DNA of 64,000 nucleotides, from positions 1 through 64,000 of the forward strand of contig JAYOTF010000008.1 in assembly GCA_038150265.1 (NCBI GenBank), read 5' to 3'. The first letter of the stretch is position 1. The number at the start of each line of letters is the position of its first letter. The notes under the pieces were generated by a model. That model saw nothing but the letters and a program-made list of their open reading frames with translations, ran no database searches and had not been told where the DNA came from. Shown piece after piece: positions 1-64,000 of this stretch. This DNA comes from Deltaproteobacteria bacterium. Lineage in GTDB: Bacteria > SAR324 > NAC60-12. Made by a program: the position numbers and the translations under genes.

Positions 1-205
1 TTGAGCGAATTCAGTCACACGACACAGAAGTGACCCCCCGAAAAGTCAATGTGAGCTCGCGTTGGGCGGGACCTGCTGGAGAAGTGGACGCGGTCAGTGA
101 GGAACTCTACTGAGCCCTGCGGCGAGGTCCTTCGTGCCTGTCGCGACTTCCGGGGGGCAGGGACACCATCGTTTCAGGCGAGCTGGAAGCGGCAGCAGGC
201 GGAAG

Positions 206-598
206 TCAGGGGGCGCGCAGGAGCCAGATGCCGAAGCCGCAGGCGAGGAGGGAGAGGATCAGGTTGAGGGAAACATTGAGGACGGCTCGTCCCCAGGCAC
301 CATCGAGCGCCAGCAGCCACGTCTCGAGGCTGAAGGTGGAGAAGGTGGTAAAGGCGCCCATGAAGCCGGTGGTGAGCAGGAGCTGAACCTCTGGACGAAG
401 CTCGAGTCGCTCGCGGAAGGTCCATGCCAGTGCGCCCAACAGGAAGGAGCCCAAGACGTTGACGGCCAGTGTTCCGTATGGAAGCGTGCTCCCAAGCCAC
501 TGGTTGACGGCGCGGGTCGCGAGGTACCGGGAGACCGCGCCTCCAGCTCCTCCGAGGGCCACAGCGAGGAGGGGGCTCCAGCCTGACAGAGCAGCCAT
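206..598 (-). CDS. crcB: Fluoride efflux channel Fluc/CrcB
   Basis: 130 aa with 4 hydrophobic segments and the Fluc motifs GGAGGAVSRY, GTLAVNVLGSFLLG and TTGFMGAFTTFSTFS. The start overlaps the stop of the upstream kinase at 598. Confidence 0.95.
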   Translation of the reverse strand: MAALSGWSPLLAVALGGAGGAVSRYLATRAVNQWLGSTLPYGTLAVNVLGSFLLGALAWTFRERLELRPEVQLLLTTGFMGAFTTFSTFSLETWLLALDGAWGRAVLNVSLNLILSLLACGFGIWLLRAP

Positions 599-2058
599 CA
601 GGCCTCCACCGACTCAATGGCGGTGGGATCCACCGGGAGGAAGACCTTGAAGGTCGTTCCACCACCGCTTCGGTTGCTAACAGAGATGTGCCCCCGGTGC
701 TGCTTGATGAGCGCATGGGTGATGGAGAGGCCCAGCCCGGTTCCCTTCCCGGCCGGCTTGGTGGTAAAGAAGGACTCGAAGATCTGGTTCTGCACCTCAA
801 TGGGAATGCCGGTTCCGGTATCGTGCACCTGCACCCAAACCCCATTTTCTCCCGCCAAGGTCCGAAGCGTGAGGGTTTTCTCCGGACACGGCTCCATTGC
901 ATCCCGCGCGTTGTTGATGAGGTTCGTGAAGACCTGCTCAAGCTGAATCTCATTGCAGCGGATCTCCGGGAGGTCGGTGGCCAGCTCCAACTGGATGGTG
1001 ACGTCATCCTTGCGGAGCTGAGGCCCCACCATCAGCAGCGTGTTGTCGATGATGGTGTTGATGGAGTGCCGGTTCATGGGCTCATTTTCACTCCGGCGGC
1101 TGTAGTTCCGGATGTGGTTGATGATCGCCGTGCAGCGGTCGACCATCTGCTCAATCGAGTTGAGCTTGGAGGCGGGGTCAAAGGACGTGGGCTTGGTGGC
1201 ATACGTCATCTTCAGCAGCTCCGCATTCATGCGGATGGCCCCCAGTGGGGTTTTGATCTCATGCGCAATCCCTGACGCCAGCTCGCCAATGGCAGAGAGC
1301 TTGGCCGACTGCACCAGCATGGTCTGGGCGTTTTGCAGCTCCTCATAGGCGCGGCGGAGGTCATCTTCTGTCGCCTTTTGCCGAACCTGCAGCTGCTGAA
1401 GCTCCTGGGTCATCTTGTTGAAGGCGACGGCTGTCTGCTGAAACTCATCTCTTCCGGAAACCGGAATGCGGTGGTTCCAGTCACCGGCGGCAATTCGTCC
1501 GGAGGCCTCCTGCAGCTTGAGGAGGTTCCGGGTGAGGTAGATGCCAAAGAGCAGCGACAGCATGGCGGAGAGGAACAGCTCAAGGGCGGCAATCAGCAGC
1601 GTCTCCTGACGGGCTGTGGCCAGAACCGCTTCAATCTCCTGTGTGGAAAATCCCAGCTCAACGCGGACGATGGTCCGGCCACTTTCCTGGATTTCGGCAA
1701 AGGTGTCGAAAACGCTGTCGGTGAGGGTATCCATGCCGACATCCGCTTGAAACGGGCGGCTCAGCAACGCTGCACTTCCCCCTTCTGCCAGGACCTGCCC
1801 TCCTCCAATCACCCGCGCATAAACCAGCCCCCGGTTCTGCAACACGTCGTCGACAAAGCTTTCGAGTGAGGCGAGGTCATAGGACAGGGTGGCATCCTTG
1901 GTCATGCTGGCAAACAGCTTGGCTGCCGTGTGGCTGGAACGGATCAACTCCTGCTCATGAGAAGTCTTGAGCGAGCTCAGACTGCTCCAGATCAGAATCG
2001 TCAGGGCCATCGCCTCAATGAGCGCGATGCCCAGGATGGTTTTCAGGCGGAAGGACAA
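598..2058 (-). CDS. Membrane sensor histidine kinase (2 TM, periplasmic domain, HAMP, HisKA, HATPase), NtrB-like core
   Basis: H-box GIAHEIKTPL, N-box QVFTNLINNARDAM, G1 DTGTGI, F-box FESFFTTK, G2 GTGLGL. A HAMP-like segment follows TM2. Confidence 0.93.
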   Translation of the reverse strand: MSFRLKTILGIALIEAMALTILIWSSLSSLKTSHEQELIRSSHTAAKLFASMTKDATLSYDLASLESFVDDVLQNRGLVYARVIGGGQVLAEGGSAALLSRPFQADVGMDTLTDSVFDTFAEIQESGRTIVRVELGFSTQEIEAVLATARQETLLIAALELFLSAMLSLLFGIYLTRNLLKLQEASGRIAAGDWNHRIPVSGRDEFQQTAVAFNKMTQELQQLQVRQKATEDDLRRAYEELQNAQTMLVQSAKLSAIGELASGIAHEIKTPLGAIRMNAELLKMTYATKPTSFDPASKLNSIEQMVDRCTAIINHIRNYSRRSENEPMNRHSINTIIDNTLLMVGPQLRKDDVTIQLELATDLPEIRCNEIQLEQVFTNLINNARDAMEPCPEKTLTLRTLAGENGVWVQVHDTGTGIPIEVQNQIFESFFTTKPAGKGTGLGLSITHALIKQHRGHISVSNRSGGGTTFKVFLPVDPTAIESVEA

Positions 2059-2077
2059 GAGCAGTCAGGCGTTGAGG

Positions 2078-2902
2078 TTACTGGAGGTACTTGTCCAGCA
2101 ACGTGATGTTGAGGCTGCGGATGTCATCCCACTGCGCATCCGCTGCGGCTTCGAGTCCATTCTTGAATCCCAGGGTGTCGAGCAGGGCCCGGCCCTCGGG
2201 ATTCTGGTGCATGGCCACCATGGCGGCCTGGAGGCGCTGCACGTCGTCGTTGGCCATGCCCGGACGGAAGGCAAACGCGTGCGGGGTGTACTGGCGCGTC
2301 TCCCACAGCACCCGGAGCTCAGACTGAATGTCGTCTGGCATGTTCCGGAAGGTCCGGAGGATCCCTCCTCCTGCAGGAAACAGCCCCTTGGCCACCGCTT
2401 TGTAAACGGAATCGTGTGAAGACACATACTGGGGCTGAAAGTCGATGCCCATCTGTGTCAGGTTGGCCCGTGGAAGGACGCTTGCGGCAAAGGCGCCGGG
2501 TGACGGAAACGCCAGGGTGGTGCCGTTGAGCGCCGAGAGGTCCTGAACCTCGGAGTCCTTGCGGACCACAATCAGGCCGGTGATGGACTTGTTCCGCTCC
2601 TTGGCAAAGGCACGGTATCCCGGTTTCTCGGAGAACACCACATAGTGGTAGGGGTTCATGTAGGCCAGGTCGTACTCCTGTGCAAAGACCCGGTCTTCAA
2701 AGGTGGGAATGTCCTTGGCCGTCTGAAACTGAAGCTTGAGGCCCGTCTGGGCTTCCAGGTACTGCAGAACCGGAATCCACACCCGTGCCAACACGCTGGC
2801 AGACTGCTGGGGGACAATGCCAACGCGGTAGGGGTGATTGTCCGCGAAGAGGGGCATGCTGAGAAACCAGAGGCTTCCCAGCAGGAGGAACCATTTTTTC
2901 AT
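2078..2902 (-). CDS. PhnD/phosphate-phosphonate-type periplasmic substrate-binding protein
   Basis: Signal peptide MKKWFLLLGSLWFLSMPLFA (start moved to ATG 2902). Motifs GIVPQQS, DLAYMNPYHYV, LAFPSPGAFAAS and SSHDSV. Confidence 0.85.
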   Translation of the reverse strand: MKKWFLLLGSLWFLSMPLFADNHPYRVGIVPQQSASVLARVWIPVLQYLEAQTGLKLQFQTAKDIPTFEDRVFAQEYDLAYMNPYHYVVFSEKPGYRAFAKERNKSITGLIVVRKDSEVQDLSALNGTTLAFPSPGAFAASVLPRANLTQMGIDFQPQYVSSHDSVYKAVAKGLFPAGGGILRTFRNMPDDIQSELRVLWETRQYTPHAFAFRPGMANDDVQRLQAAMVAMHQNPEGRALLDTLGFKNGLEAAADAQWDDIRSLNITLLDKYLQ

Positions 2903-3063
2903 CACAGGGGAGTTTGAAAGAGTCGTTGAGTGAGGTGCCGTGAGGAGACCCCGGAGGGTCTGCCACGGGCTTCTTGCCTTACCTGATGGCAAAGGTGCTT
3001 ATTCTGATGGGGCTTGCAGAAAGTCACAAGCAAACAACGACGTGTGGCGCACTTTCAGCGGGG

Positions 3064-4590
3064 TCACTCAGCGTGGGTCAGCGAGGCACCCAGTTGCGCC
3101 CGGCGCTGCAGCCACAGGCTGGGGCGATAACGCGGGTCAAGGGTTCGGGCATGCAGGGCCTCCAGCACCTCCAGCACCTGTCGGGCGCCCAGCTGGTCTC
3201 CCCAGCTCAGGGGCCCGAGGGGGTAGCCGAGTCCACGCTGGACAGCGAGGTCGATGTCTTCCGGAGTGGCAATGCGTTGCTGCGCGAGTTCACAGGCCGT
3301 GTTGATGACCGTGGCAAGGATGCGGGGCGCCAGGAAGCCCGGGCTGTCTCGGATGAAGACGACCTCACGCTCCGGAGTCGTGAAGGCGGCTTCTGCTCGG
3401 GCCCGGAACTTCGGAGCCAGCAACGGGTTGCTCATCAGGGTGCAGCAGGTGTGCAGCGGCAGCAGCGTCTCCACCGCGACCGTCTGGGCCGGGTTCAGGC
3501 CTTCCTCCAGCAGCGCGGCTGTGGCGTCCGGACCCAATGGGGTGATCAGGCAAAGCGTTTCCGGCGTGCGTTCCGGGACCGGCTCGAGTCCGGAAGCCAC
3601 CAGCGCCTCCCGAACCCGCTGGGCGCGTTCCGGATACCGGGGGCTCACCCAGACGGGACCGACTTCAGGACGCGTCTTCAGGGCCGGGAAGGTGCGCGTT
3701 TCCGGAACCCGCTGCTGACCGTTTTCGTAGGTGTAGAAGCCCGCGTGGGTCTTCCGGCCCAGCAGTCCGGCTGCATGCCGACGCGCCACCTCCGGCGTGG
3801 GACGGAAGCGGGGTTCCTGAAAGAACTGCTCGTAAATCTGCACCATGACGGGGTAGGACACATCCAGCCCCGTGAGGTCCAGCAGCTCGCAGGGCCCCAT
3901 CCGGAAGCCGGCCCCCTGGCGCATCACCTGGTCGATTTCGTGGGGCAGCGCGACGCCTTCCTGAAGAATCCGGAGGCCTTCGGTGGTGAAGCCGCGGCCC
4001 GCGTGGTTGATGAGGAAGCCGGGGGAGTCGGACGCCTGAACCGGCGTGTGGCCGAAGCACCGGGCCAAGGTGGCCAGCTGGTCCAGCACCTCGGGAGCGG
4101 TGCGCTGTCCGCCAATGACTTCCACGACCTTCATCAGGGGGACGGGATTGAAGAAGTGGTACCCGGCAACCCGCTCCGGACGCTGGCACCCGGCTGCAAT
4201 CTGCGTCACCGAAAGCGAGCTGGTGTTGGTGGCCAGTACGCAGGTGTCGGCCACCAGGGCTTCCAGCTGAGCAAAGAGCTGCTGCTTGAGCGTCAGGTCC
4301 TCAAGGACGGCCTCCACGATGAGGTCACAGCCTCGCAGGGCCTCCAGGTCTGGAGCCGGCTGGAGGCGTTCGAGGGTCCGGGAGGCTTCTTCCACCGTCA
4401 GCTTCCCCTTGGTGACGGCTCGTTTCAGCATCTGCTCGATGAAGTCCCGGGCCTCAGCGACCTGCGGCGCGTGCGCATCAAAGAGGTGGACGGTGGCACC
4501 GGCTTGCGCCATCACCTGCGCAATGCCACGTCCCATGGCACCAGCCCCAACGAGGCCGACGTGTGAAAAAGGAAGCGAGGAAGCAGTCAT
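3064..4590 (-). CDS. paaH: 3-hydroxyacyl-CoA dehydrogenase (PaaH-like, duplicated C-terminal domain)
   Basis: Rossmann GAGAMGRGIA, ATNTSSLS, GYHFFNPVPLMKVVEV and two DSPGF repeats. Confidence 0.88.
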   Translation of the reverse strand: MTASSLPFSHVGLVGAGAMGRGIAQVMAQAGATVHLFDAHAPQVAEARDFIEQMLKRAVTKGKLTVEEASRTLERLQPAPDLEALRGCDLIVEAVLEDLTLKQQLFAQLEALVADTCVLATNTSSLSVTQIAAGCQRPERVAGYHFFNPVPLMKVVEVIGGQRTAPEVLDQLATLARCFGHTPVQASDSPGFLINHAGRGFTTEGLRILQEGVALPHEIDQVMRQGAGFRMGPCELLDLTGLDVSYPVMVQIYEQFFQEPRFRPTPEVARRHAAGLLGRKTHAGFYTYENGQQRVPETRTFPALKTRPEVGPVWVSPRYPERAQRVREALVASGLEPVPERTPETLCLITPLGPDATAALLEEGLNPAQTVAVETLLPLHTCCTLMSNPLLAPKFRARAEAAFTTPEREVVFIRDSPGFLAPRILATVINTACELAQQRIATPEDIDLAVQRGLGYPLGPLSWGDQLGARQVLEVLEALHARTLDPRYRPSLWLQRRAQLGASLTHAE

Positions 4591-4608
4591 GGGGGCGTGA
4601 AGTCGGGT

Positions 4609-5433
4609 TTAGCGCCAGTACCGCAGCTTGCGCAGCACCTTGGTGTCAGCCATAAACGGATTGGGGAAGGCGTCGGGCTCCGGAAAGGCGGCCCCGATGG
4701 GCAGGGTTTGGACCTTGCGGTTCCAGACTTCAATCATCAGGACCTCCAGGTTCAGGACATCGGCCATGTTGTAGGCCAGGAGGGTCTCCAGGATCTTGCG
4801 GTCCTGGGTCCGTTTGTACTTCTGCCAGAGGAGCACCGCGGTGTAGCCATCGACGTCTTCCAGCTCTTCCCCGCGGTTCACCCCAAGCTGCCGCTCAATG
4901 GACTTGAGGCCGCCCTTGTAGCCAAGCTGCTTGAGGGGGTAGCGGAGGTCGATGTGGGCGTGGTTGAGGGGGATGCCGAAGAAGGTCCGGAGGATGGGGA
5001 GGTCAAAGGTCTTTCCATTGAAGGTCACCAGCAGGTCAAACTGCTCAATGTCCCGGGCAAACTCGTGGAGGTTTTCTCCGTTGATGTAGGCCTTGGCTTC
5101 CTTTCCGTTGAAGACGCAAACGGTGGTCACTTCGCAGCGCGGACCGAGCCCAGTGGTTTCAATGTCAAGGTACGCCACGTTTTCATGCAGGGCGCCAAAG
5201 AGTCGCCACGACTCGGCAGAGGGCAGGTGTTCCCAGAAGAAGCGCGTGTTGTGCGCCGTCCAGGCGTCATGGCTCTGCTGCGACCAGTCCCGGACGGTGC
5301 TGCTCAGAGACGGGCCAAAGGGCAGGTCCGAGGCCCCGAGGACGGCTTCATGGCTGAGGAGCCCGGACTTCCAGAGGGTGTATTCGCGCTGTGGGCTGAT
5401 TCCGGGAATGTGAATGAAGGTGTGTTCCAGCAT
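4609..5433 (-). CDS. YprB/RNase H-like DEDD exonuclease
   Basis: AYLDIETTGL, LVTFNGKTFDLP, HIDL, GGLKSIE and YNMADV, plus an N-terminal HhH-like HIPGIS. Confidence 0.85.
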   Translation of the reverse strand: MLEHTFIHIPGISPQREYTLWKSGLLSHEAVLGASDLPFGPSLSSTVRDWSQQSHDAWTAHNTRFFWEHLPSAESWRLFGALHENVAYLDIETTGLGPRCEVTTVCVFNGKEAKAYINGENLHEFARDIEQFDLLVTFNGKTFDLPILRTFFGIPLNHAHIDLRYPLKQLGYKGGLKSIERQLGVNRGEELEDVDGYTAVLLWQKYKRTQDRKILETLLAYNMADVLNLEVLMIEVWNRKVQTLPIGAAFPEPDAFPNPFMADTKVLRKLRYWR

Positions 5434-5485
5434 ACGAGTTGCGGATGTCGAAGTGGCCCCTGTGGTGTGTCGAAGTCTCTGAGAC

Positions 5486-6751
5486 TCAGGTCAGCGCAGC
5501 CGCAGCCGGTGCGGTGGCCGTTTTCTCAGTGGTTTTCTCAGTGTTGGTGGTGGCGGGCTCGGCCAGCATCTCGTCGTGTCCCTCTCCGCCGTCATGCAGC
5601 TCCAGGTGAATGTCAGCGGCGTCAATGTCGTCAATTGACTCGATCACCTGCCGAGCCCGGGCGGCCACCTGCTGGGCCTCGGCGATGCGTAACTCGGCAT
5701 CCATGATCAGGTTCACCTGCACCGTGAGGCGCTGGTTGAGGAAGTGACAGAAGATGTGGGTGACCCCCAGCACTTCCGGAACCTGAGTCAGCACGCGGCG
5801 GAGGTCCTGCTCAATCTCGTTTTGCGGACGCATCATTCGCTGAACCTCCTCTTCAATGTCATCCTCGGCATCCACATGAACAAGGACCTCGTTGACCTCA
5901 GAGATGTCCTCCAGGATCACCCAGCGGACGCGTTCTGCGACCTGATGGGCAGCCGAGACGGTCATCAGGCGGCCGACCTCGACGTGCATGTCCACCAGGA
6001 GGCTCGACCCCATGCGCCGGACCCGGACCTGATGGAAGCTGCAGACGCCTTCCACCTGTTCAATCAGCTGGTGGATGCGTTCCGTCACCTCGCCCTCAAG
6101 CGCCTCGTCGGTCAACTCCCGGACGCTATCGCGCCCGATTTCCCATGCGACCATCACGATCAGTCCGGAAACGAGAAAACCCGCCACGGAGTCGAGGAAG
6201 GGGTACCCGAGCAGGGCGCCTCCGATGCCAGCAAAGGCGGCTACGGACGAGAGGGCATCGGAGCGGTGGTGCCAGGCGTTGGCAATGAGCACCCGGCTGT
6301 TCTGACGCTTCCCGACCACCCATGTGCCCCAAAACAGCGCCTCCTTGACCGCAATCGAGAACGCTGCCAGCCAGAGCGCCAGGGTTCCTGGAACATGCGG
6401 AGCGCTGAGGTTCTCATAAGCATGAAGCCCTGCGCCAATGCCGGTGAGCAGCAGCAGTAGGGCCACCATGAGGGAGCCCAGGGTTTCGAAGCGTCCGTGC
6501 CCATAAGGGTGGTTTTCGTCACGCGGAATCCGTGACATCCGGATCGCCCAGAGGGTGACGCCATCGGAGAGCAGGTCCGAGAAGGAGTGTCCGGCATCAG
6601 CAACCAGCGCAGCAGATCCGGAGAGGGTGCCGCCAATGGCCTTGGCAACGGCCAGGATCAGGTTGCAGACGAGGCCGATCCAGGTGATGCGTCGGGCTTC
6701 CAGGCCCAGCTCCTGGGGGTCAAGGGGTCCGTGGTCGTGTCCGTGTCCCAT
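5486..6751 (-). CDS. Cation diffusion facilitator (FieF/MTP-like) with His-rich N-terminus and duplicated C-terminal domain
   Basis: ADAGHSFSD, HPYGHGRFE and NAWHHRSDALSS metal-site motifs with 6 TM segments. Confidence 0.92.
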   Translation of the reverse strand: MGHGHDHGPLDPQELGLEARRITWIGLVCNLILAVAKAIGGTLSGSAALVADAGHSFSDLLSDGVTLWAIRMSRIPRDENHPYGHGRFETLGSLMVALLLLLTGIGAGLHAYENLSAPHVPGTLALWLAAFSIAVKEALFWGTWVVGKRQNSRVLIANAWHHRSDALSSVAAFAGIGGALLGYPFLDSVAGFLVSGLIVMVAWEIGRDSVRELTDEALEGEVTERIHQLIEQVEGVCSFHQVRVRRMGSSLLVDMHVEVGRLMTVSAAHQVAERVRWVILEDISEVNEVLVHVDAEDDIEEEVQRMMRPQNEIEQDLRRVLTQVPEVLGVTHIFCHFLNQRLTVQVNLIMDAELRIAEAQQVAARARQVIESIDDIDAADIHLELHDGGEGHDEMLAEPATTNTEKTTEKTATAPAAAALT

Positions 6752-6766
6752 GAAATGAAGTGTGGT

Positions 6767-7861
6767 TTATCCGTGGCGCCGCTCAAATTCCTGCATGAAG
6801 GCGGCAAGGGCCTGAGCCCCTTCGAGCGGCATCGCGTTGTACATGGAGGCGCGCGCTCCGCCGACGTCTCGGTGGCCGGCCAGCGCAAACAGACCTTCGG
6901 CGTCCGCATCCCGGAGGAACTGCTGGAGCAATTCATCGGAAGGCAGGTGGAAGGTCACATTCATTAAGGAGCGGTCGGCAGTGGCAGCGACCCCCTGGTA
7001 AAAGGCCGAGCGGTCCAATACGTCGTAGAGGCAGGCGGCCCGTGCCTGCGCTCGCCGCTCCATTTCCGGAATGCCCCCCTCGCTCTTCATCCACTCCAGC
7101 ACCCGCTTGAACACATACACCGCAAAGGTGTTCAGGGTGTTGGGCATGGAGTTCTGGGCGGCAAACAGCTTGTAGTCCAGGAGCTTCGGCGTTTCCGGAA
7201 GGGCGTGGCCCAAGAGGTCTTCCCGAACCAGCACCAGGCACGATCCGGAGGGGCCAAGGTTCTTCTGCAGACCCGCATAGAGGACGCCAAAGCGGTCCCA
7301 GGGCAGAAAGCGAGAGAGCATTTCTGACGTGGCATCTCCCACCAGGGGCTGGTCCCCGGTTTCCGGAAACTGATGCCACTGGGTCCCATAAAGGGTGTTG
7401 TTGGTGGTGAGGTGGACGTAGCTGGACGCCGGATCCAGGTGTTCCGGGTTCCAGTCCGGAATCTTCCGGTACCCCTCGGCTTTTCCGCTCAGCGGCACTT
7501 CAGTGGCTCCGTACCGGCGGGCTTCCTGCTCGGCCAGCTCCCCCCACTTCCCCGTGATCAGGTAGGCCCCCTTGCGGGCCGGTTGCCGGTTCAGCAGGTT
7601 CAGCGGGACGCAGGAGAACTGCATCTGAGCGCCGCCGTGCATGTGCAGCACCCGGAACGTCTCGGGCAGACCGGTGAGCTCCCGGAAGAGCGCTTCAGCC
7701 TCTTCAACCACCTGCACAAAGGGCCTGGAGCGGTGACTGATTTCAATGACGGAGGCGCCCAGGTTGTTGAAGTTCAGGAACTCCTGCTGGACCTGCTCCA
7801 TGACCGGAATCGGCAGCATGGCTGGGCCAGCACTGAAATTGTAGACGCGAGGGGTGGTCAT
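6767..7861 (-). CDS. serC: Phosphoserine aminotransferase
   Basis: YNFSAGPA, EISHRS, PLP-lysine motif QKNLGPSG and GHRDVGGARASMYNA. Start moved to ATG 7861. Confidence 0.96.
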   Translation of the reverse strand: MTTPRVYNFSAGPAMLPIPVMEQVQQEFLNFNNLGASVIEISHRSRPFVQVVEEAEALFRELTGLPETFRVLHMHGGAQMQFSCVPLNLLNRQPARKGAYLITGKWGELAEQEARRYGATEVPLSGKAEGYRKIPDWNPEHLDPASSYVHLTTNNTLYGTQWHQFPETGDQPLVGDATSEMLSRFLPWDRFGVLYAGLQKNLGPSGSCLVLVREDLLGHALPETPKLLDYKLFAAQNSMPNTLNTFAVYVFKRVLEWMKSEGGIPEMERRAQARAACLYDVLDRSAFYQGVAATADRSLMNVTFHLPSDELLQQFLRDADAEGLFALAGHRDVGGARASMYNAMPLEGAQALAAFMQEFERRHG

Positions 7862-8159
7862 AAAATCAAGCACGGAAGAGGCTGAAGGATTCGGAACGTG
7901 GGGTGGAGGCCTTCGGGGCAGAGGCTCCAGGAGGCCACCGCACGGGTTTTCATTCCCTAGTGTACTGAGACTGGAAAGGAACAACAATCTCAAACCCACG
8001 TACAGAGCCCTGGGCGTTTGGACAAAAAAATCCCCCGGATTCGCAGAAAGGAAGCACCGTCGAGCCCCAAAGGTTGCAAGTTTTCAATGAATTGCGCATC
8101 TTGGTTTGTCTTTTTTCCGCTTTTGCGGCACCTGAAAACCCTCAAGAAACAATTCATCT

Positions 8160-9662
8160 GTGTCCAAAAATCAGGTTTGGGGAAGTCACCTCAGTCGTCC
8201 CCCCGCTGAAACCAACGTCCTCTTCTGTGCGGGTCGCGACGTCCGTCCGCTCCCGATGGCTGACGAAGTCCTCATCCCCTATGACCTCTGGACCAACCGG
8301 GCCCACAGCATCATGCTCTACGAGCAGGGGCTGATTCCGCAGTCGGCGCTGCTGGGCATCCTTCAGGGGCTGGATGCCCTGGAGGCCGAACACGCGGCAG
8401 GAACCTTTGTGCTGGATCCCGCCAAGGAAGATGTGCACATCAACGTGGAAGCCTTTGTCACCGCGACCCAGGGGGCTGATGCTGGGGGGCGGATGCACAT
8501 CGGCCGGAGCCGGAACGACCAGACCGCCTGCGACACGCGGCTGTACCTCCGGGACGTGGGACTCCGCCTGCTGCAATCGGTGACCCGCCTGACGGCGGCG
8601 CTGCTGGATCAGGCGGAGCAGCACACCCAGACGGTGATGCCAGGCTTCACCCACTACCAACCGGCGATGATCACCACCTGGGGCCACTGGCTCTGCTCCT
8701 ATGCACAGGGGCTGCTCCGGGACCTGGAACGCCTGCAACTGACCGTCAACCTCGTCAACCGGAACCCACTGGGCGCAGCCGCTTCGTTTGGGACCTCCTG
8801 GCCCCTGGACCGGAACCGGACCAGCGAACTGCTGGCCTTTGATCAGGTGGAGCTGAACACGCTGGACTGCATTACCAGTCGCTGGGAAAACGAGGCGCAG
8901 CTGGCGCAGGCCGCAGCCATGCTGATGAACCGCCTCAGCATTGTGGCACAGGACCTGATTGTGCTCAGCCTGCCGTACTCGGGGATGCTCCGCATCGACG
9001 ATACCTTTGTCACTGGCTCCTCCATCATGCCGCAGAAGAAAAATCCGGACTTTGCGGAGGTCATCAAGTCCAAGGCCTCCCTGACCCATGGCTACCTCAT
9101 CAGCCTCCTCGGCATTCAAAAAGGGGGGCTCAGTGGCTACAACCGAGACACCCAGGCGACCAAGTACCTGATCATGGATCTGGTCCGGGAGTGCGAAGAA
9201 GCACCAGAGCTGCTGACCGGAGTGGTCGATTCCTTGCAGGTTAATTCCGACCAGATGCTCCAGCAGTGCCTGGTCGGGTTCATGAACGCGGTGGATGTCG
9301 CGGACTGGCTCGCCCGCGGGCTGGGGCTTCCCTTCCGGGAGTGCTACAACGTTCTGGCTAATGCGGTGCACCTTTCTGAACCCAGCCCTCAGCTCACTCG
9401 AGCGGCGCTGCAGCAGGCCCTTCAAGAAGCAGGGCACTCCCAAGAGATTCCGGAAGACGAGTTTGCTCGACTCCAAAACCCAGTGACGCTTCTAGCCGAA
9501 CGCCAGCACCTCGGCAGCCCTGCTCCAGAACAGGTTCAGGCCCAGGTGCACACGCTCCGCCAGCAGCTCCAATCCTTTCGAGACGCGAGCCAGGCCCTGC
9601 AGTCGCACATGACTCAGGCCCAGCAGGCTTGCCGAAGTTATCGTGAAACCATTGCCAATTGA
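8160..9662 (+). CDS. argH: Argininosuccinate lyase
   Basis: EDVHINVE, HIGRSRNDQ, MPGFTHYQPA and the fumarase-family signature GSSIMPQKKNPD. Confidence 0.9.
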   Translation: MSKNQVWGSHLSRPPAETNVLFCAGRDVRPLPMADEVLIPYDLWTNRAHSIMLYEQGLIPQSALLGILQGLDALEAEHAAGTFVLDPAKEDVHINVEAFVTATQGADAGGRMHIGRSRNDQTACDTRLYLRDVGLRLLQSVTRLTAALLDQAEQHTQTVMPGFTHYQPAMITTWGHWLCSYAQGLLRDLERLQLTVNLVNRNPLGAAASFGTSWPLDRNRTSELLAFDQVELNTLDCITSRWENEAQLAQAAAMLMNRLSIVAQDLIVLSLPYSGMLRIDDTFVTGSSIMPQKKNPDFAEVIKSKASLTHGYLISLLGIQKGGLSGYNRDTQATKYLIMDLVRECEEAPELLTGVVDSLQVNSDQMLQQCLVGFMNAVDVADWLARGLGLPFRECYNVLANAVHLSEPSPQLTRAALQQALQEAGHSQEIPEDEFARLQNPVTLLAERQHLGSPAPEQVQAQVHTLRQQLQSFRDASQALQSHMTQAQQACRSYRETIAN

Positions 9663-9798
9663 GATAAACTCAAGTAAGGCTCTAGTTGACTCAAATTGTG
9701 TGAGCCCGGTCGATTGCTCTCATCACCGCTCTAACCCTCCGCAATTGAGGCTCAATGGTGCTGACTGCGCCAGCAGCTGACCCCCTTTAGAGGACAAG

Positions 9799-11364
9799 AT
9801 GGAATTGAATGAAATGTCTCCGGAAGCCCGCAACTGGATGGCAAGTGCCATGGTGGGAATCATCCTTGCTGATGGAGAGGTTAGCCCTGATGAAATTGAG
9901 GCCTTTCGCCTCCGGATCATCAACCTGGTTGAGGTCGAAAAAGCCAAGGAACTGGTGGAGTGCCTCAAGAGCCAGACCGCCCCGAATCTGGAGAAGGTCA
10001 GCCTTTCGAAAGCTGAGGCCTTTGAGGTCATCAAAACCCTGACCCGCATCGCTGGCTCAGACGGCGCCCTGGCACGTCCGGAAGAGCGGACGCTTTACCG
10101 CATGAGCCGCTTGCTCGGACTTCCGGAGGACGTCACCGACCTCGTGCTGGAGCGCGTGGAGAAGGGCCTGACCGAGTCGTTGAAGGTTCAGGTTCAATCG
10201 AAAAAAGTCAACCAATCGGCCATTGGCATGGCCTGGACGCAAACGTCCTGTGCGCTTCTGACGGAGTTTACGCTAGAGTCTGAGGAACGGATTCAGCTGG
10301 AAGTGGTGGAGCCCTCAAAAGAGGAAGGCAAGGGGCTCGTGGCCTACAGTCCCATCACGGCGCTGGTGGACCGCATCAAGTCGAGCCGAGAGGCTCCGGG
10401 AAAGTACATCATTCATGTTCGTTTCCAGACCGCCTTGCGGGTCAGTCACGGCGTGCTGCACCACCTCTTTCCCCACCGCTACGAGAATGGCAAACCGGAT
10501 CCGGTGCATTCTCCCTTCCTGAAGGAAATCGGAGCCGTCAAGGGGCAGTGCAAGGTGTGCGGCGACCGGGAGATCGTGTTCTGGCACAACAACCCGGAGA
10601 CGGTGAGCTACAACATCCTCGGGCTACCAACGCTGCTGCCCGACAAGCTCACGTCAAACGGCCTGCCCTTCCAGGCGTATTTGGCGTCGCTGTGTCCAAA
10701 GTGCATGTTTGCCTCCGAGAGTGCAGACTTCGTTTATGTCCCGAGCCATGAAGTGGAGCCCTTTCCGTTGCCGGCCAAGTTCCGGAACACCTGGATGGCC
10801 AGCATCCCCCAGCGCCGGATTGCCAAGAACCTGGCGTCTCAGGAACGTTGGGAGGTGATCAATCGCGACCTGGAGCAAGGGGTGATGTGCTGGAAAGCCG
10901 TTTTGGAAGCCAACCACACGCTGGCGACCCAAGACTGGCCGTGGGCCCTCCACTACAAGATCAAGAAGGGAAGGGGGCTGATTCATTTTGCCGAAACCTG
11001 CCTCCTGACCAGTCAGCCAGGGCTGGCGATCGACTACTTGCGAGACGCCTATCAGGTGCTGAGTGAGAGTGCCAAGGAGCTGAAGGGCATGGAAGCAGCC
11101 CTCCTGCATGCGGTGCGGGTGATGCTGGCGCTGTGCCTGGAGGATCCGGATCGCGCTGGCAAGAGCGCTGTGGAGTTCAACCGCTCTGGAGTCGATGACT
11201 CCCAGAAGGAGCTCTTTCAGAAGATCCAGACGGCGCTTTCGTATGCCGTCGAAAACAAGAAGGCTTATGCGCTCAAGGGGCTGAGCAACTTTGCTGGAAC
11301 CGAAGAACTCCTCGGCCTGTCTCAGGTCGGAAAGGAAATGGCCGAAGCGTCTCTGCAGCGCTGA
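9799..11364 (+). CDS. Multidomain protein: TerB-like N-terminus, beta-rich (PilZ-like) middle, 2x CxxC Zn-binding (DUF2225-like) region, helical C-terminus
   Basis: TerB-type ADGEVSPDE and SDGALARPEE motifs, CKVC and CPKC pairs, and an AGAGGA RBS before the ATG. Confidence 0.6.
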   Translation: MELNEMSPEARNWMASAMVGIILADGEVSPDEIEAFRLRIINLVEVEKAKELVECLKSQTAPNLEKVSLSKAEAFEVIKTLTRIAGSDGALARPEERTLYRMSRLLGLPEDVTDLVLERVEKGLTESLKVQVQSKKVNQSAIGMAWTQTSCALLTEFTLESEERIQLEVVEPSKEEGKGLVAYSPITALVDRIKSSREAPGKYIIHVRFQTALRVSHGVLHHLFPHRYENGKPDPVHSPFLKEIGAVKGQCKVCGDREIVFWHNNPETVSYNILGLPTLLPDKLTSNGLPFQAYLASLCPKCMFASESADFVYVPSHEVEPFPLPAKFRNTWMASIPQRRIAKNLASQERWEVINRDLEQGVMCWKAVLEANHTLATQDWPWALHYKIKKGRGLIHFAETCLLTSQPGLAIDYLRDAYQVLSESAKELKGMEAALLHAVRVMLALCLEDPDRAGKSAVEFNRSGVDDSQKELFQKIQTALSYAVENKKAYALKGLSNFAGTEELLGLSQVGKEMAEASLQR

Positions 11365-11625
11365 CCCTCCGGAGCCTCACCGAGGCTCCTTCCCCCCTCT
11401 TTTCTCTTCCTTTTGCCCTGAAGGACCAGGGCGCCGCGGGGCCCTGATTGGCCCAAAATGTCCTTCACGTGGGACTTTTTCAGTTTCCTCCTGAGATTTC
11501 CTTAAGAAATCAGTTGGTTGCATTTTTTCAGGAAAGTTCGGGATGTCCGGCATTTCTGTTTGAGAACAGGGACGGGAGCCCCTAGAATGATGCTTTCCCG
11601 TTAGGATGCAACATGAGGATAAGCC

Positions 11626-11982
11626 GTGAGTAGTCCACTGAACAGAAAACCGAACGGAGAGGCAGACCGACGCCGGCTGCTGGTCTCTTTGTGTTTGCTG
11701 TCGGTGCAGTACTGGCAGGAGTCCACTCTGACCTCAAAGGTGGAGCTGGCCACTCAGTCGGAACTGTGGACCGTCAGCCTGGACCGAGGTTCTCCACAGA
11801 CCCGGACCCTGGATCGTTACATGAATTTTCGCTCGATTCCCCGTCGTCCCAATGTGGAAACCGTCTTGCGGACCACCTACTTTGTGCTGGACCAGTGCAA
11901 GGGGAAGAGCCCCCTGCGCCGGCAGTTGGAGGCCAGCCTGAAGGTCTTCCTGGATCTGGAGCAGAAGCTGCGGATGAGCTGA
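11626..11982 (+). CDS. Small conserved-looking hypothetical protein, possibly DNA-binding
   Basis: 118 aa with a GTG start after GAGGA. The motif KVELATQSELWTVSLD..TRTLDRYM...PRRP...VLRTTYFVL resembles a C-terminal domain I recall from hybrid kinases and regulators. Confidence 0.55.
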   Translation: MSSPLNRKPNGEADRRRLLVSLCLLSVQYWQESTLTSKVELATQSELWTVSLDRGSPQTRTLDRYMNFRSIPRRPNVETVLRTTYFVLDQCKGKSPLRRQLEASLKVFLDLEQKLRMS

Positions 11983-11995
11983 GGCTCCAGCACCC

Positions 11996-12898
11996 TCACC
12001 CCTTGGCCCGCTTCCGGAACAGCAGCATGCCACCAATGATGAGCACCATCCCGACGGCATGAAACCACTGGAAGCGCTCTCCTAAAAACGCCACCGCCAG
12101 CAACGACGCAAACACCGGAACCAGGTTCAGAAAGAGTCCGCTCTGACTGGGGCCAATCAACTCAATCCCCCGGTTCCAGCACAGGTACGCCAGGATCGAG
12201 GGAAAGATCGCCACATACCCCACCGCCCATGCGGCTTCCGGACTCCAGTGCGGGAGTCCGTACCAGTTCCACTCCAGCACCATCAGTGGCGTGAGCAATC
12301 CGCCCCCCATCGCAAAGGTCACCGTCAGAAAACTCAGCAGGTGAATCCGGGGCTTGATGCGCAGCAGGGTCGAATAAGAGGCATACGAGATCACGGCGGG
12401 AATCAGCCACAGGTCTCCTGGCACCAACTCAAAGCGCAACAGCACCTCCCAGCTTCCCCGAAACAGCACCATCAGCACACCGGAAAAGCAGAACAGCAGC
12501 CCTGCCCACTGCTTCAGGCCGGCTCGTTCCTGAAACCACCACCCGGACAGCACCAGAATCACAGCCGGTCCTGCCGTTTGCAGCAGGGCCGCATTGATGG
12601 CCTGGGTGGTCTGCAGGGCCACGTAGAAGAGCGTGTTGAAGGTGGTGATGCCCAGCACGGAGAGCAGGAGCAGCATGCGCCATGAAGCCCGGATGGTCGG
12701 CCCGTCCTGCTTCAGGTGAGGCCAGGCGAAGGGGGTCAGGATCATCAGGGCCACCATCCAGCGGATCCAGGCCAGCGTGATCGGAGAGATCAGCTCATTG
12801 ACTCCGCGGGCGGTGACCGCGTTTCCGGCCCAGAACAGCGGCACCAGCGTCAGGAGCAGGTAAGGCTGAGTGGAGAGCCACTCCCGGAAGCGAATCAT
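11996..12898 (-). CDS. DMT/EamA family transporter
   Basis: About 10 TM segments, two EamA repeats, and the motifs LFWAGN, AYLCWNRGI and FLNLVPVF. Confidence 0.92.
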   Translation of the reverse strand: MIRFREWLSTQPYLLLTLVPLFWAGNAVTARGVNELISPITLAWIRWMVALMILTPFAWPHLKQDGPTIRASWRMLLLLSVLGITTFNTLFYVALQTTQAINAALLQTAGPAVILVLSGWWFQERAGLKQWAGLLFCFSGVLMVLFRGSWEVLLRFELVPGDLWLIPAVISYASYSTLLRIKPRIHLLSFLTVTFAMGGGLLTPLMVLEWNWYGLPHWSPEAAWAVGYVAIFPSILAYLCWNRGIELIGPSQSGLFLNLVPVFASLLAVAFLGERFQWFHAVGMVLIIGGMLLFRKRAKG

Positions 12899-12916
12899 GA
12901 GCGGCTCCGCAAGGGC

Positions 12917-15364
12917 TCAGGCACGGACGCGCTCCGAACGGGGATCGTAGAAGGCCTGCAGGGAGGCACGAGCCGGGTAGCGGACTCCGGCGACTTCCAC
13001 CTCAAAGGAGCGGGCCGCAAGGGCGGCAGCCGTGACCGGCTCTTCCAGCGTGACGTAGCCCATTCCCAGGCAGGTGCCCACGGTGTGGCCGTACATTCCA
13101 GAGGTCGTTTCCCCGACAATTTGGTCGCCACACCAGATGGGCTCATTGTGATAAAGCAAGGGCTCCGGATCCTCGAGCGCCAGCTGCACGAGCCGCCGCT
13201 TCACAGGGCCTTGCTCCCGGAGGCGGAGCAGAGCGTCTCGTCCCATGAACCCACCGGGTTTGTCCCAGGCCACCGCGAAGCTCAGGCCGGCATGGAGCGG
13301 GGTGTCGTCATCCGCAATGTCGTGGCCAAAGTGCCGATACCCCTTCTCAAGCCGGAGCGAGTTGAGCGCATGGTACCCGGCGAGCTTCAGGTCGTAGCGG
13401 GCTCCGGTGGTCCGGAGGAGGTCAAACACCTGCTGAGCAAACTCGGTTGGCAGGTAGAGTTCCCACCCCAACTCCCCGACATACGTCACCCGCAGGGCCC
13501 AGGCTCGGGCGTATCCCAGTTCAATCTCCTGAGCGGTGCCAAACGGAAACGCCTCGTTGGAAAGGTCGGCTGGCGTCAGCGCCTGCAGCAGCTCCCGGGA
13601 ACGGGGCCCCATCACGCTGAGGGTGACCCACCCAGAGGTGACATCGGTGACGGTGCAGCGGGCGTCTTCCGGAAGGTGCTGCTCCAGCCACAGGCGGTCC
13701 CGGACCTGTGTGGCAACGGAACTGACCACGAGGAAGGTGGTTTCGCTCATCCGCGTCACCGTCAGGTCGGCCTCAAAAGTGCCCCGCTCATTGAGCCACG
13801 CCGTGTAAACGACGGTTCCGGGCGGCACGGCGATGTCATTGGCACAGAGGTGGTTGAGGAAGGACTCGGCCTCCTTGCCCTGGACCCAAAACTTGGAGAA
13901 GGAAGAGAGGTCAAACAGGCCCACGGCTTCCCGGACGGCGCGGTGTTCTGCCGCCGAGGCGTCAAACCAGTTCTGGCGGCCGTAGCTGTATTCGTACGCG
14001 GGGTGGCTTCCTGCAGGAGCAAACCAGTTGGCGCGTTCCCATCCAGAGGCTTCCCCAAAGCAGGCGCCTGCGTCGGCCAACCGATCGTGCAGCACGGAGC
14101 GGCGGACGCCTCGGGCGGTTTCCGGCTGCCGGAAGGGCCAGTGCATCGCATACAGCAGCCCAAGGCCTTCGACTGTCCGGTCGTAGAGGTAGCGGGCATT
14201 GGACTGGAAGGGCTGCATGCGCCGCAGGTCAACGTCCCACAACTCCATCGGGGGGTGTCCGTTGAGGATCCACTCGGCCAGCACCTTCCCGGCTCCGCCT
14301 CCGGACTGGATGCCAATGGAGTTGAAGCCGGCAGCGACAAAGAAGTTCTTCAGCTCCGGAGCCGGACCCAGCAGGTAACGGTCATCCGGGGTGAAGCTTT
14401 CGGGGCCATTGAAGAAGAGCTGGATGCCAGCGTGCTCCAGCTGGGGAATGCGGTGCAGGGCCTTTTCCATGACTGGAGCAAAGTGGTCCCAGTCTTCCGG
14501 AAACTGCCCGAAGGCGAAGTCTTCCGGGAGGCTCTCAAGCGTCCGGGGTTTGGCAACAGGCTCAAAGCAGCCCACCAGCAGCTTCCCGGCGTCTTCCTTG
14601 TAGTAACACCACCCTCCGGGATCGCGCAGCACCGGCAGCGTATCGGGAATGCCCATGGGTTCGGTGACCAGGTAGAAGTGCTCTGCGGCATGGAGGGGCA
14701 CCGAGACTCCGGCCCACTGTCCAACCTGCCGGGCCCAGAGCCCCGCGCAGTTGACCACCACTTGCGCCCGGATGTCACCCTGAGCGGTCCGGACGCCAAT
14801 GGCCGCCCCATGTTCAGTGAGGACGTCGGTGACTTCAACGTCCTCGACAATCGTGGCGCCTCCCTGCCGAGCCCCCTTGGCCAGCGCCAGGGTGACGTCC
14901 ACCGGATTGGTTTGACCGTCCCTGGGCAGAAAGACGGCTCCCACCACATCTTCCGTGTTGAGGAAGGGGTGACGTGCTGCCGCTTCTTCCGGAGAGATGA
15001 CCTCAACCTCCAACCCGAAGCACTTGGCCATGGAGGCCCCACGCTTCAGTTCCTCAAAGCGTTCCAGGTCTGTGGCGACCGAAATGGAGCCGTTTTGCTT
15101 GAAGCCGGTCCCGTGTCCGGTTTTGGCTTCCAGCTCTGCATAGAGGTCGCTGGTGTACTGAGCGAGGCGGGTCATGTTCTTGGTCGCCCGAAGCTGTCCT
15201 ACCAGTCCAGCGGCATGCCAGGTGGTTCCGGAGGTCAGCTGCTTGCGTTCCAGCAGCAGGACGTCGGAGCACCCCAGTTCCGTGAGGTGGTAGGCGAGGC
15301 TGCAGCCAATCACTCCCCCACCAATGATGAGGACCTGGGTGTGGGAGGGAAGGGAAGTCGTCAT
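12917..15364 (-). CDS. GcvT-family FAD-dependent N-demethylase (dimethylglycine/sarcosine dehydrogenase-like)
   Basis: GGGVIGCS FAD motif, SGTTWHAAGL (covalent-FAD His), NGPESFTPD, and a C-terminal GcvT domain with TYVGELGWEL and SLRLEKGY. Confidence 0.92.
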   Translation of the reverse strand: MTTSLPSHTQVLIIGGGVIGCSLAYHLTELGCSDVLLLERKQLTSGTTWHAAGLVGQLRATKNMTRLAQYTSDLYAELEAKTGHGTGFKQNGSISVATDLERFEELKRGASMAKCFGLEVEVISPEEAAARHPFLNTEDVVGAVFLPRDGQTNPVDVTLALAKGARQGGATIVEDVEVTDVLTEHGAAIGVRTAQGDIRAQVVVNCAGLWARQVGQWAGVSVPLHAAEHFYLVTEPMGIPDTLPVLRDPGGWCYYKEDAGKLLVGCFEPVAKPRTLESLPEDFAFGQFPEDWDHFAPVMEKALHRIPQLEHAGIQLFFNGPESFTPDDRYLLGPAPELKNFFVAAGFNSIGIQSGGGAGKVLAEWILNGHPPMELWDVDLRRMQPFQSNARYLYDRTVEGLGLLYAMHWPFRQPETARGVRRSVLHDRLADAGACFGEASGWERANWFAPAGSHPAYEYSYGRQNWFDASAAEHRAVREAVGLFDLSSFSKFWVQGKEAESFLNHLCANDIAVPPGTVVYTAWLNERGTFEADLTVTRMSETTFLVVSSVATQVRDRLWLEQHLPEDARCTVTDVTSGWVTLSVMGPRSRELLQALTPADLSNEAFPFGTAQEIELGYARAWALRVTYVGELGWELYLPTEFAQQVFDLLRTTGARYDLKLAGYHALNSLRLEKGYRHFGHDIADDDTPLHAGLSFAVAWDKPGGFMGRDALLRLREQGPVKRRLVQLALEDPEPLLYHNEPIWCGDQIVGETTSGMYGHTVGTCLGMGYVTLEEPVTAAALAARSFEVEVAGVRYPARASLQAFYDPRSERVRA

Positions 15365-15379
15365 GCCACCTCTTGGGGT

Positions 15380-16024
15380 TTAGGGTTTGGGGTGATCGTA
15401 GATGATCTCGCGGGGCGCGACGGAGCCTCCGGAGATGATGAACTGCATGGCTTCGTCCACCGACCAGCCGGTGTTGGTCAGGTGTTCCACTGGCACGATC
15501 TCGAGGTATCCGGAGGTCGGGTTCGGAGTCGTGGGCACATAAACGGCTGCGAGCTCCCGTCCGGTGGCATCATCCAGAAAGGTCCGGGTCACGAGCCCCA
15601 CGGTTTTCATTTCTGGAGTGGGGAACGGAATGAGGACCACCCGCTGGTTTCCGGAAGGCCCGGTGTTGAGGGAGTCCAGGAATTGCTTGATGAGCCCGTA
15701 AACCGTCTTCACCAGCGGCAGGTACGAGATTCCGGACTCCACCCACGCCATCAGCTTGCGGCCAATGACGCGCTGAGCCATCAGGCCAATCAGGTAAAGC
15801 CCGACAAACGAGATCACCAGGGCGACCAACCCCTGGACCCACGGCAGGTTGAGCAGCCGCTCAATCTGGGGAAGCTCCTGGTGGATCAGGCGGGTCAGAG
15901 GCTGCAGCGCCGGAGCAAAGAGGCTGGCCATGAGGCCCAGCAAAAAGTCAATGGCTGCAAGGGTGGCCACGACCGGAAGGGCCGCTCCGGCTCCCGCCAG
16001 CACGGTTTTGCGGATGTTTGACAC
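15380..16024 (-). CDS. DUF502 family membrane protein
   Basis: LPLVKTVY and the VYVPTTPNPTSGY signature with IISGG. Start moved to GTG 16024 after GGAG. Confidence 0.88.
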   Translation of the reverse strand: MSNIRKTVLAGAGAALPVVATLAAIDFLLGLMASLFAPALQPLTRLIHQELPQIERLLNLPWVQGLVALVISFVGLYLIGLMAQRVIGRKLMAWVESGISYLPLVKTVYGLIKQFLDSLNTGPSGNQRVVLIPFPTPEMKTVGLVTRTFLDDATGRELAAVYVPTTPNPTSGYLEIVPVEHLTNTGWSVDEAMQFIISGGSVAPREIIYDHPKP

Positions 16025-16161
16025 GAGACACGTCTCCCAAGAAAGTTGAAGCAAGAGGAGGGTGCATGATAACCGTTCCGGTTCCGATGCTGCAACCCGG
16101 ATTGTGTCTCAAATCCTGCGCCTGTTTGGGGGAGCCGGAGGGCGTTCCTCCGGCAGACGGG

Positions 16162-17658
16162 TCAGTTCATGGTGGGGAAGCTGAACACGGCCCCGTCCTT
16201 GATGCCCTGTGGCCAGCGACTGGTGACGGCCTTCACCCGTGTGTAGAAGTGAACGGATTCCGGACCATAGATGTGGTGGTCGCCAAACAGCGACTGCTTC
16301 CAGCCGCCGAAGCTGTGGTAGGCCACCGGAACCGGAATGGGCACGTTCACGCCGACCATGCCCACTTCCACCTTGCTGACAAAGTCGTGTGCGGCATCGC
16401 CGTCGCGGGTGAAGATGGCCACGCCGTTTCCGTAGGGGTTGCCATGAATGAGCTGCAGGGCGTCGTCGTAGTCCTTGGCCCGGACGGTACAGAGGACGGG
16501 GCCAAACACCTCCTCCTGGTACACCTGCATGGAAGACTGGACGTGGTCCAGCAGGCAGCCGCCAATGAAGTAGCCGTCTTCGTGTCCCGGAACCTTCAGG
16601 CTGCGGCCATCGACACGCAAGGTCGCGCCTTCGTCCACGCCACTGGTGACAAGTGAGGCCACGCGGTCGCGGTGCTCGCGAGTAATGAGGGGCCCCATCT
16701 CCATGCCGGCTTCGGTTCCCGGACCCACCTTGAGGGCTTCAATGCGTGGGATCAGGCGCTCCATGAGGGCGTCAGCGGTCTTCTCCCCAACAGGGACGGC
16801 GACCGAGATGGCCATGCAGCGCTCTCCGGCTGATCCGAAAGCGGCGCCCATGAGGGCGTCAGTGACCTGGTCGAGGTCGGCATCAGGGAGGATGACCATG
16901 TGGTTTTTGGCGCCGCCAAGGGCCTGGACGCGTTTGCCGTTTGCCGTCCCTCGGGCGTAAATGGACCGAGCCACCGGGGTGGAGCCCACGAAGCTGATGG
17001 CCTTCACATCCGGATGATCCAGCAGGGCATCCACAGCCACCTTGTCTCCCTGAACCACGTTGAAGACTCCATCCGGAAGTCCCGCCCGGGTCAGCAATTC
17101 GGCCATCAGCAGAGCGGCCGAGGGGTCCTTCTCGGAGGGCTTGAGGATGAAGCTGTTGCCACACGCGAGCGCAATGGGGTACATCCACATTGGCACCATC
17201 GCCGGAAAGTTGAAGGGCGTGATGCCGGCCACGACTCCGAGCGGTTGCGGGTAGGACCAGGCGTCGACGGAGCTGGCGACCTGTTCGGTGTAGGAGCCCT
17301 TGAGCAGGTGCGGGATGCCGCAGGCAAACTCCACCACCTCAATGCCCCGGGTGACTTCACCCAGGGCGTCGTCGAGCGTCTTGCCATGCTCACGGGTCAG
17401 GTGAGCCGCCAGCTCTTCGGCATGCTCCTGAAGCAGTTCGTTGAAGCGGAACATCACCCGCGCTCGCTTCAGCGGAGGCGTGTCGCGCCACGCCGGAAAG
17501 GCCTCGGCAGCAACCCGGACCACGGAGTCCACTTCAGCAGCGGTCGAGAGGTGTACGGCTCCGATCACTCCACCCGTTGCCGGGTTGTGGACCTCCAGAG
17601 TGGCGCCGGACGCAGCGGTGCGTTTGCCCGAGACGTAGTTTCCGATGACGTTGCTCAT
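16162..17658 (-). CDS. mmsA: CoA-acylating (methyl)malonate-semialdehyde dehydrogenase
   Basis: ITPFNFPAMVPMW, KPSEKDP, ISFVGST, GGAKNH, GSAGERCMA and EEVFGPV. Confidence 0.93.
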   Translation of the reverse strand: MSNVIGNYVSGKRTAASGATLEVHNPATGGVIGAVHLSTAAEVDSVVRVAAEAFPAWRDTPPLKRARVMFRFNELLQEHAEELAAHLTREHGKTLDDALGEVTRGIEVVEFACGIPHLLKGSYTEQVASSVDAWSYPQPLGVVAGITPFNFPAMVPMWMYPIALACGNSFILKPSEKDPSAALLMAELLTRAGLPDGVFNVVQGDKVAVDALLDHPDVKAISFVGSTPVARSIYARGTANGKRVQALGGAKNHMVILPDADLDQVTDALMGAAFGSAGERCMAISVAVPVGEKTADALMERLIPRIEALKVGPGTEAGMEMGPLITREHRDRVASLVTSGVDEGATLRVDGRSLKVPGHEDGYFIGGCLLDHVQSSMQVYQEEVFGPVLCTVRAKDYDDALQLIHGNPYGNGVAIFTRDGDAAHDFVSKVEVGMVGVNVPIPVPVAYHSFGGWKQSLFGDHHIYGPESVHFYTRVKAVTSRWPQGIKDGAVFSFPTMN

Positions 17659-17802
17659 GTTTCTCCTTGGATAGGCGGTGCCCCTGCACGGCTCAGCACA
17701 GGAAAGAGGGGGCTGCAGATGAGGAGGCTACAGCGACTTGAAATCCCCGAAATCCTATTGGGCTCGGGGCGGTGAATCAAGCTTTTCTCTAGATTTGGAA
17801 CA

Positions 17803-17834
17803 GCGGGTCTCATTCAAGAGGAAACCAGACCCGC
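17803..17834 (-). terminator. Possible stem-loop terminator downstream of asnS
   Basis: Inverted repeat GCGGGTCT...AGACCCGC between asnS and mmsA with only a weak U-tract. Confidence 0.3.
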
Positions 17835-17864
17835 GGTCCAGAGGAGGCTGGAGGAAGGTGGGGG

Positions 17865-19253
17865 TCAGAAACTGGCGTTTCCGGGGGTCCGGGGGAAGGG
17901 GATGACGTCTCGGATGTTCTTCATGCCCGTCATGAACTGAACCAGCCGCTCAAAGCCAAGCCCGAATCCGGAGTGGGGGGCGGAGCCAAAGCGCCGGAGG
18001 TCGAGGTACCACTCGTACTCGGATTCGGGCATGCCCATTTCCTGCATCCGCTGCTGCAGGCGTTCCAGGGAGTCTTCGCGCTGGGAGCCCCCGACAATTT
18101 CTCCGAGCCGCGGGAAGAGGACATCCATGGCCGCAACCGTCTTGCCGTCATCATTCTGCTTCATGTAGAAGGCCTTGATGTCCCGCGGGTAGTCGGTGAG
18201 GGTGACCGGTTTGCGGAAGTGCGTGTCGGTGAGGTAGCGCTCATGCTCAGACTGCAGGTCTGCGCCCCACTCCACCGGAAACTCGAAGGTCTGTCCGGAA
18301 GCCAGCAGGATCTCCACGGCTTCGGTGTAGGTCAGGACCTCGAAGGTGGAGTCCCGGATGTGTTCCAGGCTGGACACCAACTCCGGATCATACATCTTCT
18401 GGAGGAACTCCAGGTCGTCGAGGTTGCGCTCCAGGCACTCTGCAACAAGGAACTTGAGGAACTTTTCGGTGAACTGAACCATCTCCGGAAGCTCCATGAA
18501 CGCCATCTCGGGCTCAATCATCCAGAACTCGGCAAGGTGCCGGGACGTGTTGGAGTTTTCTGCCCGGAAGGTGGGGCCGAAGGTGTAGACGTTGGTGAAG
18601 GCGAGGGCCATGACCTCGGCTCCAAGCTGTCCGGAGACCGTCAGGTTGACGGGGGTCCCAAAGAAATCCTGGTGGTAGTCGATGGCTCCCGACTCGGTCC
18701 GGGGCGGCGCTTCCGGATCCAGGGTGCTGACCCGAAAGAGATCCCCGGCGCCTTCGGTGTCGCTGGCGGTGATGATCGGCGTGTGGGCGTAGAGGAACCC
18801 GTGCTCCTGAAAGAAGCGGTGGACGGTCCAGGCGAGGGTGTTCCGGATGCGGAAGACTGCGCCCAGGGTGTTGGTTCGGGGACGCAGGTGGGCGATCTCC
18901 CGGAGGAATTCCAGCGTGTGCCCCTTCTTCTGCAACGGGTAGCTTTCTCCGGAGGCCAGTCCGTAGATGTGAAAGCGCTTGGCCTGCACCTCAAAGGCCT
19001 GCCCCTTTCCGGGAGAGCGGACGAGCTCCCCTTCCACTTCCAGAGCAGCACCGGTGCCAACGGCTTTCAGCGCCTCGTAATTGGGGGTGGATTCATCGAC
19101 CACCACCTGCAGGCCGTTGCGGTTGGAGCCATCGTTGAGGTTGAGGAACGAGAAGCCCTTGGACGTACGCTTGGTCCGGACCCATCCCCGGAGCAAGACG
19201 GTGGAGCCAATCTGATGCTCCTCAAGCGTGGCCATGCGGTGAGGGGTGCTCAT
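17865..19253 (-). CDS. asnS: Asparagine--tRNA ligase
   Basis: OB fold GWVRTKR, motif 2 [25 protein letters not shown] and motif 3 GFGLGFER. Confidence 0.97.
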
Positions 19254-20560
19254 GCTTGCCCCCGGAGCTGCTTGGCCACCTCAATTTCCGCGTTTTCGAC
19301 CAGCTCCGAGAGCTCATCGACGGTGATCACCATGTTCTTGCGGTCAGGCATGATGGCATAGAGGTACTTGATGAATTCCGGAATCATGGTGATGAAGTTC
19401 TGGTTGCGGTCCATCATGATCTGGCGGGCAACAAAGTGCTCCATCTGTTCGTGAGACATGTGACGCATCACGTTGATGAATTCGGTGGAACACTGTTCCA
19501 GTTCCTTGCTGACATCAGTGGGGTAGAACTGCGAGAAGCGCTTGCGCGACCCGGCGACCCGGGAAAACGTCAGCATGATGATGCACACCACCACGCCGTC
19601 GTACCAGGTGATGTCCCAGAGGTCCATGTAGCCCGCGAGGAAGTACAGGGCGCCCATGATGGACCCCAGGAGCTGGAGGGTCATCCGGACCTTCTCCACC
19701 GCGAGAAACTTGAAGTTGTAGCGCTTTTCCTTGACGAAGAAGCTCAGTCCTTCCGAAAACGGTTTGGTGGCAATGACGACTTCTTCAGCAGAGGCGAGCC
19801 GGTTTTCCAGCTCCATCTCCAGCTGCTTCTTTTTCTCCAGCGCCCGCTGGTTCATCACCTCCTGCATGACGTAGCGGCGCGTGCCCCGCAGCTTCTCTGC
19901 AAGGGGGCCGACGAACTCGTAGGGGTTCTCCTCGTTGAGGGAAGACGCCCGGAATTCAGCCCGCGTGGTCAGGTAGTCGATGACGTCGTCATACATCTTC
20001 TGCATGCTGGGCAGCGGATTGACGCCGGTTTCCTTTTCAATGGTCTGAGCGCGTGCATCCAGCCCCATTTCCTTGCGGATCAGGTTGCCGTAAATTTCGG
20101 CACAGACGTCTGCGTTGGACGCGTTCATCTCCGTCATCTTGATGAACGTCCGGGCCATGATGGACGAGTATCCGGAGAAGCGCTTCTCCTTCATCTCGAC
20201 ATCGGGCTTCTCCATCTTGTAGTAGCCGCTCAGCAGGTAGTCGAGGGCCTTCAGGAAGTAATCGTCGAATTCCTGATTGTTGATGCTCTGGGTGATGAAT
20301 CCGGACCAGCTCAGCGCGGCAAACTTGTCGGTGGCCGGATTCTGCAGGAGCATGTCGATGGCGTCGAGGTAGTACGGAATCTTGTCCTCGTACGTCTCAT
20401 CGTAGACCAGCTTGGAGGTCTCGGACGCGGCAAGCTGGGGATCCAGCTGCTTCTGGAAGCTGACCACCATGCGGGTGGCCAGCTCTTCCACAAAGTTGTC
20501 GGCGACCGGTTCCGGAGTCGGTAAGGTAAAAAGCTCAGGAATTTCGGCTTCATCCACCAT
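19250..20560 (-). CDS. Hypothetical membrane-anchored protein (about 436 aa, coiled coil plus 2 TM near the C-terminus)
   Basis: Long ORF with host-like codon usage between thrS and asnS. Its stop overlaps the asnS ATG (ATGA). Start is ATG 20560 or GTG 20569. Confidence 0.8.
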
Positions 20561-20586
20561 GAGACGCACTCATCGAAAATAGGGGT

Positions 20587-22371
20587 TCACGCGTTGGGAC
20601 GGCGCCAGTCGGCTCGGGTCCGAATCTCCGTCAGCAGGTGCTCACGGAACGATTCGAAGGCCAGAGTCTGCTTGTCTCGGCTTCCGTAACGCTGCCAGGT
20701 AACGGCCTGATTGCTCTGTTCGTCCGCCCCGACAATCAGCAGGTTCGGGATCTTGGACGTGGCGCCATTGCGGATCTTCTTGCCAAAGGAGTCGGCGGAG
20801 TGATCCACCTCGGCCCGGACGAAGTGCCGGGTGAGGTCCGAGGCCAGCTGCTGACCATATTCGGCAAAACCGGGAGCCACCGGAATGATGCGGACCTGAG
20901 TGGGAGCCAGCCAGCTGGGGAAGGCGCCGCCGTAGTGCTCAATCAGGAAGGCACAGAAGCGCTCATGGGTGCCCAGCGGGGCACGGTGGATGATCATCGG
21001 GCGATGCTCCTTGCCATCAGCGCCCTTGTAGGTCAGCCCAAAGCGCTCGGCCATGACCAGGTCCAGCTGGTTGGTGGAGGCGGTTTCCTCACGACCCACC
21101 ACATTGGAGACTTGGAAATCAATTTTCGGGCCATAGAAAGCGGCCTCACCCCGGACGGCTTCATACGGCACCCCGACTTCATCCATGGCCGACATCACAA
21201 TGGTTTCGGCCTGTTCCCAGACACCCGGCTCCGAGACGTACTTCGTCCCGTCCGCTTCGGCAAGCGAGAGGCGCATCCAGAAGTCGGTGAGTCCAAAGTG
21301 CTCGTAGTACTGGGTGTGGAGCTGAATGACGTTGATGAACTCTTCCCGGGCCTGCTCAGGGGTGCAGTAGATGTGGGCATCGTTCATGGTCATGCCCCGA
21401 ACACGGAGGAGCCCGGCCAGCTCGCCAGACTGTTCGTAGCGGTAGCAGGTGCCATATTCGGCAAAGCGGACCGGCAGCTCACGGTAGCTCCGGGGCTGGG
21501 CCTTGAAGATCATGTGGTGGTGCGGGCAGTTCATGGGCTTGAGGTAGAGCTGCTCGCCATCGACATCCATCGGCGGAAACATGCTGTCTGCGTAGTACGG
21601 CAGGTGTCCGGACGTGTGGTAGAGGTCTTCCTTGGTGATGTGTGGCGTGGCCACCCGCTGGTAGCCCGCGAGGAACTCCTGCTCCTTGGCAAACTTCTCC
21701 AGCTCATCCCGGATGACGGTGCCGTTCGGCATCCACAGGGGAAGGCCCTTGCCGACTTCATCCTCAATCACAAAGTAGTGCTGAGTCGTGTTGAGCTTGC
21801 GGTGGTCTCGCTCCATGGCCAGCCGGCGCTTCTCCTTGAACTCCTGCAGCTCCGCCTTGCTGGAAAACGCGAGCCCGTACACGCGCTGGAGCATCTTGTT
21901 GTCTTCCGACCCCTTCCAGTAGGCGCCAGCAAGGGAGTCGAGGCTGAAGCAATCGGCCGGGATCTCCTTGGTGTTTTCCACATGCGGGCCTTCGCAGAGG
22001 TCCCAGAAGGGGCCGTTGCGGTAGAGGGTCAGCTCTTCGCCCTGCGCCGCGAGCTCTTCGACCTGCTCCACCTTGAAGTCCTGTCCGGTGCTTGCGAGCC
22101 GGGACTTCATGTCCTCCGGAGTGAGGGTCTCGCACTCAAAGACCTGTCCGGAGTTGATGATCTTGCGCATGCGCTTTTCAATGGCCGGAAAGTCCTCCTG
22201 GGTCAGAGGCTCCTCCAGATCGAAGTCGTAGTAGAACCCATTCTGAATGGGGGGGCCGAAGCCCAGCTTGGCGTTGGGACGCAGTTCCAGAACCGCCTGA
22301 GCCAGGACGTGAGCGAGGCTGTGGCGCAGGCGATAGATTTCGGAATTCGGATCAAGGGTGTTGCGTGACAT
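20587..22371 (-). CDS. thrS: Threonine--tRNA ligase (short form without N-terminal TGS domain)
   Basis: RHSLAHVLAQAV, DLCEGPH, RDHRKL, LKPMNCPHH and AAFYGPKID. Confidence 0.97.
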   Translation of the reverse strand: MSRNTLDPNSEIYRLRHSLAHVLAQAVLELRPNAKLGFGPPIQNGFYYDFDLEEPLTQEDFPAIEKRMRKIINSGQVFECETLTPEDMKSRLASTGQDFKVEQVEELAAQGEELTLYRNGPFWDLCEGPHVENTKEIPADCFSLDSLAGAYWKGSEDNKMLQRVYGLAFSSKAELQEFKEKRRLAMERDHRKLNTTQHYFVIEDEVGKGLPLWMPNGTVIRDELEKFAKEQEFLAGYQRVATPHITKEDLYHTSGHLPYYADSMFPPMDVDGEQLYLKPMNCPHHHMIFKAQPRSYRELPVRFAEYGTCYRYEQSGELAGLLRVRGMTMNDAHIYCTPEQAREEFINVIQLHTQYYEHFGLTDFWMRLSLAEADGTKYVSEPGVWEQAETIVMSAMDEVGVPYEAVRGEAAFYGPKIDFQVSNVVGREETASTNQLDLVMAERFGLTYKGADGKEHRPMIIHRAPLGTHERFCAFLIEHYGGAFPSWLAPTQVRIIPVAPGFAEYGQQLASDLTRHFVRAEVDHSADSFGKKIRNGATSKIPNLLIVGADEQSNQAVTWQRYGSRDKQTLAFESFREHLLTEIRTRADWRRPNA

Positions 22372-22416
22372 ACTTCAGCACGTGAGACAAAAGAAAAGGG
22401 ATCAACAGAAAGAACG

Positions 22417-24819
22417 TTATTGAGCCGGAGTGGGCTCTGGAGGCTCAGCCGCTGGCGCCAGGTCTTCGGCCTCTGCCTTCTGGCCACGAAGCAGCGCCGG
22501 ATGCGTCTCCAGTGCCATTTCCAGCGCCTCGGTCAGGTTCCGGATGGCATGCAGCTCCAGGCCTCCTTTGATTTCATGAGGGATGTCCGCGAGGTCCTTC
22601 TCATTTTCAACAGGGTGCAGGACCTGGCTGAGGCCTCCGCGTTTGGCCGCCAGGAGCTTCTCCTTGAGGCCTCCGATTTCGGTGACGTGTCCCCGGAGGG
22701 TGATCTCTCCGGTCATGGCAACATCGTGCCGGACGGGAATCTTGGTGAAGGCGCTGATGATCGCAATGGTCAGCGGCAGGCCGGCCGAGGGGCCATCCTT
22801 GGGGGTGGCTCCTTCCGGAAGGTGCAGGTGCAGGTCGCTCTTGGCAAACAGCTCGGGGTTGATGCCCAGGTAGTCTGCATTGCTCCGGACGTAAGAATAC
22901 GCAGCCTGTGCCGACTCCTGCATGACATCCCCCAGCTTGCCGGTGAGCTGGATCTTTCCGGTGCCAGGCATCAGGGCGGCTTCAATGAGCATCAGCTCGC
23001 CGCCAAAGGAGGTGACGCCGAGGCCCATGGCCACTCCGACTTCATTGGCCTCTTCCTTGGAGTCGTGCTGGAACGGGGGCACCCCAAGCAGCTCACCCAC
23101 GAGCTTGGGGGTGACGATCATGGTCTTGTCTTCCTGACTCTTCACCAGGCGGGTGACAACCTTTCGGCAGATCTTGCCGACTTCACGCTCCAGGTTCCGG
23201 ACCCCGGCTTCTCGGGTGTAGTGCTGGATGATCTCCTGAATGGCAGACTTCCGGAAGCGGATGCGCTCAGGTGTGAGGCCATGCTGCTCGCACTGGCGGG
23301 CAATGAGGAAGTTTTCGGTGATGTGCTGCTTCTCCAGCTCGGTGTAGCCGGAGAGCTGAATCAGCTCCATGCGGTCCAGCAGCGGTCCCGGAATGCTCTG
23401 AACCGAGTTGGCGGTGCAGAGGAAGAGGACGTCGGAGAGGTCATACTCCACCTCAAGGTAGTGGTCGCTGAACGTGGCATTCTGCTCCGGATCCAGCACC
23501 TCCAGCATGGCGGCTGACGGGTCGCTGATGGAGCTCTGGTAGAGCTTGTCGATCTCGTCGATGAGCATCACGGGGTTGCTGCTCTTGCCCTTGCGGAGCG
23601 ACTGCACAATCTTGCCTGGCATGGCGCCAATGTACGTCCGGCGGTGTCCGCGGATTTCCGCCTCATCCCGGACCCCTCCGAGGCTGATGCGGACAAACTT
23701 GCGTCCAAGCGCCCGTGCCACCGATTTGGCCAGGGAGGTCTTTCCCACACCAGGAGGGCCCACGAGGCAGAGGATGGGCCCCTTGAGCTTGCCCTTGAGG
23801 TGCGCCACCGCGATGTACTCGACAATGCGTTCCTTGACCTTCTCCAGGCCGTAGTGGTCTTCATCAAGCACCTGCTGAGCCTTGTCGAGGTCGAAGTTGT
23901 CCTCCGTCCGGACCTGCCACGGCATCGACACCAGCCAGTCCAGGTAGTTCCGGACCACATTGGCTTCAGACGACATGGGAGACATCATGCGCAGCTTCTT
24001 CAGCTCCTTTTCCGCCTCCTCGCGGGCTTCCGGAGGCATCTGGCTTTTGGCAATCTGCTCTGCCAGCTCATCGGCTTCCGAACGCATGTCGTCACTTTGG
24101 CCAAGCTCCTTCTGGATGGAGCGAAGCTGCTCCTGAAGGTAGTCCTCCTTCTGGGTTTGGCTGATCTGCTTCTGGGCTTGCTGCCGGACCTCTTCTTCGA
24201 GGGACTGAACCTCCATCTCTTCTTCAAGCAGCGAGGCGATCTGTTCCAACCGAACCTGCGGATCGGTCAGGTTCAGGAGCTTCTGCTTGTCCTCTCGGGA
24301 AATTTCCAGGGCCGAGGCAATGAGGTCTGCCAGGGACTCGAGCTCCACCTTGTCGAGGTTCTTGAGCAGTTCGGTCCGAGTCTTCTTCTTGCTTTGCTTG
24401 AGGTGCCGCATGAAGAGCTCCCGGGCTCGCTGGGCCGAGGCTTCCAGTTTTTCGGGCTCAGCGATGGTTTCTTCCAGGGGCTGAATCTGCGCCAGGTATT
24501 CGTCTCGCAGCCGGGCGCCCAGCAGCTGTGCGCGCTGCTCTCCTTCAAAGAGCGCCTTGACAGTGCCATTCGGGAGTCGCATGACCTGCAGGACCTTCCC
24601 GAGCACCCCCACTTCATGGAGGTCTGCCAGCTGAGGCTCCTCGACGGAGGAGTCCCGCTGCGTGACCACGAAGATCTTGCGGTCGCCATTGAGCGCGCGT
24701 TCCAGAGCTTCCATCGACGCCTTGCGTCCGACAAAAAACGGGGTGGTGCTCTGTGGAAACACGACCTCCTCGCGCATGGGCAGGAGGGGCAACACTTGGG
24801 GTTTGGTTGAGTCTGTCAT
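22417..24819 (-). CDS. lon: Lon protease
   Basis: LON N-domain, Walker A GPPGVGKTS, RRTYIGAMPG and catalytic PKDGPSAG / GGLKEK. Confidence 0.97.
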   Translation of the reverse strand: MTDSTKPQVLPLLPMREEVVFPQSTTPFFVGRKASMEALERALNGDRKIFVVTQRDSSVEEPQLADLHEVGVLGKVLQVMRLPNGTVKALFEGEQRAQLLGARLRDEYLAQIQPLEETIAEPEKLEASAQRARELFMRHLKQSKKKTRTELLKNLDKVELESLADLIASALEISREDKQKLLNLTDPQVRLEQIASLLEEEMEVQSLEEEVRQQAQKQISQTQKEDYLQEQLRSIQKELGQSDDMRSEADELAEQIAKSQMPPEAREEAEKELKKLRMMSPMSSEANVVRNYLDWLVSMPWQVRTEDNFDLDKAQQVLDEDHYGLEKVKERIVEYIAVAHLKGKLKGPILCLVGPPGVGKTSLAKSVARALGRKFVRISLGGVRDEAEIRGHRRTYIGAMPGKIVQSLRKGKSSNPVMLIDEIDKLYQSSISDPSAAMLEVLDPEQNATFSDHYLEVEYDLSDVLFLCTANSVQSIPGPLLDRMELIQLSGYTELEKQHITENFLIARQCEQHGLTPERIRFRKSAIQEIIQHYTREAGVRNLEREVGKICRKVVTRLVKSQEDKTMIVTPKLVGELLGVPPFQHDSKEEANEVGVAMGLGVTSFGGELMLIEAALMPGTGKIQLTGKLGDVMQESAQAAYSYVRSNADYLGINPELFAKSDLHLHLPEGATPKDGPSAGLPLTIAIISAFTKIPVRHDVAMTGEITLRGHVTEIGGLKEKLLAAKRGGLSQVLHPVENEKDLADIPHEIKGGLELHAIRNLTEALEMALETHPALLRGQKAEAEDLAPAAEPPEPTPAQ

Positions 24820-24840
24820 GGGAGTTGTCGCAAAAAAACG

Positions 24841-26070
24841 TTAGCTGGCTACCGGTTCCGCCTGAGACGGAAGGTCGCGCTTGCGGGGGTTCGGGAAGAA
24901 GAAGGTGCCCCAGAGGAAGAGGACTTCCAGAACCGCGACCCCGATGAGGAGCCAGGAGAAGTGCTGCCGGTACAGGGCGCCTGCCAGGGCGGCCCCGACA
25001 AAGTGTCCGGAAAACTGCGAGAGGTTGTAGACGCCACTGGCGGTGCCCTTGGTGTCGGCGGTGGTGAGCTTGGTCACCAGCGAGGGAAAGAGGGGTTCAA
25101 AGACGTTGAAGCCCATGAAGAAGAGCATCATGGCCAAAATCACACCAGCGCTGTCGGGATGTTCCCACGACCACGCCAAGGCGCCCAGTGAACCGAGCAG
25201 GAAGAGGTTCCCCACCAGCATCACCTCCCGGAAGCGGTTGCGCGTCTCGGCCACAATCGCGGCAGGGATCATGGTGCAGGCGCCTGCCACGAGCATGGGC
25301 AGGTAGATCTGCCAGAGGTCTCCGTGTTCCCAGCCCAGGGTGACCAGCCGGAGCGGGATGAGGAAGAACATGGCCGAGAGTCCGGTGCTGCACACGAACG
25401 CCCCCCAGTCGATCGTCCGGAGGGGACGGATGGCCCAGACGCGCCCCAGGCCTTCGCGCAGAGACAGCTGCGAGGGCTGAGGAGGCTGTTCCGGATTGGG
25501 AATGCCCCAGTGCAGAATCAGCAGGCTGGCGACGCCCATCAGGGCCATGAGCCAGAAGATGCCGGAGAGGCCGAGGGCGTCTGCAAGCAGCGGCGCCGCC
25601 ACAAAGGCGATGCCAAAGGCCAGGCCGATGCTGGCGCCGAGCCCTGCGTTTGCACGGGTCCGGACCTCGTCTCGGGTGAGGTCGGCAATGAGGGCAAAGA
25701 TGGCTGAGCTGATGGCCCCGGCTCCCTGCAGCAGGCGAGCGATGATCATCACGGTGGCACTCTCTGCCAGCGCCCCAAGGATGCTTCCGGCAATGAAGAA
25801 CACCAGCCCCAGGGCAATCACGGGCTTGCGGCCAATGCGGTCGCTCCAGGCGCCCATGGGGATCTGCAGAATGGCCTGTGCGAGTCCGTATCCTCCAAAG
25901 GCGAGCCCAATCAACGCCGGAGTGGCGCCGTCCAGCTCCTGGGCCAGCACACTGAAGACGGGCAGCAGCAGAAACAGGCCACACATGCGAAAGAAGAGGA
26001 TCCCGCTGAGCCCGTAGATGCTGCGTTTTTCCAGAGAGGTGAACAGGGTCTTCTTGCGGGACTTCGCCAT
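24841..26070 (-). CDS. MFS transporter (YajR-like)
   Basis: 12 TM segments, motif A GAWSDRIGRKP and RLLQGAGAI. Confidence 0.9.
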   Translation of the reverse strand: MAKSRKKTLFTSLEKRSIYGLSGILFFRMCGLFLLLPVFSVLAQELDGATPALIGLAFGGYGLAQAILQIPMGAWSDRIGRKPVIALGLVFFIAGSILGALAESATVMIIARLLQGAGAISSAIFALIADLTRDEVRTRANAGLGASIGLAFGIAFVAAPLLADALGLSGIFWLMALMGVASLLILHWGIPNPEQPPQPSQLSLREGLGRVWAIRPLRTIDWGAFVCSTGLSAMFFLIPLRLVTLGWEHGDLWQIYLPMLVAGACTMIPAAIVAETRNRFREVMLVGNLFLLGSLGALAWSWEHPDSAGVILAMMLFFMGFNVFEPLFPSLVTKLTTADTKGTASGVYNLSQFSGHFVGAALAGALYRQHFSWLLIGVAVLEVLFLWGTFFFPNPRKRDLPSQAEPVAS

Positions 26071-26095
26071 GAATCAGGATGCCGGAAATGAAGAA

Positions 26096-26653
26096 TTAGG
26101 CCGCATCAATCGGCCAGTGGTACAGGATCAGGTAGACGAAGACCCCGGTGACCGAGACATAGAGCCACACCGGGTAGGTCCACCGGGCGATGCGCTTGTG
26201 AAAGGGAAACCGTTCGGTTCCTGCAAAGAACAGCGTCATCAGAATCATCGGCAGTACCACCGCTGACAGCACCACGTGGCTGATGAGGATGAAGAAGTAC
26301 ACCGTCCGGATGAGCCCCTCGCCCTGAAAGCGAGTATCCCCATGCACCGCGTGGTAAAACAGGTATCCTACCAAAAACAGTGCCGAAAAAGCGACTGCCG
26401 AAAGCATGAACCGAATATGAACCGTCCGGTTGCCTGATTTGATGGCCCGGATGCCGAACACAATGCAGAGCGCGCTGAGCCCGTTCATGAAGGAATTCAG
26501 AGCCGGCATGAAGGTGAGGTCCCAGCTCATCTCGCTTGCAGCAGCTTCTGGCTCCCGGAGGTAGAGCAGCCAGAGCAGAAAGGCAAAGATCACCACACTC
26601 AGAGCAAGCACTCCGGAGGTGGCGGTACGGTTGGAGACGGTCGAGTTAGGCAT
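26096..26653 (-). CDS. DUF420 family membrane protein (CtaM/YozB-like, cytochrome oxidase assembly associated)
   Basis: HIRFM, YFFILISH and HKRIARWTYPVWLYVSVTG. Confidence 0.88.
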   Translation of the reverse strand: MPNSTVSNRTATSGVLALSVVIFAFLLWLLYLREPEAAASEMSWDLTFMPALNSFMNGLSALCIVFGIRAIKSGNRTVHIRFMLSAVAFSALFLVGYLFYHAVHGDTRFQGEGLIRTVYFFILISHVVLSAVVLPMILMTLFFAGTERFPFHKRIARWTYPVWLYVSVTGVFVYLILYHWPIDAA

Positions 26654-26662
26654 CGTTGGAAG

Positions 26663-27646
26663 TCAGGTAGTTTGATTGACAGAAGCAAACGTGGGGTGCC
26701 GGGCGGGCTCTGGCTGCGGCGAGCGCAGCATCAGCAACGCCCAGCTTTCGGCACAGACCAGCACCGTGCTGAAACCGGTGTGCAGCAGCTGCAGGGGCCA
26801 GGGCACTCCGCCGTACACCATGGCCACGCCCATGAGGACCTGCAGCATGATGACGCCCAGGATGAAGGCGGCCACCCGTTGGAGGGTCTGGGGAGCCTGG
26901 TGCTTGCGGAGTTGCCACACCAGCATCACGCTGGCGGCAATGATGACCCACGAAAAGCTGCGGTGGATGTGGTCAATCCAGCCCAACTCCTCCACCCAGT
27001 TGGCTCGAGCCAGCTCTGGGAAGGATCGGTGGATCTCGCCAAGGGCTTCCCGGACCTGAGACCCCAGGATGACCTGCAGGAGCGTGGCCCCATACAGCAC
27101 CCAGCCAATGCGGCGCAGCTTCGCCTTGAGGGCGTCATCCAACTCGATGCGCCAGTGCTCTTCATTGGCAAGGAAGGTGATGTAGAGCAGCAGGCTCACC
27201 AGCAGCACGGCGCCAAACATGTGGGCCGTGATCATGCCCTGGTGCAGCTCCGAACGCACCACCAGCGCTCCCAGCCAGCCCTCAAATCCCACCAGCAGCA
27301 AGGACCCGAACGCCCCCCAGAAGATCGACGGACGTGTCTTCCGGTAGGCAAAAGATGCCACAAAGGTCGCGGTGATGAGCAGGCCGATGGTGACACCGAT
27401 CAGGCGGTTGATGTACTCGGTCCACATCTTGACCGGGTTGAACAGCGACAGGTCATAACGGGTCGCATCAATTTGGGAAACATCTGAAGGCGGCCACCAG
27501 CTTCCCCAGCAATGAGGCCAGTCCGGACACCCCAGTCCTGCCCCGGAGGCCCGAACCAGTCCCCCGACAAAGACCAGAAACAAGGTGGCCAAAACCGTGG
27601 CAATGGCCAATTTTTGAAACGCGTTCAACTCAGATGAGGTCTGCAT
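26663..27646 (-). CDS. ctaA: Heme A synthase (COX15/CtaA)
   Basis: GAGLGCPDWPHC, EYINRL and conserved His in ITAHM, HIHRS and QLLH. Start moved to ATG 27646. Confidence 0.9.
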   Translation of the reverse strand: MQTSSELNAFQKLAIATVLATLFLVFVGGLVRASGAGLGCPDWPHCWGSWWPPSDVSQIDATRYDLSLFNPVKMWTEYINRLIGVTIGLLITATFVASFAYRKTRPSIFWGAFGSLLLVGFEGWLGALVVRSELHQGMITAHMFGAVLLVSLLLYITFLANEEHWRIELDDALKAKLRRIGWVLYGATLLQVILGSQVREALGEIHRSFPELARANWVEELGWIDHIHRSFSWVIIAASVMLVWQLRKHQAPQTLQRVAAFILGVIMLQVLMGVAMVYGGVPWPLQLLHTGFSTVLVCAESWALLMLRSPQPEPARHPTFASVNQTT

Positions 27647-27977
27647 GGAACGATCCTGAAAATTGGGAGAATAGGGTCCTCGAAAAAGGATTCCAAAAAT
27701 GAGCCGAATCACAAGCTTTATGCGGGTTTACGCCCGGGGAAGACCCCTGCTGGAGACCGGGAAAATGCGGGCGGAAAAGGCGGGCCGGCGCTGAGTTGCT
27801 CTTGCCGAAGAACGACGTCTCCTGAGGGCTCAACGTGGAAACCTGTTGCCGACACGGAGCGATGCTGCGATGCTACTCCCGGCGAAGGCGCTTCCATGGG
27901 GAAGGGCCGATACATTTCAGAACCTGCCGGATGTCAGCGTGGAAATCGCCTCCGGCTTACTTCCACAAGAGGTCTTG

Positions 27978-28676
27978 ATGAGCAACCTACTGTTTTCTCT
28001 GCCAGAACCGCCTTCTGTTGCTGTGCAGGGCGAAACGCAGCGTTACCCGGTGTACCGCATTTTCTGCGTGGGACGCAACTACGCTGCCCATGCAGCGGAG
28101 ATGGGAGCCGAAGTGGACCGAGAGGCTCCGTTTTACTTCACCAAGTCGGCCAGAGCCATTGCTCACTCTGGCGACTCCGCCCCCTACCCTCCGGGCACGG
28201 AAAACTTCCACTATGAGCTGGAGCTGGTGGTGGCGCTGGGGAAGCCGGTTTTCCGGGCCAGTGTGGAAGAAGCCGCAACCGCGGTGTATGGCTACGCTTG
28301 TGGGCTGGACATGACGCGACGGGACCTGCAGATCAAGGAACGCAACAAGCAGCGCCCCTGGGACCTGGGCAAGGATGTGGAGCATTCGGCGGTCATGACG
28401 TCCATCACCAAGGCCGACGCGTTTGGCGCCATCGGTGATCAGCGCATCTGCCTGAAGGTGGGAGAGGAGATCAAGCAGGATGCGCGGCTGAGCGACCTCG
28501 TTTGGTCGGTCCCGGAGGTCATCAGCCACCTTTCCGGCTACTACCACCTCCAGCCCGGTGACCTGATCTACACCGGAACGCCCGCCGGCGTGGGCCCGGT
28601 TCAGCCGGGAGATGTCCTGCAGGGCACAATTGACGGCCTGGACCCGCTGCAGTTCACGATCACGGATCCGGAGTAG
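27978..28676 (+). CDS. Fumarylacetoacetate hydrolase family protein (fumarylpyruvate hydrolase-like)
   Basis: IFCVGRNYAAHA, HYELEL, LDMTRRDLQ and GDLIYTGTPAGVG. Start moved to ATG 27978. Confidence 0.9.
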   Translation: MSNLLFSLPEPPSVAVQGETQRYPVYRIFCVGRNYAAHAAEMGAEVDREAPFYFTKSARAIAHSGDSAPYPPGTENFHYELELVVALGKPVFRASVEEAATAVYGYACGLDMTRRDLQIKERNKQRPWDLGKDVEHSAVMTSITKADAFGAIGDQRICLKVGEEIKQDARLSDLVWSVPEVISHLSGYYHLQPGDLIYTGTPAGVGPVQPGDVLQGTIDGLDPLQFTITDPE

Positions 28677-28691
28677 GCCCTGCGGCGGAGG

Positions 28692-29735
28692 TCACACGGA
28701 GGGACCCGCCTTGCCGGCTTCCACAAAGGCGAGGACGTTTTCGAAGGGAGAGCGTTCAAGCAGACCGTGGCTGAGGTTGAGGATGTGGTGGGTCCCTCCG
28801 CCGGCTTTCAGGCAGGCCTGGACGGCTGCTCGGACCTGTTCGGGAGTGCCATCTGCCAGGATGGTGTTGTCCACATTGCCCTGAAAGACCATCTCCGGCG
28901 CCTGCTGCTTCGCGGCCTCAAGGTCCACGCAGTGCCCCACGCTGAGCGCCTGGGCTCCGGATGCCAGCATCAGGTCGAGGTGTGGGCATTCCTTGGCAAA
29001 CAGCAGGGTCGGTCCCTGATCGGCAAGTGCCTGGAAGATGCGCTGGTGCGTCGGCAGGGCGAGGGCTTCATACAGCTCCCGAGGCAGCACATCGGCAAAT
29101 GACTCAAACAGCTGCACCGCCTGGGCTCCGGACTCCAGCTGATAGCGGAGGTAGTCGATGGTGAGGTCGGTGAGGGTGTCCAGGAGCGCCTGAGTGACCT
29201 CCGGCTCCTCGACCAGGAAGCGCAACACGGCTCCGGGGTCGCGGTTGGGGCTTCCGCCGGCAATGAGGAAGAACGCCAGGGTAACGGGGGCACCCGCAAA
29301 TCCAAGCACCGGCAGGGCGCCGTCCAGCCGGTGGTGCAGGCCCTGAAGGATCGCGCCAACATGCGGGAGGTCCCGGGCCGAGTTCAGGGGCCGGAGGGCT
29401 CGGACCTGCTCCAGCGTCCGGATGGGCGCCTCGAGCTGCGGACCCGGCCGGAAGTAAAAGGGCGCGCCGATGGGCGTCAGCGGGGTGAGGATGTCCTGAA
29501 ACATGATGATCGCATCAACCCCAAAACGCTGGGGCAGCAGCGAGATCTCAATGGAACGCTCGACATCGGCAAACAGCGCTTCAAGCGCCCGCCCATCCTC
29601 TGCCCGCAGACGACGGTACTCCGGATCGGTGCGTCCGGCCTGACGCATCATCCAAACGGGCACCCGAGGAACCGGCTGGCGCTGGAGGACACGGAGGATC
29701 AGGTCATTTTTCAGAGGGGGCGGTTGAAAGGGCAT
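28692..29735 (-). CDS. hemE: Uroporphyrinogen decarboxylase
   Basis: PVWMMRQAGR, DAIIMFQDIL, GFAGAP, QGNVD and NLSHG. Confidence 0.93.
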   Translation of the reverse strand: MPFQPPPLKNDLILRVLQRQPVPRVPVWMMRQAGRTDPEYRRLRAEDGRALEALFADVERSIEISLLPQRFGVDAIIMFQDILTPLTPIGAPFYFRPGPQLEAPIRTLEQVRALRPLNSARDLPHVGAILQGLHHRLDGALPVLGFAGAPVTLAFFLIAGGSPNRDPGAVLRFLVEEPEVTQALLDTLTDLTIDYLRYQLESGAQAVQLFESFADVLPRELYEALALPTHQRIFQALADQGPTLLFAKECPHLDLMLASGAQALSVGHCVDLEAAKQQAPEMVFQGNVDNTILADGTPEQVRAAVQACLKAGGGTHHILNLSHGLLERSPFENVLAFVEAGKAGPSV

Positions 29736-29865
29736 GAGGGCTTCTTCTGGTTGCAAGGGGGCCGTGGCCAGTCCGGTAACTGGCAGCCGGCAGAGGGAAT
29801 TTGACTGTTCACAGCGATTATCCTAAACCCATACGATCGACTTCAAAACCATTTTCTGAAGAGTT

Positions 29866-30765
29866 ATGCCGCCTGCCACCCCGAATTGCCTCCGCTGTCA
29901 CGACTCCCACGTCTTTGTGCACACCGTCTCCGGCCAGCGTTACGCCCGGGCGCGTCTGTGTGACTGCACCCCCAAGCCGTGCCCCACCTGCGAGGGGTCC
30001 GGGTTTGTGCTGACGTACGATGAACAGGACCGGGAGACGGCGATGGCGTGTCCGGATTGCAGCCGCCTGAAGCGCCGCCTTGAGCTGTACAACGAGGCAC
30101 GCATCCCGAAACGGTACCTGCACAGTCGCCTTGACCCGCAGGATCAGGATGGAGAAAACTCGGCGGCCTTCGGATTGCTGGAAGTGACGCTCCGGAACCT
30201 GCCCCACCACCTGCAGCAAACCGAATCGCAGCAGGTGGAGCGAGACCTCAAGGGGCTGGTGCTGATGGGGCCTCCCGGAACCGGAAAGACGCACCTGATG
30301 GCCGGATTCACCTACCGCTGCACCGTGGAGCTGGGCATCTCCTGCGTGTTTCAGGGCTTCTCGGAACTGCTTCATGAACTCCGGCAGGGCTACAACAACA
30401 ACCAGTCCGACATGGAAATCATTGGCCCGCACCTGCAGGCGGATGTGCTGATCATTGACGACCTGGGGAAGGGCCGAAACAGCGACTGGGAGCTGAGCAT
30501 CCTGGATACCCTCATCTCGGAGCGCTACAACCGGGACCGGATGATCATGATCACCACCAACTACACGGAGCATGAGGAAAGCACCCTGCACGAGCGCGTC
30601 CTCAAGCGCGAGCGCAACGAGCCGGCGGCTCAATTCATGGCCGATACGCTCCGGACGCGTGTGGGCGAGCGCATTTACTCACGTCTGCGGGAGATGTGTT
30701 ACTTCGAGGAGCTGCTGGGACGGGACCGCCGACAGGCTGCTGAAACCGAGTCGCTGAGCGTTTGA
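29866..30765 (+). CDS. DnaC/IstB-like AAA+ ATPase with N-terminal Cys-rich Zn-binding region
   Basis: CLRC, CDC, CPTC and CPDC; ARIPKRY; Walker A GPPGTGKTHL; Walker B LIIDDLG; ITTN; RIYSRLREMC. Confidence 0.85.
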   Translation: MPPATPNCLRCHDSHVFVHTVSGQRYARARLCDCTPKPCPTCEGSGFVLTYDEQDRETAMACPDCSRLKRRLELYNEARIPKRYLHSRLDPQDQDGENSAAFGLLEVTLRNLPHHLQQTESQQVERDLKGLVLMGPPGTGKTHLMAGFTYRCTVELGISCVFQGFSELLHELRQGYNNNQSDMEIIGPHLQADVLIIDDLGKGRNSDWELSILDTLISERYNRDRMIMITTNYTEHEESTLHERVLKRERNEPAAQFMADTLRTRVGERIYSRLREMCYFEELLGRDRRQAAETESLSV

Positions 30766-30766
30766 C

Positions 30767-31384
30767 ATGACCCTTGAAGCCTGGCTCACTTACCTGGCTG
30801 CCACCACGGTGCTGCTGGCGATCCCCGGACCCACCATTTTGCTGGTCATCAGCTACTCGCTCGTCCGGGGCCGGGCCGCCACGCTGCCGCTGATCCTGGG
30901 CGTGACGCTGGGGGACCTGACCGCCATGACGGTCTCGTTTCTGGGGCTGGGGCTGCTGCTGCAAACGGCTGCAGTGCTGTTTCAGGGACTGAAGTGGATC
31001 GGGGCCGCTTACCTGGCCTACCTGGGCTTCCGGATGTGGCGGGAGCCGGTTGAGACGCTGGAAGACGCCGACGCCGAGGCCCTCCGGAAGTCTGGGCGAG
31101 AGATGCTCTGGCGCTCCTGGCTGACGACGGCGCTCAACCCCAAGGGCATCGTGTTCTTCCTGGCGTTTGTTCCGCAGTTCCTGGTTCCAGACCAGCCGTT
31201 TGTGCCTCAGGTCGTGGAACTGGGCGCCACCTTCCTCTTCCTCGCGGCTCTGAACGTGTTGGCCTACGCGCTCCTCGCCTCACGACTGAGCGGATTCATC
31301 CGCCGTCCACAGACCCGGACCTGGCTGAACCGCGCCGGCGGAGGCCTGCTGCTCGGGGCAAGCGCCGCGACGGCCGCCACCTGA
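30767..31384 (+). CDS. LysE/RhtB family amino acid exporter
   Basis: IPGP, LKWIGAAYLAYLG and LNPKGIVFFLAFVPQF. Confidence 0.92.
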   Translation: MTLEAWLTYLAATTVLLAIPGPTILLVISYSLVRGRAATLPLILGVTLGDLTAMTVSFLGLGLLLQTAAVLFQGLKWIGAAYLAYLGFRMWREPVETLEDADAEALRKSGREMLWRSWLTTALNPKGIVFFLAFVPQFLVPDQPFVPQVVELGATFLFLAALNVLAYALLASRLSGFIRRPQTRTWLNRAGGGLLLGASAATAAT

Positions 31385-31399
31385 TTTCCCCAAAAAATT

Positions 31400-32941
31400 T
31401 TAACTGACGGGCCGGTCGAGGCTCCGGTACTGGATTGCTTCTGCAACATGGGTGGGGGTGACCCCGCCGCTGCCCTCGAGGTCGGCAATGGTCCGGGAGA
31501 CCTTGAGGATGCGGTCATACGCCCGGGCGCTCAGGCCCATGCGAGAGATGGCATTTTCCAGCAGTCCCTGTGCCTGCGCATCAAGAGGCACGAGGTCCTC
31601 CAGCTCCCGCCGTGTCATGGCCGCATTGGAGCGGGTGGGCGAGTTCCGGAAGCGTTCCTGCTGGCGCTGGCGGGCGGCCACCACCCGCTCCCGGATCTGT
31701 GCGCTGCTTTCACCGCGTCGCGTTTCAGCAAGGTGTGCGTACTCCACGGCTGGAACCGTTAGCTGCAGGTCAATGCGGTCCAGCAGAGGACCCGAAATGC
31801 GGGCCCGGTACTTCTGAACCTGTGGAAGCGGACACTGACAGTCGTGAGGACCGCTTCCGGGAGGGGTGCCGAAGTAGCCACAGGGGCATGGGTTCATTGA
31901 GGCCACCAGCATGAAGCTGCACGGAAATTCAAGCGTCATGGCGGCCCGGGCAATCGTGAGGCGCCGGTCTTCCAGAGGCTGCCGCAGCAACTCCAGAACC
32001 GTCCGAGGAAATTCCGGAAGCTCATCGAGAAAGAGGACCCCGTTGTGGGCCAGGGAGATCTCCCCCGGACCCGGAATGCTGCCTCCGCCCACCAGCCCTG
32101 CCTGCGAAATCGTGTGATGGGGACTCCGGAAGGGACGTTCGGCAAGGAGCGGCACCTCGGCCGGAAGCAATCCGGCAATGCTGTGAATCTTGGTGCACTC
32201 CAGTGCCTCGTCAAACTCCAGCGGAGGCAGGATGCTGCCCAGCCGTCGGGCGAGCATGGTCTTGCCAGAGCCCGGGGGGCCCAGCATCAACAGGTTGTGC
32301 CCTCCAGCGGCAGCGACTTCCATGGCCCGCTTGACGGCCTCCTGCCCCTTCACATCCTGAAGGTCCTCTGCTGAGGAGCGTTGATTCTGAAAGAGCGCCA
32401 GCGGGTCAATCGGTGACTCCGGAAAGTCGGCTTCTCCCCGGAAGAAGGCGAGCACATCAGCGAGCGACTGGACCGGAACCCGCCGCACTCCGGAAACCAC
32501 GGCGGCTTCGGCTTCATTGGCCGCGGGCAGAATGAGCTGATGCAGCCCCGCTTTTTGAGCCGCCAGCGCAATGGGGAGGATGCCCCGGATGGGACGCGTC
32601 TGGCCATCAAGCGCCAGCTCGCCGACCACCAGTGACTGCTGGAGCGCCTCTGGAGGAACCAACCCTGCTGCAGCCAGCAGCGCAACGGCAATGGGGAGGT
32701 CGAAGCCGGAGCCTATTTTTCGCAAATCTGCCGGAGCCAGGTTGACGACCATCTTCCGGACAGGAAGGGCGCAACCCGAGTTGCCGATTGCTGCAAGGAT
32801 GCGGTCTCGGCTTTCCCGGATGGTGCCATCGGGCAGGCCGACGATGGTGAACTGACTGAGGCCAATCGAGAGGTCCGCCTCGACTTCAATGAGGTGGGCT
32901 TCAATGCCGAGCACCGTTGCCGAGTAGGCCTTGGCAATCAT
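31400..32941 (-). CDS. comM: YifB/ComM Mg-chelatase-like AAA+ ATPase
   Basis: VGLPD, NLAPADLRKIGSGFDLPIA, GPPGSGKTM, PFRSPHH and GEISLAHNGVLFLDE. Start moved to ATG 32941. Confidence 0.93.
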   Translation of the reverse strand: MIAKAYSATVLGIEAHLIEVEADLSIGLSQFTIVGLPDGTIRESRDRILAAIGNSGCALPVRKMVVNLAPADLRKIGSGFDLPIAVALLAAAGLVPPEALQQSLVVGELALDGQTRPIRGILPIALAAQKAGLHQLILPAANEAEAAVVSGVRRVPVQSLADVLAFFRGEADFPESPIDPLALFQNQRSSAEDLQDVKGQEAVKRAMEVAAAGGHNLLMLGPPGSGKTMLARRLGSILPPLEFDEALECTKIHSIAGLLPAEVPLLAERPFRSPHHTISQAGLVGGGSIPGPGEISLAHNGVLFLDELPEFPRTVLELLRQPLEDRRLTIARAAMTLEFPCSFMLVASMNPCPCGYFGTPPGSGPHDCQCPLPQVQKYRARISGPLLDRIDLQLTVPAVEYAHLAETRRGESSAQIRERVVAARQRQQERFRNSPTRSNAAMTRRELEDLVPLDAQAQGLLENAISRMGLSARAYDRILKVSRTIADLEGSGGVTPTHVAEAIQYRSLDRPVS

Positions 32942-33087
32942 GGAGACCGGAGGGGAGTGGGTTGAAAACAGTCCAGCGTGCAAACGCGGGTAAGTCGGCA
33001 ACCCCCAGGCGGGAAGGGGTGGCAACCGGAAGAACCGGCTGCCGAAGCAATCAGGGGCTCAGAGACGGAAGGCTGAGCAGGAGCGGG

Positions 33088-35682
33088 TCAGCGATACCGA
33101 ATCGAAGGGTCCTCGTTGGAGTCCCTGGAGTCGTGGGTGTTGATGTTCTTGACCACCTGGTCGACAAATTCGGGAAGCACCTTGGCAATCGCCTTCTCCA
33201 CGGAGCGGGCGATCATGTCTTCCACCAGGCGTTCAATCTGTCCGCGGGACATGGCCATGGCGCCCAGGGTTGCACTGGAGTCTTCAGGCTCCTGAGACAC
33301 CGGTTCCGGCACCTCGGCAGCCACCGGCTCCGGAGCCTCGCCTTCTGTGTAGCGGGCGTGCTCCAGGAAGGCCTGCTCGGCTTCTTCCCAGCTGTCGAAG
33401 GTTTCCACGGGCGCAGACTCAAACTCGGGCGCAGGCTCTGCTTCCGGAAGCGCGTCAAGGGGCTCTTCATCCGAGTAGCGCTCGTATTCGAGGAAGGCCT
33501 GCTCCGCGTCTTCCCAGCTATCGAAGGTCTCCTCGGCAAGCAGCAGGTCCTCTTCTTCCCGAGGCTCGTCCCAGGATTCCGGACGCTGGTCAAGTTTCTC
33601 AAACTCCTCTTCGTCGAGGTAGCCATCGAGGGACTTGATCATGAACTCCCGGATGCCATCGCGAGCCTGATCCCACGATTCTGAAACCTCGTCCAGCTCG
33701 CTTTCGGGCTCAATGTCTTCGGCCAGTTCGCTCATGCCCCGGTCGAGGCGCTCAAGCTCCTGAAGGTCGGCATCGTCCAGCGGAAACTCCTCTTCCTCGA
33801 GGCCTTCCAGGTGAGCGGGTTCGAGCTCATCGAGCATCTCCTGCTCGTAGTTGCCAATGGACTCATGCAGGCCGGCTTCGATCTCTTCCATGGACGAAAT
33901 CTCCATGAGCTCTTCAGCCGAGGGGTGAGGTCCATCTGAAGGCAACTCGACTCCACCTTCAGCAAGGATGGTGTTGTCGAGGACGTTGTCTTCAACAGTA
34001 GAGAGGGCAATCTCGACCAGCAGGGAGTCGCGCTCGTCCCCTTCTCCCACAGGCACTGGAGCAGGTGCGGCTGAACTCGCCGAAGCGACGGCGACCGCAG
34101 GAGCCGCGTCTACAGAAGCCGGAGCGTCCAGGGCCGAGAGCTCCTCGGTTTCCCAATCGCCTCCGGATGTGTCGTAATTGGCCTCAGGCAACTCCTCTTC
34201 CGGGAAATCATCCAGGGACTCGCTGAGGGCGAAGTCATCTTCTGGCAGATCGTCGAGTCCGGATTCAGCGAGAGCAAAGTCATCTTCTGGCAGATCGTCG
34301 AGTCCGGATTCAGCGAGAGCAAAGTCATCTTCTGGCAGATCGTCGAGTCCGGAGACCATTTCCTCATCGCTGGCGGTCAGCAGGATGCCGTCGCCGTGTT
34401 CCAGTTCGCTGGGAGACGCTTCCTTGAGTTCAAAGCCATCTTCAATGGTGAGAGCGTCTTCCTCGTCCAGCCGGATGTCGGTGACGTGGCGGCGTTCCTG
34501 ATTGGGAACCGTGCCTCCGCTCCAGGGGTCTGGGGTGGCTTCCATGGGCTCGGATTCGAGGTCGATGTCGACCAGGCTTCCGGAAGAGTGCAGCGAGGCG
34601 GCCTGTCCGTTAATGGGTGCGGCGGCCGGTTCTGGTTCCAGCTCAATGGGTTCCTGTTCGGGAGAGTCCAACTCCATGGGCTCCAGCTCGAATTCGTCTT
34701 CGAACTCGTCATCAAAGCCCATGTGCTCCTGTGCGATCTGGTCTTCCATCTCGGCATTGAGGGTCCGGGAAGGTGCCGGAGCGCTGGGTTCTTCTTCCAG
34801 AGAGGCTGTTTCCAGAGGTTCCAGGGGCTCGTCTAGCGGCTCATCAAAGGGGTCTGGCAGGTCGTCCGGGAGGTCAGCAGCAGAGGACGTCTCCGATTCG
34901 GATTCGAGAATGAGGTCGTCGTCCAACTCCAGTTCGAGGTCAAACGCGTTCTCATCAAGGGCGAGCAACACATCATCATCTTCTACAAATCCAGAAGAGC
35001 CGCTGGTGTGTGTCTTGGCAGTCATGACGTCCTTCAATGCTTGTGAGTCCATGCGGGGAGGCCGCCTGTCGGGGGCAGGTTCTTGGCCAAAGAAACTTTC
35101 TAGGGTGACCGCTGCCGATCGCAACGGGGGGAGTTCGGGCAGCGACGTGCTGCTTGCATCGTCGGTGATCTCGCTTGAAAAATCAACATCCGGCGTTTCG
35201 GTGACCTCCGGAGGGTCGTGCTGGATCAACTCGAGGAGTTCCGAGTCAAAGATCCGGGCCGAGTCCAGGAGCGCCGTCTGGGAAGGAGGCACCGCGGAGA
35301 TGAGGGCCTGTGCGAGGGATTCCGAAAGGTGCTGACGGATCTGCTCATGAAGCAACCGGATCTCAAACGGCTTGCGGAGCTGACCAGCGATCCCCAGCTC
35401 ATGGAGGGTCGCGTCATCAATGGTGTCGCGTCCGTTGAGCAGCAGCACCAGCGGCACCCGCTGCAACGAGTGGTCATGCCGCAGGGTCCGGCAGGTGCGG
35501 TAATTCCGGAGGCGGTCGCTGTTGCTCAGGAGGATCAGATCGGGATGAACCTGACGGGCCTGCTGAACAAATTTGTTGGGGTCCAGCTCCTGGTGGACCT
35601 TCAATAGTCCGTCGGGGAGGGTGGAGGCAATCATTCCCTGGATTGCCGCACTTTCTTCAAGGACAAGGATTGATTTCTGCAT
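33088..35682 (-). CDS. Pseudo-receiver domain protein with long acidic disordered linker and C-terminal helix (RomR-like architecture)
   Basis: N-terminal receiver fold (ILVLEES, PDLILLS, LRKPF), several hundred D/E/P-rich residues, and C-terminal VEKAIAKVLPEFVDQVV. Confidence 0.7.
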   Translation of the reverse strand: MQKSILVLEESAAIQGMIASTLPDGLLKVHQELDPNKFVQQARQVHPDLILLSNSDRLRNYRTCRTLRHDHSLQRVPLVLLLNGRDTIDDATLHELGIAGQLRKPFEIRLLHEQIRQHLSESLAQALISAVPPSQTALLDSARIFDSELLELIQHDPPEVTETPDVDFSSEITDDASSTSLPELPPLRSAAVTLESFFGQEPAPDRRPPRMDSQALKDVMTAKTHTSGSSGFVEDDDVLLALDENAFDLELELDDDLILESESETSSAADLPDDLPDPFDEPLDEPLEPLETASLEEEPSAPAPSRTLNAEMEDQIAQEHMGFDDEFEDEFELEPMELDSPEQEPIELEPEPAAAPINGQAASLHSSGSLVDIDLESEPMEATPDPWSGGTVPNQERRHVTDIRLDEEDALTIEDGFELKEASPSELEHGDGILLTASDEEMVSGLDDLPEDDFALAESGLDDLPEDDFALAESGLDDLPEDDFALSESLDDFPEEELPEANYDTSGGDWETEELSALDAPASVDAAPAVAVASASSAAPAPVPVGEGDERDSLLVEIALSTVEDNVLDNTILAEGGVELPSDGPHPSAEELMEISSMEEIEAGLHESIGNYEQEMLDELEPAHLEGLEEEEFPLDDADLQELERLDRGMSELAEDIEPESELDEVSESWDQARDGIREFMIKSLDGYLDEEEFEKLDQRPESWDEPREEEDLLLAEETFDSWEDAEQAFLEYERYSDEEPLDALPEAEPAPEFESAPVETFDSWEEAEQAFLEHARYTEGEAPEPVAAEVPEPVSQEPEDSSATLGAMAMSRGQIERLVEDMIARSVEKAIAKVLPEFVDQVVKNINTHDSRDSNEDPSIRYR
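34232..34353. repeat. Intragenic 45-bp tandem repeat, about 2.7 identical copies (encodes SGLDDLPEDDFALAE on the minus strand)
   Basis: Unit AAGTCATCTTCTGGCAGATCGTCGAGTCCGGATTCAGCGAGAGCA starts at 34232, 34277 and 34322. Confidence 0.95.
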
Positions 35683-35857
35683 CCGTTCCTAACGTCTGAG
35701 CAAAGATTCGGCGTCTGCCTTACCCTCAGATGCAAGCGGGGGTCCACGCCTTGGCCTCCGTCTGGTTTCCGGCCCTCAAATCGCAATTGACTTTGAGTTT
35801 CTCAGAGGGTCGCTTACGCTGAGCTGTTTCCTGACTGGTCCCTGATTTTTGGTTGGC

Positions 35858-36910
35858 ATGCCCTGGTTGATCGCCCGTTACGTGGCCTCTGAATTCCTTC
35901 GCTTCTTTCTGCTGCTGCTGGCGGCATTTGTGATGATGATTCTGGTGGGGAATGTCTTCAGCAACCTCTCTGACATCTTCACGAGCTGGGAGGCCTTTCT
36001 TCGCTTTTGGCAGGAGACGGCGTTGCAGCTGCCGCAGATTCTGGAGCTGGTGGTGCCAGTGACCGTGCTGCTGGCGACCATTGCGTGCTTTGGGGCCCTG
36101 AACAAGACCTCAGAAGTGGCCGCCATGAGCGCCTCCGGAATTGGAGGGTGGATCCTGGTTGGGCCGATTCTGCTGCTGACGCTGGTGATCGGAGGCATCA
36201 ACTACAGCCTGCAGCACTACGCGACCCCGTGGATGATGCAGAACTGGACCCAGCAGGAAACCCAGAAGCGCCTGCCCTCGCTGTGGCGACTCGGAGGAGC
36301 CGACCAGCTCTACCACATTGGCGTCCGGACGCGCTCCAATGAGGTCCGGCGGGTGACGCTGTTTCGCTGGGAAACCGAACCCTACCGGCTGAAGGAACGG
36401 ACGAACCTCGGGCGCGGGCGCCTGCAAGACCAGTACTGGCAGTTTTCGCGGGTGGAGCAGAGCTTCTTTGAAGGCGCCGGCATGCTGGTGCTGGAAAACA
36501 AGGAAACGGCATTGCCGCTGAATGAGTTCCCCTCAGTGAACCTGACGCAGTCCCGAGACCCCCACCACCTGCCGCTGGAGCAGGTTTATCAGGAAGCCAT
36601 CCGGCTCAGCCGTGAGGGGCAAGACGTCTCGCGGTACTGGGTGGAGCTGCACCAGAAGTTTGCCTACATCGTGGCGTTGGTGGTGATGGTGCTCATCGGC
36701 TTTGCCCTGTCGGCGTCTCACGACCGCCGTGGCACCACTGCAGAGTCCCTGGCCCTGAGCTGCTTGCTGGGGATTGTCTTCTGGATGCTCAACCAGATCT
36801 TCCTGGCGTTGGGCAGCACGGGCTACCTGGCCCCCTGGTTTGCAGCATGGGGCAGCAGCCTCATCTTCCTGACCCTGGCCACCGGGTTGCTGATCAAGAA
36901 CCGCCTATAG
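35858..36910 (+). CDS. LptF/LptG family LPS export permease
   Basis: 3 TM, periplasmic beta domain, 3 TM, with SEVAAMSASG, ELHQKFA and LAPWFAAW. Confidence 0.85.
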   Translation: MPWLIARYVASEFLRFFLLLLAAFVMMILVGNVFSNLSDIFTSWEAFLRFWQETALQLPQILELVVPVTVLLATIACFGALNKTSEVAAMSASGIGGWILVGPILLLTLVIGGINYSLQHYATPWMMQNWTQQETQKRLPSLWRLGGADQLYHIGVRTRSNEVRRVTLFRWETEPYRLKERTNLGRGRLQDQYWQFSRVEQSFFEGAGMLVLENKETALPLNEFPSVNLTQSRDPHHLPLEQVYQEAIRLSREGQDVSRYWVELHQKFAYIVALVVMVLIGFALSASHDRRGTTAESLALSCLLGIVFWMLNQIFLALGSTGYLAPWFAAWGSSLIFLTLATGLLIKNRL

Positions 36911-39118
36911 CAGCTGCCCCAGGTTTTGGGAAACGTCCTGCAGTTGGTCCGGAAGGTAGGTGTAGCGCACCAGCGTCTGTTCGGACTCCACGGCATGCCG
37001 CACCGCCTGTTCCGTTCCCACCAAAATCACCAACTGCTTGCCTCGGGTCAGAGCGGTGTAGAGCAGGTTCCGCTGGAGCATGACGTAGTGATGCGTGGTC
37101 AGCGGAATCACCACCGCGGGGTACTCGCTTCCCTGAGACTTGTGAACCGAAATCGCATAGGCCAGCAGCAGCTGGTCGAGGTCCTTCGACTCATAGGTCA
37201 CCAGCCCCTGATCAAACTCCACCACCACCGTCCGGGTATCGGTATCAACGCTCAGGATCCGACCCGTGTCTCCATTGAAGACTTCCTTCTCATAGTCGTT
37301 CTGCTGCTGCATCACCTTGTCGCCGAGGCGCAGCAGGCGGTTCCGGTGCTCCACCGCTGGGCCTTCCGGGTTGAGGACCTGCTGCAGCTTTTCGTTCAGG
37401 GCAACCGAGCCCGTCACGCCTCGGTGCATGGGCGTGAGGACCTGAACCTCCTGAAACGGGTCGAGTCCGAAGCGTTTGGGAATGCGTTCTGCGACCAGAG
37501 TGGCAATCTTGTCGGCCACCTGCTCCGGGTCGGGCTCTCGAATGAAGTAGAAGTCCCGCAGCTCGGCTCCGGAGGCCACCCGGTCCAGCTCGGGAAGGAT
37601 GCCTCGCCGGATGCTGTGGGCATTGACGGTGATGCGGCTGTCCTGGGCCTGCCGGAAGATGCGATCCAGCCGGGCGACGGGGACGAGTCCGGACTCAATG
37701 CAGTCCCGCAGCACCGAACCGGGGCCGACCGAGGGCAGCTGATCGACGTCTCCCACCAGCAGCAGCCGTGAAGAGGGGTGAATGGCCTGAAGCAGCGCAT
37801 CCATGAGCAGGGTGTCGATCATGGACGACTCATCAATGACGATCATTTCCTGCTCCAGGGGCAGGTCTCGGTTTCGCTGAAATCCGAGGTTGTTGGCTTC
37901 CAGCAGGCGGTGGATGGTGGAAGCGGGGGTGCCGGTGGCTTCGTTCAGACGCTTGGCGGCTCGTCCCGTTGGAGCGGCAAGGGCCAGGTTGGGGATCTGG
38001 GCCCGGATGAGCGCCAGGATGAAGCGGACAATGGTCGTCTTCCCGGTTCCGGGACCCCCTGTGATGATGAGGACCTTGTGCTGAAGCGCCGCTTCCACGG
38101 CTTCGCGCTGGGCGTCGTCCAGGCTCAGGCCCAACACCTGTTCCTGCTGCTGAATCTGGTCCCGTGGATCTGGAAGCGTGGTCAGCGCTTCACTGTGGAG
38201 GACGCGCATCAGGTTTTCAGCCACCCGGCGTTCAGCGTGGAAGAGCTTCAGCTGCGCAAAGCGGGGCGTGTCTCCTCCGGGAAGTTCAACGATCTGCTTG
38301 CTTTCCAGCAAAGGCGCAAAGGCGGGCTCGGTCACTTCCGGAGAAATGCGCAGCTCGCGCTGAGCCATCTCAACAAGGCTGCTGCGAGGGAAGCAGGTGT
38401 GTCCGTTGATGGCCTGTTGCTCCAGCAGGTAGATCAGCCCAGCCTGGGCGCGTTCGGGAGAGTTTTCGTCAAATCCCAACCGACGGGCAATGCCATCGGC
38501 GGTGAGGAAGCCCACGCCAGGGAGGTGGGTGATCTGGTAGGGGTTGTGCTGCAGATTCGGGATGCTGTTGAGGCCGTACTCGGCAAAGATCTTCTGAGCG
38601 ACCGAAGGCGCCACGCCCAGTCCGTGCAGGAAGCTGAGGACGTCTCGCATGCCCTTTTGGTCTTCCCAGCCGTCGATCAGGGTCCGGTACTGGGTTTTGT
38701 TGACGCCCTTGACCCGAAGGAGGGACTCTGGGGAGCGGTCGAGGATCTCGAAGGTGTCGGTGCCGAACTTGTCAACAATGCGCCGCGCAGTGGCCTCGCC
38801 GATGCCCTTGAAGACACCGGAGGCGAGAAAGCGCGTGATGCCCTCCAGCGTGGAAGGCTGGACGGGCATGAACTCCTCAATGACAAACTGGGGGCCGAAG
38901 GTCCGGTGCTCCTCCCAGTGCCCCTTGAGCCGGAGTGTTTCCTGCTCGCTGACCTGAAACAGCGTCCCCTTGACCGTGACGAGGGTGTCGCCGTCTTCCA
39001 GGAGGAACTTGGCAATCATGAACCCACGGTCTGGCTGGGAAAAGACGACCCGCTGCAGCGTGCCCGTGAGGACCTCGTCGAGTCCCTCAGCCTCCAGGGA
39101 GAAGGGCGCATCAGCCAA
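36905..39118 (-). CDS. recD2: ATP-dependent RecD2 helicase
   Basis: N-terminal OB/HhH (KGIGEATA), TGGPGTGKTT, APTGRAAKRL, DESSM, GDVDQLPSVG and AISVHKSQGSEY. Confidence 0.95.
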   Translation of the reverse strand: MADAPFSLEAEGLDEVLTGTLQRVVFSQPDRGFMIAKFLLEDGDTLVTVKGTLFQVSEQETLRLKGHWEEHRTFGPQFVIEEFMPVQPSTLEGITRFLASGVFKGIGEATARRIVDKFGTDTFEILDRSPESLLRVKGVNKTQYRTLIDGWEDQKGMRDVLSFLHGLGVAPSVAQKIFAEYGLNSIPNLQHNPYQITHLPGVGFLTADGIARRLGFDENSPERAQAGLIYLLEQQAINGHTCFPRSSLVEMAQRELRISPEVTEPAFAPLLESKQIVELPGGDTPRFAQLKLFHAERRVAENLMRVLHSEALTTLPDPRDQIQQQEQVLGLSLDDAQREAVEAALQHKVLIITGGPGTGKTTIVRFILALIRAQIPNLALAAPTGRAAKRLNEATGTPASTIHRLLEANNLGFQRNRDLPLEQEMIVIDESSMIDTLLMDALLQAIHPSSRLLLVGDVDQLPSVGPGSVLRDCIESGLVPVARLDRIFRQAQDSRITVNAHSIRRGILPELDRVASGAELRDFYFIREPDPEQVADKIATLVAERIPKRFGLDPFQEVQVLTPMHRGVTGSVALNEKLQQVLNPEGPAVEHRNRLLRLGDKVMQQQNDYEKEVFNGDTGRILSVDTDTRTVVVEFDQGLVTYESKDLDQLLLAYAISVHKSQGSEYPAVVIPLTTHHYVMLQRNLLYTALTRGKQLVILVGTEQAVRHAVESEQTLVRYTYLPDQLQDVSQNLGQLL

Positions 39119-39133
39119 AGCGGTTCCTGCCAG

Positions 39134-39625
39134 TCACGGGTTGGAGGCGGTCACAGGGACATAGAAGGGCGAGCGGATCATCTGCAGCAGGTCAAACCGC
39201 CACTCGCCGTCTTCCTGAAGCATGAGGAACGACTGGGTCCGTTCAAACTGCAAATCAGCGACACTTTTGTGCCGGAAGGTGATGGTCGCCTCCACGTAAA
39301 GCAGGGTCCGGAAGCGGAACGAGACCACCGGTGGCGTCTGAGGTGCCAGTCCAACGGGCACCCAGTCCAGCTCCACCATGCGGGTGGCATACTCTTCGAG
39401 CCCAATCAGCTCCTTGGACTGGCGCCGTCCGTGCTCATACATCTCAAAGTACCGCTCTTCCTGCCAGAGTTTGAGGAACTCCTCAAAGGCGGTACGGGTT
39501 TCAGTCTGAATGACCTCCAGCTCCATGGGGGTCGGTTGCCGGGCACTGACCGCTGAGGGGGCCAGGAAGCCGCCCAGCAGCACCATCAGGAGCGCGAGGC
39601 AGAGACGCGGTTGAGTTCGATCCAT
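39134..39625 (-). CDS. Hypothetical exported protein (NTF2-like appearance)
   Basis: Signal peptide-like LCLALLMVLLGGFLAPSAVSA and C-terminal EDGEWRF. Start moved to ATG 39625, overlapping the holB end. Confidence 0.6.
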   Translation of the reverse strand: MDRTQPRLCLALLMVLLGGFLAPSAVSARQPTPMELEVIQTETRTAFEEFLKLWQEERYFEMYEHGRRQSKELIGLEEYATRMVELDWVPVGLAPQTPPVVSFRFRTLLYVEATITFRHKSVADLQFERTQSFLMLQEDGEWRFDLLQMIRSPFYVPVTASNP

Positions 39626-40602
39626 AATCCTTCGAGGGCAAGGGCCTTGTTTGCATTGAGTTGGATGGCATGACGGACCTCCGTCAGCCGTTCCAGCAGG
39701 TGCTGAACCCGTTGGAGGGGAAAGCGGATGGCAGCACGCTGAGCCGTGTCCGCAAGCTCCGGATGCAGCAGGTGCTCTGGGTCCAGTCCGTGCTGGAGCC
39801 ATGCCACGTCCCGGAACCAGCGCTCAAGAAAGTCCAACATCAGCCGCCATTCGTCACTTTTTGGCGTCGACCACCCGCCAACGGTGCTGAGGACCGACTC
39901 CAGGGTAGCGGGTCCGGGACGTTCCAGCCACTGCAGCACCGTCTCCTGGACGGTCCGGATGGCTTCAACCCGGGCCACGAGGTCCACCGGGAGGCTCCCC
40001 ATCGCCTGAGGCAGCAGGGCCGTGATCTGTTCGGGCGCCAGTTCGGCCTGCTGCTCCAGCAGGGTGCGGATGACGGCTTCCGAGAGAGGCAGCAGGCGCA
40101 GGGGCTGGCACCGCGAAACGATGGTCTCCAGCAGGTGTTCTGGAGAGGGGGCAATCAGGATGATCAGCGTTCCCTCCGGAGGCTCCTCCAGCGTCTTCAG
40201 GAAGGCGTTCGAGGACTCCCGGTTGAGGTGCTCGGCGCCATCCAGAATCAGCGTCCGCCAGCGGGCCCGGTCGGCATGCAGCTGCAGCCAGCGTTGGGCC
40301 TGATGGATCTGCTCCATGCGGATGTTCTTGCCATCGGGCTCAAGCACCAGAAAGTCCGGGTGGTTGCGTTCCGCAATCTGACGACACGCCCGGCATTCGC
40401 CACAGGCATCGTCACTCCGTTCCTCCAGCAGCCCGCTGGCCTGCTCGCAGTTGAGCCACTGCGCGAGGGCTTCAGCCACACGGAAGCGTCCGGTGTGAGC
40501 CGGGCCTGTGAAGAGCCAGGCGTGTGGCATTCGTCCCAGCTGCTCCACCCTCCGGAGGGTGGCGATGGCCTGATCCTGTCCAAGGATTTCCGAAAAGGGC
40601 AT
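39586..40602 (-). CDS. holB: DNA polymerase III delta-prime subunit
   Basis: HAWLFTGP, Zn module C...CGECRAC, HPDF, NAFLKTLEEP and TIVSRC. Confidence 0.93.
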   Translation of the reverse strand: MPFSEILGQDQAIATLRRVEQLGRMPHAWLFTGPAHTGRFRVAEALAQWLNCEQASGLLEERSDDACGECRACRQIAERNHPDFLVLEPDGKNIRMEQIHQAQRWLQLHADRARWRTLILDGAEHLNRESSNAFLKTLEEPPEGTLIILIAPSPEHLLETIVSRCQPLRLLPLSEAVIRTLLEQQAELAPEQITALLPQAMGSLPVDLVARVEAIRTVQETVLQWLERPGPATLESVLSTVGGWSTPKSDEWRLMLDFLERWFRDVAWLQHGLDPEHLLHPELADTAQRAAIRFPLQRVQHLLERLTEVRHAIQLNANKALALEGLWIELNRVSASRS

Positions 40603-40603
40603 G

Positions 40604-41791
40604 CTAGATCAGTCCATAATGCTGAGCCAGCTGTTCAAAGGCAGGGCGCGAACGCTCAATCTCTTCCTCGGTGCAGCAGAAGGAGATCCGGAAGTAACCG
40701 GGGCGGCCGAAGCCGGTTCCGGGAACCAGCAGGAGGCGTTGCTCCTGAGCACGTTGCACAAAGGCGATGTCGTCTGGTTCCGGAGCCCGGGGGAAGAGGT
40801 AGAAGGCGCCCTGGGGCCGGACCACTTCAAAGTTGCAGGCCTCGAGCAATTCAAGGAAGCGGTTCCGGAGGCGCTCATAGACGGAGATGTCAACGGTTGC
40901 GGTGCCAATCTCCGGGAGCACACGCTGCATGAGCCCGGGGGCATTGACGAAGCCCAGCACCCGGTTGGCCAGCACCAGCGCCCCCTGCACCAGCGCCCGC
41001 TCCTCAATCTGCGGGTTGACGGCGATGTAGCCAATGCGCTCTCCAGGGAGCCCCAGGTCCTTGGAGTGCGAGGTCACCAGCAGGCTGTTGGGATGACTGA
41101 GCAGGGCGTTGCCACTGGTGACGCCATCGTAGGTGAGGCGGTGGTAGATGTCATCCGAGACCAGGTAGATCGGGTGGCCCACCTCCTGTTCCTTTTGCTG
41201 CAGCAACGCCCCCAGCGCATCCAGCGTCTCCTGCGTGTACACGACCCCAGTCGGGTTGTTGGGGGAGTTGACCAGCACCACCTTCGTCTGTGGACCGATG
41301 GCCGCGTCCAACGCGTTCAGGTCGGGCTGAAAGTGCGCGTCGGTGGGAACCGGCTTGAGGACACCGCCATGATTTTGTGCATAAAACCCATACTCCACAA
41401 AATAGGGGGCAAGGGCGACCACCTCGTCTCCCGGATCCAGCAGGGCCTTGAGGACCACATTCAGCCCGCCTCCGGCTCCGCAGCACATCACGACGTCCTC
41501 CGGTTCGAAGCCGAGCCCAGTTGCGGTTTTCAGAGTGGTGGCCTCGTAAGCCCGGACCTCCGGATAGCCTGCGTTGGGCATGTACCGGTGCAGTCCGGGA
41601 GCCGGCGCGTCGAGCAGCTTCCGGAGCGCCTCGTGAAACGCTTCCGGAGGCTCGAGGACGGGGTTGCCGATGGAGAAGTCGTAAACCTGCTCGGCGCCGT
41701 GGAGGGCCTTGAGGCGGGCGCCTTCTTCAAACATCTGGCGGATCCAGGAGGATCGCTGCATGGAGTCACGGACGCTCTGCGCAATGGGCAT
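40604..41791 (-). CDS. PLP-dependent class I aminotransferase (aspartate aminotransferase-like)
   Basis: SWIRQMFEEG, NSPNNPTG, SDDIY and SHSKDLGLPGERIGY. Confidence 0.92.
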   Translation of the reverse strand: MPIAQSVRDSMQRSSWIRQMFEEGARLKALHGAEQVYDFSIGNPVLEPPEAFHEALRKLLDAPAPGLHRYMPNAGYPEVRAYEATTLKTATGLGFEPEDVVMCCGAGGGLNVVLKALLDPGDEVVALAPYFVEYGFYAQNHGGVLKPVPTDAHFQPDLNALDAAIGPQTKVVLVNSPNNPTGVVYTQETLDALGALLQQKEQEVGHPIYLVSDDIYHRLTYDGVTSGNALLSHPNSLLVTSHSKDLGLPGERIGYIAVNPQIEERALVQGALVLANRVLGFVNAPGLMQRVLPEIGTATVDISVYERLRNRFLELLEACNFEVVRPQGAFYLFPRAPEPDDIAFVQRAQEQRLLLVPGTGFGRPGYFRISFCCTEEEIERSRPAFEQLAQHYGLI

Positions 41792-41855
41792 AAGGGGGTG
41801 ATGGATTCAGTGTGGAAAAAGGCTCGGGCCAGCGGGAACAGAACAACCAGGGCGG

Positions 41856-43562
41856 TTAGGGGGCCCTCCAGACACCGTGTTCCTCCAGCAGGTCAATCAG
41901 GCGATCAACCGCCTGCTCCGAGGGGATGTTGCGGGCCACCTGCTCCTGCCCCTTGTAAAGGTGCACCTTGCCCGGCCCGGCTCCAACGTACCCGAAGTCG
42001 GCGTCGGCCATCTCTCCGGGGCCGTTCACCACGCAGCCCATGACGGCGATCTTGACCCCCTTGAGGTGCGCGGTGCGCTCCTTGATGCGGGCGGTGGTGG
42101 TCTGGAGGTCAAAGAAGGTCCGTCCGCAGGAAGGGCAGGAGATGAAGTCTGCCTTGTACAGCCGCACCCGAGTTGCCTGCAGGAGCATCTGGGCAAACTC
42201 GACCTCGGGCGCCTCCGGATTGGGGGTTGGACACACGAGGGCCTGCAGCAGGCCTTCGGCAATCAGCGTGCCCAGCTCCGCAGCAAGGCCAAGGGGGAGC
42301 TGTTCGGGTTCCAATGCCGGAAGCACCACTCCGAGTGGCCAGGGGGTGTGGGCCTGATCGAGCTGCTGGCGCCACTCCCGGATGACGGAAAGCGGGTGGT
42401 CGGTGGTCAGCAAAAGCAGCTCCGGACGGTCCGGGTCAACAGGAGCAGCGGGGCTGAGCAGGCGGAAGGGAAGGACCCCAGCCTGATCCTTTTGCAAAAG
42501 GCCATCAAAGACATCGCTGCCCAGTCCGGGGATGATGTAGTCGCTGAGCGCCAGCAGGCGGAAGGGCGCGGCGCCTCCGACTGTGAGGCCGTTCAGGTCC
42601 ACAGCCGTGGTGACGGTGGCGTGGGGCCCTTCCGGGATCAGCTCGCCCTTCTGCAGGGTTCCGGTGAAGGAGGCTTCCTGGCGCGAGGCGGTGGGAGCCT
42701 GCCCCTGGATTTCTTCAAGAATTTGCCGAGCCGCCGGAATTTCGTTCTCTGCAGGTTCCGTCAAGGAGACCCGGATGGTATCGCCCAAGCCATCGGCAAG
42801 GAGCCCCCCGATGCCCACGGCGCTTTTGATGCGTCCGTCTGGACCAAAGCCGGCTTCGGTCACGCCCAGGTGCAGTGGGTAGTCCATGCCCTCTTCATCC
42901 ATGCGCTTCACCAGGAGCCGATAGGCCTGCATCATCACCATCGGGTTGGACGACTTCATGGAGAGGACGATGTCGTGGTAGTCGTGCTTCCGGAAGAGGC
43001 GGAGGAACTCCAGCGCCGACTGCACCATGCCCTCGGGGGAGTCGCCGTAGCGGTTCATGATGCGGTCGGAGAGTGACCCGTGGTTGGTGCCGATGCGCAA
43101 GGCCCGTCCGTAGCGCTTGAGGTTGGCAATCAGGGGCAGGAGCGACTCCTCAATGCGCTCCAGCTCTTCGGCATACTGGGCATCGGAGTACTCCCGGACT
43201 TCAAACTTCTTGCGGTCGGCGTAGTTGCCCGGATTGATCCGGACCTTTTCCACAAACTCGCAGGCGCCAACGGCCAGGAGGGGGTTGAAGTGGATGTCGG
43301 CAATCAGGGGGCGGGTGATGCCCCGCTCGCGCATGCCCGCATGGATGCGACCCAGGGCTTCCACGGACTTCTGGTTGGGAGCCGTGACTCGAATCATTTC
43401 ACACCCGACGGCATCCAGGCGGACAATTTCGGCAAGGCAGGCGTCGACATCGGTGGTGTCTGAGGTCAGCATCGACTGGATGCGGATCGGTTCCTGCCCG
43501 CCAACCGCAAGGTCTCCAATGCGGACGGTACGGCACGATCGGCGAAAGGGCTGCAAGGACAT
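41856..43562 (-). CDS. ispG: (E)-4-hydroxy-3-methylbut-2-enyl-diphosphate synthase, long three-domain form
   Basis: IQSM, ADIHF, RINPGN, RIGTNHGSLS, HLGVTEAG, ISCPSCGR and MGCVVNGPGE. Confidence 0.96.
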   Translation of the reverse strand: MSLQPFRRSCRTVRIGDLAVGGQEPIRIQSMLTSDTTDVDACLAEIVRLDAVGCEMIRVTAPNQKSVEALGRIHAGMRERGITRPLIADIHFNPLLAVGACEFVEKVRINPGNYADRKKFEVREYSDAQYAEELERIEESLLPLIANLKRYGRALRIGTNHGSLSDRIMNRYGDSPEGMVQSALEFLRLFRKHDYHDIVLSMKSSNPMVMMQAYRLLVKRMDEEGMDYPLHLGVTEAGFGPDGRIKSAVGIGGLLADGLGDTIRVSLTEPAENEIPAARQILEEIQGQAPTASRQEASFTGTLQKGELIPEGPHATVTTAVDLNGLTVGGAAPFRLLALSDYIIPGLGSDVFDGLLQKDQAGVLPFRLLSPAAPVDPDRPELLLLTTDHPLSVIREWRQQLDQAHTPWPLGVVLPALEPEQLPLGLAAELGTLIAEGLLQALVCPTPNPEAPEVEFAQMLLQATRVRLYKADFISCPSCGRTFFDLQTTTARIKERTAHLKGVKIAVMGCVVNGPGEMADADFGYVGAGPGKVHLYKGQEQVARNIPSEQAVDRLIDLLEEHGVWRAP

Positions 43563-43734
43563 GAAGGGACTCTCGAAACAAATCGTAAAATCAAAATCTT
43601 GAGCGGAGTCTCTTTCACTTTCAAGCGGAACTCCGGAGGAGGGGGTGCTTCCGGAAGCGGAAGCTTGTGCTTTGAGGCGCCTTCCCGCTATTTTGGAGGG
43701 CCTTTTTCTTCTCCATTTTTTCAGGAATTTTGTG

Positions 43735-44547
43735 ATGTCCCCTCCTGCTTCTCGACTCCCCAGCCTCTACCTGCCTCATGGCGGAGGCCCGTGCTTCTTC
43801 ATGGACTGGACGATGGGGCCTCCCGACACGTGGAATCGCATGCAGACGTGGCTGGAAGGCTTGCTGGACACGCTTCCGGAACGTCCCACTCGGCTGCTGG
43901 TGATCTCGGCTCACTGGGAAACCCCCGTGGTGCAGGTGACCACGCATCCCGAGCCCGAGTTGATTTATGACTACTACGGCTTTCCTCAGCACACCTACCA
44001 ACTGCAGTGGCCTGCTCCCGGTGATCCCGCCTTGGCGCAGCAGGTGCTGACGCTGCTGGAAGAAGCCCGGATTCCTGCAGAAGCCAACCCGACCCGAGGC
44101 TGGGACCATGGGGTGTTCATCCCGTTCAAGGTCGCCCTTCCGGAGGCGGACCTGCCGACGGTGGCCGTGTCGTTGCGGGCAGATCTGGACCCGGCGTTTC
44201 ACTACCAGGTGGGACAGGCGCTGCGGCCCCTCAAGGATCAGGGGGTGCTGATCGTGGGGTCAGGCATGAGCTACCACAACCTGAAGCGGATGTTCTCCGG
44301 ATCGCTGCTGGAGGAATCGGTGGCCTTTGATGGCTGGCTGCAGGAGTGGTCGCAGCTTCCGGAACCGGAGCGTCAGCAGAAGTTGGTGAACTGGTTGCAG
44401 GCGCCTCAGGCTCGGCAGTGCCATCCACGTGAAGAGCACCTGGCCCCCCTGTTTGTGGCGGCAGGGGCCAGCTCCGGAGGCCAGGCGTGGTGCCCCTTCA
44501 CCGATCAGGTCATGGGCGCTCAGGTGTCAGCGTTTGCGTTTGACTGA
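43735..44547 (+). CDS. DODA/LigB-type class III extradiol ring-cleavage dioxygenase
   Basis: PHGGGP, ISAHWE, YDYYGFP, DHGVFIP, GSGMSYHN and HPREEHL. Start moved to ATG 43735. Confidence 0.92.
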   Translation: MSPPASRLPSLYLPHGGGPCFFMDWTMGPPDTWNRMQTWLEGLLDTLPERPTRLLVISAHWETPVVQVTTHPEPELIYDYYGFPQHTYQLQWPAPGDPALAQQVLTLLEEARIPAEANPTRGWDHGVFIPFKVALPEADLPTVAVSLRADLDPAFHYQVGQALRPLKDQGVLIVGSGMSYHNLKRMFSGSLLEESVAFDGWLQEWSQLPEPERQQKLVNWLQAPQARQCHPREEHLAPLFVAAGASSGGQAWCPFTDQVMGAQVSAFAFD

Positions 44548-45731
44548 GTGCGTGCCAATTCCTGAAACAGCCAGACAAACGCAAAAACGGTGGCAACACA
44601 GCCTCCGAAGACCACAAAGAAGGGAAGCCCCGGGTGCTGCTCCACGGCGTACCCGCCCCACAGGTTTCCTGTCACCATGGCCAGGCTCCAGGCGAGGTGC
44701 GACCAGCCCACCACCTGAGCCTTTTCATCAGGACCTGCCACCGCGTTCATGAGACGCGGGAGCAGGGTTGAGACGCCCCACGCACACACGGCTCCCCCGG
44801 TTCCCAAGAGAAACAGCCCTGCCAGAGAGTCGGTGTAGAAGCCGATGCCTCCGGAACAGAGGGCGACGCCAATGCTCGAGAGCAGGGTGGGGCGCTGGGG
44901 GCCACTTTGATCGGCCCACTTGCCAATGAACACCTGTCCGGATGCAGCCAGCACCAGGCTGACGGAGACGTAACTGGTGGACCAGAACACCGACTCGGTG
45001 GCCCGGAAGATCAGCAACGGCAGCAGCAAGGTCGCGGTGCCCCAGTAGCAGGTGGGAAGGAAGCGGACTGCGAGGATCAGCTGCACCGCCCGCCGCTTCA
45101 GCAAAAAAGGCGCGGGTCCGGAGGTGGGGGCTGGCGCCGGTGTGCCCCGTTCCGGCTCCGACAGAAAGCGCGCAATGCCCAGCAGCAGCACGGCCACTCC
45201 CCCCAGCAGCCCCACTCCCAACCCCACAAAACCAAGGTGCTCCACCACGGGACCGGCGACCAGGTTCCCCAGTGACGTCCCCAGCGTCATGCCCAGAAAG
45301 TAGTAGGCGGAGCGGCTGCTGAGCTGAGCCTCGGGGACACTGTGAAGCAGGTAGGCGTGTCCGGAGGTGACGAGGAAGCCGGTTCCGAGGCCAAACCCGA
45401 TGCTGAGCGGAAGGAGGAAGGCGCTTTCGCTCTGGAGGAAGATGAGCGCGCCCAGCAGGCTTCCGGAAGCACCGAAGAGGAACATCGGCTTGAGGCCCCA
45501 GCGGTCGCAGAGGCGCCCAGCAGGCACGGCAGACAGCCCTCCGAGGATCAGAAAGACGGAGTTGATGCCCGCGGAAAACAGCGGAGGCGCCTGCAGTTCA
45601 GACTCGACATAAATCGGCAGCAGCGCGTTGATGGGGCCGGTGAAGAGGCTGACGCAGAAGTTGAGGAAGAGAAAGCGCGCGAGGATGAAGCCTCCTGAAG
45701 CAGCAAAAGGAAACGGGCGAGGGGGAGACGT
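44520..45731 (-). CDS. MFS transporter (start codon uncertain, non-canonical)
   Basis: The frame is open from 45740 to the stop at 44520. It has motif A-like AGRLCDRWG and GKWADQSG. TM1 and TM2 lie upstream of the first GTG (45527), and there is no ATG/GTG/TTG in that stretch. Confidence 0.75.
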   Translation of the reverse strand, partial: TSPPRPFPFAASGGFILARFLFLNFCVSLFTGPINALLPIYVESELQAPPLFSAGINSVFLILGGLSAVPAGRLCDRWGLKPMFLFGASGSLLGALIFLQSESAFLLPLSIGFGLGTGFLVTSGHAYLLHSVPEAQLSSRSAYYFLGMTLGTSLGNLVAGPVVEHLGFVGLGVGLLGGVAVLLLGIARFLSEPERGTPAPAPTSGPAPFLLKRRAVQLILAVRFLPTCYWGTATLLLPLLIFRATESVFWSTSYVSVSLVLAASGQVFIGKWADQSGPQRPTLLSSIGVALCSGGIGFYTDSLAGLFLLGTGGAVCAWGVSTLLPRLMNAVAGPDEKAQVVGWSHLAWSLAMVTGNLWGGYAVEQHPGLPFFVVFGGCVATVFAFVWLFQELARTQSNANADT

Positions 45732-45740
45732 CTGCGGAGG

Positions 45741-46214
45741 CTAGCCTTCGTTTGCGGTCAGGGCCTGGTGGGCGCGATCAATGGCGTCATTGAGGTAGTA
45801 TCCGAAAAAATCCTCTGGACCGAGTCCCACGAAGCGATCCACCAGCTCCTCGCCGTTGGGACCGAGGAAGACCATGGTGGGGACCAGGGAGATGCGGTAG
45901 CGTTCGGTGAGGGTTTCGAGGGTCTGCGCGGTACCGTCAAAGTCCCGGAAGGGCCGGGAGGGGTGATCACGAGGAACCTCGCGGATGAGGAGGCGGTGGG
46001 CCTGTTCGCCGTTTCGTTGCATGGGCAGCAGGTAGCCCTGCTTGAGGCGGTGGCAGTAAGGACAGTACTCTTCGGTAAAGACGAGGAGCAGCGCAACCTG
46101 ATTCTGCCGCATGGTGGCCGCGTCGGCGGCCAGGTCTTGAACCGGCGGGAGCGACTCCGCCCAGGCAAACCCGGGCGGGAGCAGGAGAGCAAGGAGGATG
46201 AAAACGCGAATCAT
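45741..46214 (-). CDS. Periplasmic thioredoxin-fold protein, SoxW-like
   Basis: Signal peptide, CPYC active site and cis-Pro VPTMVF, at the end of the sox operon. Confidence 0.8.
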   Translation of the reverse strand: MIRVFILLALLLPPGFAWAESLPPVQDLAADAATMRQNQVALLLVFTEEYCPYCHRLKQGYLLPMQRNGEQAHRLLIREVPRDHPSRPFRDFDGTAQTLETLTERYRISLVPTMVFLGPNGEELVDRFVGLGPEDFFGYYLNDAIDRAHQALTANEG

Positions 46215-46232
46215 TTTTCCCCCTTGGGGTGG

Positions 46233-46874
46233 TTAGAGCTTGCGCTCAAAGGTGGCCACGTATGCGGCAATGCTGTTGATCACCTGCTCATCGGGAAGGG
46301 TGAGCGAGATGCCACGCATCATGGCTCCGTACTTGTCATCGGGGTGAGCCCCTCGGATGCCGGTGTAGAAGTTCTTGAGCTGCCGGACCACGTACCAGTC
46401 CTGCTGACCGGCAATGCGTGGGGCCTGCAGTCCGACGTTGCCTTCGCCTTCGGAGCCATGGCAGGACGCGCAGCTGGCGTCATAAGCCTGCTTGCCCACG
46501 TCGAGGTCTCCCTCAATGGTCTTGGGAGGGTTGTAGGCTTCGAGGGAAGTCAGGTAGGCGACAACGTCATCGACCACCTGCTCGTCGATGAGCATGTTGG
46601 CCATGGGGCGCATCCACTGTCCCAACTCATCGTCCGGATGGGCGCCACGGATGCCCTGCTTGAAGTTGAGAATCTGACGCTTGAGGTACCAGTCCTCCTG
46701 TCCGGCGAGGGAGGGGGTCTGGAGTTTGGGCATCCCGTTGCCATTGGACGCATGGCAACCGCCACAGGTTGCATAGTGCCACTGACCCCGCTCCGGGTCT
46801 CCTTTGGCCCAGACCGTTGTGGTCAGCGCAAGGCTGGTCAGCAGCAGTACTCCCCAATGCCTCAATGTCTGCAT
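46233..46874 (-). CDS. Diheme cytochrome c (c4/c553-like)
   Basis: Signal peptide, CGGCH and CASCH, and two PxLAGQxxWY repeats with distal Met. Confidence 0.9.
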   Translation of the reverse strand: MQTLRHWGVLLLTSLALTTTVWAKGDPERGQWHYATCGGCHASNGNGMPKLQTPSLAGQEDWYLKRQILNFKQGIRGAHPDDELGQWMRPMANMLIDEQVVDDVVAYLTSLEAYNPPKTIEGDLDVGKQAYDASCASCHGSEGEGNVGLQAPRIAGQQDWYVVRQLKNFYTGIRGAHPDDKYGAMMRGISLTLPDEQVINSIAAYVATFERKL

Positions 46875-46941
46875 CGTCTCTCCTTGGTTGTCTCAATCAA
46901 TTGGAATCAAGCGGGGCCGGAGGTTCCGACCCCAGGTCTGC

Positions 46942-48225
46942 TCAGGCAAACATGTCCTGAGTGATGCTGTCGTACCAGCCCTGAGCGTAGACCGCTTCCT
47001 GGGCGCGTGCGGCAGCATCTGCGTTTTTGGGGCTCACTCCCCCGGCTCCGGAAACGCCAGCGATCTTGCCTTCGTTGAACCGATAGACGGCTGCGACGGA
47101 GATGCTGTAGTTCGGAGTCACCAGGCTGTAGCAGGTGTTGGCAAACGAGGGCGCCACCGGATCCTCTCCCCGCAGAAGGGAGACAATGGCTGCGGCACAC
47201 ACCTTGGCCTGGCTGTTGGCCGAGAAGCCAGACTTGGGCATGGCACCGGCGATGCTGGCATCTCCAATGACGTGCACCTTGGGCATCTTCTCCGATTCAA
47301 AGGTGATCTGGTTCACCGGGCACCAACCCGCGTCGTTGGTGAGTCCGGAATCTCGGGCGATCTTGCCGGCCCACTGAGCCGGGATGAAGTTGATCACATC
47401 TCCCTTTTCCCAGCCAAACTCGGTCTCCACCTGCATGTTCGCGGCATCAATCTGCAGCACCTTTCCCCCGGCGCTGCCCTGCCGCCACTCAATGAGGTCG
47501 CGGTAGTGGAGGTTCCAGCCGTCGGTGAAGAGCGGCTGCTTGGAGAACTTCTCCTTCATGTCCAGAATCAGGACCTTGGACCTGGGTTTGTTCTGAGACA
47601 GGTAGTGCGCCATCATGCTGGCCCGCTCATAGGGTCCGGGCGGGCAGCGGAACGGGTTTTCGGGCGGGCAGATCACCACGGTTCCGCCATCGGGCATGGC
47701 CTCAAGTTGCTTGCGGAGCTGAACCGTTTGTGGGCCGGCCTTCCAGGCATGGGGCATCTTGTCTTCCACATCCGGACTGTGGCCCGGCATCTTGTCGTAC
47801 CGGACATCGACTCCGGGGGAAACGACGGCGCGGTCAAACGGAATGCGTGAGCCATCTGCCAGGACCACCGCGTTGGCTTCGACCCTGGATGCCCGAGCAT
47901 GCACCACCTTGACGCCATAGAGGCTTTCCAGCTTGGTGTAGCTGTGGGCAATGTCGTCCATCTGCTTGAGGCCACCGAGGACCAGGTTGCTGAACGGACA
48001 GGTGTAAAAGGTCTTGTTGGGCTCCACCAGCGTCACATCCAGGGAGTTGTCCATCATCTTGAGGTACTTGGCTGCCGTCGCGCCTCCAAAGCCACCGCCC
48101 ACCACCACGATCCGGGCGCTGGATGGGCTGACACGAGCGCTCTGAGAGGCAGTGTTGCAGCCGGCGAGGGTGGTGGCCCCTGCTGCGAGAAAGAGCTTGC
48201 TGAACTGTCTTCGGGTTACCTGCAT
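46942..48225 (-). CDS. fccB: Flavocytochrome c sulfide dehydrogenase flavoprotein (FccB/SoxF)
   Basis: Tat motif TRRQF, GGGFGGATAAKY, CPFSN, CPPGPYER, MPKSGFSANSQAK and NTCYS. Confidence 0.93.
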   Translation of the reverse strand: MQVTRRQFSKLFLAAGATTLAGCNTASQSARVSPSSARIVVVGGGFGGATAAKYLKMMDNSLDVTLVEPNKTFYTCPFSNLVLGGLKQMDDIAHSYTKLESLYGVKVVHARASRVEANAVVLADGSRIPFDRAVVSPGVDVRYDKMPGHSPDVEDKMPHAWKAGPQTVQLRKQLEAMPDGGTVVICPPENPFRCPPGPYERASMMAHYLSQNKPRSKVLILDMKEKFSKQPLFTDGWNLHYRDLIEWRQGSAGGKVLQIDAANMQVETEFGWEKGDVINFIPAQWAGKIARDSGLTNDAGWCPVNQITFESEKMPKVHVIGDASIAGAMPKSGFSANSQAKVCAAAIVSLLRGEDPVAPSFANTCYSLVTPNYSISVAAVYRFNEGKIAGVSGAGGVSPKNADAAARAQEAVYAQGWYDSITQDMFA

Positions 48226-48234
48226 CGCGTCTCC

Positions 48235-48555
48235 TTAGTTTTTTTGGTTACCAAGGTGGGCGGCAAGGAGCTTGATCTCCTCGTCCGTGTACCCTTTGGC
48301 GATTCGGTTCATCACAGTGGCGTAGCGCTCTTCGCTGCGGAATTGCTTCATGGCGCTTTCAATGTAGCTGGCTGATTTGCCGGCAATCGCAGGAATCGAG
48401 CCGGGGCTGTTTCCGTTGGTTCCGTGACACGAGGCGCAGGAAAGCGCGAGCACCATGCCGCGTTTTTCATCTGCGTGTGCGCTGGTGGCGAAACTCAAGC
48501 TGGCGCCCAGCAGCAGGGCGCTCAGCAGGGGTTTCTGCAACAGTTGCTTCATCAT
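48235..48555 (-). CDS. fccA: Monoheme cytochrome c subunit of flavocytochrome c (FccA)
   Basis: Signal peptide, CASCHGTNG and [10 protein letters not shown]. Start ATG 48555 follows GGAGG. Confidence 0.85.
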
Positions 48556-48640
48556 GACCTCCCAATGGCGGGTTTGAGGAGGAGGGCCTGGAGCCCTCAA
48601 GGAATCAGGCGGAGCCTGAAAACTGATTCAGCGAGTCAAC

Positions 48641-49255
48641 TTATCGGATGACCGGAAGCGGTTTCATTTCCGGGCAGTCGCTCATGCAGGCGACATTCTG
48701 GGTGTCCGGGCGGTTATCCGGGATGAAGTTGTCCCGATTGGGCATTTCCATGGAAATGAGCTTTTCCCGGGTCAACTCCTCATCGTACTCCAGCAGGTAG
48801 TTCAGGTAGAGCACATACGCCGTAATGGCGTAGGTCTCTTCGGCGCTCAGGGACTGAGGCTCATAGAACGGCATGGCGCGTCGGATGTAGCTGAACAGCG
48901 TGGTGGCGTAAGGCCAGTAGCTGCCCACGGTCTTGGTCGGCTCGAGGGTGTTGAGGGTGTCCTCGGCTCCGGGAGCCGCAAGAACCGGCCAACGCCCCAC
49001 GGCTTCTCCAAACTCACCGTGGCACTGGGCGCACTTCATGATGTAGAGCGACTCGCCGGCTTCCGGGGTGGTCACCCCTTCCGGAAGTTCGTCTCCGACC
49101 TCATTGATGCTGATGTCCCAGCCGGACAGCTCTTGTGGAGAGATGGCTGTCCCGAACCCATAAACCAGACCGTCTCCAGCGGAGGCGGTGCTCGCCATTC
49201 CCAAGCATGCCCCGGCGAGGAGGGACTTTTTGAAACAATCAGCCCATCTGAACAT
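48641..49255 (-). CDS. soxD: Sulfane dehydrogenase cytochrome subunit SoxD (monoheme)
   Basis: CAQCHG, KTVGSYWPYATTLFSYIRRAMP and MPNRDNF. It overlaps the soxC end; start moved to ATG 49255. Confidence 0.9.
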   Translation of the reverse strand: MFRWADCFKKSLLAGACLGMASTASAGDGLVYGFGTAISPQELSGWDISINEVGDELPEGVTTPEAGESLYIMKCAQCHGEFGEAVGRWPVLAAPGAEDTLNTLEPTKTVGSYWPYATTLFSYIRRAMPFYEPQSLSAEETYAITAYVLYLNYLLEYDEELTREKLISMEMPNRDNFIPDNRPDTQNVACMSDCPEMKPLPVIR

Positions 49256-50645
49256 TGTACAGGTCTCCTTTTCCGTCGAGTTTCCAGGTGTAGATCGCGT
49301 TTTTATGATAGATGGAGTTGACCCCACGGGCGTCCCGGAGCTGGGCAAGGGTCGGCTGGACGAATCCGGTGCTGTCCATGGCTCGGCTTTGCAGCATCAT
49401 TTCCTGCCCGGGCTTCCAGTCGAAGGGCATCCGGAAGCGGGTGAGGCACTTCGAAAGCACCGGCTCCTGCAGGGTGGCTTCGGTCCAGTTGCGTCCGCCA
49501 TCCAGGGAGATGTCCACACGCTTGATGAAGCCACGTCCCGTCCAGGCGAGTCCGGAAAGCTCGTAGCGTCCGGGGCGGTCGAGGTGCTGACCGACGGAGG
49601 GGAAGGTGATCACGGAGTTGGTGTCTTGCACCCAGGTGAACTCGCGGGCCTGGCCTTCTCCCAGCAGGTCGGTGTACTTGGAGGTCTCCTCTCGGGTCCG
49701 CCACGGGTGAATGCCGAGCTTGAGGCGCCGGATCCACTTGATGTTCATGTTCCCCTCAAAGCCGGGGACGAGCAGGCGAATGGGGTACCCCTGTTCCGGA
49801 CGGAGCGCCTCGCCGTTTTGGGCATAGACGATCATGGCGTCATCCAGCAGCTTCCAGAGCGGGATGCTGCGGTCCATGGCTCCAGCGTCCGCTCCTTCTG
49901 CAAGGCACCAGGCGCCGTTGGCAGCATCGAGCCCCTCAGCGGCCAACTCCGGCGCTGTCTTGGACTGGGCGTAGAGGGCCCGTTTGACGAATTCCGGATT
50001 GATGCCGACTTCTTCCAGCAGCGTTGACACCTTGACACCGGTCCACTCGCAGCAGCTGATCATGCCGTGGGTGAACTGAACGGAGTCCATCTGCACCCCC
50101 TTCCACTCCATGCCGCTGTTGGCGGGGCATTCAATGAAGCGGATGTGGCTTTCGCTCGGGAAGCGCTTGAGGTCGTCCATGGTGAAGGACAGCGGACGCT
50201 CCAGCAGCGGGGTGCCGTCGGCATCGGTGCCGCCATGGATCACCAGCCGGTGCTCATCGGGGTGAATGGTGGGCATGCCTCCGTGGTGCCGCTCGAAGTG
50301 AAGGCCATTGGGGGTGATGATGCCCTGGAGGTGCTGCAGCGGGGTGAAGCTGATGGAGGAGTTCGGAGACGCGGTCAGCCAGCTGACGTTGCCCCGCTGG
50401 ACGTGAGCCTCAAACTCGGAGGGCGAGCCATAACCACGGGAGGTCACCCCCGGACCCAGGTGCTGGGACCATTCCGGAATGTTGGGCGGAAGGTTGCGGG
50501 TCTGGGCTTCTGCCATCACCGAGGATGCCCCAGCGGCAAGGGCTCCTCCGGTGGCCAGGGCCTGTTTGAAGAACTTGCGCCGGTTGAGCATCTCGGCGTA
50601 CTCCTGATTGATCTGCTGTTCCTCTTCCGGACGGATCTCCTTCAT
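49239..50645 (-). CDS. soxC: Sulfane dehydrogenase molybdoprotein SoxC
   Basis: Tat motif NRRKFF, ITPNGLHFERHH, Mo-ligand FIECPAN and LRPEQGYPIRL. Confidence 0.95.
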   Translation of the reverse strand: MKEIRPEEEQQINQEYAEMLNRRKFFKQALATGGALAAGASSVMAEAQTRNLPPNIPEWSQHLGPGVTSRGYGSPSEFEAHVQRGNVSWLTASPNSSISFTPLQHLQGIITPNGLHFERHHGGMPTIHPDEHRLVIHGGTDADGTPLLERPLSFTMDDLKRFPSESHIRFIECPANSGMEWKGVQMDSVQFTHGMISCCEWTGVKVSTLLEEVGINPEFVKRALYAQSKTAPELAAEGLDAANGAWCLAEGADAGAMDRSIPLWKLLDDAMIVYAQNGEALRPEQGYPIRLLVPGFEGNMNIKWIRRLKLGIHPWRTREETSKYTDLLGEGQAREFTWVQDTNSVITFPSVGQHLDRPGRYELSGLAWTGRGFIKRVDISLDGGRNWTEATLQEPVLSKCLTRFRMPFDWKPGQEMMLQSRAMDSTGFVQPTLAQLRDARGVNSIYHKNAIYTWKLDGKGDLYNVQMG

Positions 50646-50703
50646 GAGCTCTCCTAAGGTTGAGTGGGGCGGGAGGGCTTCCCGCCAGTTGCATTAAGGC
50701 GAA

Positions 50704-52413
50704 TCAAAGCTGGGCGAGGCCCGGATTGTTGGGGACTCCCTTGATGGTGGGGACGTTGGTCTGGAGGTTGGTGATGACCTTCTTGGCTCGCAGGTTCCGG
50801 GCCACAAGGTCCCACACGGGTTCGCCCTCCAGGGGCTGAGCGACACTGGCCCAGCCGCCCACCGGGTAGTCCCTGGACGGGTCAATGGGCTTGCCGTCCA
50901 GTTCCATGGCATCAATGCGTTGCCCCATTGGAGCCGTCGGGTTGATGCTGTACTGCAGGCCACCGACCCGGACCATGTCTCCTCCCTGCTGGTAGTAGGG
51001 GTCCTCATTGAAGAGGTTGTCGGCGACGTCCTCGAGAATGACCTTGAGCTGCGCTCCGGAGATGAGGTTCCGCGTCACCGTCGGATACGTCATGGAGGTT
51101 TGGGTCATGAGGTGATCAAACGTGATGGGCTGTCCGGGAAGCACACTCACTCCCCAGCGGAACCCTGGAGAGAAGGAGATCGGCGCATCAAGTTCCTCCA
51201 TCAGGGCATCACAGATGAGCTGGTCGAAGGTGCCGTTGAAGTTCCCTCGGCGGTAGAGGAGGGCTTCGGTGACAGCAAGCTCCTCGTTGAGCTTGTCGAG
51301 GTAGGGAGCCCGGACTTCGTCAATGAAGGTCTGCATGCCGGCATCCGCTGGAAGCAGGTCGGAGAAAACGGGAAGGAGCTTGTACTGGTACCCGCGGACC
51401 TGACCGTCTCGGACATCCAGGTCGAGGACGGAGAGGTACTTGCTGTTGGATCCGGAGTTGATGACGAGGGTCTTGCCTCCGGCGTTCTCCACTTCAATGG
51501 CACGGGGAACGGCGTCGTGGGTGTGTCCGCCCATGATCGCATCGACACCGGAAACGCGGCTGGCCATCTTGAGGTCCACATCCATGCCGTTGTGGGAGAG
51601 GACGATGACCACCTCAGCCCCTTCGTCCCGAGCCTGATCGACCATCTCCTGCATGCGGTCGTCGCGGATCCCAAAGGACCACTCCGGAACCATGTACCGG
51701 GGGTTCGCAATGGGGGTGTAGGGGAAGGCCTGCCCCACAATGGCCACCGCAGTGCCGTTGATCTCCCGGATCACATAGGGGCTGAAGACCGGGTCTTCAA
51801 AAGCGGTGTCGACCACGTTTTGGGCCACAAAGTCAATGCCCGCTTCGGCAAAGTCGTTCTCAATGACCTCGGTCACACGCTCGGCGCCAAAGGTGAACTC
51901 CCAGTGCCCGGTCATGACATTGACGCCCAGGCGCTTCTGGGCATCAACCATGTCCTGGGCATTGGTCCACAACGAGGTGGCTGAGCCCTGCCACGTGTCT
52001 CCGCCGTCGAGCAGGAGTGCTCCCGGACGGTCGGCCCGGACGCGATCAACGAGGGTCTTGAGGTGGGCAAAGCCTCCCACCTTTCCAAACTGTTCAGCGG
52101 CCCGGGCAAAGTCGAGGTAGGTAAAGGCGTGGGCCTCAAGGGAGCCCTTGGGGATGCCGTAGTGCTTGAGGAAGTGCTCGCCCACCAGGTGCGGAGGGTT
52201 GCCCTGCATGCCGGCAACACCGAGGTTGATGTTGGGCTCTCGGAAGTAAATGGGCAGCAGCTGCGCATGGCAGTCGGTGTAGTGGAGGAGGGAGACGTTG
52301 CCGAATGGCTTGACGTCATAGGGGCTTTCTTGAGCCTGAAGCCTCCAGGGAGTGATCCCGGCAACGGCTGCAGCGCTCAGGAGGCCCATGAACTCCCTTC
52401 GCGACAAATGCAT
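50704..52413 (-). CDS. soxB: Thiosulfohydrolase SoxB
   Basis: Tat motif SRREF, TDCHAQL, DGGDTWQG, HWEFT, LSHNG and GGHTHD. Confidence 0.97.
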   Translation of the reverse strand: MHLSRREFMGLLSAAAVAGITPWRLQAQESPYDVKPFGNVSLLHYTDCHAQLLPIYFREPNINLGVAGMQGNPPHLVGEHFLKHYGIPKGSLEAHAFTYLDFARAAEQFGKVGGFAHLKTLVDRVRADRPGALLLDGGDTWQGSATSLWTNAQDMVDAQKRLGVNVMTGHWEFTFGAERVTEVIENDFAEAGIDFVAQNVVDTAFEDPVFSPYVIREINGTAVAIVGQAFPYTPIANPRYMVPEWSFGIRDDRMQEMVDQARDEGAEVVIVLSHNGMDVDLKMASRVSGVDAIMGGHTHDAVPRAIEVENAGGKTLVINSGSNSKYLSVLDLDVRDGQVRGYQYKLLPVFSDLLPADAGMQTFIDEVRAPYLDKLNEELAVTEALLYRRGNFNGTFDQLICDALMEELDAPISFSPGFRWGVSVLPGQPITFDHLMTQTSMTYPTVTRNLISGAQLKVILEDVADNLFNEDPYYQQGGDMVRVGGLQYSINPTAPMGQRIDAMELDGKPIDPSRDYPVGGWASVAQPLEGEPVWDLVARNLRAKKVITNLQTNVPTIKGVPNNPGLAQL

Positions 52414-52487
52414 AGACGAAAAACAGTATGGAAGTTGAAAAGTGACGAGGCGAGGCCCTTTGCCGGAGCAAGGGGCCTCCGGAGGGA

Positions 52488-52790
52488 TCAGAAGCGGGGG
52501 CCCGCGTCTTTCTGGCTCATGGCTTGAGCGTATCCCAGCTCTCCCCAGTCCCGAACCATGATCACCAGCTTGCAGGCTTCTTCATAGTTGCCTGCCTTGG
52601 CTGCGGCTTCCGCATCCTTCATGGGGTTGGGCAGGGTGGCCATCCACCATTCGCCTCCCACCGAGGCGGCCTTCTTGCGAGACGCCTCTGCTTCCGCGTG
52701 GTACTGCTTGTAGGTGTCCTGGTTGCACTGAGCCAGGGCGACTCCTGAGGTCAGGAGGGCGGCTCCAAGCAATAGGGTGAGTTTTTTCAT
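52488..52790 (-). CDS. soxK: SoxAX-binding protein SoxK
   Basis: 100-aa exported Ala-rich helical protein between soxA and soxB, with KAASVGGEW and C-terminal QKDAGPRF. Confidence 0.75.
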   Translation of the reverse strand: MKKLTLLLGAALLTSGVALAQCNQDTYKQYHAEAEASRKKAASVGGEWWMATLPNPMKDAEAAAKAGNYEEACKLVIMVRDWGELGYAQAMSQKDAGPRF

Positions 52791-52800
52791 CAGAACCTCC

Positions 52801-53658
52801 TTATTTACGGGCGCCCGGCGAGTTGATCGCCAAGCCGTTACTCATGTAAGCAAGGAAGTACTCCAGGTTCCGGTACTCTGGGCCTTGCGCTTTGAAGGAT
52901 TTGGCTCGGACCTGCTCGTTGCAGCCTCCGAAGCGGCGGTGCAGGGTTCCCATGGCGCCCCACTTGGAGCGGTACACCGGAAAGTGCGTGGTGTGGCCAA
53001 GGGACGGGCTGAGGGTTTCCGAGCGGACCCGCATGCCGGAGTTGTACACATGGCAGTCGGCACAGGACATGTTGAGCTGTCCGCGCTTGGCGTAGTAGTG
53101 GTGCTTCCCGGCCTCATAGGCGGCCAGGGCTCCAGAGGTGCTGGGCGCTTCCAGGTTCTGCACCTTGCCGCGGGACATGAATCCGACGTAGGCGCTCAGC
53201 GAGGCGATCTTGCCCTTCTTCCACCCGAACGGCTTCTCTCCGTTGGCTTCCCGGCACTCGTTCAGAGCGAGCTCGAGGGTGACGACCATTTGGCGCTCCT
53301 CGTTCCAATGCGGGTAGTGCTGCTTGATGCCGTCTTCCAGCTGGTAGGGGAAGCAGTCCTGGTACGTCTTGCCATTGGCAAAGGGCGTGTTCCACAGCTC
53401 CTCCCCCTCACCAAGGGCGAGTTCATACGGAGGGAACTCCTCAATGGTCAGCCACTCCTCACGACCTGCTGCATTGACCGGCAGGGCGTAGGCGCCATCG
53501 ACGTAGTCTTCCATCGCAATTTCCGGGAACCGCTGCTGGAAGTACTGGACAAAGTGCTGGCGGTCTTCCTCTGGGTTGGCTTCGGCCCAGACGCTTGAGA
53601 CCACTCCTCCGCTCACCAGAAGGAGGCTGAGGGCACTGATCATAAATTTCTTCATCAT
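52801..53658 (-). CDS. soxA: SoxA cytochrome c (monoheme, type III)
   Basis: Single CADCH. The first heme site is replaced by lone Cys residues (YQDCF, NECRE). Active-site HRRFGGCNEQVR. Confidence 0.93.
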   Translation of the reverse strand: MMKKFMISALSLLLVSGGVVSSVWAEANPEEDRQHFVQYFQQRFPEIAMEDYVDGAYALPVNAAGREEWLTIEEFPPYELALGEGEELWNTPFANGKTYQDCFPYQLEDGIKQHYPHWNEERQMVVTLELALNECREANGEKPFGWKKGKIASLSAYVGFMSRGKVQNLEAPSTSGALAAYEAGKHHYYAKRGQLNMSCADCHVYNSGMRVRSETLSPSLGHTTHFPVYRSKWGAMGTLHRRFGGCNEQVRAKSFKAQGPEYRNLEYFLAYMSNGLAINSPGARK

Positions 53659-53704
53659 TATCTCCTAACGGGATGAGGAGGGTGCCGCCTCATCCGGGTT
53701 AACG

Positions 53705-54013
53705 TTAGCGAACGCTGGTTTTACCGGTGAAGGTCTCTCCCTTGTTGTCAACACAGGTCAGCTCAACCTTGTCTCCCTTCTGGCCCGTGTACTGGAAGGC
53801 GAGGTAGGGATTCTTGGAAACGGCCACGCTCCACTGGGCATTGAGCATGGTGGTGCCGTTGACCTTGGCTTCCACGGTCTGAATGAAGTACTCGGGGATG
53901 AGGTTCCCGTTCTTGTCCTTGGCCTGCCCGGTGTCCATGGGGTGCTGAACGAGGGCTTTGACCTCCACCACGTTTCCGGTTGCCTTTGCGCGCATGCGAA
54001 CACTGTTTGCCAT
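53705..54013 (-). CDS. soxZ: Sulfur carrier SoxZ
   Basis: HPMDTG, VSKNPY and DNKG. Confidence 0.95.
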   Translation of the reverse strand: MANSVRMRAKATGNVVEVKALVQHPMDTGQAKDKNGNLIPEYFIQTVEAKVNGTTMLNAQWSVAVSKNPYLAFQYTGQKGDKVELTCVDNKGETFTGKTSVR

Positions 54014-54059
54014 AATGGTCTCCTGGAGTGCCTAAAGTGAGGGGGAATGTTGTCCGAAA

Positions 54060-54524
54060 TTAACCGCCGCAGCCACCAATGGTGACCTTCACTTCCTTGG
54101 TCGCCTGGTACAGCTTGCCATCGGCCTTGACCACTGCGTGAACGTTGGAAGTCTTTCCCATCTTCAAGCGTGTGGAGGCGTAACCCCGCATGCCTGCGCC
54201 AAAGTTGAACTCGGCAGCCAGCGGAGACGGGTTGGCTTCCACCAAAATGGAGATGGACTCAATGTTCGGCAGCTCACTCTCCACCGTCACCGGGACCACA
54301 GCGCCGTTTTCGGCGATGTCCGGAGCCTTGAGGATGATGTTGTCGGATTCTTCCATGCTGCTGGAGCCATACAGCTCGCTGATCGCATCGGTGTACTGCT
54401 TGGACTTGAAGGCCTTCTGGTTCCAGGCGGCAAGCAGCTGCTTCGGCAGGGCCAGGCCGGCGACTGCCAGAGAAGCCAGGGTGCCCGTCCGAAATACGTT
54501 GTGCAAGAATGATCTTCGGTTCAT
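54060..54524 (-). CDS. soxY: Sulfur carrier SoxY
   Basis: Tat motif NRRSFL, APDIAENGAVVPV and C-terminal VKVTIGGCGG. Confidence 0.97.
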   Translation of the reverse strand: MNRRSFLHNVFRTGTLASLAVAGLALPKQLLAAWNQKAFKSKQYTDAISELYGSSSMEESDNIILKAPDIAENGAVVPVTVESELPNIESISILVEANPSPLAAEFNFGAGMRGYASTRLKMGKTSNVHAVVKADGKLYQATKEVKVTIGGCGG

Positions 54525-54563
54525 GAGATCTCTCCTCGTGTGCGTTGATGGTGAAAGGTGGGA

Positions 54564-54905
54564 TTAGAGCGAATAGATGTAGTCTGCAACCAGATCCACT
54601 TCTTCTTCCGTCAGGATCTTATGCTTCCCAAAGGGAGGCATGAAGGTGTTGGGGTTGTTCACCGTTGGGTCCCAGATCTGGGAACGGAGGGCGGCCTTGG
54701 AAGGAAAGCGGCTCTTCATCATCATCAAAGGCGGAGCCGTGTTTCCCGGCAGGTCTCCGTCGTCCATCATGTGACAGGCCAAGCAATTGCCCTTGGTACG
54801 GTCCCAGGCAATCGCCTTCCCTTGGGCAATGCGCTCAGCATCGCTTGCTCCCCAGGCGGCGCCTGCCAGCAGCAGGGCGAATCCGGTGATTAGCGTTTTT
54901 CTCAT
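54564..54905 (-). CDS. soxX: SoxX cytochrome c
   Basis: Signal peptide, KGNCLACH and MPPFG. Start moved to ATG 54905 after GAGG. Confidence 0.93.
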   Translation of the reverse strand: MRKTLITGFALLLAGAAWGASDAERIAQGKAIAWDRTKGNCLACHMMDDGDLPGNTAPPLMMMKSRFPSKAALRSQIWDPTVNNPNTFMPPFGKHKILTEEEVDLVADYIYSL

Positions 54906-54970
54906 GATCCCCTCATGAATTTGGATTGGTACCGACTGACCTTGGGGTAACACACCAATCAGCTCGGTAG

Positions 54971-55009
54971 TATTTGAGTATTCAAATAAAAGAAATCGCT
55001 TGGCGATTT
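54971..55009. promoter_or_regulatory. Two adjacent inverted repeats upstream of soxX (candidate operators)
   Basis: TATTTGA-GTAT-TCAAATA (54971-54988) and AAATCGC-TTG-GCGATTT (54993-55009) in an AT-rich divergent intergenic region. Confidence 0.55.
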
Positions 55010-55206
55010 AGGGTAGAATCAAAGCACATCCCATGGGGAAGTGCAAGACCCTCCCTCCGTAAAGTTACGGACTCCTCCGCCTCCTTGCGCTTCGTGGCAT
55101 CCCCATCCCGAGATGCATCGTGCTACTTGAATGTTAGGGCCATTTGGGCAAGATTAAGACACGCCCCACACTCAGGCGCCTTTCGATTCATCAGCAGTGG
55201 AACTCA

Positions 55207-55668
55207 ATGTTTGGATTATTTGGTAGCAAGAAGCCCCTCAAGCCCAGCGGGCACGACGTGGAGCGGGCTGACTGGGAAACCTTTTTGGATCAGGTGTACG
55301 TCAAGACGATCCAGGGGAAAGCCGGGGGCATCGCGGTGATCTCGAATACCGTCCGGAACAACTCCAAGGATGTGGAAGGGCATGTGGCCGAAGAGTTGAC
55401 CTATCGGCTCAAGCGGAACATCGACCAGAAGCAGGGGCTGCAGGTCCGGAAGTTTGACTATGGCAAGTTCCAGCAGGTCTTCGAGGGCTTTTCCCGGAAT
55501 TCCGACCAGACGTTCTTCCGGACGCGGCAAGTTCTGCCAGCGGAGGTCCTGGTCTTTCCGCTGTTTCAAGGAGAGAAGCGGGCGCTGGTCATTCTGGAAG
55601 CCACGCTTCCGGAGCCCAACCTGAAGCGGGCCCTGGCCAACATTGAGTCTGAGATGCGCAAGGCCTGA
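55207..55668 (+). CDS. Hypothetical protein divergent from the sox operon
   Basis: ORF with host-like codons starting MFGLFGSKK (ATG 55207). Confidence 0.65.
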   Translation: MFGLFGSKKPLKPSGHDVERADWETFLDQVYVKTIQGKAGGIAVISNTVRNNSKDVEGHVAEELTYRLKRNIDQKQGLQVRKFDYGKFQQVFEGFSRNSDQTFFRTRQVLPAEVLVFPLFQGEKRALVILEATLPEPNLKRALANIESEMRKA

Positions 55669-55671
55669 CGC

Positions 55672-56238
55672 TCAGAAGAAGAGTCCGAATCCGATCAGGA
55701 CCTGTCGGGTCGCCGCAGTGATGACGGTGCCGATGGGGTTCGGGCTAGCCGAGGAACGGTAGCCTCGGTATTCCACCTCATCACCCCGCATGCCCACCAG
55801 CAGCTCTCCTCCCAGAAACGGGAGCCCCAGCAGCCCCAACGCCGTTTTTCCCTCAACGTTGCCCGTCGCATAAACCGCACCGTTTTGCCAGAGCATCGAC
55901 TCACCGGCGGTGATGGTCCCCACGCCAAGGGTGAGGCTCCAGCGTTCGCCAAGCGTGTAGGACACATCAAAGCTGTCAGCGCTCACCGAAACCGGATTTC
56001 CCGCGACGGAACCATCGGTTTGCATGTTGGAGATGCCAAAGCCGAATCCATTGCCAAAGAGCAGGGAAAACCCCTTCCCGCTGGACTGGGACGCGTCTTC
56101 CGGATCCTGCTGATCCAGCTGCAGGGTTCCGGTTTCACTCCGGGGCGCGACGAAGCGCAGACGCCACGGGGGACCAGCGGCCTCAAGGGTGGTGGTGAGG
56201 AGGAAAAAACCGAGAAAGAAGAGGCCAAAAAGTCGCAT
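55672..56238 (-). CDS. Putative small outer-membrane beta-barrel protein
   Basis: Signal peptide, Gly/aromatic-rich alternating strands and C-terminal VLIGFGLFF. Confidence 0.55.
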   Translation of the reverse strand: MRLFGLFFLGFFLLTTTLEAAGPPWRLRFVAPRSETGTLQLDQQDPEDASQSSGKGFSLLFGNGFGFGISNMQTDGSVAGNPVSVSADSFDVSYTLGERWSLTLGVGTITAGESMLWQNGAVYATGNVEGKTALGLLGLPFLGGELLVGMRGDEVEYRGYRSSASPNPIGTVITAATRQVLIGFGLFF

Positions 56239-56316
56239 GAAGAGTCGCCGAGTTGAAGGTCTTGCGTTGTTCGAGCAAGGCCATGCAAATTCAAGGCAAC
56301 AGCGACGCAGTTGGCA

Positions 56317-56535
56317 TCATCGGCAGGAAACGAGCACCTGGGCGTCTCCTTCCTGAAGGGAAAGCCCAAGCACGTTGAGGCGAGAACCACAGAGGAAGTC
56401 GGCACGCCGAAAGCAGTAGTGGGGCGTGTCCTGACACGAAATCAGGTACTTGGAGTCCGGAACCGTCCGGTACTGCAACGACGAGCCTGAAGAGCAGGCG
56501 GTCAGCAACACTGCACTCAGCCAGAGGTACTTCAT
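56317..56535 (-). CDS. Small Cys-rich lipoprotein
   Basis: Lipobox LTAC and four further Cys. The ATG overlaps the stop of the upstream gene. Confidence 0.6.
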   Translation of the reverse strand: MKYLWLSAVLLTACSSGSSLQYRTVPDSKYLISCQDTPHYCFRRADFLCGSRLNVLGLSLQEGDAQVLVSCR

Positions 56536-57362
56536 GGTTCCAGCTCCAGCCAGATGGGTTGATGATCAGAGGCCGTGGTATCGGTGTCTACCCACAGCCG
56601 CCGGACTTGCTTGCGGACGGGTCCGGAGGCGAAGAAGTAGTCTCGGCAGTGAGGACCGCCGGGCCACTGAGGGTCCGGATGCACGCCACAGGTGGCCGGG
56701 TGCGGCTGCTTCGGATCCAGCAGCCTCCAGGCGTCTTCCCACACCGGAGCCCCGTCTGTTGAGGTGAGGTGGGCGTAGGACTGGCTTTCGGGCGTGAAGT
56801 TGAAGTCTCCGCAGATGAGCGCTCCCGGAGGCACGGGTGGGCCCTCAAACGGCGTCCCGGGCTTCTGGGGGCCGGGCAGGGCCGCCTGGTCCTGGGCTTC
56901 CAGTTCATGCTCCCGGAGGGCTTCGACCTGAGCCAGCTGCTGGAACTCCGAGAAAAACTCCAGGTGTGTGGTCAGCAACCGGAAGCCTGCCTCAAGCGAA
57001 AGCTCAATGGCCTGCCGGGGCATGGACAAAAACTTGGGGTCTGCCGGTTGCGGAAGCCGGTGATGCAGCACCTGGGTCCACGGTAGCCGGGAGAGGATCA
57101 GGTTTCCGAAGCCAAAGCGCTCGCTCAGTCGGGCTCCCGGACGCTCCAAAGCCGGGCCCCAGAAGGCCTCGTAGCCTGGAAACGCCTGCTGAATGTCGCG
57201 GAGCTGATCGGCGCCTCCCAGGTGCGGATCATGACGCGAGACCTCCTGAAAACAGATCAGGTCCGGGTCTCCGGCCTTCACCACTGCACAGGCTCGGGAC
57301 AAATGGACCTGCCCGTCGATTCCCTTCCCATACTGAATGTTCCAGCTGACGATCCGGACCAT
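56532..57362 (-). CDS. Endonuclease/exonuclease/phosphatase (EEP) family protein
   Basis: VSWNI, CFQEV, GNLILSR, THL, CGDFN and SDHQP. Confidence 0.9.
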   Translation of the reverse strand: MVRIVSWNIQYGKGIDGQVHLSRACAVVKAGDPDLICFQEVSRHDPHLGGADQLRDIQQAFPGYEAFWGPALERPGARLSERFGFGNLILSRLPWTQVLHHRLPQPADPKFLSMPRQAIELSLEAGFRLLTTHLEFFSEFQQLAQVEALREHELEAQDQAALPGPQKPGTPFEGPPVPPGALICGDFNFTPESQSYAHLTSTDGAPVWEDAWRLLDPKQPHPATCGVHPDPQWPGGPHCRDYFFASGPVRKQVRRLWVDTDTTASDHQPIWLELEP

Positions 57363-57365
57363 GGC

Positions 57366-58988
57366 CTACATCCGGAAGGGTTTTTCGGACCGCTGCATGC
57401 GTTCCAGAATCGCTTCAAAGCGCAACTCCGTGACCACTGTTTCCTTGAACAGGTTGGCCGAGAAGGAATAGAGCCAGTTTCGGGAGATCAGGTACACGGG
57501 ACCCTTCCAGACCATGTTGAGGTTCTTGAGGGTGGGCTTGATCCAGTCCTTGCGCAGCCGGCGACCGTCGTCGCGGTGGTAGAGCAGCAGTCCGCCGTCC
57601 TGGAAGTCGGTGTCAATGAGGTAGATGCGGGGGCGGTGGAAGTGCGTGAAGAACTGGAGCATTTCCTCCTTCACCGGCTCCGGGTCGAGCCAAACGTACG
57701 TCCGGTCCTCCTGAACGATGCTGTCTGGCGGCAAGCGCAGGCGCTGAGCCTCGGCTCGGTGGAAGCGGTTGAGGTGGAACTCATGGACCAGCGCAGGTGT
57801 CAGGAAGCGCCGGAGGAATTCGTAATCCGTCACCGTCCGGATGAGGTTTTCCATGTACGAAACCGGTGGCTGGTGGGGCTCTCGGTGCCACTGATCCTTG
57901 ACCGACTGGTCGGTTTCCTCAGTGTACTCCAGCGACACCTTGCCGTCCTGGTAAAGCTCCTCAATGTGGTTCCAGAGGTGGAAGCCCAGGTGGTAGGGGT
58001 TTCGAGCGTAGTAGGGGCGTGGGTAGCAGACCCCCGAAAAGACCCGGGCGTAGTCGATGATCCCGGTAACGGCCTTCTCCTTGAACAGCTCCAGCATGAT
58101 CTTCTTCTCCCAGTACATCGCCCAGCCTTCGTTCATGACTTGGGTCCGGATGATGAAATCGTGGGTGAAGTGCGTGGTGTAAAGGTAGTTCAGCAGCGTC
58201 TTTTCCGAGCGGCTCGTGGGGGCATGGTTCCGGAGAAAGCCAAAGATGTCCTGACAGGGCGCCCGGAGCTTGTACCCCTTGCGGCTGAGGGTTTCCTGCC
58301 GGAGCTTCGACTGCATCTCCTTGTACCAGGCCTGATCCGGATCCTGCTGATGCAGCAGCGCATCCAGGGTTGAGGAGACCGGCGCAAAGAGCGGGTCTGG
58401 CTGGGGCTCCGGAACATGGGTGTCCGTTTCTTGCTGACGTGCCGGGGTGTCGGTTTCAACCGACCGAGCCAGGTTGTACTGGGAGTGGGGGGCAATGAGC
58501 GAGATGAGGGACTCGCAGGCGTTCCAGTACTGAGAGTAATGCACCTCTCCCATCTGCTGTCGGGCGCGGTCCACCTTGCGGACCAGGTGCATCACGTATT
58601 CGGTGCGGTCCTGTGTGGAGTCCCGGAGGACGTTCAGCTCGGAGAACTCGCAGTGCCCCACGACGTGGGCCATCACCGACGCCTGCATCATCGGCGAGTT
58701 GGTGTGGTTGAGGTAGGCGTAGGACGGGTTTCCGGTCTGGACCACCTCATAATAGATGGCCGACTCCTGTCCGGTCTCAACCCGGTGCTTGCGTCCGACC
58801 ATGCGTTTGCCCTCCCAGATGTTGACGGGGGAGGTGGGGTAGACGCCCTTCTCCAGGAGCGACATGAACTCCAGGCTGTCCAGCACAAAGAAGCGCATCT
58901 CCGGAAGGGTCCGGCCAAAGCTCCGGGCATGGTGCAGGACCCGTTGTTCCAGCAGGTGCAGTTCAGGATCGTTTTGAATGCTGTGCAT
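57366..58988 (-). CDS. SpoVR/YcgB family protein
   Basis: IYYEVV, PSYAYL, MAHVVGH, TQVMNEGWAMYWE and NPYHLG. Confidence 0.88.
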   Translation of the reverse strand: MHSIQNDPELHLLEQRVLHHARSFGRTLPEMRFFVLDSLEFMSLLEKGVYPTSPVNIWEGKRMVGRKHRVETGQESAIYYEVVQTGNPSYAYLNHTNSPMMQASVMAHVVGHCEFSELNVLRDSTQDRTEYVMHLVRKVDRARQQMGEVHYSQYWNACESLISLIAPHSQYNLARSVETDTPARQQETDTHVPEPQPDPLFAPVSSTLDALLHQQDPDQAWYKEMQSKLRQETLSRKGYKLRAPCQDIFGFLRNHAPTSRSEKTLLNYLYTTHFTHDFIIRTQVMNEGWAMYWEKKIMLELFKEKAVTGIIDYARVFSGVCYPRPYYARNPYHLGFHLWNHIEELYQDGKVSLEYTEETDQSVKDQWHREPHQPPVSYMENLIRTVTDYEFLRRFLTPALVHEFHLNRFHRAEAQRLRLPPDSIVQEDRTYVWLDPEPVKEEMLQFFTHFHRPRIYLIDTDFQDGGLLLYHRDDGRRLRKDWIKPTLKNLNMVWKGPVYLISRNWLYSFSANLFKETVVTELRFEAILERMQRSEKPFRM

Positions 58989-60049
58989 CAGCGTTCCGCG
59001 AACAGGGTTTTGATCACTTCAATGGTTTCCAGACGGTCATTGATCTCGCCGAGGCGGATCACCTGGTCCCGGTGAAACTGAGTGGCCACCTGGCGGTTGA
59101 GCAGGCTGAGCCGCCCCGGCTGAACCTCAACGATGCCAATGCGGTTGAAGATGGGCCGCATCTGGTCTTCAAGAACCGTGACGATCTCCTTGGCGTCTTC
59201 ATCAAAGAGCTCGCCGTCTCCAAAGTAGAATCCGTAAAAATTGGTTGAGGCCGGGTCATATTCATTGGTGGCCACCTGATGCACCAATTGATACACCGGC
59301 GCGGCCAGGGTGCCTCCGGAGTTTCCGACCTGGTAGAAGTCTTCCTCCTGCACCTCATGGGCTTCGGCATCATGGACAAAGAAGCGGTGCTCCACATTCT
59401 TGGCGCCATAGTTGAAGTCGATCCAGTGCTGGATGAACCCAACCAGTCGCTTCTCAAGCTTGAGGCGCTCGCCGTAGGTGGAGAACGAGATGTCGCCCAT
59501 GTAGAAGACGACCGCCTTGAACTTCGGCTTCTCCACGCGTTCCGGAACCTTGTAGCGCCGGTCGCGTCGGTGGAACTCAATGGTGTGCTTGCCAACCTCC
59601 GGGCGGTACACCTCCATGCCGATGCTGGTCTTCAGCGCCCGCTTGAAGGTCCGCTTCTTGTCCAGCACCGCCCCAACGGGTCCGAAGGTCTTGAACTCGT
59701 GGGTCACCTCCTTGATGCGGCCCTTGCCTTCCTTCTTCAGGTTGGGCAGGCGCAGGGAGCGGGAAACACGCTCCATGAGGAAGTCGAAGGGGACACTGAA
59801 GCGAATCTTGCCTCCGCCTCGTCCGGGTCCTGCTCCTCCACTTCCGCCGCCCCCACCTTCGTCTCCATAGGTGAAGGTCGGCGCGATGATGTCGTCGATT
59901 TCTACAATGACGTCACTCCCGCGATCGCCCACCGACGTCAGGTCACCTTCCGTCAAAATGGAGTCCACCAGGTTTTCGAGCTGGTCCTCGATGAACTCGT
60001 TGAAGGCGCCTTCCGACTCGCTGGAGGAGATGCTGTCGGTTTCAAGCAT
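58988..60049 (-). CDS. DUF444 (YeaH/YhbH) family protein
   Basis: Gly-rich linker, LRLPNLKKEG, DKKRTFKRAL, MIDAS-like DISFS, SGGT and FGDGE. Confidence 0.85.
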   Translation of the reverse strand: MLETDSISSSESEGAFNEFIEDQLENLVDSILTEGDLTSVGDRGSDVIVEIDDIIAPTFTYGDEGGGGGSGGAGPGRGGGKIRFSVPFDFLMERVSRSLRLPNLKKEGKGRIKEVTHEFKTFGPVGAVLDKKRTFKRALKTSIGMEVYRPEVGKHTIEFHRRDRRYKVPERVEKPKFKAVVFYMGDISFSTYGERLKLEKRLVGFIQHWIDFNYGAKNVEHRFFVHDAEAHEVQEEDFYQVGNSGGTLAAPVYQLVHQVATNEYDPASTNFYGFYFGDGELFDEDAKEIVTVLEDQMRPIFNRIGIVEVQPGRLSLLNRQVATQFHRDQVIRLGEINDRLETIEVIKTLFAER

Positions 60050-60097
60050 GGTCGTCCCGTTGGAGAAGAAGCGGAGCCTGGCCCTGGAGGTCAGGGG

Positions 60098-60814
60098 TTA
60101 CTGATCCAGCAGCTCAATGGACTCGATGTAGGCCTTGGCATGCCGGCCGTTCTTTTCGTTGGTCTTCTGCACATCAATCTCAATGGTCAGGCCACTGATT
60201 GGGGGCATGGCCTTGCCGAATTCCTGCTGGAAGAGCTGAGGCAGTTCGACCTCGGTGACAAAGGTGGTGTTGAGGCTGCCGTCACAGGGGATGCAGAAGT
60301 ACCGCCCGCCCTTTTGCCAGTAATTGGCGACATAGGCCTGGTCGGGCCGTTCCTTTTCGCCAAGGAAGAAGCTCATGAAGTAGGGCAGGTCCGGAACAAA
60401 GCTGTTGCCGCTGTCGACCTTCTCATCGCCAAAGAACACCATCAGGGAGATGGGCTCGCGGGTGTTGCGGGTTTGGTCCCTGGGGCCACTCCAGTCGGCA
60501 CCGTCCGGATACTGCTCCACGCCCCAGCGGATGCGCAGGCGCTGAACCCCTTCAAGGTAGGCGCCTTCGTCAAACTGCCGGATCACCAGGCCCAGGTCGT
60601 CATCAGTGGGCTCCACCACGAAGCGTCCGTTTTCGAAGCGAGGGTTCATGCTGTCGATGTCTTCCTTGAACTCCCACCCTTGCTTCTGGAACCAGTCTTC
60701 CGGGTCTCCGGAGGCTTTGGAAAAATCGAGTGTCAGGCGGGAGTCCGCAAGGGCTCCGGAAGCGCCCAGAAGCAGCAAGGCAGTGAAGGCCAGGAGGGAT
60801 TTTCGTCGTTTCAT
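60098..60814 (-). CDS. Exported protein, DUF3047-like
   Basis: Signal peptide MKRRKSLLAFTALLLLGASGALA, LRIRWGVEQYPDGADW and FGKAMPPISGLTIEID. Start moved to ATG 60814. Confidence 0.55.
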   Translation of the reverse strand: MKRRKSLLAFTALLLLGASGALADSRLTLDFSKASGDPEDWFQKQGWEFKEDIDSMNPRFENGRFVVEPTDDDLGLVIRQFDEGAYLEGVQRLRIRWGVEQYPDGADWSGPRDQTRNTREPISLMVFFGDEKVDSGNSFVPDLPYFMSFFLGEKERPDQAYVANYWQKGGRYFCIPCDGSLNTTFVTEVELPQLFQQEFGKAMPPISGLTIEIDVQKTNEKNGRHAKAYIESIELLDQ

Positions 60815-61026
60815 ATCAGGTCGTCTGGAGGTCGGTGATGGGAGATGTGCCCTATTGGCGAACAACGTAACGCATTTCCTCTGGCACGCAAGCAAAAATC
60901 AAGGCCCTGGCCTGTGCCGGGAAAGGGGGGCTCCGTGGGCTGACAATCGGAATTGCCCGTTGGGGCTGAGTAGGCTATGTTGACTCGATTGACATTTTGT
61001 TCCTGCCTCCATCCGAGATAACGGCG

Positions 61027-62235
61027 ATGACGGAAACCCGCTTTGAGACAATTGAAGAAGCCATAGAGGCCATCCGGAATGGTGAGATGGTCCTGATGGT
61101 GGACGACGCTGACCGGGAAAATGAGGGAGACCTCATCTGTGCAGCAGAGAAGGTGACCCCGGAAGTGATCAACTTCATGGCAAAGTACGCCCGTGGCCTC
61201 ATCTGCATGCCCATCGATGAGGCGCGTTGCAAGCAGCTGGATCTGCCGCTGATGGTCTCGGAAAACACGTCCGGACACGGAACCAACTTTACGGTGACCA
61301 TTGAGGCCGCGACGGGGGTCTCGACCGGCATCTCTGCCGCAGACCGGGCCCGAACGGTTCAGGTCGCCATGTCTGCAGAAGCGGGCCCCAGTGACCTGCG
61401 GCGGCCGGGGCACATCTTTCCGCTCCTTGCTCAAGAAGGGGGGGTGCTCAAGCGCGCCGGGCACACCGAAGCCGCAGTGGATCTGGCCCGCATGGCCGGC
61501 TTCAAGCCCGGAGGCGTCATCTGCGAGGTCATGAATGACGATGGCTCCATGGCCCGGGTTCCGGAGCTGCGCCAGTTTGCCGACGACCACAACATCAAGC
61601 TGGTGACCATTGCGGACCTGATTCAGTACCGCAAGCGCCATGAGACGCTTGTGGACATCAAGGCGGAAGCCGTCTTGCCAACGCAGTGGGGCACCTTCCG
61701 CGTCATCGGCTTCCGGAGCCGCCTGGATGACAGCGACTACGTGGCCCTGGTCAAGGGAAGCTGGGAGCCCGAGGAGCCGGTGCTGGTTCGGGTCCACTCG
61801 GAGTGCCTGACCGGAGACGTGTTCGGCTCCTTCCGCTGCGACTGTGGTCCCCAGCTGCACGCGGCCATGGAGCTGGTGGAGCAAGAGGGCCGGGGGGTCA
61901 TCCTCTACCTGCCTCAGGAGGGCCGAGGCATTGGCCTGATGAACAAGATCCGGGCCTACCGGTTGCAGGAAGAAGGGGCAGACACCGTGGAGGCGAACAA
62001 GGAGCTGGGCTTTCAGCCCGACCTCCGGGATTACGGCCTGGGGGCTCAGATGCTCTTCATGCTTGGGGTGCGTCGCATGCGTCTGATGACGAACAACCCG
62101 CGGAAAATTGTCGGCATTCAGGGCCATGGCCTTGAGGTCGTGGAACGGGTGCCGCTTCAGACCCCGACCAACCCCAGCAACGAGGCCTACCTCCGTGCCA
62201 AGCAGAGCAAACTGGGGCACCTCCTGACCTTTTGA
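61027..62235 (+). CDS. ribBA: Bifunctional DHBP synthase / GTP cyclohydrolase II
   Basis: [40 protein letters not shown] and QEGRGIG. Confidence 0.96.
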
Positions 62236-62403
62236 AATGGCTTGATTGCTCAGGGATGCTGTGACAGGTTATGCACTTTGACTTTTTAGCGCCTTTGCAC
62301 CGAAACCTGTCCTTCAGTGTAGAGCGGTTGTTAAGGGACCGGCCTCTGGTGGGGTCGTCTCATGCGCTGCGCGATTCTTCGTTAATGTCCTAGGAGTTCC
62401 CGA

Positions 62404-63858
62404 ATGGAATTCATCACCGCCAAAGACCTCATCCCAATCATTCCGGAGATCATCCTCACTGTGGTGGCCCTGGCGGTCATGATGGCCGATCTGTTTGCTC
62501 CCAAGGAGCATCGAACCGATACCTTGGCGGTGGCAACGCTCGGCGGCTTCCTGCTCGCACTTTACGCGGAGTTTCAGCTTTACGGAACCAACGCCTCCGG
62601 TTTTTACGGAACCGTGGTGGCCGATGGGTACTCCATCCTCTTCGAAAGCATCTACCTGTTTGTGGGCATCCTGACGGTCCTCCTCTCGCGGCAGTACCTG
62701 GCCGACCACAACATGAATTACGGTGAGTACTACGTGCTGCTCATCAGCTCGGTCATTGGCATGATGTTCATGACCTCCAGCCTCGACCTGTTGGTCATCT
62801 TCATTGGCCTGGAGATCATGTCCATTTCCAGCTACATCCTGGTGGGCATGCGCCGCGGGGTGCCCCGCTCTGGCGAGGCGGCCCTGAAGTACCTCCTCCT
62901 GGGGGCCTTCTCCACCGGCTTCCTGCTCTACGGCTTCTCGCTGCTCTACGGAGCCACCGGCAGCACCTTGATTCCGGAAATCATTTACTCCCTTGGTCAG
63001 GAAGGCGCCGCGACCAATCCGCTGGCAATCGTCGGCGGCTCCATGATCATCATTGCCGTGGGCTTCAAGGTCGCGGTGGTGCCGTTTCACATGTGGACTC
63101 CAGACGTCTATTCGGGGGCTCCGACCCCGGTCACGGGCTTCATGTCTGCTGCCGCGAAGGCGGCAGGATTTGCCATGCTGGTGCGCATCCTGTTGACGGG
63201 CATGCCCATGGGTTCCGAAAACTGGAGCAACCTGCTCTGGCTGATTGCGGTCCTGACGATGACCATCGGCAACCTCATGGCCCTGCAGCAGAGTGACGTC
63301 AAGCGCATGCTGGCCTACTCGTCCATCGCCCACGCCGGCTACGTCATGGTCGCCGTGACGGTGGGGACGGATTCAGCCCTGAGCGGCATCCTCTTCTACT
63401 CCTGCGCCTATGCCATCATGGGAACCGGAGCCTTCGGCATCCTGACGATCACCCGGCACGGCAAGGCACCGGAAACCTTTGACGACCTCGCCGGCTACGC
63501 CAAGCAGCGGCCCTTCCTGGCCTTCCTGATGGCGCTGTTCATGCTGTCGCTCATCGGACTGCCCCTGACCGGTGGCTTCACGGGCAAGCTGCAGATCTTC
63601 GGTTCTGCGCTGGAAGAAGGCTGGGTCTGGCTGACGGTCATTGGGCTGCTCAACAGCGGCCTCTCGGTCTACTACTACCTCCGGGTGATTGTGTACATGT
63701 ACATGCGGGACGGTCATGCTCCTGCCACTGAAGACCTGCGGCAGCCTTCCGGGTTTGCCATTGCTGGCCTGATCGGCTCCGCGGTTGCGGTCCTCTACCT
63801 CGGGATCTTCCCGGAAACCTTCATGGAGTTGGCCGCCCTTTCGGTCCGAGGCCTCTAA
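62404..63858 (+). CDS. nuoN: NADH-quinone oxidoreductase subunit N
   Basis: About 14 TM segments with EAALKY, FKVAVVPFHMWTPDVYSGAPTP and KRMLAYSSIAHAGY. Confidence 0.93.
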   Translation: MEFITAKDLIPIIPEIILTVVALAVMMADLFAPKEHRTDTLAVATLGGFLLALYAEFQLYGTNASGFYGTVVADGYSILFESIYLFVGILTVLLSRQYLADHNMNYGEYYVLLISSVIGMMFMTSSLDLLVIFIGLEIMSISSYILVGMRRGVPRSGEAALKYLLLGAFSTGFLLYGFSLLYGATGSTLIPEIIYSLGQEGAATNPLAIVGGSMIIIAVGFKVAVVPFHMWTPDVYSGAPTPVTGFMSAAAKAAGFAMLVRILLTGMPMGSENWSNLLWLIAVLTMTIGNLMALQQSDVKRMLAYSSIAHAGYVMVAVTVGTDSALSGILFYSCAYAIMGTGAFGILTITRHGKAPETFDDLAGYAKQRPFLAFLMALFMLSLIGLPLTGGFTGKLQIFGSALEEGWVWLTVIGLLNSGLSVYYYLRVIVYMYMRDGHAPATEDLRQPSGFAIAGLIGSAVAVLYLGIFPETFMELAALSVRGL

Positions 63859-63924
63859 GCCTCTCCCCCTTCGGAGGCGCAAGCCTCCTCCCGCCGCACG
63901 TCACACTTATTGCATGGAGCGCCA

Positions 63925-64000
63925 ATGCCTGCAGTGCGTCGAGGATTCAGTCTGATGGAAGTCATGATCGTTGTGGTCATCATCGGAATCCTGGCAACCC
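63925..64000 (+). CDS. Type IV pilin / type II secretion pseudopilin, N-terminal fragment cut by the window end
   Basis: Not in the ORF track. It translates as MPAVRRG-FSLMEVMIVVVIIGILAT, a class III signal peptide with G|F and E5. Confidence 0.85.
   Translation, partial: MPAVRRGFSLMEVMIVVVIIGILAT

Follow-up and report, generated by a model that had tools for sequence, protein, structure and literature searches.

Why does the hexamer TCCGGA recur so often in this stretch of DNA? Across the window (the whole 64,000-nt stretch analysed), 189 copies were counted (1..64000, unstranded; about 3 per kb), against 24.46 ± 5.38 expected from 100 dinucleotide-preserving shuffles with a maximum of 42. 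The first-pass annotation had described TCCGGA as an iterated palindrome, with about 30 copies in the first 10 kb counted by eye; the observation is confirmed, and the exact count of starts in those 10 kb is 30. According to our own crude ORF caller, on which the coding/non-coding splits given here rest, 183 copies lie within called genes and six lie outside (11368, 39307, 43632, 49080, 52478 and 56456). The minus-strand gene asnS (asparagine--tRNA ligase, 17865..19253), whose identity is upheld by a match to NF003037 (649 bits; cut-off 414), carries nine copies in codon phases 0, 0, 2, 2, 0, 2, 1, 0 and 1; all nine had been reported previously, in all three phases, and each is present in our site list. 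Similarly, the word occurs in every unit of a 45-bp tandem repeat, as had been claimed (34225..34353, minus strand; 2.9 copies, 97% matches; TCCGGA at 34258, 34303 and 34348), within a gene of 864 amino acids with a response-regulator-like N-terminus. Two further claims held in part. A pair of copies whose starts, 43632 and 43650, are separated by 18 bp at a gene boundary (43632..43655, unstranded) had been called intergenic; 43632 is outside called genes but 43650 falls just within a called ORF of uncertain start. In the minus-strand sox cluster (49239..54524; soxC, soxB, a SoxAX-binding protein gene, soxA, soxZ and soxY, assigned by profile score), soxC has six copies and soxB three, but the four small genes (52488 to 54524, about 2 kb) share a single one.

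The genome under study, that of an uncultured marine bacterium (G000; 3.39 Mb, 87 contigs, 97.8% completeness), contains 9,711 TCCGGA sites, one per 349 bp, making this its most frequent hexamer at about twice the count of the next. Coding regions contain 8,589 copies, compared with 2,071.5 ± 39 after within-gene synonymous shuffling and 2,217 ± 44 after junction-preserving synonymous shuffling, so a 3.9- to 4.1-fold excess persists under the codon null that had been suggested as a check. Observed/expected (O/E) ratios in the three codon phases were 4.2, 3.4 and 6.1, and the word fills 0.337, 0.379 and 0.489 of permissive amino-acid contexts. Coding DNA holds 2.94 copies per kb and non-coding DNA 2.39, where composition predicts 0.31. 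Dipeptides are skewed in the direction of the word (SG 1.40 versus GS 1.04; PE 1.65 versus EP 0.82). Flanking positions hold at most 0.077 bits of information and inter-site gaps follow an exponential, showing that TCCGGA is not a repeat element; placement at the kilobase scale is Poisson-like, with 469 gaps > 1 kb against 520 expected and a mean of 14.5 (variance 16.5) sites per 5-kb window.

Whether a shorter word could explain the enrichment, a possibility raised in the first-pass annotation, received a divided answer. The O/E of TCCGGA falls with Markov order (8.7, 7.6, 3.95, 2.39 and 1.22 for orders 0 to 4), the order-4 value being only 1.22 because half-sites (CCGGA) hold much of the signal. 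CCGGA-type half-sites are themselves enriched 1.4- to 2.3-fold, A follows CCGG with a probability of 0.44, and flanks acting independently would account for 15,918 of the 19,422 counts over both strands; for half-sites, the odds ratio is 2.04 in this genome and 1.03 in the 400 kb sampled from G062. The full word nevertheless exceeds every one-mismatch neighbour more than 3-fold (order-1 O/E). Deamination-type neighbours are not depleted, with order-1 O/E of 1.51 for TCTGGA/TCCAGA and 1.0 for TTCGGA/TCCGAA.

Enrichment varies between lineages of a small phylum that carries the label SAR324 cluster in its records. Genomes sampled from three genera, spanning 43–61% GC, have TCCGGA as their top hexamer. 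It has the highest count in the samples of G002 (60% GC), G062 (57%) and G039 (43%), at 1.9–2.3 sites per kb, and genera g1, g19, g11, g4, g6 and g3 are strongly enriched. Enrichment is absent from one sister genus, g2 genomes have a ratio of about 1.0, the word ranks 1,921st in the G056 sample (45% GC), and elsewhere in the phylum it is strongly avoided. Enrichment is independent of GC content, at about 2–3 sites per kb in GC-rich and GC-poor genomes alike.

Comparison of orthologues at synonymous positions, another of the checks suggested earlier, showed TCCGGA positions to be conserved above background. Codons within the word were kept more often than identical codons elsewhere (GGA.639 versus.475; CGG.712 versus.580; CCG.655 versus.539; xxT.632 versus.488), with no consistent excess for GAx, the third base of which lies outside the word. 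Two-state persistence (a-b) of TCCGGA was.367,.252 and.399, level with the highest control states even though its equilibrium frequency was far above theirs; these values point to both faster gain and slower loss. Turnover is high: G000 and G002 share 491 sites, with 611–619 found only in the former and 359–361 only in the latter. Taken together, the occurrence of the word in each codon phase and outside coding DNA, its conservation and its lineage variability support the earlier view of a HIP1-like iterated palindrome acting at the DNA level.

A new finding is that the copies are helically phased. Distances between TCCGGA sites in G000 follow the helical repeat of DNA, with a best period of 10.45–10.5 bp that persists to about 300 bp. 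For coding copies, power at 10.5 bp was 20.0, compared with a mean of 0.6 and a maximum of 3.6 in 300 random-occupancy trials across 20,801 permissive contexts; those amino-acid contexts alone gave 0.1 and nine control hexamers 0.1–0.9. Pairs not in the same gene also showed the signal (7.1 at 10.5 bp versus 0.3 at 10 bp and 0.7 at 11 bp), and the AT, AA/TT, CC/GG and CG content around the word showed no such oscillation. Outer half-sites were phased to full sites (12.0) and central one-off variants were not (0.6). There is a genome-wide excess of pairs at 41–42 bp, and the spacing peaks come from sequences that almost all differ from one another (50/50 at 41 bp, 49/49 at 42 bp); in the window, an in-phase pair 42 bp apart, or four helical turns, lies at 23907..23954 (unstranded) within an 800-amino-acid gene (22417–24819). 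The alternative of a chromosome-organisation signal, offered in passing by the first-pass annotation, gains unexpected support from this quantisation.

Phasing recurs across genera, although not always in the same register. In whole-genome pair counts binned at 36–38, 41–43 and 46–48 bp, the register of G000 was shared by G032 (14, 79 and 14), G037 (27, 64 and 23), G039 (23, 72 and 28), G005 (10, 36 and 7) and G002 (44, 67 and 39), and was reversed in G061 (58, 7 and 47), G062 (75, 10 and 68), G063 (26, 0 and 33) and G001 (63, 22 and 57); genus g19 and one congener (G001) favour the opposite register. The G032 sample gave a best period of 10.45 bp (power 17.7, null maximum 5.5) at a phase of -3 degrees, and the G062 sample a power of 11.0 (null maximum 4.7) at 179 degrees. 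In the 397-kb sample of G001 the periodogram was not significant (2.1 versus a null 99th percentile of 3.69), and in the G002 sample the only band to stand out was 100–200 bp (5.5). Site pairs common to G000 and G002 were the most phased (74 in-phase versus 46 out-of-phase). In the same comparison, site conservation did not depend significantly on the phase of the neighbour (.466 versus.429), and sites specific to one lineage showed hardly any phasing relative to those shared (82:79 and 44:38).

Searches for a writer or reader gave few candidates. No C5 methyltransferase (MTase), Vsr or MutH, and no SeqA homologue, was found in G000. Contig C51 encodes a conserved MTase-like protein with an SPPY motif IV, weak matches to PF01170 and TIGR01177, and no adjoining restriction gene. 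This gene occurs in all six strongly enriched genera, but also in 7/9 g2 genomes, in the non-enriched G010 and in the CCGG-avoiding G017; the gene is conserved but does not track enrichment, and a role for it as writer or reader of TCCGGA is speculative. A second MTase gene (contig C45), adjoining a retron-type reverse transcriptase, is intact in G000 and G001 and present only as a fragment in G002. Enriched genomes otherwise have very few DNA MTases, and within the phylum an HpaII-type restriction–modification system was found solely in one CCGG-avoiding genome.

The word is enriched at the DNA level, follows a phylogenetic pattern and is helically phased in two opposite registers. The reading that we favour, with a probability of about 0.55, is that TCCGGA is a lineage-specific, HIP-like word that a weak directional pressure favours and a putative DNA-binding protein reads in pairs. 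A genome-wide pressure on the DNA itself would write the word by point substitution, in genes and spacers alike; it would be weak per site (S of about 1.6–2.3 by our own arithmetic), yet would fill 34–49% of protein-permitted positions. Copies are not independent, their spacing being quantised at the helical repeat within about 100–300 bp, and from this quantisation we infer a symmetric, dimeric reader. TCCGGA may then be the binding site of an abundant DNA-binding protein or enzyme, strict for the CCGG core and tolerant at the outer T/A positions, which would detect two copies together, whether by bridging, by looping or by phased bending; pairs lying on the preferred helix face would be retained and other pairs lost. 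Such a reader protein probably exists, with selection or biased fixation acting rather than mutation alone. Several observations nevertheless sit awkwardly with pairwise reading. The half-site statistics (order-4 O/E 1.22; odds ratio 1.03 in G062) fit a simpler flank preference; placement at the kilobase scale is Poisson-like without regular spacing, and turnover is high; conservation shows no significant dependence on neighbour phase and lineage-specific sites are barely phased; and G000 has neither SeqA nor MutH to act as reader. One conserved reader would also not easily account for the opposite register in G001 and g19.

The simpler flank preference could arise by mutation alone, if the base following CCGG drifted to A on each strand and TCCGGA were two independent half-site preferences with no reader or function. 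The near-sufficiency of independent flanks, the low odds ratio at one end of its range (1.03 to 2.04), the half-site enrichment, the Poisson-like scatter and the quick turnover all suit this account, although independent half-sites would be equally expected from additive binding by a symmetric dimer. We think it improbable, given phasing that is specific to TCCGGA and its outer half-sites with opposite registers in sister lineages, loss that appears slowed as well as gain sped up, similar densities at 43–61% GC, and dipeptides skewed in the matching direction. That the word simply follows from codon usage, from the amino-acid make-up of the proteins or from a dispersed repeat is barely credible: CCG, CGG and TCC are among the preferred codons and one repeat in the window bears the word, but the two synonymous shuffles, the non-coding density, the uninformative flanks and the distinct sequences behind the spacing peaks contradict it.

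The first-pass annotation had suggested an orphan MTase with biased repair. In such a model a resident MTase would methylate TCCGGA or its CCGG core, and repair biased to the methylated strand or the cognate sequence, methyl-directed or very-short-patch-like, would ratchet near-sites into sites. An SPPY MTase-like gene without restriction partner in every strongly enriched genus, the scarcity of other DNA MTases there, and the apparent combination of faster gain and slower loss are consistent with this, as are the ties of HIP1 to orphan MTases and the ratchet put forward in the HIP model of Elhai (PMC4390886, relevant sections). In the form stated it was not supported, and we consider it unlikely: C5 MTase, Vsr and MutH were not found in a genome that is 97.8% complete, deamination-type neighbours are not depleted, the SPPY gene (a putative MTase of DNA or RNA) also occurs where the word is not enriched or CCGG is avoided, the second MTase is fragmentary in G002, and a ratchet alone predicts neither helical phasing nor two opposite registers. 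The first-pass interpretation as a whole is partly supported. More doubtful still than mutation bias is an uptake or self-recognition signal, in which the word, possibly methylated, biases natural transformation to like DNA and spreads by molecular drive, a mechanism put forward in recent work on HIP1. Its density (one per 350–500 bp), occurrence in all frames, enriched one-off variants and turnover appear to resemble uptake sequences; but known uptake sequences are non-palindromic and of 9–12 bases, a 6-bp palindrome offers little specificity, and helical-repeat spacing in opposite registers is not obviously predicted by uptake drive. A link between HIP1 and methylation-dependent transformation, drawn in a 2026 GBE paper (PMC13756078), is in its favour.

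The favoured reading, a HIP-like word read in pairs, invites comparison with four known systems. The closest is HIP1 (GCGATCGC), which together with alternative highly iterated palindromes of cyanobacteria is described in sections of Elhai (2015; PMC4390886) and Xu, Lawrence & Durand (2018; PMC5861425), one alternative being tied to an rCCGGy MTase in the former. Like HIP1, TCCGGA is an exact palindrome that greatly exceeds expectation and occurs in every reading frame as well as in non-coding DNA, with raised one-off variants, conservation above control words, a patchy distribution among relatives, and an unexplained cause for which orphan MTases are suspected. It differs in being a hexamer rather than an octamer, in its host phylum (SAR324 cluster), and in having a lower fold excess (about 8–11-fold versus the 15–300-fold given for HIP1 in PMC5861425) at a higher density, one per 349 bp; any cognate MTase is at most a candidate. 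A periodicity of 10–90 kb has been reported for HIP1. Quantisation at the helical repeat, in two registers, is not addressed for HIP1 in the searched text of PMC5861425, where neither 'helical' nor 'helix' appears. The registers of TCCGGA also separate it from the Dam system. In Gammaproteobacteria GATC, a short palindrome at about chance frequency, is marked by the orphan MTase Dam and read by SeqA and MutH; SeqA requires a pair of hemimethylated sites on one face of the helix, a demand that would favour distances of whole helical turns. Some TCCGGA lineages prefer half-integer turns instead, G000 has no SeqA or MutH homologue, and methylation of TCCGGA is hypothetical here.

Two-site type IIE/IIF enzymes of the CCGG family (NgoMIV, Cfr10I), the looping studied for SfiI and other looping proteins offer a further parallel, involving a CCGG core with specified flanks; these enzymes engage two sites simultaneously, and when the spacing is short their efficiency varies with helical phase; their looping range is close to the range of TCCGGA phasing (up to about 300 bp). 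Restriction, however, yields avoidance rather than enrichment, and the HpaII-type system of this phylum sits in a CCGG-avoiding genome only. HIP1 has reportedly been linked, in a 2024 preprint, to methylation-dependent transformation, and transformation is the setting of the DUS of Neisseria and USS of Pasteurellaceae, non-palindromic words of 9–12 bases with known receptors. These too are spread genome-wide at about one per kb, through genes and spacers, under weak and lineage-specific drive. We know of no helical phasing for DUS or USS; TCCGGA, by contrast, is a 6-bp palindrome whose copies are helically phased.

TCCGGA starts exactly 30 times in the first 10 kb of the window, in agreement with the count of about 30 made by eye in the first-pass annotation, and 189 times in the window as a whole, where 100 dinucleotide-preserving shuffles gave 24.46 ± 5.38 copies with a maximum of 42. 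The gene asnS (17865-19253, minus strand; 649 bits against a cut-off of 414) holds nine sites, each at one of the coordinates that annotation had listed and, as it had also claimed, in all three codon phases (0, 0, 2, 2, 0, 2, 1, 0 and 1). The word was likewise recovered in the 45-bp tandem repeat at 34225-34353 and, among the sox genes in which it had been reported, in soxB and soxC; the four small sox genes have one copy in total. Six of the 189 window sites lie outside called genes. Adjoining the sox genes is a 427-aa flavoprotein (46942-48225, minus strand) with a sub-threshold match (91 bits against a cut-off of 525) to type III sulfide:quinone reductase, selenoprotein subtype.

The assembly in which the window is contig C8:1-64000, here G000 (3,393,712 bp in 87 contigs, 61.2% GC, 97.8% completeness), has 9,711 copies, one per 349 bp, and TCCGGA is its top-count hexamer with nearly twice the count of the runner-up. 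The positions flanking it carry at most 0.077 bits, and it is not part of a longer repeat. Genes were called with a self-trained ORF scorer (2,657 genes, 86% coding; a crude annotation), and on these calls the density per kb is 2.94 in coding and 2.39 in non-coding DNA, with 0.31 predicted from composition. By codon phase the coding sites number 2,009, 2,358 and 4,222, or 4.2, 3.4 and 6.1 times the numbers expected from amino-acid sequence and codon usage. The view that the word is not a product of codon usage held under both synonymous shuffles: 8,589 coding sites were observed, compared with 2,071.5 ± 39 after within-gene shuffling of synonymous codons (20 shuffles) and 2,217 ± 44 after a stricter shuffle that kept the bases either side of each codon (8 shuffles). 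Occupancy of the contexts whose amino acids permit the word is 33.7% for Ser-Gly, 37.9% in phase 1 and 48.9% for xxT-Pro-Asp/Glu; dipeptides are themselves skewed toward encoding it (SG 1.40 versus GS 1.04; PE 1.65 versus EP 0.82).

The main result against the hexamer as the unit is the share of the signal that is carried by half-sites. In G000, A follows CCGG in 44% of cases, and independent flanks predict 15,918 of the 19,422 TCCGGA counts on both strands; words with one correct flank are raised 1.4- to 2.3-fold and CCGG lacking both flanks does not exceed expectation (0.66-0.89). The flank-flank odds ratio is 2.04 in G000, 1.53 and 1.31 in its congeners G002 and G001 (genus g1), 1.57 in G039 (genus g11) and 1.03 in G062 (genus g19). 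Observed/expected ratios in G000 are 8.69, 7.57, 3.95, 2.39 and 1.22 for Markov orders 0 to 4. The possibility raised in the first reading, that a shorter word such as CCGGA explains the enrichment, is favoured by the order-4 value, but one-mismatch neighbours speak against it, all being at or below 2.3 at order 1 versus 7.6 for TCCGGA; and because 54% of TCCGG pentamers fall within TCCGGA (our own arithmetic), the high-order expectation is contaminated by the signal itself. Gapped TCC-N-GGA is raised 2-fold, and a PfoI-like reading of this was rejected as the excess consists of the overlapping half-sites TCCCGGA and TCCGGGA, with TCCAGGA and TCCTGGA near baseline. In a sample of G062, CCCGGG, GCCGGC and ACCGGT stand at 0.17, 0.19 and 0.28 of expectation and TCCGGA at 7.6, so that palindrome avoidance and TCCGGA enrichment coexist in one genome.

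Regular kb-scale spacing maintained by selection was rejected, given that inter-site gaps in G000 fit an exponential (2,224 gaps above 500 bp versus 2,238 expected, 469 versus 520 above 1 kb and 30 versus 28 above 2 kb); 5-kb windows (n = 1,231) hold a mean of 14.5 sites with a variance of 16.5 and a minimum of 3. Though placement at this scale is random, the distance spectrum of all TCCGGA pairs in G000 has a sharp peak at a period of 10.45-10.5 bp, with maxima near 9, 20, 31, 41.5, 52, 62.5, 73, 84 and 95 bp. Its power is 11.5 for distances of 20-100 bp, 8.2 for 100-200, 5.9 for 200-300 and 1.4 for 300-400, with a stable phase. For coding sites the power is 20.0, compared with a mean of 0.6 and a maximum of 3.6 in 300 trials of random occupancy of the 20,801 amino-acid-permissive contexts with per-phase probabilities kept; the permissive contexts alone give 0.1. 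Nine unrelated abundant hexamers have powers of 0.1-0.9, and CTCCGG, which overlaps TCCGGA, 7.7. The sequences behind the spacing peaks are almost all distinct. Pairs whose members share no gene retain a power of 7.1 at 10.5 bp versus 0.3 at 10 and 0.7 at 11, have no period-3 signal, and are phased in all three distance-modulo-3 classes. An alpha-helix or coiled-coil source was therefore rejected, as the permissive contexts are flat, different-gene pairs are phased and registers differ between congeners. Outer half-sites are phased to full TCCGGA sites (12.0), and such phasing is absent for central one-off variants (0.6), flankless CCGG (2.0), AGGCCT (3.0) and GGCGCC (0.7). A general 10.5-bp structural code was also rejected, AT, AA/TT, CC/GG and CG around sites showing no oscillation (power 0-1.8).

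Whole-genome pair counts by gapped patterns were made for all 45 genomes of the family, the G000 counts agreeing with those of our own script. Pairs at 36-38, 41-43 and 46-48 bp, the middle bin lying at whole helical turns, number 64, 129 and 52 in G000 and 44, 67 and 39 in G002. The corresponding counts in genus g11 are 14, 79, 14 (G032); 25, 47, 24 (G033); 8, 31, 8 (G034); 27, 64, 23 (G037); 6, 23, 3 (G038); 20, 29, 7 (G012); 23, 72, 28 (G039); 10, 37, 18 (G040); 24, 24, 8 (G041); 2, 22, 2 (G042); 3, 19, 10 (G043); 14, 39, 12 (G046); and 3, 22, 2 (G047); and in genus g4 10, 36, 7 (G005); 7, 11, 10 (G059); and 10, 10, 5 (G060). The register is reversed, with pairs at half-integer turns, in the congener G001 (63, 22, 57) and in three genomes of g19: G061 (58, 7, 47), G062 (75, 10, 68) and G063 (26, 0, 33). 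By our own arithmetic the random expectation per bin is about 83 in G000, 22 in G032, 52 in G062 and 57 in G001. A 400-kb sample of G032 has a period of 10.45 bp (power 17.7 versus a null maximum of 5.5) at a phase of -3 degrees, and 3-bp sums drop to 0 between its peaks at about 21, 31, 42 and 52 bp. A 764-kb sample of G062 has a power of 11.0 in the 15-100 bp band, versus a null maximum of 4.7, at a phase of 179 degrees; its peaks lie near 27, 37.5, 48, 58 and 68 bp, with hardly any pairs in the troughs at 21-22 and 31-33 bp. The 397-kb sample of G001, which is underpowered, has troughs at 21, 31-32 and 42-43 bp and a non-significant periodogram (2.1 versus a null 99th percentile of 3.69), and in the G002 sample the 100-200 bp band alone stands out (5.5). 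Two-bin counts in the distant family f7 are small and mixed (16:4 in G077, 6:15 in G079, 9:9 in G074, 8:2 in G075, 6:0 in G069 and 2:8 in G076).

A separate peak in G000 lies at exactly 9 bp, TCCGGA-NNN-TCCGGA, with 45 pairs of 27 distinct sequences, one of them at 2344-2358 in the window; this peak is present in G062 and absent in G032. Such pairs could fold into a hairpin of 6-bp stem and 3-base loop, or might code for short peptide repeats.

Homologues of a marker protein come from records labelled SAR324 cluster or as Deltaproteobacteria or Lambdaproteobacteria MAGs. Among 88 genomes of the phylum, with the reversed word AGGCCT of equal composition as control, the TCCGGA/AGGCCT ratio is 3.9-5.9 in g1, which has the highest absolute density (2.2-2.9 per kb), 14-30 in g19, 1.6-32 in the 18 genomes of g11 (the three lowest being only 51-57% complete), 3-8.4 in g4, about 4.6 in g6, about 1.0 in the nine genomes of g2 and 0.01-0.14 in seven genomes of other families. 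TCCGGA is the top hexamer in samples of G002 (60% GC, 2.25 per kb), G062 (57% GC, 2.31 per kb) and G039 (43% GC, 1.94 per kb), in the last of which it outnumbers AAAAAA, and ranks 1,921st in the g2 genome G056 at 45% GC; the enrichment is thus independent of base composition. Density levels off near 2-3 sites per kb. In three of the genomes that avoid TCCGGA (G017, G083 and G084) ACCGGT is also low, at 0.04-0.08 of its control, indicating that they avoid CCGG generally; in G086 and G087 the depletion is specific to TCCGGA (0.047 and 0.010 versus 0.61 and 0.43 for ACCGGT). The swing from avoidance to enrichment is weakened as a sign of a TCCGGA-specific enzyme, since three of the five tested avoiders shun CCGG generally. 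G084, which avoids CCGG-containing hexamers 20- to 60-fold, encodes a complete HpaII-type restriction-modification pair on its contig C5 (L043:4919-7050), with RE_HpaII (400 bits) adjoining a C5 methyltransferase (353 bits).

Alignment of 379 kb of G002 with G000 (81.6% identity; 0.53 at four-fold sites) gave 491 shared sites, 611-619 found only in G000 and 359-361 only in G002, the ranges reflecting two counts. The Jaccard index of TCCGGA is 0.336, versus 0.173 ± 0.076 for 177 words of the same composition, and ranks 287th of 3,413 words. Codons are better conserved inside than outside the word (TCC.665 versus.612; GGA.639 versus.475; CGG.712 versus.580; CCG.655 versus.539; xxT.632 versus.488), and the GAx codon, whose third base falls immediately beyond it, has no consistent excess; the conservation effect is modest. 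When permissive contexts were modelled as a two-state chain, persistence (a-b) of TCCGGA was.367,.252 and.399 in phases 0, 2 and 1, with control synonymous states at -.02 to.37, and its equilibrium frequency was.30-.51 versus.05-.23 for the controls. An equilibrium so far above the controls points, in this rough model and by our own arithmetic, to faster gain together with roughly 1.3- to 4-fold slower loss. Occupancy odds set against the codon-usage expectation give, again by our own arithmetic, a per-site scaled pressure S of about 1.6-2.3, comparable in magnitude to codon-usage selection or biased conversion. Between G000 and G002, phasing is strongest among pairs of shared sites (74 in-phase versus 46 out-of-phase), pairs of lineage-specific with shared sites are near random (82:79 and 44:38), and conservation of a site is not significantly tied to the phase of its neighbour (.466 versus.429); these pair data weakly favour differential retention over phase-dependent creation.

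The same alignment and the G000 word counts yielded observations on other words. CCTAGG, with 57 copies in the aligned G002 sequence (379 kb), has only one in the aligned G000 sequence, and CTAG stands at 0.05 of expectation in G000; the lineage-specific avoidance that this suggests possibly stems from restriction directed at CCTAGG or CTAG. The best-conserved hexamers between the two genomes are CATGTA, GTAGTA and ACTACT (Jaccard 0.62-0.74); GTAGTA/TACTAC has an order-1 observed/expected ratio of 9.65 in G000, with 629 counts.

The first-pass annotation had suggested that an orphan methyltransferase with biased repair maintains the word. The repair part was not supported: G000, at 97.8% completeness, has no profile match to C5 methyltransferases (PF00145), Vsr (PF03852) or type I/IIG N6 methyltransferases (PF02384), nor to SeqA (PF03925) or MutH (PF02976); a motif scan of its ORFs found no protein with PCQ and ENV motifs; and the neighbours that T:G mismatches would produce are not depleted (order-1 ratio 1.51 for TCTGGA/TCCAGA and 1.0 for TTCGGA/TCCGAA). 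As to the methyltransferase part, a conserved methyltransferase-like gene without a neighbouring restriction gene is present, a candidate that also occurs in unenriched genomes. The motif scan gave only two DNA amino-methyltransferase candidates, both with SPPY as motif IV, which we take to be typical of N4-cytosine enzymes. One, on contig C45, is a 258-aa protein scoring 81 bits against PF01555; its best matches among solved proteins are a Thermus modification methylase and DNA cytosine-N4 methyltransferases. Since G002 is enriched to the same degree yet keeps only a fragment of this gene, of which G001 has an intact copy (71% identity), the gene was rejected as the cause. At its locus (L001, C45:1404-5096) a retron-type reverse transcriptase of 469 aa, scoring 200 bits against the retron St85 family model (below the cut-off of 235), lies directly upstream of this SPPY beta-class gene, and there is also a 311-aa ORF without a family match; the three may form a defence island.

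The other candidate (L003, C51:1-1387) is cut by the contig end in G000. Its full-length orthologue in the nearest relative (L018:1951-4143) has 730 aa, with about 350 residues of N-terminal repeats rich in Arg, Asp and Glu (EDRPRR-like units) followed by the methyltransferase domain; open frames of this type measure 664-732 aa in g1, 558-614 in g19, 494-555 in g11 and 433 in g2. No restriction gene lies next to it, and among its neighbours no conserved partner was found, the only gene kept being an EamA-type transporter. It is present in 33 of the 45 family genomes, including all well-enriched genera, and also in seven of the nine g2 genomes, which are unenriched, in G010 and in G017, which avoids CCGG. 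No intact C5 methyltransferase is present in the five strongest enrichers of g11 and g19, whose sole PF01555 matches are weak and correspond to this gene. Being found in the enrichers yet also in g2, it may, judging by gene content, be necessary for enrichment and cannot be sufficient; as a sufficient cause it was rejected.

Taken together, the pressure on TCCGGA acts at the DNA level, is weak per site and genome-wide, and works through both gain and retention; its specificity is for a strict CCGG core with softer outer positions and two nearly independent halves. Over distances at which DNA torsion counts, the helical repeat sets the spacing, and sister lineages use opposite registers. Mutation bias alone could write the word and would account for the half-site statistics, since independent half-sites fit a strand-symmetric flank mutation bias as well as they fit a symmetric dimer with additive half-site energies, two readings which the half-site statistic by itself does not separate; such a bias, however, leaves the phasing unexplained. 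The same difficulty meets a methyl-directed repair ratchet, which would account for the accumulation of sites but for which the enzymes needed were not found in G000.

Phasing implies that something senses the rotational setting of two copies, and we put slightly better than even odds on a putative reader of this kind acting on TCCGGA pairs. Candidates for such a reader are a symmetric protein bridging or looping two sites, or one that bends DNA so that the bends add up or cancel; the two registers could then reflect readers of different geometry or an opposite selective value of same-face pairs. A bolder reading, tentatively held at a probability of about 0.35, is that TCCGGA is the genome-wide docking word of a putative chromosome-organising system of SAR324-cluster bacteria, in which a symmetric protein would couple neighbouring sites via the geometry of the helix. 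That protein would bind thousands of times per chromosome, and such a system would account for the near-restriction of copies within about 100 bp to whole turns in some lineages and to half-integer turns in others. If this docking reading is true, TCCGGA would be the first iterated palindrome shown with a helical-phase code, and HIP-type words would be linked to the architecture of DNA at the level of individual protein complexes.

The SAR324-cluster phylum is marine, globally abundant and uncultured, and our results extend the HIP phenomenon to it with a different and shorter word. Among close relatives the trait switches on, off and into avoidance, contrasts that suit a search for the responsible genes by phylogenetic profiling, and helical spacing in two registers is a physical signature of a protein complex or phased DNA bend. 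TCCGGA shapes about 1% of these genomes, along with some dipeptide frequencies, which matters for composition-based binning and codon models. Enzymes of the BspEI/Kpn2I type, whose recognition site this is, would in the absence of methylation cut such DNA about once per 350 bp.

To our knowledge, the highly iterated palindromes of cyanobacteria have gone thirty years without an agreed function. A literature search, with most subscription journals outside its coverage, brought up no account of TCCGGA as an over-represented word and none of palindromes in SAR324; the nearest described parallel is HIP1 with its variants (Elhai, 2015, PMC4390886; Xu et al., 2018, PMC5861425; Rodriguez-Cruz et al., 2026, PMC13756078). 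Like words of the HIP1 type, TCCGGA is an exact palindrome far above composition and low-order Markov expectation, occurs in all codon phases and in non-coding DNA, survives codon nulls, and is better conserved than control words or than the same codons outside it. HIP1, however, is the octamer GCGATCGC or a close derivative in cyanobacteria, and TCCGGA a hexamer in SAR324-cluster or Deltaproteobacteria MAGs; a cognate orphan methyltransferase belongs to the HIP1 type, and a candidate for one in TCCGGA genomes is the conserved SPPY methyltransferase-like gene, which also occurs in unenriched g2. For HIP1, a periodic distribution at 10-90 kb is reported by Xu et al. (2018; PMC5861425), a paper in which 'helical' and 'helix' have no occurrences.

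Other systems resemble the present one less. Dcm/Vsr differs in that G000 lacks matches to both enzymes and T:G-derived neighbours are undepleted. DNA uptake sequences are non-palindromic words of 9-12 bases, unlike a 6-bp palindrome with at most 0.077 bits in its flanks, and restriction-site avoidance is the opposite of the enrichment in G000, the depletion being found in the relatives G017, G083, G084, G086 and G087. SeqA requires site pairs on one face of the helix, and the preference of TCCGGA pairs for one face in G000 and G032 is like the Dam-SeqA-MutH system in this respect, with the register reversed in g19 and G001; that system is unlike G000 in that SeqA and MutH homologues were not found there. 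TCCGGA is HIP-like in its behaviour and stands outside HIP1 by sequence and taxon, and its helical phasing is a new property.
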